A stretch of DNA of 62,477 bases from Seison nebaliae (Eukaryota), in the NCBI GenBank assembly GCA_023231475.1, contig JALJEE010002025.1, positions 1 to 62,477 of the forward strand, given 5' to 3'. Under the pieces are notes generated by a model. The model did no database searches, was not told the origin of the DNA, and saw nothing but the letters and a program-made list of their open reading frames with translations. This document shows positions 1 through 62,477 of this stretch, one piece after another; position 1 is the first letter of the stretch; each line of letters begins with the position of its first letter. Both the position numbers and the translations under genes were made by a program.

Positions 1-504
1 AGGATAATAATTAGAAAAGAATAGAAAAGAATTTCTACAAATAGTCTGTTTTATCAAACCTTTAGGTGGCCACGGAAGGATTTCTTTGGATTTTTTTACT
101 CTCCAACTCCAATAGAACGAAATCCAAATGGCCATCCCTGATCTACACCATTAATCTACAACCTGTAGATCTTAAGAAATATCTCGAAAATAAACAGTCG
201 AAAAAACTTTAGAATTCTTTGTGACTAACATGACCATTAAAACTTTCAAATTGAAAGTTTCAATGCACAACAAATATATATTTCAATGGAAAGCAACGCT
301 TTCAAAGCATCTGATCGTTGTTATCAATTACATTGAATAATGTATATTAAATAATGAGATCTAGATGAGAGAAATTACGGTGGAAAAACACAAACAGATA
401 GAATTCCAAAGAAACAGAAAAGAATTTAACTCAAATATTAGTTCAAATGATGAAAAGCCTAACATTATGTTCGGGAAGATTTTATTGAACTCGCTTCTTA
501 TTAG

Positions 505-943
505 AACGACTTCGTTTTAGAACTTACAAGTTGGAGAAAGATGAATAATGCTTATTAATGGTTAATCATTATAGAATGAAAGATAAATTATTAATGAACG
601 ATGAAGTGAATCATTTAGAACATGTGATTAATATACTATTCGAGTTATTACAATGTTTGTAAATGTTCATTTCCTGGTTATTACAAGCACTTTAGTTTTA
701 AAAAAATTCGTCGAAATGTTTTTCAATAATGGTTTCAATATTTGGGAGGAGTATGAACTCAACTGTAGAAGTACATCGATTCTTTTACTCTTAATTGTTA
801 TCTATATTGGTGTTTATCGATATCGAAATGGAATATGGAAATTCGTTTTTGAACATTGGGAGAAGCTTTTGGATTTTTTCTTCAAGTTCAAAAGTAACGG
901 TACCCAAACACCAGAAGAATGGAACAAGAAAAAGACATCATAA
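505..943 (+). CDS. Probable 3' exons of an unidentified multi-exon gene with a hydrophobic segment near the C-terminus
   Basis: ORF 653-943 can be extended upstream through short GTT..AG introns (..NKLLMNDEVNHLEHVINILFD-TLVLKKF..). No family recognised and the 5' end is unresolved. Confidence 0.3.
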
Positions 944-1126
944 AATTTGAAAAGACATTTAATTCTAACTCTTAATTTTAATAAACCAATTGATTCCTCA
1001 ACAAATTTTTTATCATATACCAAAAAATCTAATTATTTATTAGAAACATAAAAATGTCACGGAAGAGGATACATTTGACAATAGACGAACGAAGATAACA
1101 AGGATAGAAAAGGATTCGAATTAAAA

Positions 1127-2050
1127 TTAATCCCATTTTTGTCGAAATACAGATGAATTAATCTTACGGTTGCCTTCCGGTTTGGACGTACAACCTTTCC
1201 CAGCAACCACATACTTATCGTTATCTTGTCCAATCACTTCTACATATCCGACATCCGGATTAGTATCTCTTTTTCCTTGGGCATTTGCTTGAACTACTTT
1301 GTCGCAAATTTTCACAGAATTCGCATGTAACATACAATCGCTTTTGATGCAACCCTGACGAATAAAGAATAATATGAATATTTTCAGTTGATTGAAATAG
1401 AATGATTGAAAAAATACTTCTTGTGGCGTAGTACAAGTTATCTTAACCATTTGTCCGCCAATCACCTCATAGCGAGCTGCTGTGATACGTTGTAATTCTT
1501 TAGTAATACTTGGTGCTTCATTTCAACAAGGAGAAAAGTTATAAATAAGTTTAAAAGAAAAAGTACAAAGTTCTAGTTTCCTTTTACCGCACTTATCACA
1601 TATTTTCTCTGGTAATCTCTTGATTAGACTTCATAAAAAAGAACAATGATAGAAATGGAGAAATAAATGTGATGCAGAAACTGTGAGATAGGAACATGAT
1701 CGATTGGAGATGTGTCGAGGGAAAAAGTTGGTCGGTTCTTTTCAACTTTTTTCGTTAATTTATCATGATCCGATATGATGTGTCCATCATAGATCGATCT
1801 CCTCCACTGAGTCTTTTTTAATTAATTAAAGAACATTTTAATTGTTAGATTGAAATGAATTAGAACTTTTTGTTCGTGTGGTTTGATGCAATACCAACTG
1901 CCAATTTGACCATGGTCTTTTATCGCTTCTATTTTCTGTTCACAACATTCGCAACTGGAATAAGAGGAAATAAGCGTATTTAAATTAATAATCAAATAAC
2001 GGTATGTTAAATGAATCGGAATTATCTTTCGATTCTTCGGTATCCTTCAT
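1127..2050 (-). CDS. Hypothetical Cys-containing protein, ~210 aa, about 6 exons
   Basis: ATG at 2050 (MKDTEESKDN). Phase-consistent joins give ..IPCECCEQK..WYCIKPHEQK/WRRSIYDG..KICDKC/APSITKELQR.. into ORF 1127-1465. Confidence 0.6.
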
Positions 2051-2422
2051 TTTTACAGAATAGAATGACAAAGATTTAGGAAAGACTAAAACAAAAATAA
2101 ACAAAATTACTATTTTTAACTTCGATTTTTTCTAACATTTCTCCAAAATAAAACGAATTTTCTTTAAATTTCAAAACATGTTCCCCACCTGTGTTGGAAA
2201 AAGACCATATTTAAATGATTTCTGATAATAAACACGAAATCCTTTCTAAACCAAAGTTTGAGGAATAGTTATTGTTAATACAACTTACAATTTGAGGTGT
2301 TAAGAAAATAAATTAAAGAAACAAATTTCCTGTGAATTAAGAATATTAACAGTAGTTGTAAGTAATTATATAAAGTTCGAATTAGAACATATTATTGAAG
2401 AAAGAAAAAGATAGAACATACT

Positions 2423-4642
2423 CTAAATAGTTTTCGGTTGTAACAAATTAGTAGTTTCTTCTTCATCATCTATATAGTTATAACTTCTAAAAGTTTTATC
2501 GAAAAACTGTTTTAATGAATTCCTATACTCTGTTTTCTCCTCGATATTCAGTTGTGTTTTAGTCGAATCAGAATGATTACTTATTACATATGTATTAGTA
2601 TCTTTTGGTTGGGGATTAATGTGCACAGTTTTCTCACAACTGTCAGTAAATTCATCATCATCTGTCGCCATACATGGATCTGTCAAGTTAGTTTGCGGAT
2701 AAGTATTTGTAAACTGACTTTCATCAATTGTATTAGGTAGACCTTTGTAATAGATTCTATTCGAAAAATTAAAATTATCGTCTCGTCCTCCTATAGATGA
2801 GAAGGTGGTCGATAGTGATAATTTTTTCCTTCTTCTTTCATTGAAAGTCACACTTCTACTTTTACTCTTTGAACTTTTCAAAATTGAAGAAGTTTTCATA
2901 TTAGTAGATGATGAACCTTTCAAAGCTTTAGTGGATATATTAGGTGTTACTGGAAAGGAATAGTGTCCTTCATATTCGCTACCTTTAGTCGCATATTCTT
3001 CTTCGAATTTTACATCAACTTTGTCAATTTCATTATTTTTCGCTTCAATTTCTTCATTGATCTTCTCTTCAATTTCATCATTAATCTTCTTATGAAGTTC
3101 TTCATCCGAATTTACTCCCGATTTCTTTACATCTATTAAGTAATCGGGTGTCATTGGATAACGTGATCTATTTATACTATTACGTTCTATACTTACATCG
3201 GAAGGATGTTCCACTCGATGAGTTACACTGGAATTCCATTGTTCGTTCAATTCACCAAATGACATACCTCTTGCTGGTTGACGATAATCATCGTTTACAA
3301 AAGAAGCTGGTGGCATTCCTAATTTTTCCATTATCTCATCCATAATCTCTATTCTTTCCGAACTGAGACGTGTATAATAATAAACTTGTAGACAGATGAG
3401 ATATAAAAGTAGAATAGCAGTAATTAATGCAATTATTACACAATATAAACGGAAAGACTTATAACTCATTTTGATGAGAGGACCATGATGACCACGTTTT
3501 CCATGAGTGATTATTATATCAGTTGTATCATCCTTGTCACAAGAGTAACCTATCTCAAAATTTTCAATTGGTATTATCAAACTTATCAGAGCGATTGATC
3601 GATGAAAGAAATCATCGTTTTTCAATAAAATACTTAGAAAGAGGAAATAAATGAAATTAATCATTTTTAGCTTTGGGAAGAAGATGAAAATTTATTGAAA
3701 TTATTAAAAGGAAATGACGAACTTGATTTCCTGAATTACGGGCATGATGCTTATTTATTTTGAGTGCTGCATGATCTCGCATAAACATATGATGTACTAA
3801 CGCTTTCCGATAATAACGTGAAAATAATCGATTCTTCCTATCGAACAAATCTTCTATATCATCAATAGCTCGATCACGATTCAATCGATTTATACTATTA
3901 TGCAACTAACATTTGACAATTAAGACAATTCAGTTATAATTAATTATAAGAAATTAACTGTAATCTTCACATTCTCGTCCCGATGACAATAATTCACGAG
4001 ACAGGCTGCAGGAGTCTCATCAAGATAATTAATGAAACAAGACTTTTTTGCGAAATATTCCGACAATGCATTCAATTTCCTATCTACAACATTAACATCA
4101 ACGCTAACAATACAACTGAATGAATAATTACGCGTTGCGACCCACGGTTGCAGCACTGCCCATTGTGAGGGATATGTAGTATCGTCTTGCAGTTTATCGT
4201 AAAATACACGACAAAGTAAACGTTTCTTAAATGACGAATAAGTTAACTTTAAAATAATGTAAAATACTTAATGAACTCCGACAACTAACTATTGGATCGA
4301 TTGAAACTAGTACGACAGCTTGATATGATTTAGTATGAACATAATTCTTTCGTTTATAAAAGAAATACACTTTCTACGATCATTAAGCATTAGCACATAT
4401 TGACTAAATAATATGATAAAGAAGTCGATTTAAACATTTCTCATTTTCGAATAAATGTCCATCGTCTCACAATTGACGTTGCCAATATGCAAATAAAATG
4501 ATTGTTTCGCTGGATTTAGGAAATATAAAACTAGGTAATAATTCGATGACTTAATGTCAATTGAATATTACTAACCAACATAATAGAAAACATTTCCGGC
4601 ATAAACTTTTGAGGCATCAAATGCAACAAAATCAAATTTCAT
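2423..4642 (-). CDS. Hypothetical membrane protein with a long low-complexity C-terminal region, about 6 exons
   Basis: ORFs 3944-4156, 3657-3905 and 2423-3664 join in frame through short GTT..AG introns. Hydrophobic helix LYCVIIALITAILLLYLICL. Start at 4642 is tentative. Confidence 0.55.
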
Positions 4643-4814
4643 TGTTTAAATCGATTCTTACTCTTTAATTGGGAAAACAATCAACTTTGTTTATTGTCTC
4701 AATTTAATATATTTTCTTTAATATACAACAACCAATGCTCATCCATCTCAAATTCTTTAAATCATTAATTTCCGATAATATGTATCATATCATTTTAACG
4801 ATCAGCAAACATAA

Positions 4815-4853
4815 ATATATATATATGCGTATATATATATATATATATATATA
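4815..4853. repeat. (TA)n microsatellite, interrupted
   Basis: atatatatatatgcgtatatatatatatatatatatata. Confidence 0.9.
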
Positions 4854-5804
4854 AGTAATTTTAAGAAAACTTTTTCCTCTTTTTAAAATTCACCAAATTT
4901 AAAATTTTTGAAAAGTTTCAGATGAATAAATGACGTGATAGATTTATGAAACAAAGTTAATTTACGTAAATTTTAGGTAGAATTTAATTTTGATTCTTAT
5001 TTTGATGATTAATTAGTCATCTAATGGGTTTTATAATATATTCAATATATTATATTGTTTTTCATTTAATTTAATGTATAAAACTGAAATTTCTAAATCT
5101 CTAAATTATAAGTTTTAAAATCAATATTTCCACACTTTTAATTTTCCAATTCTTTATCAGATCGAATTCGGATAAATAACTTCTTTGGACACTTTTCGAT
5201 GTCAATATTATTATTGTTATTATTATGATGCTATGTTGTTAATAAGTTAAAACGAATTCGAACGAATATTGTTTTGTTTAACAAAAGTTTAATATCGTCT
5301 CTGCAATCATATAAAAGTGTCACAGTAAGAGTATATTTGTGAGAAGAAATTGTGTGGCGATCAACAGTTTTTAACTGACACACTCTTATGGATGACACGT
5401 ATTACTAATGGATTTATGGATTTTCAACACCAAATACTAATTATAGTTCTTCTAACTACAATGTTGTCGTGTGTAGACTGTATGAGAGAGAGGAGCAAAT
5501 AATAATGAATTATTAAAATTTAAACGTTAAGGATTGGAGAAAGAATTTGACAACACATTAGTGCGCGCTATATTAAGAGGAACGACTAATGAAAATTTCT
5601 AGAAATTATTTAATAATATTTAAGTTATTGTAATTCTTTATCAGAAATGTTTCAATACAGAAGAATCATAAGGATGTCCCAACCAAAGGAGAGATGGAAC
5701 AGATCAGATTAGAAACTGTGAATGGTCGAAAGAAAATTCGTAGACACAAGAGAAACGAGACATTTGTAGGTGATTGAAGTGAATGCAAATAGTAGAAACT
5801 CTCA

Positions 5805-6302
5805 TTGAATGTCGCCCAACGAGTCGGAGAGAAGGAAATCAATGAGATGACACATCAAATGACGTTTATGTTATGTATCTCTACATTCTGCTTTATTACA
5901 ATTCACAATACTAATTTCAATGTGCCCTCGCCTTCATCTCCATCATTCTTCCTTCTAAATTTCATCGCAAATCAATCGACTGAATTCCAGAAAGAATATT
6001 TCATCAATTATTATTCAAATGATTCAACTCAATCTTATATTCGACTTGGTAATCTCATGGATGAAAGGGAAGAATTCAATGAAACTAATGAATTCACAAA
6101 TAAATCAACAACTACATCTTCATCGTTAATTTCAATTGCTGTTAAAACATCGTCAAGAATTCACAATCAAACTATCAGTGAGTCAAATCAAACGATCGCC
6201 AAAGACGACCAACTTCCACATCATAACAACATTAAGCAATTCGCTCTTCCTTTCCTTCTCCCAATTTGTATTCATCTCATAGTTTCATTTTATATCATTT
6301 GA
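5805..6302 (+). CDS. Possible Ser/Thr/Asn-rich surface protein with a hydrophobic C-terminus (partial)
   Basis: 165-codon ORF with N-x-S/T sites and a terminal hydrophobic stretch FALPFLLPICIHLIVSFYII. Start is unclear. Confidence 0.35.
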   Translation: MNVAQRVGEKEINEMTHQMTFMLCISTFCFITIHNTNFNVPSPSSPSFFLLNFIANQSTEFQKEYFINYYSNDSTQSYIRLGNLMDEREEFNETNEFTNKSTTTSSSLISIAVKTSSRIHNQTISESNQTIAKDDQLPHHNNIKQFALPFLLPICIHLIVSFYII

Positions 6303-6942
6303 TATTATTATCATTCAATCTGTGCATTATCATACCTTTATTTTCATTTCATAATTCTTTCTTTGCTAAATGTAAATGTTAGTGAATTCAAAGGAATTTC
6401 GTTTTTTAAATATCTATTTGAATGGTTTGTTGTAAGATAAGCTGATAGTTTTTTACTTTTTAAAATTGCTTTTCCTAGTTAATTAGAGAGAGACAAATCA
6501 GACACATATCACTAATTCCTTTGAATGAATTATACGAATAATTCGAATTCCCGCCAAATAATCTTGAAAATGTTCCTTATACAAAATTTGCGGACTATTA
6601 AGCTTAAAATTTGAAAATTTAGAATAATAAATCTTCCGAAATTCAAAAATTTATTTGTTATTCTTCTATTTCGCATATTTTTGTTACGCTGTTCTTTTGA
6701 AGGGATATAATTTATTCGAGTTCTTTTTATTGATATGGTACTTTGTGAAAAGTCTTCCTTTTACTTCAATTATAAGCGAACATTGAAAAGAATTGTTGGT
6801 GATTGAAAAATTCATTTTATTTGTGTATCTGATTTTCCATCCCACAATTTTTACTTCCTTCATTGATACATACGTACATATAGGTACATTCCACGAATCT
6901 CTCAACACTAATCGACCAGTATTTGACGAGATAAAAATTGAG

Positions 6943-7791
6943 ATGAGTTCAATGAACGAATATGAGATGCATTGTGCTCAACAGAAGTTGTGTGAACAAC
7001 TTCAGAGACAAATGCCGTTGATCACTGATACTTTAGATTTGAAGAATGTTCTCGAAAGTCGATACGCTGATAATTCGCCATATTCTAAGAATATCAATAA
7101 ATTATTGGAATCTTTCCGTGCCATTCGAATGATTCGTGGTGACGGAAACTGTTTCTATCGATCATTCGCTATCGGTCTATTGGAAATATTGGATAGTGAA
7201 CAACAAATAAATTTTCTATTAAGAATTGTGAATGAGGCAAAAGAATTCCTCATTGACAATGGATATGATGAAATGACGACAGATGATTGTTTCAGTCAAT
7301 GGGAATATATTTTGGTAGAGATGAAACGATATATTCGTCTCCCAATGGAACAGAGGAAAAAGTTAATAAATAACGTTTTTCTCAATCTTGACGAGAGCAA
7401 TTATATCATTGCTGCTATTCGTCTGATTAGTTCATATGCCATCCAATTCTTTTGGGAGGATTTCCAATATTTTATCGATTGTGAGACGAAACCGGGTGAA
7501 TCGGCACGTGATGCTCTTCGTCGATTTTGTCAAAGTACAATCGAACCGATTGGGAGAGACATTGATCATGTGACAATTACAGCATTGGCGAAAGTGATGA
7601 AATGTCCATTTGGAATCGTCAATAATGGAGATGGTTATCTTAATCGTCTCAATTTCAATTTGAAGAATTTAGATGATTTCAATGAGAATGTCATAATCTC
7701 TCCACAATTTTCAGGAATTGAAGTTTTCGACAACTGTCGACCATTTTCTCTTTTATATTCTCCGTGTCACTACGAAGTTTTATATAATTAA
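6943..7791 (+). CDS. OTUB: Otubain-family deubiquitinase (peptidase C65)
   Basis: IRGDGNCFYRSF catalytic Cys motif and LLYSPCHYEVLY His motif. First ATG is at 6943; the open frame extends up to 6793. Confidence 0.9.
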   Translation: MSSMNEYEMHCAQQKLCEQLQRQMPLITDTLDLKNVLESRYADNSPYSKNINKLLESFRAIRMIRGDGNCFYRSFAIGLLEILDSEQQINFLLRIVNEAKEFLIDNGYDEMTTDDCFSQWEYILVEMKRYIRLPMEQRKKLINNVFLNLDESNYIIAAIRLISSYAIQFFWEDFQYFIDCETKPGESARDALRRFCQSTIEPIGRDIDHVTITALAKVMKCPFGIVNNGDGYLNRLNFNLKNLDDFNENVIISPQFSGIEVFDNCRPFSLLYSPCHYEVLYN

Positions 7792-7969
7792 ATATTTTTT
7801 TCTAATATCGATAATCGGACGACTCATTTATTTAATTTATCAATCACAACACAAATATTTTCCTAATTATTATTTTCTCCAAACATTTTCAATGAAAATT
7901 TTCCTTTTCTTTTCATAGTTCGACTTGATTTATTTATTTTTTTAAAAGCGTCAGATTTTCCTTTTATTG

Positions 7970-10900
7970 ATGATGTGTGATTCAGAAGATGATGAAGCAA
8001 AAATGAGTATAAAATATCGAGAGTGTTTCCAGTTATATAATCAGGATTTATTCAAAGATGGAAATGTCGATGAGAAAATGGTATCAGATTTGGAAACTGA
8101 TGTGGGATCGGATGATGATTCTGATAACGATTCTTCATTAGATTGTGCTCCCCCTGAGAAACCGAATATCTTATCTCGAGAACGACGTCATAAGAAACCG
8201 TGGACTATCAAAGATTTGGCACCAGAAGTCTTGAAAGAAATTTTGGGAACATCTCAACCTGATACTTTGCAGGGAGGAAGTGCATTTGCTGGTTCTAGTG
8301 GTGGAGGAGGAGGAGGAGGAGGTGATGGTTCTGATGAAGATTACGATCCGTCGTTAGATAAAAAAACGGCGAAACGACGACGAATATTACCGAAAATAAA
8401 AACAGTGGAAACTAATTTTGAAGAGAAGAAAAAATATGATAAGAGGAAATATATGAAAACCAAATCTGGTCGTCACGTATTGAAATTTTCTTATATTAAA
8501 GGGGTGGGAAATAGGGATGGTAATAAGAAGAGAAAACTTGATCCTGAAGAAATAAGGATTCTTTCTGAATATCCAACTACAGATCTGAAGGAATTATTAT
8601 GTAATGACGATGGTGGAGAGAGTGAAGATGAGACGTATGAAGATGACCCGGAAGAGGTAGAACTGTGTCGGAAAGAGGATTATGAATTGGAAATAAATGA
8701 AGATGATAATGATGTTGAAGATGATTTGATAAAGACTGTTGTGCCATATGTTACTGAAGCTCCATTGACTTGTGTGACAGATCGTGGTGCAGTTTATTTA
8801 CCAAAGAATACAAATGATCGAGAGATCGAAAAGAAATGTACGAGAAATCCATTCGTTTATATTCATGAGATGAAGGAATTATATAAGAACGGTAAAATGA
8901 AACGAAGTGACATCGAACTTCTCTGTCATTCGCAAAGTGGAGGATTGACCAAATTTAGTTGTCTAAAATATTTGGTCTCATCTGATATGGTTTCCATTTA
9001 CAATACACAACTTTTCCAACAATTGGAAGATAATGAATGGAAAATGAAACGGAAAAAAGAGATTCATGATGCTTATCAAAGTCTTGATGGAGTTTGTAAA
9101 CAAATTTTCAAAGATAATCGCCAATATATTATCAGCAATTTTCCTGTCAGTACTCGAGCAATGAATAATCCGAATAAACGAATACAACAATCGAATATTG
9201 TTACTGAAGAACAGAAAGAGATGGATGAATTGTTTGGAGAGATAGACGATATTATTCATCGAACGAATAAAATGAAAAACAGAAAAGAAATCGAAAATGA
9301 ACCGATAGAGATTAATACTAAGAAAGTAGTGGATGATTTCGTTGAGAAGGAAGGGATCTTTTGTCAAGATCGTAAATTATATGATGATATGAAAGCGATG
9401 TTCATCAAACCTCAAATGAAATTTAATAAAGAAATTTTTCAAATTCAATCACGAATGAAAGCGAAGGAGAAAACGAGACGATTATTATTTGCAGAAAAAG
9501 AATATTATCATCCGTTATTGACCGTTTGCAGCTTATGTGGACGACGAGAGAATGACACTGTCATTTTGAAATGTTCCAGTAAATATGCTTTCTCAAAAAA
9601 GACTTTGTTGAATCAATATGGATGTCTTGAACGAATGGGAATGTTCTTCAATCGATTAATTAGCGATACTGATTCTGAAATATCATTAGGACCATTATTT
9701 GGTCCTTATTTCCTCAATAAGGAAATTCGTAGAAAATTACAGAAACAATATGAATGTGGATATTTCAATCATTTTGGAAAGACGGAAGAAAATGATATTT
9801 GTATGAAGTCTTCATTTTATAAGAAATTGATGGATGTATTGAAATCAAGTGATACATCAAAACTTCTGCGATTTTATGAATTGTTTATTCGTGCATCAAT
9901 GACAAAGAAAATGCCGTTCATTTATATGGAGAAGGAAAGTCGTCAAATGAAAGATAAATTTAAAAAGAAACGTTCATTGAATTATGTGGAAGAAATGAGA
10001 TTAAATATAAATCAATTACAAAATTTATTCAATACGTTAAGAGAGGATAATATTGAGAAAGCATATTCGACTGATGAGGATGAGATGAGTGGAATGAATA
10101 ATCATATGAGAAAAAAATTGAAGAAGAATCGTCATTCGAAAAAAGTAACGAAATTGACTAAAGTGAAAAAACGTATCGAATTCGATATTGAACGAATGAT
10201 GAATAGTCGATTAGATACGTCAAAAGAACGACTCAAATTCTTTCACACATTTATGGAATCATTAAAATTGACATATCAAGGAGTGCGACAATTAATCGAG
10301 AATGCTGAACGTAGTAATGGAGCCGTTTCTTCATCCACATCTATTGTTAACATGAATGTCGAACCGAAGAAGAAAGCCTGTTACATTACACCACAAGGTC
10401 GAGATTTCGGTTTTGAGCCTGGTTCTCCTAAACCACGTACTATGCGCAGTCAAGTAGCCCAGCGTCCTGATCATTATATTTCTCCTTCGTCAATCGTTCG
10501 CAATCCGTCACCTTCACGATTGTCACCCAGTAAAATTAGTCGTCGAATGAAAATTGAGAATTATTCGGATTCTCATTCGAAGTCGTCTCAAAAACTTGAA
10601 CGGAGACATCTTAATATGAAGAATTCCAGTTCTTCCAGGGCTCTCACAAATCCCGTGAGAGATTTAAATAAACTTTTCTTGAGAACTGATGAAAAGATGT
10701 CGAATCGTCCACCGAAAATTGGTAAGAATGTCACTGTACGAGTTCTCCAAATCGATGGACAAGGAAGTGAATGTAATACTTCGACGAATGTGGTAATCAA
10801 CAGTCCTCGTATAACTCGACGAGTTATGAAGAATAGATTGCGGGAGACAAATGAATTAAAGAAGAAAGAGGAAAGGAGAACAGGATTTGTCTGTCCAATC

Positions 10901-11516
10901 TTACAACGAATACCTCAAGATTATTTGGATATGTACAATTATTTCTGTCGTGATGCTCCCATCTATCCGACAATCATTTCGAAAAAAGAAGTTTTCACTC
11001 GAACTCAACTTCGTCAATTTAGGAATTCCATCGTCGAACTATTGAACTTAATGAAGAATGTCGATATACAAAAATTGATCACTTTCAATCATTTAACTCA
11101 TTTGGATGCGGCATATGTCCATTCTAAGTGTGCACTTTGGTCTCCATATATTTGTCAAGTATCTGGACAAATTATTGGTGTCTTTGCCACAATTCTATTT
11201 GGTGCACAAAACGTTTAATTTTTTAGTTATTTGAATAAGAATTCATTTTCATTCTTTTTAGGTTTGCCATTCCTGTGGATTATATGGAGCAACAATTCGA
11301 TGTAAAGAACGTGGATGTAAGGTCGTCCTTCATTATCCATGTGCACTTACACAATCTGGTTAATTTTAATTTTAATTTTTTTGAAATAATTTTCGTGTTT
11401 CAGGTTGTGATATGGATGAAAGTACTTATAGAATTATTTGTCCAAAACATGTCAAATGTGACATGGACCTACCAATACGAATGGAAAGAAACGGAAGAAC
11501 TGGAAACAGAAATTGA
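7970..11516 (+). CDS. RAI1/TCF20-like protein with a C-terminal extended PHD finger, 3 coding exons
   Basis: VCSLC..LGPLFGPY, then VHSKCALWS..VCHSCGLYGATIRC..GC..LHYPCA..GC..IICPKH after removing introns ~11213-11260 and ~11359-11403. Confidence 0.8.
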
Positions 11517-11954
11517 GAAACGATCAAATTCAATTAATCATTAAATTATCGAAATTCGGAGAAACAAATGATTAATTATTCTGAAATTAATTTTAATTCA
11601 TTTGTTTTAGTTGTAATGAAGAATCACGAAAAAAAATTTCCTCAATGTCTATCATTGTACGTTCTTTTTTGATTAGAGAAACAATAATTTGTTTACTTTT
11701 CTTCATCTGATATCAGTTGATGGTGACGAGGGAGAAAAAGCAAATAAAGAAAGAAATTTAAAAAAAAAATATATTTTGTCAGAAAAATAAACTATTCCAC
11801 TTTACATTTATTATGATAAAATTCATTCATATTATTGAGGGTGAATGATTTTGAGAGTTTTTATGAATTTATCATATGAGATAACGGGAAATAAAATGAT
11901 GAAAAAGAAAAAATTATATAAAATTTAAATTAATAGAGTGGGAACGGGAGAATT

Positions 11955-14900
11955 ATGATCAAATGGAATAATTTACCATTTGTTGTTGTGATTCTATTAG
12001 TAAGTCTTAAAATTTTAGTAGGTGAATATTATGATGGAATTACTGATGCCATCGTCAATTGGGATAAATCTCCATTTCTCTTACAAACAACTATGTTCGA
12101 TAAATTTTTTTTAAAATTAGTTTTTTGTTAAAATGTTAATTTCTTTCACCTCTCATTAGTATGCCGAGAGATCGACGATTATGGCCGTCGCTCTGTAATG
12201 GACATGTTGGTACAGTAGTCTTCTCCGATACTGTTTTCCTCGATGGAGTTTTTAACGGACCTCGTATGTCCAATTATCGTGCACGAATCCCTTCAACTAT
12301 TGGAATTAATGTAACAATTCCCGGATCACGGAATCGACAATACTCGTTGAATGTTCGTCATGGTTCCCATTTTAACGGTTGATCTGATTCATTAGAGATT
12401 TGCTAATAGGATTTTTTGAAAAAATTGAAAAAAGTAACGATGGAGAAGTCATCCAGAAAATATTCGCACATCGTTCACGTTATGGTATTTTAGTGAATGA
12501 AGTTGAATTGAAAAGAAATGGCGATCGAACACCAGATATCGATATTAATAATACGAGAATTAATGATATGATGCAAGCGAATTTATTTTCGAAAGATATT
12601 CGTTTTGAAAAAATGATAAGGAAAAATATCGATATTCTCAATCAACCATCAGATATTATCCAAAATCTTAAAATGAAACCTGTGTGGCCAATGGTTAAAG
12701 AATATGAGTTATCCATCTTATTACGATGTTTATTAGTATAATTCTATTAATAACAGACATCATATCGGAGTAATTAGAGAATTGGAGAAGAACAGTACCG
12801 GTGATGCCGGTTACACTAAAATTCATGTTTTTTCTACACCTCTGGTATTGAAGTTGAGTTTTCCCATCGAAAAGAAATCGGTAAAGTATGTTAGACTTTT
12901 TTTTTCCCACAATACTCACAATATTTTCACTCTTTGCATTATTTGTGAGTAGCATTTTATTATGTCAGTGGGAACTGATGAAAAGCAAGCACGTGAAGAA
13001 TATTTGTCTGCGTTCAGATCGAGATATGGTTTACTTGTTGAACATGCCAATGTTAAATTTTCCATAATTAAATTGCACCATCATTAAAGTTTGTTGAAAG
13101 AATTGGGAAACGGTATGGGATCGAGGAATAGTTGGATTGAGAAATGAGAATAATGACGTCGAGTATATTGATATGATGCAGAAGATATACAAAAGTTTTT
13201 ACGCGTTATATTCCTCCGTACCGATAGAGTTCGCACAAACGTCAAATCGACTACCAAAATTTTATGGAACAGGAATTGGAAGTTTGTCATATGGAGGAGA
13301 ATGGAAATTTTTTGGTTTTGTTAAAAATGAAAATAAAGATTTGAATAAACCTTTCGGTTATTCGCGAAATGATGTATCAATGGGTGGTCACTTAACATAT
13401 CATCAAGAGATTTGGGTGGCACCAGCATTGATGCCATTCCTTCCGGAATTAGGTAAAACATTTTTAGGATCACGACTACGATCATTATCCGTCGCTCAGA
13501 TATTTGCGGCTAACAACAGTATGCGAGGTGTTCGATGGCCAGTAGAACAAGCGTTCACTGGATATGATATGTGTCCTTCTTTAGAATATAGTCAACAAGA
13601 TCATGTAACTGCCGACGTGGCTTATTTGGCACGATTATATATTCAATTGACACATGATAAGAGATGGATACAAGATACTGGCTATCAATTAGCAAGAGAT
13701 ATAGCTGATTATTATAATAGTCGTTTGACATTATCTCCAAACCAACAATATTATTGGTTGAACAATGTATTCAGTGGAACGATGATCGATGATGGTATAT
13801 TAGGTGATAATGATGCTTTCACAAATGCCATGGTAAAATTGGCTTTTCTTTTACCTAAATACTTTATTTCTATAAACGAAAAGTTTTTTTTCTTCATAAT
13901 ATCATTTCGTTATCTATCTATTAGAAAACCATATGGAGCCGAATTTATAAAACGAACGGAAGAACTTGATAAGAAAAGTCATTTGTTAGTTATTCCAACA
14001 TCTAGCGAATCTGATCAACATTTCGAATATGGCGGACAAAGTAGCGATGAGAAACCTTTCAAAACTTCCAACGTAGTTCTTATAGGATTCCCGGCTCAGA
14101 CAAATATGACCGGTCTATATCGTCGACAAGATATTGATAAGTACAGTGTTGTGATTAATAACCGTTTTGGTGGTCCATATTTCCTCCAATACGCAGCGTC
14201 AACTATCGCTTATTTGGAGACACATTCACAATCGGGCGCTAATCCTCAATTCGATAAAATGAATGAACATTTTCAAGGACCATTTAAAGTTCAGATGTTT
14301 TTTGGAAATCTATTAAATTTATTTCTCGAAAGGTATTGACGGAAAAACCTTTTGTTGGAGAATCCAATGATTGCGGACAAATTAATTATATTCCAGGTCA
14401 TGGAGCGTTTATTCAAGTTTGATCATTATAGAAATTTTCTTAACACATTTTTTCCTTTTATTTTAATCAGACAATCATGAACGGTTATGGAGGCTTAAGA
14501 TATCGAGATTTTCAGATCGACCTCCTTGAACCAACCATGTTACCTACCAGAGGATTACAACGATGGAATATTACTGGTTAGTAAATTAATTTGAACTTGA
14601 TATAATAATGAAAATGATTTGATACTTAAACATTGTAATGAAATGAGTTCTTTCGGAAGTCTTCTCCAAAAATTAATTAGTAAATTTTCAAAATTCTAAC
14701 AATTTTTCTTTTAAAGGTTTTTCTTATATGGGGAATGAATTGGATATATTTTATGAAAGTTCTGTGGTAATCGTTCACAATAAGAGACAAACTAAACAAG
14801 TAAATGATTTATATCATTTAAACGATGAAAATTCCAGAGCAAGTTTACGAATAAAATTTCCAAATAGGTTTAATTGATATATTCGTATCCTGTGATATAA

Positions 14901-15291
14901 TATGTAAACTATTAGGACGGAAGTAATCTTTTCTCATGGAATGACCATAGAATTTCCGGTGGATTATATGCCTGGTGGTCGATTCGCCCGTTTGTGGAGT
15001 ACATTATTAGGAGGTGGTGGATATGGACTGATTCCTAGAAGAAATTTGAACATGATGGGAAATGGTCCGGCTGGAAGTGAAGGATCTGGAAATAGCGTTG
15101 GCTCAGGAACATTTCTCAGATTACTTAATGGCAGACAATACGAAAAACGATGTATTGCTCAATTATATGCGGAAGTTCATAGGAAGCGAATACAACCCTG
15201 TCAATGGAGTTTTGCCAGTAATTTTCGTATGTCTCTTCCACTAACTATTCTCATAATGGTCAGTGGAATAATATTTCAACGACTTAATTGA
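11955..15291 (+). CDS. GH65 / PGGHG (ATHL1)-like protein with signal peptide and hydrophobic C-terminus, 11 exons
   Basis: LCNGHVGTVVFSDTVFLDGVFNG..RARIPS, QEIW..P, WP.EQAFTGYDMCP, H..ADVA, GPFKVLTE and GAFIQTIMNGYGGLR all match the PGGHG family. Ten GTT..AG introns keep the frame. Confidence 0.85.
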
Positions 15292-15387
15292 ATAATTAAG
15301 GAAAGTTTTGTAAAATTTGTAAATAAATTAAGATAGAATAAAATCGATTTCATTTTTTAGAAAAACTAAAATAATTTTAGTGTTTTT

Positions 15388-15912
15388 TTAATAAATATTG
15401 TTGAATAAGTAGTAGCCGATAGATAGTAAAGTTACCACAATTACAGGAATAGAATTGATATGCCGAGTTGCAGAATTACAATAATCTTTATTGTTACAAC
15501 AAAGGAGTTCGATTGCTGTTGATCCAGGTATCGTTTGGTTTTTTTGGATACAATGTGGAGAACACGAACGACGTACTTCCTTTACAGCTCCATAGTAATT
15601 CCCGGCTCGAACGATTGTTTTCTTTAAGAAATGAGGTTGAATGACAGTTATATGTTGGAAAGAATATTAACGCTACAAAATCCACTGCATTGTGTAACGG
15701 ATACTCCCAATTCAGCAGCACGATCAATATTTTTTCTTGACATGGTTAAATTAACCGTGCAACCAACACTCAATGAACTTTCACATTCTACGCATTTAAT
15801 CGAATACGTTGAATAGAATTGACTAACTGAAATTATTCAATGATAATGAATGAAAGGAATTGAAGAAATCAATAACTAAACTTAAGAAAATGGAAATTGC
15901 AAATATTTTCAT
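15388..15912 (-). CDS. Ly6/uPAR three-finger (quiver/sleepless-like) GPI-anchored protein, 3 exons
   Basis: Signal peptide MKIFAISIFLISQFYSTYS, then IKCVEC..GC..CSGFCSK..VRRSCSPHC..CCNNKDYCNS and a hydrophobic tail. Introns 15827-15881 and 15622-15671. Confidence 0.85.
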
Positions 15913-16446
15913 GATGAAACAATTCATTTTATTTGATGAACGAATTGAACAAAAATATGACAATTGACAACAGAAAGATAAAACGATTTTGTTTTGTGAA
16001 AGAAGAATCTACAACTTCTTTTTCTTCTTCTTGAAATACCGTACAAATTGGAATTACAGTAAATAATACAATTTTTATCATGTTCATACTTAATACGTAA
16101 GTCAATAAGAAGAAGGACGTCACAATCGATCTGAAACGTGTTAAGCGAATAGTTTTTTTTCTTTATTCAACCAAAATTTTCATTATTATTATTGTGAAAA
16201 ATTCATAATCATCATCATATTATTATTATTGTTGTTATTATTATTATTATCGTTATCAATTAACTTATAAATGATTGAGTAAATAATTAATGAGAAATCA
16301 AGAAACGATTTCATTCAACTGTTTGGGGTGAGATGTGTATGTAAATGGTGTCCATTGGAGTTTATATGGTAATAGGACATGTGATATGATGGTGATGAAA
16401 GAAGAAAGAAAATGGAAATTTACAACAACCAAGGAAAGAAATTTTA

Positions 16447-17378
16447 TTAAGTTAATGGTATTGAGACGCCATCTTTCAATCCCAAAATAATATAATCGAT
16501 CAATTTGTTGTAGACGTTCTCGATATTAGTTGTAAAGCGATCGTCTAATATTTTTTGTATTGTTTCCATGAAAGGTTTTTTTAACTTCTAACACCCAAGT
16601 TAATTAGAATGATTTCAATGAATTTTAACAAAAATCTAACATCAAAAAATTCTGGTACGATTTTATGATCTCGATGATATGCACCAAGTTGGACGAGAAA
16701 CAGATAAGAATCGATTTTGTGCAATTTCATAATTGACTACAAATAAAATTTTGTATTAAAATTTCTTCGTCATTCAAATTTAACCATGTCGATAGCGGCT
16801 GTAATCAAATTCGAATGTTTAATGAAGACGGGTTGCTTGAACAATTCTTCAGGTTTTATTTGACGGAATTTGTTAAAGAAAGATTGATAATGAGCATTGG
16901 CAGAAAATAATCTAAAATTTCAGTAAAATATTTTATAATATAGAGGAAATGATGAACTTTGCAAAGAATAAAATGGCTGTTGTGGAGAATTCTCTTCGAA
17001 TTCCTTTCCATGAGACTCGTAAACTATACCGTTGTTTATATGTCGTTTGTGTCATTTGATCGACGATTGTTAAATCAGCTAACGGTTCTTCGCAACGCTG
17101 CAAATCCAGATCAGCGTCATCTTTATCGTCTAACTTCCTGAAATGAATGTATGGGAGTAGATGAGAAATAAATTCAACTTGAGCCAGATGGCGCATGATT
17201 CGATGATATTGTCATATTTTGGGTAAAATTTCATAGCGAAGGCTTTCTTCTCAGCGAGAGCCATACGCATAATCTTTTCATCTTCACTCATTTCTGGAGT
17301 GGTTTTTGCAGAGATTTTTTGTTTTCCATTTGATCCTTCCTTCTCTGCTGTAGTAAAACAGAGAAGTCTCATTCTCAT
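16447..17378 (-). CDS. Globin with an N-terminal extension, 5 exons
   Basis: LRVSWKGI (A helix), FFAKLF (B), QSFF (CD1 Phe), IKHS (E7 His), LGAYH (F8 His), VPEFFD. Introns 17138-17178, 16912-16957, 16737-16784 and 16588-16640. Start codon uncertain. Confidence 0.85.
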
Positions 17379-19809
17379 TCCGTATTGGAAGAAGATAATT
17401 CGAAGGAAGAATGGTTATATTACAAAATTTCGTTTTGTCGATGATAAATAAATCTTTATTGTATGTCGTCATCAAAAGAAGAAAGGAATAACGATAATAG
17501 GAGAATATAATAGAATTTGATAAACACATCCATTTACGTCTTGTCTCTACACAATTCTAATCGAGACATATTATTCATATTCATGAAATCAATCAAAATT
17601 ATCTCTCATAAATTCCGGTTAGTTTCGAATTGCATAAATAATTCCTATGATCTGTTATCTACATCTGGACACATCGATACTCTATCATATTAGAGTATAG
17701 TGAAAGGAATAATATAATTTTACAAGATTCTTCATATAATTTTACGATATCATCTTTTCTTCCACATAATTTCCTGTATAACGAAAAGCAGTAGTCTGAC
17801 AGAAAGGAAAGATTAATTTCTCATTCCTTAACCAAACAACAACAGTTCGCCAATTGCGCATATGTATAGTTCTTGCGCGAAATGCGAATTATGAACTTAA
17901 TTGCCATTCTTTTATTAGAAGAGCGAAATGTTTATAGTTTACAAGTAGAGAAGAATATTATGGAGAATATGATATAGAATAGATAATTTTTTCTATTATC
18001 ACATACGAGTGACATTGAACAATGCAACTTAAGAAGAAGATCAACGATATGAAATAATTATATCTAAACTCTTCGTCAAACATGAATGGTTCTTCCCATC
18101 GATGATGATGATGATGATCAGGCGAAAATAATGTAAGTGTTAATATGTTGGATGACGATCTAACTTGTTCTCTAATAATCGTCGCTAACATTTTTCATAA
18201 ATTTCTTTCTTTTTTCTTCGTAAAACTTATTATATTATAACATAGTTTTGTTGTATCATTCTCTTCTTTTCCACATGTATCGAATAATGTCCATTATAAT
18301 GATGATATAACTGATGTCTACGCGTGCTAATCTGATGTTGTTGATGATAATACAATTTAAAAATAATGGAGGAAACGAAATTTTATAACTCACCACGTTC
18401 CATTCCACTATTTTCCAGTCGATAGATGCGCATCAGAATGGGATGTGTGCTCATATGCATTTGTTTAATTGGATGGAGGAGAAGAAAGAACAGAGAATTA
18501 CCATGAACTATTCTCCAAAACCGATATTCCGTCGAATATTCCTGATTCCCCCAACCTGTTCACTAACTCAAAGACTGTTTCTCATAAAATGTACATCAAT
18601 AGTTGAATGGAACTGAGTATTATAAATGATGGAGTGAAATCATTGACCCTTCTAATGAAAAGAAGAATTGTAATCATATCAATGATTTCAATGTTCTGAT
18701 TTATATTCCACTTACACATGACAGAGTATGTGTCATGCAAAATTATGATATTTTTCAATTTATTTATTCGTTTAATTATCTTCACACCACCATGACAGTA
18801 TCGAGGAACGATTTAACTAGATAAAGCGTTGCTCATAAAATAATGTTATTAATTAATTTTTCAACTTCATCAATTTTCATCAAATTTAATTAATAATGGG
18901 AAACATTTCTCATAAGATATATCATACTATACGATATATGATAACACCCCAAAATTATTATAAAACATTGATTATATTGATTTAGCATGAATAAAATCCG
19001 ATTTTACATTTATCTCAAGAAAATTATATTCCTAAACGATGGTTTCCCCTATATTCTTCTTCCTTTCCCATCCACCAAATAAGAATTGTCTTATTTGTTC
19101 AATTCCTGTCGGGTCGGGAATGAGGATAATAAAATATCGTTAAATTCCACCACTGCCTCCGTAGAGTTATTGGAAGGGAAAGAAAATGAAAAAGAAAAGA
19201 CTTGCGCCTTAAAATGTAGAACGAAAGAATGATTATGATATATGAAGAAGAACGATAGAAGAAGGAAATTATTTTGTAGAGTTCAGAAAAGAATTCCCTT
19301 AATTCTTCGGAATGTATACACTGTCATGTCCTACCAGTCTTACTACTTACGTTCGTCTAATTGTTCATCAAAACACTTGTCTCCTTCCAAATTTAATGTT
19401 CCGTCCTTCTCTTATGAGTTATGTGTATAAGTTGATTTAATAAATCAATTAGAAACAATGAATAATGGGGAAATATTCCTGATTCAACAATGTACACTAC
19501 AAGCCATAGGATTGCAGCCAGGTTGAAGGCATAACATAAACCTTCCAAAATATATGTGGATCGCATATGAAAGAATAATTTTCGGTAATGAAATTTTAGT
19601 GCATGCAGATTATGCATTCAAAATATTTTTCTTTTACATATTCACGAAAACTGTTTCGGTTGCCCTAGGAACTATTTTTATTTTCAACTACTAACTTTTT
19701 TCAATAACTTTTTCCAATTTAAGAAAAATATTTTCTTTCATCTCGTTAACAAATGCACTATTAATTATTCTTTATGTCTAGGATAATTTAATAAAAGGAA
19801 TTCGAAGTA

Positions 19810-19975
19810 TCGGCAACCTTCTCAGTTTTCATCCAAATATGTCTGCACTCCAACCACCTCCGGTCTTATGTATCAGTCAAATAACTTCTTCAATTTATAT
19901 TATTCGATGCTAATCTTCGATTTACTCCTACCAGACTTCGCGTTTTCTCCTCTCTCACATCCTCTCACACATCTC
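19810..19975 (+). mobile_element. Small relic of the LINE family also present at 37.5-38.9 kb
   Basis: 19933-19956 encodes RLRVFSSL, identical to a peptide of the LINE. The core matches 16/18 nt and local GC is raised. Confidence 0.45.
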
Positions 19976-22900
19976 CTTTTAGAATTTTAGACTTTTTATA
20001 AATTCAATCAAAATTATTATATTTACTTGATCATTATTCTTCAATTGCATCTAAACTTCAATTTCGTTAACAAGTTCCTCGTTAAAGATTTATTAACATT
20101 ATACAGAAAGTTTTTAGTACCACTAACAGTTAATATGAAAGAAATATCTAACAGTTATGAACAGTGAATTCATTGGTCATAATATACTCATGTCTAACGA
20201 TTTGACTTAAAATTACATGACGATCGTAAAAGTTTTGAACGAAAATTATAAATCAAAAATTTTTGTAGATTTCAATAGTTAATGACATAAATACACAACG
20301 TCCAACATTCTTTTATTTGGATAACATGATGATACTCAAAAAAACAGCGAACTATCGGAAGATGTTCAATTACTAATAGAATGATACATCGCCAGAGAGT
20401 CTGATGTTAAGAACAAAAATGTAGGAGAATCTAGTAGGTAATTTAGAAAGTTACCTTTCGTTTGTTATTTATATAATTTGTAAGATTCAATTGAAAATAT
20501 TTCTTTTGCAAATTTGTTACCTTATTTGTCAATAGGAAAATATTATTGAATTAGACTTATTTTTATCAACAAAAGAGATTTATTTGTGTAGATCTAGTGC
20601 AAAGCGAGAAGTCGTTCAATTTTAAAGAGGCGTCGAGAGTCGACAAAGAAGGAGGAAAAGTAGGAAATGAATGGGAAGTAGAAAGTGAGTTGTCATCAAT
20701 TTCGAAAAATATTTCGTCTTCTTTGAAATTACTTGGCATTTATTCAATGGAATAAATTAAAGTTAATTTATAATAAGTTAATATTTATGAACCTTAATTC
20801 GATCATTCTTCTCAATTTCGACATTATTTCGGAAAGTGATCCTCATTCATTATTCATCATAAAATCATCATATCCCTAATCGATAAATTAATGAGTTAAC
20901 ATTCCCAAGAGCACGAATGGAAATCTTTCTTAAATGTCCAATGAACAAGTTATTCAACAGAGACTTGGTAGCCTAATGTTTCAGATTAGAAATCTTTTTA
21001 AAATACCGTTCTAGAGAAGGTCGTTCTAATGGAACTGGACTACGCACAATGATAATGGCTTTAAGTAAAATAATAAATTCCAATGGCATTATAATCAAAT
21101 ATCATTAATGTTAATGTTTATTCACATAAGATTAGAAAATAATATTAATATTTCAAAAGATACATGTTTAATTTCCGATCTTCTAACACACAACAAATGA
21201 TTTGAAAAGGATGAGAATGAACAAGAGATTGAGTTTCAGTTAATTCCATAAGTAATATTCTATGATTGGTGATCTCTTCATTAATTTCTGACATCGAAAC
21301 TAAACGAAACATCTGATGTCGGGCTGCTGAAAAATTCACAATTGGTCTATAAAAATATTGAAAGAGGAAATATATTATGATAATATTAATCAAAAAACTT
21401 TTACGTTACTATTAATTTTTCAATCTCATTCTTAATACGATAACATAATGAAATATCAGGTAAGGGAGAAAATGAAGGAAAAAAATATCAGTGGAAATTT
21501 ACCTGGAAATTTAATGAACTGAGACGTCTAACAAATTTGAAAGAAGAAAAAATGTTAATTAAAATTGAAAATAACCATCCTACCTCTTTCGATATCATAT
21601 AGTAAATTGCTGATAGTACAAGAAACATGGAAGAAGGAAAGATGAAAAATTTAGATATCTATAGACGAATTCCATTAATCATCCGTTTGAAACATCATAT
21701 TATCGGTAATTCCCTTTCTCCTACAACATATTTCGATAACATCTCCATTCTTGTTAGAAGGTCATCGAACACTTTCAGGTGGATGAACAAGAATATTTCC
21801 ATAGTCAATGTTGATTATCGATAAAGAAAAAATAACTAAAAAATGAATGCAACAGAACAATTTCAAATATGAAAGTAATTCATGAGAAATTATCATAGTT
21901 CTTATTTATAGTTTCTTCACTTAATGAGCATAATTTTCTATCGAAACCTTTCTAATCGACTAATTCAAATGATAATTTAGACAACAATAGTCGTAACATT
22001 TTTTATACCTCGTCTCACAGAAGAAAGTGCAGTAATAAAAGTCGTTCTTTAATAAGAGGCTAGTTAACGATTACTATTGTTTTTACAACAAATAAAGAGA
22101 AAAAATCGTAAGAATATTCCTAAGTCATTTTATAGTTTTTTTTAAAATTTTTTATACACACAAAATTGTTGAGCTTGGTTGGAAATAATTTTTTCATTAA
22201 TAAAAAGGAAACCTTTATTTATTAAATTTTTAATTTGTTCTGAAAGAAAAATGATTATATCACAATTATTCTCTTCGGGTGATTCATACATAAAAAATAA
22301 ATTTATTACCTAAATACTTACCCAATATTTGTTGTTCGAAAACAACCAATTTTTCTGTTTATTATTTTCTAAGGAAATCGACGAATCGACATAAAACTAT
22401 ACAACTTTGGGTAACTAATTTCGGATTATGCTGAAAACGAAACCTTAAAATGAATCTAAATCAAGAATTAGCGGGGAAGTATCAGAAAAATTAGACTTCT
22501 AATCAAAATTAATATGATAAATTATATCATTACATAATATTTATTATCATCTTCTTCCTCTAAAACCAGTGATGGAAGCAGCAGTGAGTAAAATGACTTG
22601 TAATATGTTTTATGAATATTTATCCGGTTAATGAATGATATTCATAATTTAGGTGATACTCTCGAACTTTCGAAACTGTAGTGGACGCATATGGTTTGAT
22701 ATTATATTTTATAATTTATTATATTTATATATTTCTTCACACTTAACTATACAGGTGTATGTCCCCCATAGTACAGGTATTGTTAGAGGTATGTCCCCCA
22801 TAGGTCAGTCAGAAGAAACGTAAAAAAATTGAAATGATTCGAGCTTCGAATCCGCTATAAGAGGAAAGTTTTTATCGAACATGCGAAGATAGGGAAGTAA

Positions 22901-24309
22901 CCAAATACGTCCTTATCGGAAAAGAGATAGAAAGATTTATTTATTTATAAACGAAATATTACAGTATGCAAAAAATACCACTTTTTACTTTACAGACAAA
23001 AGACTGGAAAAAGTGAAATTGAAAAATAGAAAAAAGAATGATATAATAGTATCTGATACTACGTGTATCATCAGTGATTACATTACATGTATATCGTTAG
23101 TGTGTCTATAAATAACTGTTAGTATTTCGATTTGGAAACGGAACTTTCGCACAGAGGAATTGAATGTATCTGGTTGAAATTATCTGCTAGACATTAATTC
23201 AATAAAACGTCAGATTTTTTTGAATTTTAAAACTATTTTAAATGATCTTCTGATTTCTTATTACTATGCCTTGTTAAATGTTCGATACGTTATTCTGACT
23301 TTTCATGAAATCATCGTAAATGAAAAGTTACAATTTCTAAATCGAAAATAAATTGACGATAAAAAAGAAGAAATGTGATTTATTGAGAAGAAATAATCAT
23401 TACGATATTTCTGTCGTTTTTTAATATATCTCTCAGAAATAAGATTTTTCAGTGAAATTACTAGTCTTTTTCTTGGTGACTGTGTTTCTTTCGGCGATTG
23501 AATCATACTTTGTCGTGCTGAAAACGGTAATACTAAAATTAAAGAAATAATATAATGAGCGTCATTCCTGTTGAGAATTTGACAAAATTAAATTACATGT
23601 CCTAAAATCAAGTGCATTTCATTAGAAATTAGATGATTTCGTTTAAAATTATATACTTCTTGATGATGGTCAGACAACTGGTAAAATAATAAATAAAATG
23701 ATTTTAGAATATATTTATATGATATTTCAGACTCATATTTTGAGTTTGCTGGTCCTTCGACAATATTAATGATGGTATGGGACTATTTGTGCATTTTGTT
23801 GATTATGTTTGAATATGTATTAGTATTGAAAGTTAAATTGGTGAATTGTGTGAATGTAAAATTTCGGGGAATATTTGCATTGAAATGAATTGGAATAAAA
23901 TAGCATCATGGGAAATTTGGAACGAATAGCATGACTAAACCAGAAAATAGAAGAGGAATGATATCGATTGAAATAATTGGAAAGAACTTCCACATTGGTT
24001 TAATATCGCCATCAATTATGATAAATGACTAGAGTAGAAAGTCAAAAAAATTTTGGTTGACGTCGTCACTTATTCAAAGATATTACATTAAAATAAATTT
24101 AGAATTAATTTCGTTGAAGACGTATGAATATGTTATGGGAGAAATTTCCCTTGTGCAACATACTGAAGATTATTGCACAATTTTTCGTGCGTAGTCGACA
24201 GACGGAATGACATTGTTCACATGAATGGTATGTGAATGAGAAAGAAAGAATAAATCATCTGAGATGTTGGATGAGATGGTGTTGGAGAAAGGAAGAATGA
24301 GAAGGTAAA

Positions 24310-27300
24310 TTAAATAAAGGGAAAGTAGAAGAGAAATGAGAAAATCGTAAATGATATAATAAATCTTATAAACAATACGAACGATGCAATAATTAAGAGG
24401 ATAAAGAAGGAGAGTAATACGAAGAATAAATATTTCCATCTCAAATGATTCTTAACTAAGATACTTCTCCTTAACCACTCATCCTTGTATTGTAATCTGA
24501 CTTTCTCCTCCATTTGTGCAGTGTTCGTCGAACGGAAATAATAGTTGTCGCGAATTAGCGAATGAAGAGACATTTCTAAAGAACGGAAGGAAATCAATTA
24601 AAGTGGAATTAAGGAGGGAAAGGTAAGCAATTGGTATGAGGAAACATAAAATGTAATAGTAATGAGACTCTTCTTCTTTCTCTTCTTCTCCCTTCCTCTT
24701 AGATAATCTTTCCAGTCATTCAAATCGAATTATCGTCGTACCTATTATGATTATTAAACTAACCTTTTGGAAATTTGTGATAATAAGCAGTGACAAATGG
24801 AAGGAGATTGGTGAACAGATATTGTTCATTTGATACAATGTATCCCTTCCTCCATTTCTCCTGCTCTTCGTTCCGTTTCTCCTCCAATTCCCATGAATCT
24901 ACCACTTCTACATCTCGAACATTAATCGTTTCATTTCTTATCCATGTCGATGTTAATAAGGTCATTGATCTGCTCGTTGTATCAATAAGTGATGTTCCCG
25001 AAGTAACAAATTTAACATCAGATTCTAGAAACAACAAAAAAAGTTAGCATTCATTCTTTCATCTAAACACAACACAATTCACAATTCCACACACACATAC
25101 ACACAAAAAGATTCCAATACTAATTTGATTAATTGTCAATTATTTCGTTAATATCATTCAAAAAACAAATAACTTCTGTTCGTTGTTTCTCTTCCCATTG
25201 ATGTTCTCGTTGTTCTTTCAGGTTTCTGAGATGTTCTCATACTTATTGTTGTGCTTCTTCCAGTTATATGTCCTCCCATATTACTTGTCTTTTTCATCGA
25301 TTCAGTCGATGTCATATAACTAATGGGAGTTGGTCTATAATAGTCACCTTGTTTGTATGTAAATGCAGCACCTCCATGATAATAAGTATAACCACGAACT
25401 GGTGCTATGGGCATAAAACCGGTGCTATTTGGAAATTCATATGATTCCATATTATCTTCTTTATATCCGTAAATTCCATGACACTTCATATCTTTTTGAC
25501 AGAAAGCTGTATAATTTGGATCAACTCTTTTCATGCCGCCAGTGTACGTTTCATTCCTCTTCTGCTCAACTAAACCGGTCCAATCAATTATTTCATGTCT
25601 GAACAAATCATCCGATAATCGATTTCTATCAGAATCTTCTAAAATCATATCGAAGTATGATTTCCATTCTAATCTAGAGATATTCTTGATCAATTCCAAG
25701 TTTGTTTCCTCCAAATGAAGTATACAATATCTCTCAATAAACATTTTTCCTTTAGGCAAATTACTCAAATCTTCCGGTTGATTATTGCATTTACAAGTGA
25801 ACCATCGATTATCCGTCGTAGGTAAACATGTATTATTTCTCCCACACAACACATCTGAGTGTGTTTCGCATAGATTCTCGAAATTGCTTTTTAGTAATTC
25901 TTAAAATAGTTTCCTCAATCAAATTAATCGAATAAAGTCAATTTGAACCTTCACATAAGTTGCAACAACCGTAACTTAATTTGCATGCAATAACTAGGTC
26001 GTTTGTGGTTAAATAATTATATTTGATCAATTCATAGCAGGATAATCGTTTCTTTAATTTGTTTCCACAAATTCCACATTGTGGACTCACCGGATAATCA
26101 ATCTCGTAAAGACATTCTATTTCGATAAAATGAGATTCGTCTGAATTCAAAGAATAAATTGGAAAAACATTAACTTTTCGATAACGGTTTTCTTTTGATA
26201 CAATAGTTCGTTCGACATTGCTAACAAATAATTTTTTCAAAAATTTTCTAAAACAAAATAGTAACTCCAATATATCCATCGGAAGTCCGACATTTCGTAT
26301 TTTCGGGCGGGAATGAATAGAATGATGATTTCGATGCATAAACCTGTCCGAATAATTGCCACACTTTCGTCATAAGATGTTCGGGTAAATATGGTGCATA
26401 TCTGATTTTAATACAACGTATTCTATTACAAATTCCTTCATCATTCTACAAAAACGAATTGATTATCTGATTCATAAGAAATTGTTTAAACTCGATCCCA
26501 CACGTACGTAAGTCCATGAGATAATTGACAATGAATATCGGGCGTATAGAGATTGCCTAAAGAGAATTGATCGATAACTTTTGTTATTCCGTTCTTTGAT
26601 GCAGAAGTTGAATGAAATTGGTTGAGTCGTCCATGAATCTTCTCCGATTTATTTTTTAAACATTCCAGAAATGGATTATGTTTCACAATCAAATAAGTAC
26701 AGCCAGAAAACAACATAAGTAGTTTCGTTGGTGAAGTGAATGGCGTATCCATCAACATATATTGACCTTTCTTATTCTTTCCACACCATCTAGCACCTGC
26801 TTCACTATTATGAGGCGCGCCAATGCTTTTGAGGAGAAATATTATGAACAAATTCGAAAATCATCTAACAGATGACCAAATTGATGCATCACAACAACAG
26901 CATTTAACATAACATCATTATTATGCTGAATTGCCATGACACTCTGATATTTTAATTTTGATGAACATAATGTATTGTGATATGTAGAACCTCGTACCAT
27001 ATTGTATCTGTTGAAGATTGCCTTCCTAAATGGAATTCATTAAAAAAGTTTTCTGAACAAAACTCAAACGTCGTATACAACATCCAAACATTAATATCTT
27101 GGAAATCATTTGAATGAACTTCGGTAACTGAACCCATCCACAATCGGAATATATCGAGAATATTTGGTGAGACTAATGCTTCTCTGATATACCAATAGTT
27201 TATACGATGTTTAACATATCGTTCATTTTCATAAGGTGAAATCCGATGCTAAAATGAACGATTTTACATCATTACATTCTTTTTAAAGGAATCATCAAAC

Positions 27301-28201
27301 GTCTAAAATGATGATTTTGCTTAAATAAACATGAATATTAAATGTCTTCCAAACTGTATAATGTACCTAATAATTAGAGAATAAAGAAATATATAATTAA
27401 TTTTACTAATATTTATAAAAATTAACGATATCCATCATCAGATTTAAATAATTACTAATTGCCCTCTTTACCATATCGGTATCGACTGAATATTCGTAAT
27501 CAAATAATTGCTTATTCTTCTGCTTCAACATCACTTCCATATAATTGTACATGTCATGATCAACTAGAATTCCTGTGTAGACATAAAGAGTTGGAAGATC
27601 GTCGTCTGATGAAAAGGCGAAAAATTTCTTCACTTCCCACCAACTACAACTACCAATAACTAAGTTACTTAATGTCAACTGATGTTCTTCAATCAATTGG
27701 ACGTGATTGGCTGAAATGAAGTTTTTTAATGTATCAGCTACCCATTTTTGATCAATCCAAACTGATGACTTATGTCTCGTTAGTCTCAGAATTAGAACAG
27801 TCGACGAACGAGATAAATCGAAAGAAATAATAAATTGCTTTTAAAATTATTTATGTTTATGGGAAGTTATTTAACATCATATTAACTGATTGAATAATAT
27901 AGTTGGATAAATCGATTCGAGTATTATTGGACGAATCTCCTACAAGTGAACTTAAATGTCTGGTGAGTGTGAGATGGATGAAGATAGAATGACCATTCTT
28001 CTCATCTTCCATCGTCACATCAGCTAATCTCTTCTGAGCTTGAGAGACTTTTAAGTTTATCAGATTATCGTAACACATCATCTCTTCCATATGTGGCGAC
28101 AACGAGATGTCTCTCTCACAACGAACATCCAAATGCAACATCATTCCATCTTTCTCTCTCAAAGTCAAATAAACGAAAACATTTATTAAACTATGCCACA
28201 T
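24310..28201 (-). CDS. ADAM/ADAMTS-like (M12B) membrane protein with Cys-rich and EGF-like modules, Thr-rich stalk and C-terminal TM, about 12 exons; probably non-catalytic
   Basis: LYVYTGILVDHDMY (M12B start), HQFGHLIGAPHN zinc motif across intron ~26826-26869, Met-turn YMLM, YTPDIHCQL..PPENTKC..GQC, and LCGRNNTC..FTCKC. Confidence 0.75.
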
Positions 28202-28494
28202 TATTTATAAATTCTGTTTTTAAATTGACTTTTAATATATTTTTAATTTAATCCATTTATATTCGTTTATGCTTTTCTCAATTCTCAAAACTTAAAATTC
28301 AAATTTTAAGAAAATTGGAAAAAAATCGAAAAATTATTTTTCAATCTTTTTCTAAATTTTTTTCATTTCACGTTTTTTAATTTTCTCTTATTCACATACA
28401 CATTATATAATTCTTCACCCGTTTTTTTCATATCTTTATATCTTTCAATTTCTACAATTTCTTATTATTCCAGATATCTCGTTCAAATTAAACG

Positions 28495-28941
28495 ATGTCA
28501 GAACAAGTAAAAAGAAGTCGTAAATTCCGACGATATACATATCGTGGAATCGATATTGAAAATCTTTTGAATTATTCGTCGGACCAGATGTCTGATCTGT
28601 TTACATCTCGTCTCCGACGTCGTATTAAGCGATCAGAAAGTCGACCAAAAAATCGTGTTCATGAAGGTCTCTTGAAACGATTGAGAAAAGCGAAACAAGA
28701 ATGTCCAGAATTGGAGAAACCGAAATGCATCAAAACTCATCTTCGTGATATGATTGTTTTCCCCGAAATGGTAGGCAGTGTGGTTGGTGTGCATAATGGT
28801 AAAACGTTTAATAAAGTTGAAGTTAAACCTGATATGGTGGGACATTATCTTGGAGAATTCAGTATTACATACAAACCTGTCAAACATGGTCGGCCTGGTA
28901 TTGGTGCGACACATTCTTCCCGATTTATTCCATTGAAGTAA
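28495..28941 (+). CDS. RPS15: 40S ribosomal protein S15 (uS19)
   Basis: [48 protein letters not shown] possible 5'UTR intron lies at 28421-28473. Confidence 0.98.
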
Positions 28942-29257
28942 ATGACGTAAGAAATTCGATCGTTCGTTTATTAATTTCAATAAAATTTAAATTTAACGGA
29001 AATGTTTAATGAATTATTAATCTTTCATTATACATTAATATTTTATTTGGATATTTATATTATTATTGGATAATAATTATTGGATTATAAAATTAACATT
29101 CATGAAAACTTTTTCAGAATCGTTAAAATCACAATTGATGTTAAAATAGAAATCGTTGAAGGACATTTTATCGGAACTGTTGATTTCGGAAAATAATATT
29201 CTTGTAAAGATTCATTTATTAGTAAGTTGTTTTTAAAAATGATTTCATGAAAATATT

Positions 29258-32156
29258 TTATTTTTTAATATTGAATGAAATTGATGAAGAATTGTGGAGA
29301 TAATTCTTCTGAATTCGATTAGTTAACAGATAATTTTTTATTTGAAATTTCTTCAAATATGACAATCGAACATCATCCAATTGATTGTTCATTTCGTTTA
29401 ATATATTTTCTGTTTCCTCTTCATTAATTTGACCGATTGTCATTTCATTATTATCGATAATAATTGACTGTGCCATTCGAATTGCTTTCACCACCGAATG
29501 ATGTTTCGATGGTAACTCTTTGCGTCTTAAAGAAATTTTCCCATTATTTTTCTTTCCAATACTCTTTTCTGATTCTGATTTCTTATCGTCATTCGTACTA
29601 GTACTTCGATTTCGTCGTTGTTTTTTCCGATTTTCATATTCGATTAGACGTCGAATCATATTCTTCCATTTGTTTTTAATTTCCAAAAAATCTTCACTTT
29701 TCAATCGTTGATGATATTCAACCGTTAAATGAAGTATTTCATCTTGGTTTTTATCACGGTTATTCCGTCGTTTTGAATCACCACCCAATATGTTTCCTTC
29801 ACTTTTGAGTTTGGAAAGTTTGGTTAATAATTGGAAATACTTCTCCGGATCTTGAGGCATTTGCTCATTTGTCGGTTGATCCTTCCTTAGACTTCTAACG
29901 TTCAACTGAAATCTTTCTTTACAATCCGTCTCCCAGATTGATGGTAAATTGTTTGATGAATTGGTGGTAGATCGTTTTTCTGGAACTTCATCAAAACCAT
30001 CGATGAGAGGACGATAACCCAATAATCCAAATGAAGAAAATGGATGTCGTTTCAATGAACTGACTGATTGTCCTAATTTTCTTATCACATTAATTTGAGC
30101 ATTATCTTTCCAAATTCTAATGCGGTTTAAAATGTTTAATGAAACTGTAATATTTCCCAATTTATGCGGAATGAATACTTTTCCCAAGAGGAAAAGTGTT
30201 ACATCTTGTTGTCGTTCGTATAACGGAGAATTTCGATCATGAACATTTCTTAACGCATATCTCCACAAAGATAAACCGTTCATATCCTTCAACATCATAA
30301 TACATGGATTCTCCTTCAAATAATTATTAGAGAAGAAGAGTTCAAAAAAAAAACAGTTAAACATTTACAAAATATCGGATAATATTCAATTGACCACAGG
30401 AAACTGCTTCATGTGCCGCCGTTCTCATTTTCATCATTTGGAAATTTCTAAGAAATTCTTCTTGTATCTCATTCTCGTGAATTCGATGGAGAGCTGACTT
30501 CGTCAACGTTTTCTCTTTATTTCCCTTTAAACTACCAGAATTATCTGAAGAATTATTATTCAACACATTCTCAACGTCCTCAATCTTTATCTTTCTTGTT
30601 AACATCGAACTTCGATGAAATTTCATTCCCTTATCGACACTGATAGTTTGCGTTTCTGATAACTTCCTCATTAAACCAGTCAATTTATTTTTAGCTTGTT
30701 CTTTCTCTAGGAATGATAATTCCGCTTTATCTCGACTCTCTAAATAAGATGAAGATATAAAAAAATTAGAATTTTAAGAACTAAAACGAGCATAATTGGA
30801 TAATCTTGAGTCGCTGGATAAGAGAAGTTTCTTAAAACCGTCTTTTGCCTTTAAAATGGGAGATCTGGAAGGGGAGAGTGGTTGAAATGATTTGAAGATG
30901 TTGACGATTTCCCTCTTTAATGAACGTTCCTTAGCGCTCCGTCGAACATTCGTATGAATTTTGTCGATGTTACGATTCTCCCGATTATTGTTTATTGAAA
31001 GGGTCGTAATAATTGGTTTCGATTTGTGTTGAACCCATTGTTTACATGGATGCTCTCCAACGGCTTGATCGGCAAGTGCTCCATACTGAATGGTGAAGCG
31101 AGCAATGTCAATATAACCATAGTGAGCGGAAATGTAAAGTAAACATTTTAATTGATATTGTCGCACTAAATCATCAGTAGAAAGATGTTTTTGAACATTA
31201 TTCAATTGATTGTGAATAGTCGAACTAATTAATTCATTCCATCCTTGTAATAAGTCCACATGCAATGTAGCACCACGACTCAACCCATAGTAATGTAATG
31301 AATGAATATCAAATAGAATTATCCGTCTATTCTTTCTATTTCGATTAATATTCGACTTTCTGCCATTTACATTTTCCATTTGTTCCTCATCGATTTCCGT
31401 TGGGAAAATTTTTGAAGTAGTTTGACTGGGACTTAAATGCTTCTGTTGTATGTCGGTGGCAGTGATGTAGAATATAGAAAGTGGTAATCCCAATATTCTA
31501 CTTATTTTCATTCGAACTTCTCCAATCGTCGAATTAAGTGAAAGTTTCGTTTTCGCCTTATAATATTTCTCATTGAACTCGTCAAACTTCTCCTTACCAA
31601 ATCGTTCCAACATCACTTCTTCATATTGCTTCTCTAAATTGGTCAACTCTCTCTTCGAACGTTGAAGGTTCTCCGTCGAATCATCAAATATTTCCAGATA
31701 TTTATTCGAATAACCTAAATATAAGTTCAGTAATGGCAATTGTTGTTCTCTGATAATGCAACGAATTATATCGAATGATCGTAAACGAATTAAGTTTAAA
31801 TTCCATTCATCCACCAAATCAATTCCGTCAGATGTTTGTAACACCAGATCTTTCCTATTAGCCATTTCCTGTTTAGCTTTAGGAGAAGTAGAAGATGATG
31901 AAGCACCAAAAGCATCGTCTGACGAAACTTTATTGTCAACTAAATCTGTGGCGAAATAAGGTCGAATTTTTCTTTTCAAATCTCTTATCATTATTGATCG
32001 AGGGACTTTTATTGCAAACTTATAATTCGTACTAATTGCTATCGATCGACGTCGTACATCGTTATCATAATTATTGTTCTTAGTATTAAGTTCAATATCA
32101 TTGACGGGACCAATGTTTGATGTGATTTCTTTGAATTGTTGAAAATATAGTTTCAT
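29258..32156 (-). CDS. ANKUB1: Ankyrin repeat and ubiquitin-like domain protein, 3 exons
   Basis: Ubiquitin-like segments followed by LYISAHYGYIDIA..GALADQAVGEHPCKQW and AAHEAVSCGQLNIIRYFV. Two GTT introns join the three ORFs. Confidence 0.75.
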
Positions 32157-33092
32157 TTTGATTGTATTTCTCTTTTTTGTCTTTTCAAGATAAAGTTTTT
32201 TCTTTATCAATTCACTCCTGGCAATTTGAGTTAGTTGACTCTTAAGTGTATTGTTTTATAATTCCTGGTTATTCTTCCTCCATCGATTACAAACAAATTT
32301 GATAATTTTCTTAATGTTTTTTAGGTAACTAACTTAACTAAATGAAACAAGGTTTGATGGAAATAGGAGAAAGTCGATTTGTTTCTCTTCAATTAGATGG
32401 AGATTAAATGAATGGAAATTCCAACTAATTTCTTCTTATGCCAAAATAGGAATCGCTGTTTAATAGTCATTGACTTAGCCAAAGGAAGACGATGTTGGAG
32501 GAGAGAAAATTGGGGAAATACTACCTTCTAGATACGAATATTTTCTTTTTCTCGTTACTATGACAATTTGGATACTTCCTAATCAGTTTTCTTTCGATGT
32601 CAGAAGGTGAGAAATTATTTTTCCAGTGTTAATCTTATTGTTTTAAGAAACAATGAGGGAAATAATCTTTCTTCGCACCAATTCCATAATTCTCATTAGA
32701 ATATTTCCTGTCAAAAAATCCCCAAACTCTTGTTAAAATATTTTCTATCAAAACTAAATTTCCTCCAAAGATTTTCTGTTATTCTTATGACTCCACAGAT
32801 TTCTCTTATCCCAAAATCGATTTTCATCAAATCTGTCTCTAAAAAAAATCAATATTAAATTTCTTCATTTCTTAAAAAAGTTTTTGAAATTTCATTAACT
32901 GATTGAAAATTTTATTTTATTGAAAAATATTCATTTGTTGTAAAAAAAGGAAAGTTCGGTGATGAAATGAAGAAAAATTGAAATATTTATTTTTTTAACA
33001 CTTTGGAATAAATTGTTGAATCATCAATGATGAAGTAATTTAAATAGAAGTTATTTATAAATGAAATTGTTTAAGAATAAATTGGATGAGAA

Positions 33093-36081
33093 TTATGATT
33101 GCTTTTGGTCTGATTGATATGATTCACGTTTAATTAGATGTGTCGCTTCACCCGCATTCCAAATGTAGAGTAATTCATTGACAACATAAATGATATTCGA
33201 ATGGACATTTAGACGTTGTCTACATGAAGTGATGAGTGTCGCACAAGGTTTCTTCTGATTATAATAATCGATGTGCATTTGTAGTCGAATCAATTCAGGT
33301 TGCGTTCTCCTCGATGTGATTTGTTGGACGGTTTGATAACCATACTCAGCCCATTGATAAACTTGCATATTTCTCATGAGAATTGGGATATCTTCCGGCG
33401 GTTTATCTTGATCATAATAAAATTGTTTCTGATGTAATTCACTTTTCTTATCTGATTCGAAAAGCGGTAAAGAAATTGAATTAAATGAATCAATTGTTTC
33501 ATGATAGATTGTGTAACGATCTTTTTTTAGGATTAATAAACTTTTAAAGAAAAATAAAAATCTGGGAATTTAATTTCATTGGAAGAACCTGGGAATGTAT
33601 TTTCCTGTGGCAACGGTAGAATGAAGACAAAGAAAAGCGGCAATAAAATTCTTCTTCTCAATTTCATTTTCAATTATCAGATTGGAAGCAAAAATACCTT
33701 TATCGATTGATTAGATTAACGGAATAGAGAATTAAGATGAAATTAACCTTCATTCGATTGTTTCAAGTTGAGATAATCGAAAGTTGTCTGTAAATTTTTC
33801 TCAACGGAAGACGAAAAGATTCGTTGGACATAAGACATAACCCCAGTACTATTAATTGTACGTTCGATATTTCGATAAATTGGAAGCATCGTATTATAGA
33901 GCATCGCCCATCTTCGTTCTCCAAGTGTCTGTTTTTTTGGTAATGGTTTAACAGATACTGATAATTTTTCTTTCGAATCAGTAACATGTTTATTTGGATT
34001 ATTATCATCTTCATCCTCATCATTATGTTCTAATGAGAAAATACCTCGATCAGTGTCTCGATAAGCGGAAGAGGAATCGGTTGTTGATCGTTCCATATGA
34101 TGAGTTTTATTCACTCCAATGAGATCTTGAAATTCCTTCTTCTTCATTGTTAACATCGATATGAGAGTTGAAGTTTTCGATTGTTTTACTGGTTCATTCG
34201 ATTTGTCTTTTTCCCCATTATTCATTGCTGATGATGTAGATGTAGTAATTGTTGTGTTCGTCGTTGTTAATGATGATGATATTTGATGATTATCATTCAA
34301 TTCATTTCCACGAATCAATAATGAATCTAAATCATCATGACAATATTTCATCAATTCCGTATAACCACCATAAGCGATACCTACATATTGGACATGTTTA
34401 TTAAGGAAATAAGCAACTACCATATATATGGATACATCTTCATCTAGAAATCCTGATCCCATGAAACACAAATGTTCACCAGCAGCAACTGATTCAGCTT
34501 TGATCGCTTGTGCTTGTGCATCAAATAAGAGATCGACAGCTTCAGCGAATGCTTTCGGATTAGTCATCATTAACGACGCATCCAAATGGAATGCTGTCGA
34601 TAAATGACCATTATTATATTGAGCGGACGGTCGACAATCTACTACAAAATAACGACAAGTACTTTGTCCCAATTGATTGGCATGAACGATCTCCATGACA
34701 TTGATGGGGAGACAAAGTGACTGATAAATTGTACTTCCTGCAATCTCTAACATTTTATAATTATCTCCAAATAGAATGTCTGAGAATTCTTTTCGGAAAC
34801 TCTGTGGTGTTTTCGACTCATAATAGAGTGCCAATTGATATAAATCATTAATATCCGTTTCAACCAATGGTCGAGAGATGTCACTCATAAACTTCACGAT
34901 ATCTACACGTTCTGAAAGTTCTTGATCTAAAATTGCATCACTTTTATCGAAGATGAAAAAAATAATTTTGGAAAAAAAACAAACTAACCGACAATTCAAT
35001 ATGAGAACTAATGAAAAAAAGAATAGAAGGAATGAGTCGCCATGTTGAAATATGATGTCCCAAATAGCAAAGAGACATTGAGTAGTACAACATCCAGCCA
35101 ACAATCGTTTCAACTAATTATAATTAAATTAAGAGATACTGAAGTAATGAAAGGAACCCATTGATGACCGAAATGATCGAGATATATTTTTTTCGTGTCA
35201 AGAAATCCACATAATTTTGGATCGTGATACAATAATAATAATCGAAATAAATGAAAAGGAATTCCATTCATCACACAATCTCTTCATATCAGAAATAATA
35301 ATAATTAATTTTAATATAAATTTAATTAATGAAACTTGGGAATATATTTACGTTGAATCGCTCCAAACATCTCATAGATCTGTTTATCTGTTAAATCAAG
35401 TAGCAACAACACTCCCATTATGTCGCACCATCCACAATCTTTCTCGTAACATTCTCCACTAAAAGTATATACAATATTATATGAGTATGTATATATAATT
35501 CTCATGATTATAATTCAAAGAATGAGCAATTTATAAAATGTTAAAATATTTTTCGAAAATAACGGAAATTTCCACTAAAAAAAATCGAAATTAAACTTCA
35601 CTTTACAATAATAAGTGACCAAATTCTCTAGTCGTTGAATGTTATCCTCCGAATCCGATTCACATCGCTTCAACACATCTATGCATTCCTTGTGCACAAG
35701 ATTCTGTTCCTTCAAATCTAACACTTCATCCCATTCCTCCAATTTCTCATCCTTTTCACTTTCGATTTGGAGACACAACTTCAATTCAATGAGAAATTTA
35801 CTGAGGAAAAAAATAACTAACTTTCCAGACTTGTGTGCGTAAATGATCTGGAATTGTTCGACATTTAGTTATATTTCTCAACGAACCATAATCGCAGCCT
35901 TTCAATAAGCGTTCCTCTAAATCTAACACCCTAAGAGAGAGTGTAAGGATGTAAAGGAAATGAATCATAAATATGTAAACCATAAAGACTGATCAATCGC
36001 TTCTAATTGATCGACAATTTGCTCATTCTTCTCTTCTCCTTCCATCTTTCCTTCATAAATCGAATCTGATGTTTGGGTCAT
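33093..36081 (-). CDS. TBC1D23: TBC1 domain family member 23 (TBC + rhodanese + C-terminal PH-like), 9 exons
   Basis: LRTQVWKLCL, PFHLFRLLLLYHDP, YFVVDCRPSAQYNNGHLSTAFHLD, AGEHLCFMGSG and ITSRRTQPELI. Confidence 0.93.
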
Positions 36082-37514
36082 GGTTTTATCATACTCAATT
36101 TCGATTTGTTTAAGTTAATTAATTTTTTTCATTTTCATTTTTCGTTCAAAAATTTTTAAGGAGAATCAATCGAATTTTTATTCTCTCACTTTTTGTTTTG
36201 TTAGCTTTCAATTAATTTTCATTTATCTTTATTTAATTTTCACATCCATATTTTCCTAAATAATTATAAAAATGATTAAAAAATTTTGAAAGTTTGTGTT
36301 TGTTGCACAAGTAATATGGAATTATTAAATTTTTAGTTAGTGTTGTGTATTTTTATTCTTATTATTTATCGAACTTTCTAATACATGAAGCATGAAGAGC
36401 ACAATGTTCTTAAAGAATGACATTTAATAATGACAACAATAGATGGAAATTTTGAATATTTCCACCAATTTAGGCATCATTTTTCACACATCCTAATTAT
36501 TTTATTTTTAATTTCGTTTCGGATTAATTTAATTAATCGGATACTTCTCCTGTGAGAAATATTTTGTGTATTCACCACCCGATGTTATACAGAAGAATCA
36601 AACTTGGAACAATAAAATAATTTTCTACATTTTTCTTTGAACGGTTTTATTTCGCTAAGAAGCCTCTAAGAAATTTTTTTCTCTCTCTAACTAGTAAGTT
36701 AAACTGCAGGTACATGACATTTATAATTATTCGATTCACTTCATTTTAAAACATATTTAGAACACCACCTTCAGAACAGAACTGTAAAAAATCTAACAGA
36801 AAATATTCAATATTAAAGAAAAATAATTTCGGAACAAACATGTAGAAAAGTTGTCATTTAAAAAAAAAGTATTGAAGAATATAGTCAATTTAGTTTAACG
36901 GGGAAAATTTGAAATAAAAAGTTAAATGAACGGAAAAAGAATCTTCACAAGGAATAATTTAAGCAAAATAGAATCGCGTTATCTTTGGTGTATCTTTCCA
37001 TTTTATTTTTTATATTCTTTCATATATAATTATATTTTTTTTTATGGGAATTTATAATTTTCGGTCTTGTCAACGTAAGATTTTTCTTAACTAAAGACAA
37101 AAATTGAAAAATATCAGGTCAAGTTTCCCCATATGACTGTCGGAACCCATTATTGTTGGCTTCCCGGATTTTAAATGTTCTGTCCATATACCAATGATGA
37201 TTGGTTAATTGGTTATAATCGATTTGTGAAGAATAATATATCACATATTTCACTTCATCAATTATATGCTGGTCCAAATTCTGCACTCTTTGATTTTGAA
37301 GTTACCGTTGAATGTTCCGCTCCGTTTGTACTGTGTCGTCTTTCCCCTTGTATTATATCGTTTCGATGGTGGCTAATGATTTCTTTTGTCGTCATATTGG
37401 ATTTTTCCGAAGTTTTCTTAACGATATTGTGCAATTGAAGGTTTTCAATTTGTAACGGTACTGGTTCGTGGTTATTGATCAATCTAGAACTCCGGATCTT
37501 ATTGTTGTCCATCG

Positions 37515-38900
37515 TCAAATAAGCTGTACATCCTTTTCCACCGAATATTTCGATGTCAAGGATCGTTGAATGAAAGTGAGGATGTGGGGGAAGAGTCCCG
37601 ATGACGAGAAGTTTTCAATGACACGGAAAACGCGCCGACAATATGTAATGGGAAATGGAAGAAATTCGGTGACCGAAAAAGTTAGATTTCGATTGATTCT
37701 CCTGAAACACCCTATGAAGCGACGGATGATGTTTTTGTATGTTCGGTACATTCTGAGGAATGAGTTGTTGAAGAACAAAAGTAGCGAATCCAGTCCGTAT
37801 AATGGAAGAACGAGTGAGGAGAAAACACGCAAACGAATAGCCAATGGAAGATATTTCGATCTTGTTGAGAATGAGAAGGAGGCTCGAACGAATTTGTTCC
37901 GAATATGATCGAGTGAAGCTGATGCTACCATTTTGAAGTCTAGGAAGACACCGAGGAACATATGACCTTACGCTGGAGAAGAAGAAGTTGGGAATTTCCT
38001 CAGCACAGAGGGAGTTGTGGACAGGACGACATGGAAACTTCTGTCAGGAGAACCTGTGCTTTTTCACGAATTTGGTTCAGTTGTCGAGGAGAAGTGGAAA
38101 AAATTAGGATGTCGTCGGCATAAGCTAATGCGGCCGGAAATTCAGTGCCATTGATTTTGATGGTGTAAAGTTCGTTTAACTGAAAAATGACCCAGTCAAG
38201 AGCGAGTCCGAACAGCCAAGGACTAAGAATAGAACCTTGCCTGACACCATTATTGGCGGGGAACGGATATCCAAGTGTATGATCCAGTGACACGGAGACG
38301 GTGGAAGAAAAACATAAATGGCGAAGGAAACGTAAAACCATGTCTGGTGTGTTTCGAGCGACCAGAGAAGAGATGGCAGGTAATACGTCGATGGAATCAA
38401 AAGCTTTAGATGGGTCTAAAAATAACGCATGTAATTACGAATGATGTGCTCGTCTTATATCTGTTTAATACCATGCGTTCGATGATTCGAAGCATGAAAG
38501 AACCAATGCAGATAGGACGATACGAATTTAAATCATTTGGAAGGTTTCTTCAATAGAGGAATTGCTCTAAAGTAGAACCAATCCGTGGGAAACACGCCAG
38601 TATTGAAAGCTTGATTAACAATTTCGAGAAGAATTGGCGATAGCTGGTCTTCGTAGCGTTGGACAAGTTTCGGACAGATCCCGTCGATGCCGTGCGCTTT
38701 GTTGATTCCAGTAGAGTTGATTGCATTGGAGATATCTCGAATCGTGAACATCGTCGGGCGAAGACGGACCCAGATAGTCGACTGGGTCGTAGATGAGAGA
38801 AGAGATTTCGTTGATTTCATCCGGTGGAGACGTCGGACACCGTGACGAAAGATCTTTTTCGCGCGAATTAGTGCTTCGGATGTTGCTAGTGATGGTGTTG
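37515..38900 (-). mobile_element. Degraded, 5'-truncated non-LTR retrotransposon (RT-domain fragment)
   Basis: KAHGIDGI, IPLLK, YRPICI, FLDPSKAFDSI, GVRQGSILSPWLF and YADD. Broken by frameshifts, stops and an internal deletion. GC is higher than the flanks. Confidence 0.9.
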
Positions 38901-39195
38901 TAAGGGAAATGCGGGATTATTGATATTTCAATAGATATTGATAAATTAATCACTGGGGCAATATGGGAAATTTCATTTTCAATAAGTGAAATTTAAAAAC
39001 CGGTAGCTTATCTAGTGTCAATAATGGTAAAGGACGAGTAGAACAGAGAGCTTAAGTTTGGAAGTTAACATAAGACTCGTGTTTGGGCATTTAATTTAAT
39101 TTAAAAGTACAAGTTTATATGTTAATAATAGAACCGAATTTCTTATTAACCATTGTCAATTATTGAGCTTATAGGTAAATATCAATATTAAATTC

Positions 39196-41157
39196 TTGAT
39201 GTTCATCAACATAAAAAATGGGAATGAAAAGAAGAAGAAAGATTGGGAGAATAAGAAGAAATTTCCGGGGAAACCACTTAATTCTGTGAAGAAAAAAGTT
39301 GATTTAGTGACGTACGTTGATACGAACAAATTAGAAAAGGAAAGTAAAAATGAAATATTCTCACGTGAATCGTTTGAAGATCTTAAATTACATAAGTTCT
39401 TATTATCGACCTTATCGAAAGTATTTTCTTTCCATCATCCCACACATGTTCAACAGAAAACGATTCCATCGATACTGAATGGAGAGAATATTTGTGTACA
39501 AAGTGATACCGGATCTGGAAAGACGATGGCATATGCTCTTGCTGTTATTCATCTTCTACAAGAAATCCGTCCGAAATTATCTCGAACAAATGGACCGAAT
39601 GTTCTCATCTTAGTTCCGACACATGAACTTGCCATTCAAACTTATAAGATCGTGAGTGAATTATTGAAAAGTTTCATTAATATTGTATCGACTTATTTGG
39701 TGGGTGGAGAGAAGAAGAAAGCTGAAAAAGCAAGATTACGTAAAGGAATCAATATAATTATTGGAACACCTGGACGAATAGATGATCATTTAGAGAATAC
39801 AGATCGATTAGGATTTGGAGAACAATTTAAACATCTCATTTTAGATGAAAGTGATCGATTATTGAGTAAGTCGTTTAAACCGATAATTTATCGAATAAAA
39901 GAACGAATCGATAATGATATATCGAACGTGGAAACGGCCAAATATAAAATTATCTTATTGTCAGCAACAATTAATGAGGATGTCGAAGAATTTATGACGA
40001 AAACGAAAGTCCAATTCAAAAAAATCGAAAACTCAAGAAAACCCAAAAGTTTCCTTCGAACTTGTTCGACTGATGACGCTGATGATTATTCGAAGAATAA
40101 TTATCAAATTCCATCAACATTAAGTCAATACATCGTTCCATGTTCATTTAGTAAACGACTGACGACGCTAATTACGTTAATTCATTCGATTTGTTATAAT
40201 AATTTATCAAAAATTTTCAATCGTTCTAATGAGAAAGAAGAGAAAGAGAAAATTTTAATTTTCTTATCAACAAATGCATCAGCTGAATATCATAAGAATT
40301 TATTTGATATTCTGTTAAAGAATAATTTGAAATTGTTCAACGATCAGATCGATCTCTTATCATTGTATGGAAATTTGGTACAATTGGAAAGGAAGAAAGT
40401 TATTGGTGAATTTGAGAAAAAGAATAGAACATCAATTTTATTTACGACAGATGTGGCATCTCGTGGATTGGATTTCCACAATCTCAAATGGATCATTCAA
40501 TACAATCCACCTGGTGATCCAATCGATTATATTCACCGAGTAGGGAGAACAGCTCGAGTCGGTCGTCATGGTAACGCCATATTATTCTTAGCTACATCTC
40601 CCACGAATGAAATGGATTTCATTAATCAAATGGAAAAAAAATATGAAGGCAACACATCCAAATTTGAGAAGATCTTACCAAAACAATTATCGTTATCATT
40701 CTATGATTATGTATTGAATAATCAGCCGTTGATTGTTGGGGAAATTATGAAATTAAAAAGAAAAGATAATTCTGATACAGAAATTATTGATTGTTATTCA
40801 TTAATGGATCAATTTCAATTATTCTTACAAACTAATATTGATAAAACGATTGCACTTAAACAGCAAGGACGAGAAGCGTACGTTACTTCCGTTCGAGCTT
40901 ATGCTACGTACTCGAAAGAGCTGAAGAATATTTTCAACATTCAACATCTTTATATGGGAGCATTTGCGAAAGGATTTTGTCTATTGGAACGTCCGATTAA
41001 AATCAATCAACAAAATCGTCAAGACGAACTGAGAAAACGGAAAGCAGAACGATCGAACAATAAAACAACAATAAGTAATGATTCGAAATATGATGGAGAG
41101 AAATCGAAAAGAAAAAAATCCTTTTTAAATTATTCTGAATTCGATAGTGGATTTTAA
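39196..41157 (+). CDS. DDX31: DEAD-box RNA helicase DDX31/Dbp7
   Basis: TGSGKT, PTHELA, GGEKKKAEKARLRKG, TPGR, DESD, SAT, TDVASRGLD and HRVGRTAR. Single long ORF. Confidence 0.92.
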   Translation: MMFINIKNGNEKKKKDWENKKKFPGKPLNSVKKKVDLVTYVDTNKLEKESKNEIFSRESFEDLKLHKFLLSTLSKVFSFHHPTHVQQKTIPSILNGENICVQSDTGSGKTMAYALAVIHLLQEIRPKLSRTNGPNVLILVPTHELAIQTYKIVSELLKSFINIVSTYLVGGEKKKAEKARLRKGINIIIGTPGRIDDHLENTDRLGFGEQFKHLILDESDRLLSKSFKPIIYRIKERIDNDISNVETAKYKIILLSATINEDVEEFMTKTKVQFKKIENSRKPKSFLRTCSTDDADDYSKNNYQIPSTLSQYIVPCSFSKRLTTLITLIHSICYNNLSKIFNRSNEKEEKEKILIFLSTNASAEYHKNLFDILLKNNLKLFNDQIDLLSLYGNLVQLERKKVIGEFEKKNRTSILFTTDVASRGLDFHNLKWIIQYNPPGDPIDYIHRVGRTARVGRHGNAILFLATSPTNEMDFINQMEKKYEGNTSKFEKILPKQLSLSFYDYVLNNQPLIVGEIMKLKRKDNSDTEIIDCYSLMDQFQLFLQTNIDKTIALKQQGREAYVTSVRAYATYSKELKNIFNIQHLYMGAFAKGFCLLERPIKINQQNRQDELRKRKAERSNNKTTISNDSKYDGEKSKRKKSFLNYSEFDSGF

Positions 41158-42315
41158 AATCTTATCGTTTATCAATTTCCCAAATTTCAACGATCTTTCA
41201 AATAATTAATTCTTCAAATATCATAAAGACAATTATTATTATGATTCATCTATTTTGTTAGTAAAATTTTATTTATTTTTCTCAAAACCGTTTTAAATCG
41301 CGCGTTCAAAATGATGAGATGTTTGGCGTTTAATTTTCTGAAAGTGACAATATTCGACTGTTTTCCTTCTTATGTCTTAATCCACTTGGACAGAGTTGAT
41401 TAAAAGTTTTCGGATTAACAGAGGAAAGTCGTAGATAATAAATCATTAGAAATCCATTCTCTTCTACTATTGTTGAAAGAGAGGAATAAAGAATGAGACA
41501 ATAAAATTTCTATAATTGATGGAAATTTTATTTGTACGTGTCTCTATTGTGAAAGATAGATGCACTTCCAGTCAATTAATGAGGTGAACATTAGTAATCT
41601 GATAAGTTGAGAGGGGAGATGATCAATCAAAATTCTCTAACGGACTTCAAACTTTATTTTTTTTCTCTTTATTATAGAAATCGAGAAATTTATTGAAGTA
41701 CATTTGCATAATTGGAAAATGGATGGACAATATGATGAGATGGCTGCGACAAGAAACTGAAGACACTTACAGATGGAAATGGAGAGATATTTAAAATAAA
41801 TTTTCGATGACGAAATTGTTTCCGACTGAATTATTTCCCACTTTCTTTTATTAGCTAATAAATAAAAGATTTTCTCTAATGTCTTTATAGGCTGAATGGA
41901 GGGAAGTGTATCTCATTCATGATAATGATGAGAAGTCATGAAAAAATAAAATGACTTCTTTCCTGTCTGGATAATTGATGAGACTATTGATGATATTCAA
42001 CATATCATCATTCTGAATTCCAACCCAAATTTTTTACGGAGTCATTCTGAGGCTAATTCAGTTTAATTATTATAAGAAAAATAATAATTATACGACCTTT
42101 GAACGTTTATGTAAATAGGGCGAGATGAGAATGACGGAAATATTGAAACACTTGAATGAAAAATTTGGGGTTGTTCAAATTGAGTGATAAGTGGGAAGGG
42201 AGACAGACAAAAAATATTGTTTGGAAGGCAATTTCTTTTAGGAGGGAATTATTCAATTTAAGATTCTTTTCATTTTATCGAAATAGAAAGAAAACGTCGA
42301 ACTGTCATTCATTTG

Positions 42316-45300
42316 ATGATGTTGATCTTTTTCTTTTTTATCTTCTCCATCTCCTTCGGACAATCGACAGCAAATTATTTTTATGAATTCAATTATGCTA
42401 CATTACCCAGAACGAACAATATTGTTCTCCAATGTTCAGCAACAAATGAACAACCAATCTGGCTCATGATGACAAGTGAAGAACATTTGAGTTTGTTTGT
42501 TCCTCCAATTTATGATCTCGACTTAAATGAACACGAATGGTCTCTAATTAACAAATCGACTATTCATTCAGATTATATCCCCAAATTTACCGTAAATAAA
42601 TATCTAATGTTTCTCAATAAATCCATCGATCTGATGAGAACTGCTCAAACTTTTGTTAGTTGAACTTGGAATTTTCGTAGTGAACTTTTCTTTAAATTAG
42701 GATAAAACGAGGAAACATTTCGTGACTAAATTAAAATTATATTCTTATCAATATCAATTACAAACTGCACAATATGTTTGTGTAGGAGAAGATAGATTAA
42801 TCGAAATACTTAATGAAACGAAAGAGAAATTTATTGACACGAATCATGTTGGGAATTTGGAGAATGTTGTGATGAGGATTACTGCCGATAATGACGTTAT
42901 TCAACCCAAAATTTATTCAGTTTATGATGAAAACAATTTACATAAGAATCATAGTTTCTTCTACGATTTATCAAATGGAAATGATTGTCCATATGATCAT
43001 GATGATGATGAGATGTATGAAATAAATGTTTTTCGTGCATCTGTCTTCCCATCAAATCGATTGAATGATATACCAGCATCAATATCAAAACATTTATTTA
43101 ATTCATCGATTTATTTATTTTTCGATGATAGTAATAAGTATTTTTTCAAATATAAAGAACCTGCTCGAGATACTGTATCGTCAATGTTTCGTATTTGTTT
43201 CTATCCATTATCTCCAACTTATTGGTCCCAATTATCGATCGAACCGATACAATTCATTTCGGAGACTTTCCAATTGCCTCCAATCAACAACGTGTTTGCA
43301 GATCGATTAAAATTGAATTATCGTCATAAACTTGAGAAATCTTTCAAGGCGAATACCGGCTTCTCAACAATCAATTGGAATTATACGATTCCTTATTTCT
43401 TTGATCCGAGAATTGGATTCCAAATACTACGAATGAGTTACATGAATGACGAGGAGCGTTTTCGTTTCAAATGTACTGCTTATAATCATGCACGAGAGAA
43501 ACGATCTTTTCGGTACATTATCGATGCCTATACTATTCCTGCAGGTTTCATTCGATTCAATTAAAATTAATTTTAATTGTTTTTCAGATAAACCTAATTT
43601 ACCAATACCACAAATTTCAATAAGATCAGGATTATTGCGCGAAATGAGTGATGTTGAAATCGAATGTCGTATCAACATCACAACAACGAAAACTGGAAAG
43701 ACATCATTATCTATTCAATTACCAAAGAACGAAATTGAGCAAGTGAAAGAGAATAATGTTTGTGAAGGAACTTCATGTTACGAAGAATTCTTTGAACGAC
43801 CTATTAAACATAACAACTACATATCTTTCAATAAAATTCTCCAAATTCGAAATATCACAAAACAATTATCTGATGGTAATTACACTTGTATATATAATGT
43901 ATCGGATGATTATTATTATTATGGAAAAGGCATCTCCCAATCAACTCTTCAAGTGGATCTCTTCCGTTATATATTTCTAATTCCCTAAAATAATTTAAAC
44001 CTCTTTTTTTCATCATTAGCCTTACAGAGTCCAAACTTTCAACGAAGTGAATTATTGAAACGGATTACCATAAATCAAAGTGATCACCGAAATACAAAGA
44101 CGAATGATAATGAAATTAGCCAAGAGGAAGATATGATTAAGATTATTGTGAAAAAGAAACAACAATTGTCACTCGATTGCCACATAAAAGATGGTTGGCC
44201 ATTCCCTCAAATTAAATGGTTGAAAGATGGAAAGGAAATCATTCGAAGTGAGGAGAATTGTGTGACGAAATATTTAGCGAACGCTGACGAATTGTCTCAA
44301 ATCAATGATAATGAGACTATCAAAAATATTTACAATGAACTCAGCGTCCAATGTCGACAGATACTGTTGGTGGAAGCGACGAATTCAGATGTCAATGGAA
44401 AATATACATGTATCGCTGATAATAACATAGCTCCAAGAGCCATAAGAAAATATGATGTTGAAGTTCATATAGGTAATCGAAAATTGACAATAATTATCAG
44501 TTTGTCCATTGGTCTATTGATGTTGTTAACCATAATTTCCATAACATTCCGATACAAAATGAAGCTAAAGATGAAGAATAATGAAATAAGACGATTGAAA
44601 AATTTATTAGAGAGTCAAGGTGAAATTGACGAGAACATTCTCATCAATGAACAAACCAAAAATTTAACTTATAACACCGAATATGAAATAGATGATAACA
44701 TGCTCCAATATGGTGACAAAATTGGACAAGGTCAATTTGGCGATGTTTATTCTGGATGGTTATTAACTAAACAGAAAACCGTCACATCTACGTCCACTTT
44801 AGATAGCGGTTTCTCTGACTCTGAAATGGTCTTCCTCCAATCCACATCTTCATCATCATCATCATCATTAAATTCATCGACGGAAAAGTTTGTAGAATGG
44901 TGCAAACGGCAGTTTGACAAAATTTTCTTTCGGAAACTTCGAACTGCCAACGAATTGACAACGAATTCACTATATACGAAAAATGACAAGAATATGTTGA
45001 AGAGAATTAAAGTTGCAATTAAACGGTTAAAAATGAATGACAATAATATGGAAGTGATGGTTGCTGAATTGAAGATTTTGTCGTTCGTCAAAACTCATCG
45101 AAATATCGTTAAGTTTTATGGAGCGCGAGTCAATGAACAATGGCCGTTAAATGCTCGATGTATCGTGTTGGAGTTGTGTAAATTTGGTTCATTGAAAGAT
45201 TTTCTTCAAGAGAATTTTAATGAATACAAATTACAAATTTTAACAGAAGACTTTGATGAAACTGATCCGCCAGAAATATTGATTATTCTTCTTCATTTTA

Positions 45301-45995
45301 TGCATCAAATTATTAAAGGAATGATGCATCTAGTCAATTCGCGTATAGTTCATTGTGATTTAGCAGCGAGAAATGTTCTTGTGGCGGAAGATGGAGCATT
45401 GAAAATATGTGATTTCGGTTTATCAAAAAGTCAAAAACAGGCGAAAGAAAATAATGAACAGAAATTATTACCAATAAAATGGATGGCACCGGAAGCGATA
45501 TCATCATCTATCTTCACGGAGCAAACGGATATTTGGTCTTTTGGTATTTTGCTTTTTGAATTATTCTCATTAGGCTACGATCCATATTCAAGTTGGCGAT
45601 CGATGGAATTTATTGGAATAGAAAATTCAAAAAAAGATATTCCGTTTGGAGAATTAATTAATGGAATTATGAGAGGCAACATCCGACCAAGCAAAACATC
45701 TCTAACACCAAAATCTATTTATGAATTAATGTGTTGTTGTTGGAAGTTGAATGAGAAAGAACGACCATCATTCTCTCAACTGAATGAGCACATGAATGTG
45801 ATAATGAATTGTTTCGATGAAGAGGAAATTAATTTCTTATTTCAAAAATATTTCCCTACCACATGTCCAATGCCGACAAAATATTCTTCAAATGATTATT
45901 TGAGTAAGATTGATTATACGAAATTTAATTCACATCATTCGATTCTTTCAAATGATACTGACAATTATATTGATAGTTTTTCTACTAGTCTATAA
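42316..45995 (+). CDS. Ig-domain receptor tyrosine kinase (PDGFR/VEGFR/FGFR-like), 4 exons
   Basis: Signal peptide, Ig motifs (DGNYTC, GWPFPQIKWLKDG, GKYTCIADN), TM helix, then GQGQFG, VAIK, HCDLAARN, DFG and LPIKWMAPE. Confidence 0.9.
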
Positions 45996-46271
45996 TTCAT
46001 TTTTCAGTTTAATAATAATATTTTGAAAATATTTTGAAAATTTCATAAAGAAGAAAGAATATTTTTGATATCTCCCACAGGACACATATTAACTGCAGTT
46101 TATTCAAACATGTTTATTTAAATAAAATTTTATTATTAATCAATTTCTTATGAAACATGAATTCAATTTCCTTCATGATATTTACGTTCATATTTGTCTT
46201 CTCCTTTTTTGATGTTGCTCAATTGGTCAGTTGCAGTTGAATAGAATAAAATTTTTAAATAAAATGAATTA

Positions 46272-49121
46272 ATGAAAGGTAATATGAGTGATCTCAATAA
46301 ATCGTCGGTCAAATATTATCCATTGGAGACGACATGTCACGGATTATCTAATTTTCACATTATTGATAGTAAGAAAATTCAAACAATCTTTATTCTAGCA
46401 ACTATCGTTAATATTCTTCCCTTTTTCTTATTAGTCTGAATAATTCCACATTATCAGATATGTTTCTTTGCCCTGGTCTCCAATAGCAGTATTCTGATCG
46501 TTGATCATAATAAAAAGAACACATATTTCATTACATCAAATTCTAAATATCAAAATTTACGATTACCAACAATTACAATTTGTAGTAGTAATCAGTTACT
46601 TATTTTTCAGTTAGTTGTAAAATTATGTTTTTGATAGAATATTAAAATCAAAAATGAAGAATGCAATTGAATACGAACATCTTCACAATTTGGAATTTAA
46701 AAAATTTTATGATAAAAAAATCGATTTCAATTCCGTTACCGAATTCTTTCTCTTTCTAATGAATAGAACTGTTCAAGTTGAAAAGAGAGCAAAGATGACT
46801 CAATTTTCTTATGAATACTCCCATATTTTCACCGTATTAGGACAGAATTTATTGGGTTTTAAAATTCTTCACCATCAGTTTTACAAGAACTTTCCACGGA
46901 GCAAACCACCCTTAACATACGAAAAAATTTACCAGAATTATTCATTATACGCCTCAATTATTAACAGCGAAGGACGACGCTTTCACAGAGTTCATGTAAC
47001 ACAAAAGAAAAATATATATGACAACACAATCCAGCCATTCCGTCGATTTTCGATAATGTTACGTTATCTTAATTTGACTCCATCAGTGAAAGATTTTGGT
47101 GGATATTCTAATAGTTTTATTAAAACGGTTAACGAAACATTGGAAATCACCACTTCCGATAGTTGGCCATATTTCAAAAAATTTTTTGTGAAATTTTGGA
47201 AAGACTTAAGCTGCGTAAAGGACAAAAATAACTTAGAACGTTGTCCTTATACTAATGTACCTTATGGTTTTCATCTTGATTTGAAAGAACCATACAAAAG
47301 TTTCTGGGAAGAAGCAGTAACCAGAGTTCTCCATTTCAAAATTTTTGCACTAAAACCATTAAGAAATACATATAGACTGAAAATGGAACTACGTTTATGG
47401 CTGGCATTATTTTCCAACTTTGAAGAACTGTTTACTGTTCTCGATAATATAGTATCGTATAGTTTATTTAACCAATTAAGAAAATTTTATAAGAAGGAAA
47501 ATCTCAAACGAATCCCAGAAAATTTTACTTATGAAGATTTTATACGTAAAAGATATGGAAAATTTGATAGTTTTTACAAAGATCTCCAATTAATTAAAAA
47601 ATTTTTCGTTCGATATCAATCATTCCGTCATGTTTGGAATATTTATGGATTTGGTGAATATAGTTAAATTAAGTCAATATTTTTATTAATTCTTCTTTTG
47701 ATATTATTCAGAAATTAATTTGGGGAAAGTCTTAGAGTTAACTGCTTGGAATATTAACGAAGATCTTCTGGTTTGTTCAATTGGCGGGAGTGTATGTCGA
47801 AGAAATGTTACATTATAATTTTTTCAATTCCAATTTTCCACATTCATTGTTAAAAGCCGTTTAAAAGAATTTATACGATAGAAGGGATTTGTTATCGATC
47901 CGATACACAGTCGATGAAATTAGTGCTCAATAACCAAAGTAATGAAATTGCTACTCAAACGGTTCCAGGTATGACTGGTGGATTGAAAATTATATTCGAC
48001 AATCGTAATTCTTATGATGCCAGTGACTACTCTTTCTTTACAAGAGATTCGAATACTGTCAAAATGTTTGTTCATTCGGAAGATGATTATCCAGCGGTTA
48101 AGACAGGTGGATATTTATTAAACGCTGGATATCATCATGAAATATCGGTAACGTTAAAACAAGTTTGAATAGAAAATTTATAAAGAAAAACCTTCTTTTA
48201 TAAAATTTGTTTAATTAATAACAATTTAGAAAAAAATGATATTACAACAAAATAATGGTGAGAATTCATGCACTAGTTCTTCGTCGTTAACTTGCTTCAA
48301 TCGCTGTTTACAGAAATTTCGTAGAAAACTTAATAAATGTCGACATTTTGGTTATTTTTTTTAAATAATAATCAACTTAACTCTAAAAGATGGTTCTTTT
48401 GATCGGTCATGGATCATTGGAAGAAAGAACGTCGTGTCGGAACAATGTGGATCAATGGCAGATGTACAACTCCTATATGTTTATCCGGACTTTCTTTATG
48501 ATAACGGAGTCATCCAACGAACATGCAAATATTGTATGGCACCGGCATGCAATGAGAAATCTTACATCGTGTCGAATATGCATTCGATTCCTATTGATGA
48601 AAAGAAAATTCCTTTAATGTTGGAAGAACTTCACAGAAAATGTGAAGTTGGTTCTAACAAATTCCTGTATTCAGAAGTTTTGGACGTAGAACATTTCAAC
48701 AAAAATTATTCAACAGAAAAAAAATTAGGACGTAAAAGAAAGTGCATTGATTCGACTAATTGGAAGTTCTTTTCGATTAAATTTCTCCAACAAATTAAGT
48801 TGATTACATTGTTATTACAGAAACAGTGTTTTTAGTGTAAATATTTTTTTCAATGAATTCAACATTATTCGTGAACGAGAAAAATATTTTTGTTCGAACT
48901 ACAAATTATTGGGGGAATTGGGTGGAACGATCGGTATATTTTTGGGAATGAGTTTCGTTACGTTCGTCGAATTAATTTGGTATTGTTGTTGGAATTCAAA
49001 ATATTTCTGGAAGTCAACGATAGACTTGTTCAAGAAACGACAACTCCCAAACGTTTATAAAAAGAAAAAGAGAAATGCAATAATTTTCCCAACAGATCAT
49101 TATATAAGGACAATCTCCTAA
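46272..49121 (+). CDS. DEG/ENaC/ASIC-family channel subunit, 8 exons
   Basis: TTCHG motif, TM1, LPTITICS, GLKIIF, VHS..YP, C..C.PAC, and TM2 GELGGTIGIFLGMSFVTFVE. Confidence 0.9.
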
Positions 49122-49908
49122 TTTTTTATTTCCTCCTACAAATTCTCATTTCAACTTTGATATATATCGTTCCACTTAAAGTTAAGTAACAAATAAATGT
49201 TTAGTTACGAACTTGATCATATATATAATTATATATATAATAAAATACATATATAAATGTTGCAAGTGATAATGAAAAGTATATTTCATTAACATCACCA
49301 AATCTCACAAAAACTCCAATGTCAAATAGAATCTATATTAATGGCTAATACGTCATTTATAGAAGGAAAAGAGGAGTTCTCGATGGATGACTTTTATGGA
49401 TGGACGATTAGTGTTGATCCACATCGATCAACAAACCGTTGCACATAAATAGGAAGCCTTTTCCTATGATATTAACCTTCTATTTTATTCCTTTATACGG
49501 AAATAAAGTATACACCTTCAATTGTTTCCGTGCCGTCCACTGCTAACATAAATCATAAATAAAAGTGATCACTAATATATATTATATCGATAACTGCACA
49601 AGCTCAATTATCAAAATTTCTTCAACATGTTTCGACTCTAAATTATTTTCCTATATGAGCCTAATGTTAACTAAAAAGTTGTTATGGTACTTATCATTCA
49701 GCACGGGTTTATAATAAGCACTTTCTATGAAAAGAAACACTATAAAAATAAAAGTTTCCGTATAAACTTCGTTGAGCTTGAAATTTTTTAATAAAATGAT
49801 ATGAAATTAATAAATAAGTTAAACTTTTTCTCACAGCAATGTATATGAACGGTGTCTGGGTTGTTCTTGAAATTAAAAAAAACAAATATTATTTAAATTG
49901 AAAGCAAA

Positions 49909-50799
49909 ATGGAATATGAAGCTGTCACAAAAGAAGATTTGAATATTTTTGTTCGTTCCGTATTGGCCGAGCTTCCAAGGACGGCGCCCAAGGACAATTG
50001 TGTATCGATTCGACCGAATGATAAGAAACAGGATATTCGAAATCGATTATGGAATTTAATGACAGATCAGCCAGCTGAATATAACCCAACTAGGAAATAT
50101 TTGGTAGATAATTATCCTGAAAGTTGGATCCTCACAGCAGAGAACGTGAGAAAACTTCCGAATTTTTCAAATATTCGTAATATTCGGGTGGATCCTGAGT
50201 ATGCGTATCGATATCTCCGAACTACTCTCCAGAAAGAAAAGAAGAATGTATTTATTCCGCTCTCTCAAAGACAAGATTCAATTCTTTATCAAATACCAAA
50301 TAAATTGATATCGGGGAAATTGGGTACTCCTAGAGACGCCATTGCTGTTAGAACAGAAAATTATCCGGTATTAGATTTAATTATATTCGCAACAGTTGGT
50401 GTTGACTTGTATGGTAACCTTGTAGGAAAAGGTGGACGATTTAACGACTTGGAACTTATGGTGTTAATGGAACTAAATCTGGTAAGAAATGATACAATCA
50501 TCGCTGTATTAGTCGATGAAATTCAAATAATTAAAGGGGAATTGCCAAAGAATTTACGACATAAATATGATATGGTTGTCGACTATATCATCACACCAAA
50601 AAGATTAATAAAAACCGATGTAAAATATGAAAGAACGAAAAAACTCGTGTGGAAAGATATTAATGAAGATCGAATGAAGTATTTGTTTAATTTAAGAAAA
50701 TTGAGATTACAACATTTTTTCGAAGGGAGAGATGTACGATTAGCCGGAGAAAAAAATCATCCAACTATTAATTACTTACAAACTGCTGTACATCATTAA
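49909..50799 (+). CDS. MTHFSD: Methenyltetrahydrofolate synthase domain-containing protein (divergent, no C-terminal RRM)
   Basis: KQDIRNRLWN, IRVDP, LDLIIFATVGVD..G..VGKGGRFNDLE and DMVVDYIITP. Confidence 0.8.
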   Translation: MEYEAVTKEDLNIFVRSVLAELPRTAPKDNCVSIRPNDKKQDIRNRLWNLMTDQPAEYNPTRKYLVDNYPESWILTAENVRKLPNFSNIRNIRVDPEYAYRYLRTTLQKEKKNVFIPLSQRQDSILYQIPNKLISGKLGTPRDAIAVRTENYPVLDLIIFATVGVDLYGNLVGKGGRFNDLELMVLMELNLVRNDTIIAVLVDEIQIIKGELPKNLRHKYDMVVDYIITPKRLIKTDVKYERTKKLVWKDINEDRMKYLFNLRKLRLQHFFEGRDVRLAGEKNHPTINYLQTAVHH

Positions 50800-50967
50800 T
50801 ATTTGTAAAAATATCCTCTTATTTCAAATTCCGTTTTTTTTTTATTTTTTCATATTTCTTAATTCGATTATATTTGCAATTTCTCTTCACTTCAGTTTCC
50901 AGTTTTTTCCATTTAATTAAACCATGAACAACTTATAATTTGTTTAAAAATATTTTGTAAAAATTTC

Positions 50968-51039
50968 GGGCTTGACCGGGGATTGAACCCGGGACCTCTC
51001 GCACCCAAAGCGAAAATCATACCACTAGACCATCAAGCC
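50968..51039 (-). tRNA. tRNA-Pro(TGG)
   Basis: Reverse complement GGCTTGATGGTCTAGTGGTATGATTTTCGCTTTGGGTGCGAGAGGTCCCGGGTTCAATCCCCGGTCAAGCCC folds as a cloverleaf, has A/B boxes and is followed by a T5 run. Confidence 0.97.
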
Positions 51040-51212
51040 ATAACGACAAGAAGATATTGGTCTATTAAAATATGATGAATACATGAAAAGAAAAATTTTC
51101 TACTTTATTTTTTCTAAAGATTTTACATTGTAAACTAACAATTATTAACGATTAAAGAATAGTGAAAGAACGATTATATAAAATGGAACAAAATTAAAGA
51201 GATGTACAAAAG

Positions 51213-53991
51213 TTAGAAGAAAGAAAATTTCCAATTGTTAATTTTTTTAACCCCTTTCTCAATTGTTTTCCTCCATATCGATATTCGAAAGTCTATAAAG
51301 AAGAAATATTTGGAAATTTTCATAAAATCTTCTAACAATGATAAATCTTCAATCTTGTCTAATAAGTTATCTGTTTTCGTTTGAAATTGACAAACAACTG
51401 GTACTCGTTCGTTCACTATCTGGTTCTCATTACAATTATTCTTCACAAGTGCACACAAATTCTCTATAAATTCAGCCAGCGGTTTCTCATTTAATAGGCC
51501 ATCCACTTCGATGTCATCGTCTTCGTCAAGTGATGTGTCATTGTTAACGGTTCGATTTTGTTGTAAAAAGTTTAAACGGAAGTCTTCCTTTCTTTCTAAT
51601 GGAATTTCATTTATAGTATCTTCTTCCAATGTTTTCAGACGTTCAAATCGTGGAACGCGTGAAATGTGTCGAATGGGAAATGCTCTTGGTTTATTATAAA
51701 GGAATTGTTCAGAAGAGAATAATTCATCGCCTTCATCACTACTGAATATTGGTGTTAAGTTATCATATGAACCGGTATTCGCATTAAATGTTCGATTGAA
51801 ATTCTTCTTCTCTTTACGCTTTTCTCGTTTCTTCTTACTTCGAGTAACAGACAATACAACAAATGTCACCATGAAAGTGATTAGAATGAAATTGATACAA
51901 AGTGATGCAAGTAACGGGCGATCGTTTATTATTCGCTGAAAAAAATTGGCAAATTTATTACTAAATTGTTCGTTTCCTTCTGTTGAATTTAAATGAGATT
52001 TTATAGGAATTGTATAATTCCCAATAGTAGTTGTATTTTCAATCAGCGTTTTAGTAGATGTAGTGAAATTTTTAATGATGGTGCTGAAGAGTGTTGTGTT
52101 GATATATTGCGAAATTGTTGTTGTCGTCAAATTTTTCATTTCTCCACTAGTAGTCGAGGGAGTGAATGAAGTTAAGAAAACATTGATGATTGACGTCGTA
52201 GAAGTAGTTGAGTTATGTAGGATGGTTGTGGAGCTAAACGGTTTTGTCATGTTTGATGAAATTTTCAAAAACTTAGGAGCTGTCTGATTTATTCGATTTT
52301 TGGGGCTTTCAAGAATCGGAGCAATCGGAGTTGGAACTAAAGACTTTGAAGTTGAATGTGAGAACGATGGAGAAAGTGTGTTATCTTTCACTTTATCCTT
52401 TAACTCCTCATTAGAATAATCATTTTGAGGATTCTCCATCATTTGTTGGATACCTCCTCGATCGATTTGTTTATCGAAATCGATTAATGAGTCATCTATT
52501 ATGTCCAAATCTTTCTCCAATTTAATACCAGGATTAACATTATAATTGTAATTTTTCCGACTATCGATCTGCTGAGTATTTTGCGATGTCGTCGTGGTCA
52601 ACGTGGTTGTCGATGATATTTCGTTATTAGAACCAAATTCGTCTTTATCATTAAATTGTTCAATTTGAGAATTGTCCAAAGCGTCTTGGAAATAATTATA
52701 ATTTCCCAATTCATTCAACGTCTTCTTATAATCATTATCGATTTCCTGTTCGATTTTCGTTTCATTTCGAAGTAGTACTTCATCCTTTCTTTCTTCTTCA
52801 TCGGAAATATCATAAGAAATCGTTTCGTTAAAGTTATAGAAAGGGGTATTTCTAAAAAACTTTTTTAATTGAGCGACCAAATGTTCAGTGTCTAAAACGA
52901 AAGAAAAAAAAGAAAAGAAAAAGGAAATTAATTGGGATTTCTTGGAAATTTTTTTTTTCAAATTTATTGCAATTAATTCCTTAATCGTTAATCAATCAAT
53001 AATACATCATATCGTAATAGATCATCGCTCATTAATATCAAATAAATTAATGACCTGATGATGACATTCGTCGACGTTGATTCCTTCTATATAATTTCTT
53101 CTTTGATATATTACTCGACAATTGTTTAATGTAATCGAATAATGGAAGTGAAATGTCCACATTATTACTCTTCATTTCTGCTTGATTCATCCCTTTTTCA
53201 TGAGAGCCTTTTCTTTTATGTGAAATATCTTCTTCTTCTATTGATATGCCATTGTCGGTATTATTGATGATCTCCTCATGTTCTTCCGATCCTTCACTCT
53301 TACTCGTCGTACTTGTTGACGTTGTAGTCGTCGTTATTGTTGTTGTTGTTGTTATTGGTCCATACTCCTCCATGATATCTTCACCCATTGTTAATTGGGA
53401 TTTGGTCTGATTATCTTGAAGAATAACGTCGAGAAAAGAAGCAACAAATTTATCTTTTGTATCTCCTGTCTTATTTGGCCGATGTGTCGATGGAAAGAAG
53501 AGTGATCGAGTTTCATTTATTTCATCTTTCACATTCGGATACGTTTCATTAATCTGAACATTAGTGGACGAGTTATGGTTGTTTTTCTGATTGAAATCAA
53601 AAATTTTGTATTCTTCTAATTTTCCATTTTTCGATTTAATGTGTTGACGTCGCTGCTGTAGAGGAACGTTCGAGAAAACTCGGATTTTTTCAGGTTCGGC
53701 CTTTGCTGACGGTATATCATTCACCTCCACATCCATATCCTTCGAATTCTCATTCATGATATTCAATACGGTGTGGTAAACGGAAGCGGAATCATTCTTC
53801 TGTTTTGGCTTTCGCATTTGATCCAATAATTTTATATCTGTCTCACTTAACGTACTGCCGTCAGGTTTTACACTCTCCTTATCCACAATTTCATCATATC
53901 CTACCAAATCATAAAGAGACTTAAAGTCTGTCAATTCACCGTTTATTTGTGAAAACGTAAACAATATCGAAATGAATAGAAACGAGCGCAT
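51213..53991 (-). CDS. Mucin-like single-pass type I membrane protein, 2 exons
   Basis: Signal peptide MRSFLFISILFTFSQING, Ser/Thr-rich ectodomain with many NxS/T sites, TM LLASLCINFILITFMVTFVVLSV followed by a basic run. Intron 52892-53054 has a GTC donor. Confidence 0.7.
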
Positions 53992-54401
53992 AATTTCAAA
54001 AAATATTTTTTTAATCAATAACAATTCCAGTTTGTCTCAAATTGGATTAAACTCCTTCAATTTATATCCATTTCAATCAATTCATTTAATTTGTGAAAGT
54101 TCAAAAAAGTATTGGATTCATTTCAATTTTATTCATTATCCACAAACAAAGGAAAAATTTTCTATTTCATTTATATTCTATTTTTCGTTTATGCTACTCT
54201 TTCTCATCTCGAATTTCCGTGAAATTTTTAATTTAATTAATCTTAATTCACTTCAAATCGAGATTCAATCGGATGATCCATTTTCCGCCAAACTCAAGTA
54301 ACATCAATCTAATTCAGTAAATATTTCCAACTTTGTCGTTTGCAATTTCACGAGATTCATTTTCTTCATTAAACGAAATATAAGAAAAAGAAAGAAATGA
54401 A

Positions 54402-57400
54402 TTAAGAGAAAACTTTGGGTAAATTCTCTCCATCAATTTCCGTTTGTTCCATCATTTTTCCTTCTCTTTCTTCAATTTTCGAAGTTGGAAAATTATCCGA
54501 AATTTTTCCATCAACTAAATCGGTTGATGGTAATGAATTATCATCATTCTTATCAGAGATACTATTGTCAGTGTCTTCCACTGATTCGGATGATTGGGAG
54601 TAACTTCCAATTTTTCTCTCATGATTCCGTTTCTTTCGCTGTCTTCTAGCACGGTTCTTTAACGTTGTCATGGTGACGGGATTGTCTTGTTCATCAAACT
54701 CTAAAATTTCGTCAGCTGAAATCGATTCAAGTGATAGACGTCGTTGACGTTTCAAATCTGGATTACGATCCAACAACGAGATGACAGATGTTCCTGGTTT
54801 GAAAACGGCACTTTGAATTCGATTTGAAAATCGAACATGTTTAGTTTGATGACAAGATTTGAAAGAGACATCATCGAAATCATCCAATTTATCGATTGAT
54901 GTGACTGAATCGGTAACTTTATCACTTTCCCCTTCATCATCCTGAACGTCATTCAAAGAGTATGAGCGACCAGAACTTTTGAGGATTCCTTTCAATTGTT
55001 TCTTCTCTTCACACGGAAAAGAAGAGAATGATTTGGACAAATGAAATTTGGTGGAATGTTCAGATTGAGAAATTCGTTCAGATAACGAATTAGTTCTTCC
55101 AAGTAAAGAGATGTCATCATTGAATTTATTCTGATTATTTTTCCTTAAAATTTCTTGTTTATTTTTCCGTTGATTTTCTCTCATTTTCTTATCTAATTTT
55201 ATTTGTTTTTTTGTTCTCTTCCTTCGATTTTTCATATTCTTATTCTTCAACTCTCCATTCTTCCCATTTCTTTTTTCAGCGTCATCGGAAGTTGAGGTAC
55301 TTCCTCTCCTAACGAAACGTAAAACATTCGGTTGTTCCACTTCTTCTGGAATGTTCGTTGATTCCTGAACATTCTCTTCTTCTCCTTCATGCAATTTTCC
55401 CACTTGGTTATCTTTCTTATTCAAATTTGTCATTTCATCAACTTCTTCCTTCACCATCGATTGATCAGATTTTATACCATCTTCTTTCATATTATTAATT
55501 ACATCATCCTCTTCTTTCATTTGGAATTCATTCGTCGATTCTTCTAAATTATTTTCAATTTTTTCTGAGAGTTCCAGAATATTTTCAGTTTTCTCTGATA
55601 GTTCCAAATTATTTTCCGTTATTTTTGATAATTCCACAATATTTTCTGTTTTCTCCGATAGTTCCAAAATATTCTCAGTTTTCTCCAACTCATTTGAAAG
55701 ATTCTCTACATTTTTCAATTCTTCCAAAATATTTACAGTTTTCTTTGGATCATGTGAATCGTTCGTAACTTCTCCTCTTTCTGCACTTTTTTCTTCAACC
55801 GTCAAATGTGGTGACATATGATGCAGAGTAGAAATCTCTGTTAAATTCGATTCCAAATTACACCATCCATTTTTATCAGTTTCATTCACTTTTAAGTCGT
55901 TATGTTGAATTTCCTCAATAACTTCAATGCCTTTGAATTGGAATTCTGACGGAAGATCACACTTCTTTTCAATATCATTCACTTTCTCATTATTCTTCTC
56001 TTCTCTATCAATGGTAATTTTAGGTTTGATATGTTCGAGAATTGGTAGCCGAACGGTTAACTGATAACTGGCTGATTTGAATTCTGCCGTCGCTTCATCA
56101 ATATTAAATCGGAATCGTTTGAATTCCTTTTGTAATTCAAATTTCCCATCTTTAGTTTCGACTTTAACACTGTTCTCAAATACATCTAATTCTACATCAT
56201 CTAATGAATATAGAGGTAAATCCATCACAATCTTCAATGAAGTTGCTTCATTTCCTCTAATATTCGACTTTTCAGTACCAGGAACAATAGGCGCATCTAA
56301 TTTCCCCCAATCTTCATAACAATGAATAACTTGATATTTCGGTGTTTGTTTCTCCAATTTTTTCTCTTCTTTTATAATTATTTTCTTTTTCTCTATCGAT
56401 TCCTTTTTCGTTCCTTCCAAATTGAGTTTCTTTTCCATAAATTTCCGCATATTCTCATTTTCCTCTTCTCCTTTCAATTGTTTTGCAAATTCATCGACCG
56501 AAACATTCCTCACAACACACGCCTTCATTACTCCTTTACATTTCATTTTAGGATATTTGAGATTGCGTGACAATTTCACATTATATGTTTTCTCCACAAC
56601 TTCCACTGCAACTGATTCGATCGCTTGTTTCATTTGTCGCAACTTTCCTCCCAATTCTATCGTTTTCGGATGGAAAACTACGTCAACTGCTACACTTTCC
56701 CGTTGGACATGATCGACACAATCCCGTTTGGGACACATGGAATGTGGTATGTTCCACACCATCTTCTCCCGACAAAATTTCGCTTCGGCAACTTCTTTGC
56801 ACGTACCAATATTGATGAACCATTTCGTCTTATCTGAAAGAAAAATAAATTCAAAATTTAATTTCTTTCGAGTAACTTCGATCTTCAGTAATCGTTTTTA
56901 CAACGTATTGTGGGGATGGATGAATAAATTTCACATTAGCATGTCCTCGTTCCTTCTCCAACTCGATTATTTCATTTTCATATAATTCTCTAATATTCGG
57001 AAGAAACAAATTTTATAAATTGTTTAACAAATTTGTAAGTGAAATTTTAAGTGAAAACTAAAATAAATGAAGAAATGATCAAGTAAAAATTTGAAATAAT
57101 TTCAAGAATTCTAAATTTTAAGAGAACTGAATTTAAATTCATTTGAAAAGAAATTAGAGAATTAGAGGGAAGTTGATTGGGAGAAGAAGAGACGAATTAA
57201 ATTAATAAATTAAATAGAAATTGATAGAAAGATTGGTAAGAGAAATAACCGATTTTCAGGACTTTCCAGTTCCTGAGCATATTGAGCAAATAATTTACAA
57301 AATTCTTTACTTTTAAAAGCATTCTTCAAATTACTCATCTCATCTTGTGAGAGATTGAGATCTTTCAACTTCTTAAAACTCTCGTCCTTCTCCCGATTAG

Positions 57401-57425
57401 TTGTCTTTGTTGTCGTTTCATTCAT
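54402..57425 (-). CDS. DNAAF2: Protein kintoun (PIH1-domain dynein assembly factor), 3 exons
   Basis: AFKSKEFCKLFAQYAQEL..PENRELYENEIIELEKERG..VKFIHP, WNIPHS, DVVFHP, PKMKCKG, CS domain, LKGILK and KHVRF. Confidence 0.9.
55537..55690 (-). repeat. Coding tandem repeat, about 5 x 30 nt (EKTENILELS)
   Basis: EKTENILELS EKTENIVELS KITENNLELS EKTENILELS EKIENNLEES within DNAAF2. Confidence 0.85.
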
Positions 57426-58307
57426 TTCCAGTTGACTTTCCTTTCCGAAATTAGCAAGCTATTTGTATAAACGGAAATTTATTGGACACCAATCGTCATC
57501 TTAACAATTTGGAGATAGACGTGTCTCTCAATTTTCATCGCTTGCCCATCCATTTTCCAACAATTCTGATTTAAGAATCAAGCTGAATTTTTCCGTTTAC
57601 CTTATCAACAATGAATAAATGTAACGGGCGTGACCTTTCTCATCTTTCAAATGAGTAATAAGAATATGTGTTCTATTGATATTTTAAATTATTCTATATC
57701 GTAAATAAAGTAGCTTGATCATTTTATATTATTATTATATAAAAGTTACACCTTGAATCATCTATTGTCATTAAACCGACATATCTCCCATGTATTGCGG
57801 ATGAATTTCAAAGAGAAATATTGTCTAGATCATTTCTTCATTTACTTATTCATCAGTTTTGTAATTTACTTTTTTCAAATTGAATAAAATATTTCTTAGA
57901 ATTTAAGTTTATTATTTTTTTTTAAAAATTTCATATTTCCGTGCTCTGATATATTGGATTGATCCAATTGAAACGATATAATTTAAATTAATTTATCAGA
58001 TAATAAATTTAGTTTTCCTAATCTTAATCCAATTAAATTGACAGTTGTTATTAATGATAGTAATTGATATGGAGTAATGAAGAATTAAGCTCAAAATATG
58101 AATCGAATAATTTTGAATTTGAGTAAGAATAATTTCAGAGGAGAGAAAACGGAAATTATAGGAATCTCATGTTACTATTGACAACCACTTACTCAATTAT
58201 ACGGAATTTTCTTTTTAAAATAATACCATACGTATTATAGGAGAAGAAAAGTTAATCATTTTTTATTAATATTCTTCGTTTGTTCTTCTATACAAATTGA
58301 ACGAAAG

Positions 58308-58900
58308 ATGGGACTTCTCTCGTTTTTGAAGAAGATGCAATCGAAAAATTCCGCAAAGGAATTACGCATCGTAATCTTGGGACTTGATAACTCAGGTAAA
58401 ACGACTATTCTCAAAAGTCTCGCTAAAGAGAACATCCAACAAGTGACACCCACGCAAGGTTATTGTCATTGTCTGTGACTAATTTATTAATAGTCAATTT
58501 CTTAGGATTTAATGTGAAAACTGTTCAGTCAGAAAATATGAAACTAAACTTGTGGGATATTGGTGGACAACGGAATATTCGATCGTATTGGAATAATTAT
58601 CTAGAACATACAGATATTTTAATATTCGTAATTGATAGTTCGGATCGGCAAAGATTCGAAGAAACAGCTATCGAACTGGATGAATTGACATGTAACGACC
58701 AGTTGAATGGAGTACCTTTACTAGTTTTCGCGAACAAACAAGATTTACCTAACGCCAGTCGAGATGAAGAAATTGCTCACACACTCCAATTACATACTAT
58801 TAAGAATCGTGATTGGCACATTCAGCCATGCTGCGCGTTAAGTGGTGAAGGCTTAGCGGATGGTATGCAATGGATTGGAAGGAAATCTAATGAAATGTAA
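58308..58900 (+). CDS. ARL3: ADP-ribosylation factor-like protein 3, 2 exons
   Basis: [54 protein letters not shown]. Intron 58459-58505. Confidence 0.93.
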
Positions 58901-58919
58901 TAATATGTCTTTTTCGTTT

Positions 58920-58958
58920 CCTCTCTCTATGTATCTCTCTCTCTCTCTCTCTTTCTCT
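58920..58958. repeat. (CT)n microsatellite in the ARL3 3' region
   Basis: ctctctctatgtatctctctctctctctctctttctct. Confidence 0.8.
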
Positions 58959-59224
58959 TGATCTTGAGTTGTGGTTTTCCTATGAGTTTTCTCCTCTAAT
59001 CTCTCTATTTCTTACGCTCATTCTTTAACATTGTTTAAATGATGAATAAGTTATCTAAATAAAATTTGACCGATGGTAAATCAATTTTCTCCAATAATCT
59101 TTGTTTAAAGATAAGAATAAAGAAAATTTGTCAAAAAAGGAAATAACATTGAATTTTAGCTTTGAAGCCAATTAACATTTATTAAAATAATGAAGATTCG
59201 TTTCTCCAATTAACATCAATTAGA

Positions 59225-60349
59225 ATGGCGGAACAACAATTAAGGAAGAAAATAAAAGATAAAGTTGGGGAAACGGCCACGATCGATGAATCGCTGTTAT
59301 GCGATGTGACGACATGTGAAGAAAAAGAGAATGCCATTGAATCTTGTGGTCCTATGAAAGTTAATGAATTGGAATCGGAAGGAATCTCTTCAGCTGATTG
59401 TCTACGATTATCGCGTGCAGGTTATGTTTCCGTCGAATCTGTTGCATATGCGATGCGTCGCAATTTGGTAGAAGTGGAGGGATTATCAGAAGCGAAAGTT
59501 GCTCGAATAATAGTTAGTGTTTCTTTAATTTTTTTAATGCATTTCTTCTGAAAGAAATCTGCACAAAAACTTGTGCCTATCGGATTCTCTACAGCAACGT
59601 CTCTCTATCAACAACGAGCGGAGATGATAAAGATTTGTACTGGTTCTGCGCAACTTGACAAGTTGTTAGGAGGCGGAATTGAGACTGGAAGTATCACTGA
59701 AATTATTGGGGATTTCAGAACGGGAAAATCACAATTATGCCATCAATTAATTGTGTGTTGTCAATTGCCGATTTCTTTAGGTGGAGCGGGTGGGAAAGCA
59801 TTATTTCTGGATACCAGTGGTTGTTTTCGACCTGAACGAGTGATATCAATAGCTCAACGATATAACCTAGATCCAAATGCAGTTCTGAATAATATCAGTT
59901 ATACGAAAGTGCCAAACTCGGAGGCACAAATGCAATTGTTACAACAAGCAGCAGAAATTATGATACAAGCGAGATATGCTATTTTGGTAGTAGATAGTGC
60001 TACTGAATTATTTCGTACTGATTATCAAGGTCGAGGAGAATTGGCCGATCGTCAACAATCGCTAGCTCGATTTATGAGATTACTCCAGAAATTATCTTAC
60101 GAATTTGGCGTGGCTGTTGTGGTGACGAATCAAGTAGTTGCCAATGTTGACGGAGGAATGTATTCTGGTGAAAACAAGAAACCCATCGGTGGCCACATCA
60201 TGGGTCATATGTCTCATTCGCGATTAATGTTAAGGAAAGGTAAAGGCAATGTGCGAATTTGTAAAATTTATTCTAGTCCATCATTAGCTGAAGGAGAAGC
60301 GAAATTCGAGATTCAGTCTGATGGAATCACGGATGAAACGGTCGACTAG
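59225..60349 (+). CDS. RAD51: RAD51-family recombinase (divergent), 2 exons
   Basis: HhH N-domain, [43 protein letters not shown] and KPIGG. Intron 59513-59554. Confidence 0.85.
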
Positions 60350-60518
60350 ATTTAACGTGTTTTCTCATATTTATCATTTACCTTATCGTATTATTCAATA
60401 TTAAAAAAAAATCTATATTTTGATATTCTAAAATAAACATTGTTATTGTTATTTAATGATAGGAAATTCGGTTTGTGAAGATAAATTGTTCTTCTAACGA
60501 ATGTTGGCCAATATTAAT

Positions 60519-61234
60519 TTAGACGATATGTAAATAATCTACAGTACAGTCACCTCGTACCATAACATGATCAACATATTGGAAATTTTCACGATGACGA
60601 AATTCACCGAAATGTCGTCCATTAATCGCAATCTGTTTAATGGAAATAACATTTTTTAAAGGAAAACTTAGAAACTACGAACCTTGTAGTCAAACGGAGT
60701 GCAATGGACCATAATTTCAAATTGTTGTCCCGGCATCATGTTGAACGGTTCACCATGTCTTTCTTCATTTGACCAGTTACCTTGAATTGCTGAATTTCGT
60801 ACTATGCAATGTTCACTCACACGAGGATTTATATGGAGGAAAACATCTTGAATTTCAGTCGAGTATCCCCGTTGTAGGTTTAGTGAAAATCCATCGTTTG
60901 TTAAGGTTCCTCGAAATACAACCGTTTTACCAATTTGCATTCCGCCCATAACTGGCACACAATAAGGAGTATTGAATCCGCGGAAACCTCCCTGGAAAGA
61001 AGGACCAAAATTGAATTTATTTACCCAATCGTTACCATACCCCCCTCCCATTGGATTGGCACCACCCATTGGTGGAGCACCACCCATTGGTGGAGCACCA
61101 GGATAGCCACCTTGCTGAGGATAGGTTGCACCACCATAAGGTTGTTGATTCGGATATCCACCGGGATAGCCACCTGGACCACCTGGCGGTGGTTGATATC
61201 CACCGGGACCGCCTGGATTCATTGGATAATTCAT
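60519..61234 (-). CDS. Galectin with a Gly/Pro/Tyr-rich N-terminal tail and one CRD, 2 exons
   Basis: PGGYPGGYP-type tail. CRD FLHINPR..IVRNS..GNWSNEER..YK/IAINGRHFGEFRHR. Intron 60633-60682. Confidence 0.9.
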
Positions 61235-62477
61235 TCTTCTTGATATAATTAAACGATTCTTTTTAAAATGTAAACTGTTGACTTTTTATATTAAATATTA
61301 CTATTATGTACACAAAACTATGATAACATGGGAAACTTATATGATTTAATCTCTTTTATTTACATAAGAGATTGTGTTCACCGGAATAATTTAGCAATTG
61401 CCCAATGCTTAATTTACATAGACATTCACTTATAGTCATTTTATGATGATTCATTTATTTCGAATTCATCTCTCATCGTTATTGTATTTCCTCTTAATGG
61501 CGTTAAGTTTGTGAAATGTTTAATTATCATTTTTCAAAGTAATGATGATATACATTTGACTTTATGTAAAGGAGTAAAATATAATCATTCGTAATTTGTA
61601 AGGTGCCAATTTAAAAATAATTAAATGAAATATTTTAATGCTTCATTAGTTCAGTTTGATGATCCAAACGATAATAAAAAGTTATAAGAAAAAAACCAAT
61701 TCCATTTGATTTTAGAAAGGGAAAAAATCCAGATTGTCCTTTTTTGTTTTCCATAGATACACTTATTGTTCTATTTTGGCAATAAACAGAACGATAAGCA
61801 ATAGGAAAACTAAATAGTTGAACAGATTGCTGTTCAGGACAGAACAATTTTCCCCAATAAATTGGAATAATTCGACCAAAGATCTGCGAATATTTTTTGA
61901 GACAATTTTCATTTAGAAGTTGACCATATAAATTTATAATATAAATTCTATAAATCTACTACTCCACAAAATTATAAAACCTATCAAAATACATGTGAAA
62001 CCAATAATCAATAATTAAATTCCAGAAAATTTTAGAACTTCTATGACACATCTTTTAAAATTGAACTCTGTACAAAAGCGGTCAACAGCCGATGCTTTCT
62101 TCAACCGTATTGTGTATAGCAGTTTACACTTTCTTGTTTACTTCTTTGGAAACTTTGTACACTGAAAATATAACCCAATCTCTTATTTAGTCGATATTTA
62201 TAGAATTATCCCATATCCCCTATAATAGTTTAACATTGAAGAATTAATTTTAGAATAATTGATCGTTCGATACTTTTCAATGAATTTCAATATTACACCA
62301 AATACAGATTATTCTTTTATGTATTGTGGAAAGCAGAATAAGAATTTTTAAGTGAAATATCTTAAGCGATTTAGAATAACGAAAGAAAAAGAAAGAAACT
62401 TTTGAAAAGTTGATTCATGATAATTTTATATTGAAAAGCATATTTGGTTCCTTCATAAAAGACTCATCATTAGAATT

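What the first reader, a model, noticed from the sequence alone, without database searches (positions are those of the whole stretch)
1127..61234. Near-universal GTT 5' splice sites suggest a rewired donor code
Seen: of about 65 coding introns rebuilt by hand from frame and homology, about 62 begin GTT. Examples are ARL3 58459 GTTATT, RAD51 59513 GTTAGT, galectin 60682 GTTCGT, all four globin introns, all ten GH65, all eight TBC1D23, all seven DEG/ENaC and all eleven in the ADAM-like gene. Positions +4 to +6 vary (GTTCCC, GTTTAA, GTTCAG, GTTTTT) and +5G is a minority. At TBC1D23 the adjacent GTG donor (35601) breaks the frame while GTT (35596) restores it. Exceptions are GTC (53054), GTA (1587) and one ambiguous case (1417 GTA or 1447 GTT). 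Known: the metazoan U2-type consensus is GTRAG, with +3 purine pairing to U1 and +5G pairing to U1 and the U6 ACAGAG box. Inference: this lineage changed 5' splice-site recognition, through a variant U1 5' end, U6 box or U1-associated proteins. AT richness alone would favour GTA as much as GTT.
Basis: partly seen in the sequence, partly recalled or inferred. Interest (0 to 1): 0.92.

Follow-up and report, generated by a model that had tools for sequence, protein, structure and literature searches.

The report
Seison introns start GTT, not GTA
In Seison nebaliae, a tiny rotifer relative that lives on crustaceans, nearly every predicted intron in this stretch of DNA begins GTT where related animals have GTA, which likely means its splicing machinery has been re-tuned to read a different intron-start signal.

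Summary
Confirmed at DNA level; no RNA was available. The window is Seison nebaliae (GenBank proteins match exactly). Of 63 rebuilt introns, 61 begin GTT. Blind sets agree: GenBank models 23 of 23; TBC1D23 homology 8 of 8; a donor-neutral gene model 19 of 21 (background 0.44). AT richness is excluded: bdelloid-like rotifer loci of equal AT content and intron size give +3 T in 7 of 158 introns. Five TBC1D23 introns sit at ancestral positions whose donors elsewhere have a purine at +3 in 55 of 56 cases, so old introns were rewritten in place. The rest of the motif stays in register (+4A, +5G enriched, +6G rare), so this is a substitution, not a shifted register. A T-rich tract follows at +7..+12. 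Most likely cause (about 0.5, untested): U1 position 6 changed to A, helped by a TIA-1-type factor. Seison's U1 could not be read. Closest known case: Entamoeba GUUUGU. This scan noted GTT donors before in protists (Bonamia, foraminifers); my searches found no animal case.

The parts
1127..2050 (-). Unnamed Cys-rich gene; donors 2000, 1866, 1681 GTT; 1566 (or 1587) GTA, an exception; 1417 GTA or 1447 GTT, ambiguous and left out of counts
   Evidence: donor-neutral model; no Pfam hit at cut-off
3906..3958 (-). Intron of an unnamed gene, donor 3958 GTT
   Evidence: posterior 0.93
7973..11516 (+). Large gene with a C-terminal Cys/His finger; donors 11213, 11359 GTT
   Evidence: posteriors 0.99 and 0.70; open frame after splicing
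11955..15291 (+). GH65 gene (SNEBB_006898); ten GTT donors: 12095, 12363, 12708, 12890, 13052, 13883, 14289, 14417, 14577, 14868
   Evidence: exact mapping of GenBank protein P0241; same ten found by the neutral model (trained on their acceptors and lengths)
15388..15912 (-). Ly6/uPAR-fold gene; donors 15881, 15671 GTT
   Evidence: Pfam UPAR_LY6 below cut-off; open frame; 15881 placed by hand
16447..17378 (-). Globin gene; donors 17178, 16957, 16784, 16640 GTT (start codon uncertain)
   Evidence: donor posteriors 0.82-1.0; weak Pfam Globin hit
23433..28201 (-). ADAM-like gene (SNEBB_006901); twelve GTT donors: 27886, 27426, 27300, 27069, 26869, 26491, 26265, 26174, 25948, 25173, 24763, 24382
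   Evidence: mapping of GenBank protein P0243
29258..32156 (-). Unnamed gene; donors 30787, 30362 GTT
   Evidence: posteriors 0.86 and 0.66; open frame
33093..36081 (-). TBC1D23 gene; eight GTT donors: 35980, 35821, 35596, 35335, 35157, 34988, 33747, 33588; five (35821-34988) at positions shared with other animals
   Evidence: profile test; spliced alignment with single homologues; shared positions
42316..45995 (+). Ig-domain receptor tyrosine kinase; donors 42655, 43545, 43966 GTT
   Evidence: Pfam; posteriors 0.99-1.0; open frame
46272..49121 (+). DEG/ENaC gene; seven GTT donors: 46407, 46595, 47663, 47807, 48163, 48351, 48766
   Evidence: Pfam ASC; first four from the neutral model (0.59-0.92), last three placed by hand; open 831-codon frame
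51259..53991 (-). Unnamed membrane protein gene; donor 53054 GTC (exception, no in-frame GTT within 90 nt upstream), donor 51336 GTT
   Evidence: the junction at 53054 has no homology support
54304..57425 (-). PIH1-domain gene; donors 57249, 56876, 54413 GTT
   Evidence: Pfam; posteriors 1.0; open frame
58308..58900 (+). ARL3 gene; intron 58459-58505, GTT
   Evidence: PDB ARL3 alignment across the junction; open frame
59225..60349 (+). RAD51 gene (SNEBB_006912); intron 59513-59554, GTT
60519..61234 (-). Galectin gene; intron 60682-60633, GTT
   Evidence: Pfam; posterior 0.98

Best explanation
The predicted introns in this Seison nebaliae window are short GT-AG introns whose third base is T in 61 of 63 cases, where bdelloid-like relatives have A, and the most likely cause is a matching change in U1 snRNA (position 6 to A, giving ACUAAC in place of ACUUAC) that would pair with GUU. 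Shown: the +3 swap, its absence in relatives of equal AT content, its presence at ancestral intron positions, the unshifted remainder of the motif (consensus GTTAGT/GTTAAT) and a T-rich tract at +7..+12. Inferred: U1 pairs in the normal register with a new A-U pair at +3; a TIA-1/Nam8-type protein binds the U-rich tract and helps load U1 on these weak sites; U6 need not have changed, because its contact with +3 is weak; old donors were converted in place during a period of relaxed or dual recognition.
For: +3 is as fixed in Seison (97% T) as in bdelloid-like loci (94% A), about 1 bit in both: a swapped, not a lost, constraint. +4A (33 of 63, p = 0.002) and +5G (17 of 63 against 8.8%, p = 2e-5) remain in the normal register. 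Against the canonical U1 5' end (taken from L011) Seison donors average 5.44 pairs and -1.97 kcal/mol, bdelloid-like 6.65 and -4.77; of all single changes, position 6 to A gives the best fit (6.39 pairs, -3.16) (circular in part, since it restates the logo). +3 C is 1 of 63, which fits A better than G at that position. T at +7..+12 is 59% against 38% in bdelloid-like introns (p = 6e-9). Precedent: Entamoeba GUUUGU with U1 ACAAAC (10.1101/2022.06.08.495308) while its U6 keeps ACAGAGA (PMC13292270). +3 contacts U6 G44 only weakly (PMC11732430). TIA-1 recruits U1 through U-rich sequence behind weak donors (PMC9311317).
Against: Seison's U1 was not read. The only U1-like contig laid from the runs that hold the window could be Seison's own and its 5'-end letters are not shown. 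Most lineages with atypical (+4) donors keep a canonical U1 (yeasts, Giardia, Trichomonas, Thecamonas, Mamiellales). A 2026 review still treats Entamoeba as lacking U1, so the precedent is contested. Even with the changed U1, 57% of Seison donors stay weaker than -3 kcal/mol, so pairing alone does not define the sites. Two of 63 donors are GTA or GTC. In the tunicate Fritillaria U1 5' ends did not diverge for new splice sites (PMC13326754). No RNA reads; one window only.
Confidence: 0.5

Rival explanations
1. U1 RNA is canonical (or lost) and proteins set the +3 U preference: an altered U1-C, LUC7 or TIA-1/Nam8-type factor reads GUU plus the U-rich tract behind it.
For: Seison-specific U-rich tract at +7..+12; half of the donors (32 of 63) have neither -1G nor +5G; most atypical-donor lineages keep a canonical U1 and Entamoeba U1-C is highly diverged; TIA-1 acts through U1-C.
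Against: The constraint is on one base (+3, 97%) while +4 is A more often than T (33 against 17 of 63), which is sharper than a general U-rich preference would give; residual +4A/+5G still mirror the U1/U6 register.
Confidence: 0.28
2. The U6 ACAGAGA box changed (G44 to A), so that U6 pairs with +3 U after hand-over from U1; this could also relax the 3' end (more AAG acceptors).
For: [quoted passage not shown]
Against: Entamoeba splices GUU donors with a canonical ACAGAGA; the box is described there as conserved in nearly all species; the AAG excess is modest and bdelloid-like introns already use AAG at 17%.
Confidence: 0.12
3. No change in recognition: GTT arises from T-rich composition plus hand-picking or gene-predictor bias.
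For: GTT is the commonest GTN (40-44%; 68 of 139 inside Seison introns). No spliced reads. How the GenBank models were made is unknown to me. My neutral model alone chose GTC at two TBC1D23 junctions and invented one GTC intron, so frame alone is sometimes ambiguous.
Against: Homology overturned those picks in favour of GTT. The same model with unchanged parameters gives A 83, T 10, C 4, G 3 of 100 on seven bdelloid-like loci. Bdelloid-like introns are as T-rich (42-43%) yet 7 of 158 start GTT (Fisher p about 1e-43).
Confidence: 0.05
4. Canonical U1 binds in a register shifted or bulged by one base, as proposed for GUUAAGU-type sites.
For: GTTAA is the commonest five-base start (11 of 63); earlier scan notes describe such classes in protists.
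Against: The shift predicts G at +6: seen in 2 of 63, below background, while G is enriched at +5. Seison +4..+8 fits bdelloid +4..+8 far better than +3..+7 (log-likelihood -397 against -476, before three coordinate slips were fixed). Shifted pairing is lower than in-register pairing (5.09 against 5.44).
Confidence: 0.03
5. The introns are recent insertions of a transposon (introner) that carries a GTT end.
For: Three TBC1D23 introns (35980, 33747, 33588) were not matched to positions in other animals.
Against: Five TBC1D23 introns lie at the same residue and phase as in bdelloid-like and other animal loci, where +3 is A 51, G 4, T 1 of 56. The printed introns share no visible sequence beyond composition (by eye).
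Confidence: 0.02

Closest known systems
Entamoeba GUUUGU donors with co-evolved U1 ACAAAC (Roy and Bowser, bioRxiv 10.1101/2022.06.08.495308; passages read)
   Same: Near-universal U at +3 of GT-AG introns; predicted solution is an A at the facing U1 position.
   Different: Entamoeba is an intron-poor protist with a strong six-base consensus and two changed positions. Seison is an animal with about one intron per kb here, only +3 changed, weak +4..+6, and its U1 is not yet read.
Mastigamoeba balamuthi GUGCGC donors with U1 ACGUAC (same preprint)
   Same: Intron-richer genome with a single compensatory U1 change.
   Different: The change is at +4, and the organism is an amoebozoan.
+4U donors of lineages that lost METTL16/SNRNP27K (PMC11732430, passages; PMC10581693, search listing only)
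   Same: Lineage-wide shift of one donor position tied to the recognition machinery.
   Different: Affects +4 through U6 A43; in Seison +4 is still mostly A (33 A, 17 T of 63) and +3 is the changed base.
Fritillaria borealis non-canonical introns (PMC13326754; abstract and first part of Discussion)
   Same: An animal with a genome-wide change in splice signals.
   Different: There 95% of introns leave GT/AG, with U2AF paralogues and m6A changes and no diverged U1 5' end; Seison keeps GT-AG.
Shifted-register 5' splice sites (Roca and Krainer 2009; seen only as cited in PMC9311317)
   Same: Donors begin GUU.
   Different: Needs G at +6; Seison has G at +5 and 2 of 63 at +6.
Bonamia GTT donors with AAG acceptors (earlier scan notes e1-9778931, e1-9738631; unchecked AI notes)
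   Same: GTT donors, weak +5G, frequent AAG acceptors.
   Different: A protist with 19-32 nt introns; Seison introns are 41-66 nt for the most part (median 49).

Membership tests
U2-type (major) spliceosomal introns | GT...AG ends | tested here: met
   63 of 63. My gene model allowed only GT-AG, but the exact mapping allowed any ends and found a GT-AG placement at 11 of 11.
U2-type (major) spliceosomal introns | Purine at +3 (GTR), as in animals | tested here: not met
   1 of 63 against 96% in 158 bdelloid-like and 84% in 60 other animal introns.
U2-type (major) spliceosomal introns | +4A/+5G tendency in the normal register; T-rich 3' end | tested here: met
   +4A p = 0.002, +5G p = 2e-5; T 55% at -14..-9.
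U2-type (major) spliceosomal introns | Branch-point motif | tested here: inconclusive
   No motif above shuffles in Seison or in bdelloid-like introns.
U2-type (major) spliceosomal introns | Removal from RNA | tested here: inconclusive
   No RNA holder listed; the laid runs are DNA.
Entamoeba-type transformed donor with co-evolved U1 | Near-universal U at +3 | tested here: met
   61 of 63.
Entamoeba-type transformed donor with co-evolved U1 | Strong GUUUGU consensus (+4U, +5G, +6U) | tested here: not met
   +4T 17, +5G 17, +6T 32 of 63.
Entamoeba-type transformed donor with co-evolved U1 | Intron-poor genome | tested here: not met
   63-64 introns in 62.5 kb; up to 12 per gene.
Entamoeba-type transformed donor with co-evolved U1 | U1 pairing region complementary to the new donor | tested here: inconclusive
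   one U1-like contig per run, 5'-end letters not listed, probably not Seison's.
Shifted-register donors | Motif displaced by one base (G at +6) | tested here: not met
   +6G 2 of 63, +5G 17 of 63; likelihood and pairing tests.
METTL16/SNRNP27K-loss (+4U) class | U preferred at +4 | tested here: not met
   +4 A 33, T 17, C 12, G 1.
METTL16/SNRNP27K-loss (+4U) class | Loss of METTL16 and SNRNP27K | not testable with these tools
   No whole genome held.
Introner-derived introns | Lineage-specific new positions | tested here: not met
   5 of 8 TBC1D23 introns at positions shared with other animals.
Introner-derived introns | Sequence similarity among introns | not tested
   Looked at by eye only.

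The most novel reading that the evidence does not exclude
Seison is an animal whose U1 snRNA pairing region has been rewritten (ACUUAC to ACUAAC) and whose tens of thousands of ancestral introns were converted in place from GTA/GTG to GTT since its split from bdelloid rotifers: a genome-wide compensatory swap of the donor code in an intron-rich animal, backed by a U-rich enhancer behind each donor.
Probability: 0.5. Interest if true: 0.85.

Novelty: new variant of a known kind. Interest (0 to 1): 0.72.

Why it matters
The +3 purine of animal donors and the U1 5' end are treated as fixed. Here one animal lineage has flipped +3 at almost every intron, including ancestral ones, while relatives of the same base composition have not. 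One window extrapolates to roughly 45,000 introns (64 per 62.5 kb over the 43.9 Mb assembly size given in PMC8351084; rough). How such a signal can change at all sites at once is an open question that Roy and Bowser pose for intron-poor protists. Seison offers an intron-rich animal case with orthologous introns in close relatives, and the key test (reading U1, U6, U1-C, LUC7, TIA-1 in an existing assembly) is a day's work. It also matters for annotating seisonid genomes with predictors trained on GTR donors.

Tried and rejected
No whole genome is held, so no genome-wide logo and no search for spliceosomal genes. No RNA holder listed; X1, X2 and X5 laid on 12000-31999 show no intron joints and X6 laid nothing. 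Rfam on the window: one tRNA, no snRNA. First gene model had too cheap starts and stops and was discarded. The GenBank TBC1D23 protein was not returned (probably longer than the 798 aa searched). U1 pattern in viral contigs: 6 matches, none passed Rfam. U1 pattern in genome contigs: 5 of 7 were U1 genes. Laying four runs on one of them (L011) at 80% gave one contig per run over 67 letters with 12 differences, of which only one is listed. Its depth is 5-18 against about 14 and 28-29 for the window, its X2/X1 depth ratio is 3.3 against 2.0, and the 30 letters before it are 60% GC (54 of 29,132 non-coding 30-mers of the window reach that), so I read it as host or other DNA; it says nothing on Seison's U1, and absence of a second contig is no evidence (a filter drops some). 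A reader-independent GC-drop statistic over all GTN was flat, as expected with 61 donors among 2,280 GTT. Branch-point search flat. No -1G/+5G see-saw (4 with both, about 5 expected). A structural paper on 3' splice-site docking, looked up by a recalled id, is not held, so the link between +3 and AAG acceptors rests only. Controls: 51 of the 80 fetched loci were tallied; 18 bdelloid-like loci gave 158 non-identical introns after four same-organism loci were dropped, and four duplicate loci were dropped from the 60 other animal introns; the other 29 loci were run later, were mostly transcripts or duplicates, showed no GTT-dominated locus with more than one scored intron and were not added. Literature: no paper holds 'Seison' with 'spliceosom'; searches showed no animal with GTT donors. 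Subscription journals are mostly not searched, and I did not read the supplements of PMC8351084 or of the bioRxiv preprint, which may bear on this.

Full report
Source. The second RAD51 exon is 100% identical to a GenBank protein named SNEBB_006912 [Seison nebaliae] on a contig of 62,477 bases; the next hit listed by identity is 64%. The GH65 and ADAM-like genes likewise match SNEBB_006898 and SNEBB_006901. Seisonids are epizoic members of Rotifera/Syndermata living on Nebalia crustaceans; the published genome has compact genes and 31.9% GC, and the passages I read say nothing on splice-site sequence (PMC8351084, passages). The window is 28-38% GC. No whole genome is held and no RNA run was listed; the runs that hold the window are DNA. 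All introns below are therefore predictions from frame, homology or annotation.

Observation. Background: GTT is 40-42% of GTN in the window, 44% in non-coding and 35% in coding DNA. Three tests avoid hand-picking. First, GenBank proteins mapped back on the DNA give 23 of 23 GTT donors (GH65 10, RAD51 1; ADAM-like 12); how those models were made is unknown to me. Second, for TBC1D23 every in-frame GT-AG pair within 30 nt of each junction was scored against a profile of 16 homologues: the GTT donor is best at 8 of 8 junctions and beats non-GTT rivals at 6 of 6 by 6.8-25 bits. Single heterologous proteins in a spliced aligner blind to +3 recover the same five central junctions; the one or two extra calls they make in the poorly conserved tail (GTA, GTG, GTC) lie inside an open exon and were not counted. 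Third, a gene model that emits donor +3..+6 as background gave 19 GTT and 2 GTA among 21 short, high-posterior introns in genes not used for training (p = 1.2e-5). Against this: the same model chose GTC at two TBC1D23 junctions and invented one GTC intron, which homology overturned. The curated set (63 introns, some placed by hand, the 1417/1447 case left out) has 61 GTT, 1 GTA, 1 GTC; the spliced frames checked are open. Median intron length is 49 nt.

Controls. A scan of metagenome contigs with the TBC1D23 alignment returned 80 loci. Eighteen loci whose best match is a bdelloid protein (67-90% identity, 25-36% GC, introns mostly 45-65 nt; not identified to species) gave 158 distinct introns: +3 A 94%, G 2%, T 4% (7 of 158). 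Sixty introns from other, unidentified animals gave A 67, G 17, C 3, T 13%. The donor-neutral model with unchanged Seison parameters gave A 83, T 10, C 4, G 3 of 100 on seven bdelloid-like loci, so the method does not create GTT. Composition does not either: intron bodies are 42-44% T in both groups. Five Seison TBC1D23 introns fall at the same residue and phase as introns of bdelloid-like and other animal loci; the 56 orthologous donors have A 51, G 4, T 1 at +3. Two globin introns appear to sit at the ancestral B12.2 and G7.0 positions (recalled, not aligned). Old introns were thus rewritten in place.

Anatomy of the signal (n = 63). Exon: -2 A 34, -1 G 18. Intron: +3 T 61; +4 A 33, T 17, C 12, G 1; +5 A 22, G 17; +6 T 32, A 25, G 2. 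+4A and +5G exceed the intron background (p = 0.002, 2e-5); +6G does not. Information at +3 is 0.97 bit against 1.07 in bdelloid-like introns. The weak +4..+6 is shared with them (+5G 33%), so the Seison-specific changes are the +3 swap and a T-rich tract at +7..+12 (59% against 38%, p = 6e-9; also above Seison's own +13..+24, p = 7e-5). True GTT donors differ from 85 nearby decoy GTT mainly in that tract and in A/G at -3..-1. Of 69 nearby GTA/GTG sites, 21 match the canonical consensus better than the predicted donor does (any frame). Acceptors are TAG 31, AAG 20, CAG 12; AAG is 27 of 158 in bdelloid-like introns (p = 0.028). No branch-point motif rises above shuffles.

Mechanism. In the canonical register +3 faces U1 position 6 (from the pairing given in PMC9311317, passages) and, after hand-over, interacts weakly with U6 G44 (PMC11732430, passages). 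With the canonical U1 end Seison donors pair poorly (5.44 pairs, -1.97 kcal/mol, against 6.65 and -4.77 for bdelloid-like donors); the best single change is position 6 to A (6.39, -3.16). This restates the logo and is not proof. The precedent is Entamoeba, where GUUUGU goes with a U1 reading ACAAAC (10.1101/2022.06.08.495308, passages) and U6 keeps ACAGAGA (PMC13292270, passages); the same sources show that most atypical-donor lineages keep a canonical U1 and that a recent review still counts Entamoeba as having no U1. I put the U1 change at 0.5, a protein-based reading at 0.28, a U6 change at 0.12, artefact at 0.05, a shifted register at 0.03 and introners at 0.02. The U-rich tract fits a TIA-1/Nam8-type helper under either of the first two; that step is inferred.

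Attempt to read U1. Five U1 genes were recovered from public contigs. Laying four runs that hold the window on one of them at 80% likeness gave one contig per run, 67 letters with 12 differences, only one of them listed, followed by a typical stem-loop 2 sequence. Its depth (5.4, 17.9, 16, 15.2; the window has about 14 in X1 and 28-29 in X2 and X5) and its 60% GC flank (reached by 54 of 29,132 non-coding 30-mers) suggest another organism, probably the host. The test is inconclusive.

Comparison and novelty. It works like the Entamoeba case but is not a member of it: no GUUUGU consensus, no intron poverty, U1 unread. It is not the shifted-register class (+6G absent), not the +4U class, and not the non-GT/AG system of Fritillaria (PMC13326754, abstract and part of Discussion). 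Earlier notes of this scan describe GTT donors in protists (unchecked); none names Seison and none covers this genome. Paper searches found no report for Seison or another animal, within a library that lacks most subscription journals. PMC10125929 (passages) mentions Seison lamin splice variants but no donor motif.

Verdict. New variant of a known kind; interest 0.72, rising to about 0.85 if the U1 change is found.

Noticed in passing
   Followed up: yes
window, all introns: AAG acceptors are frequent (20 of 63; GAAG and AAAG ends are common), somewhat above bdelloid-like introns (27 of 158).
   Followed up: partly
window, all introns: G at +4 is nearly absent (1 of 63; about 5-6 expected from intron composition; 11% in bdelloid-like introns).
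   Followed up: no
window 23433-28201 (-): The ADAM-like protein (SNEBB_006901) has HQxxH in place of the usual HExxH in its zinc-binding motif (family motif recalled), so it may be catalytically weak or inactive; its only other hit is a 1,914-aa Seison paralogue at 32% identity.
   Followed up: no
window 1127-2050 (-): Both GTA candidates lie in this one small Cys-rich gene without a Pfam hit; 1417 GTA and 1447 GTT are in frame and could be alternative donors.
   Followed up: partly
window 37100-39000 (-): Fragmented, GC-richer reverse-transcriptase element (Pfam RVT_1) between TBC1D23 and the helicase gene.
   Followed up: no
window 6943-7791, 28495-28941, 39199-41157, 49909-50799: Otubain, RPS15, a DEAD-box helicase and an MTHFSD-like gene appear intronless; TBC1D23 lacks about ten introns that bdelloid-like loci have in its central part, so Seison has also lost many introns.
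   Followed up: partly
window 59225-60349 (+): RAD51 is unusually diverged for an animal (best non-self identity 64% over exon 2); it might be a DMC1-like or fast-evolving copy.
   Followed up: no
L030, L035, L036, L046, L050, L051, L053: One bdelloid-like TBC1D23 intron position repeatedly carries GTTAAT, and L065 has one GTTTGT, so GTT donors are tolerated at low frequency in the relatives.
   Followed up: no
L007, L008, L009, L011, L012: Bacterial MAG contigs in the genome collection contain animal U1 snRNA genes, i.e. eukaryotic contamination.
   Followed up: no
window 50968-51039 (-): A single tRNA gene (Rfam).
   Followed up: no
window 21338-22004 and 26007-26673: Summed contig depth doubles in these bins in X1, X2 and X5; probably short matches from other contigs, not examined.
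   Followed up: no
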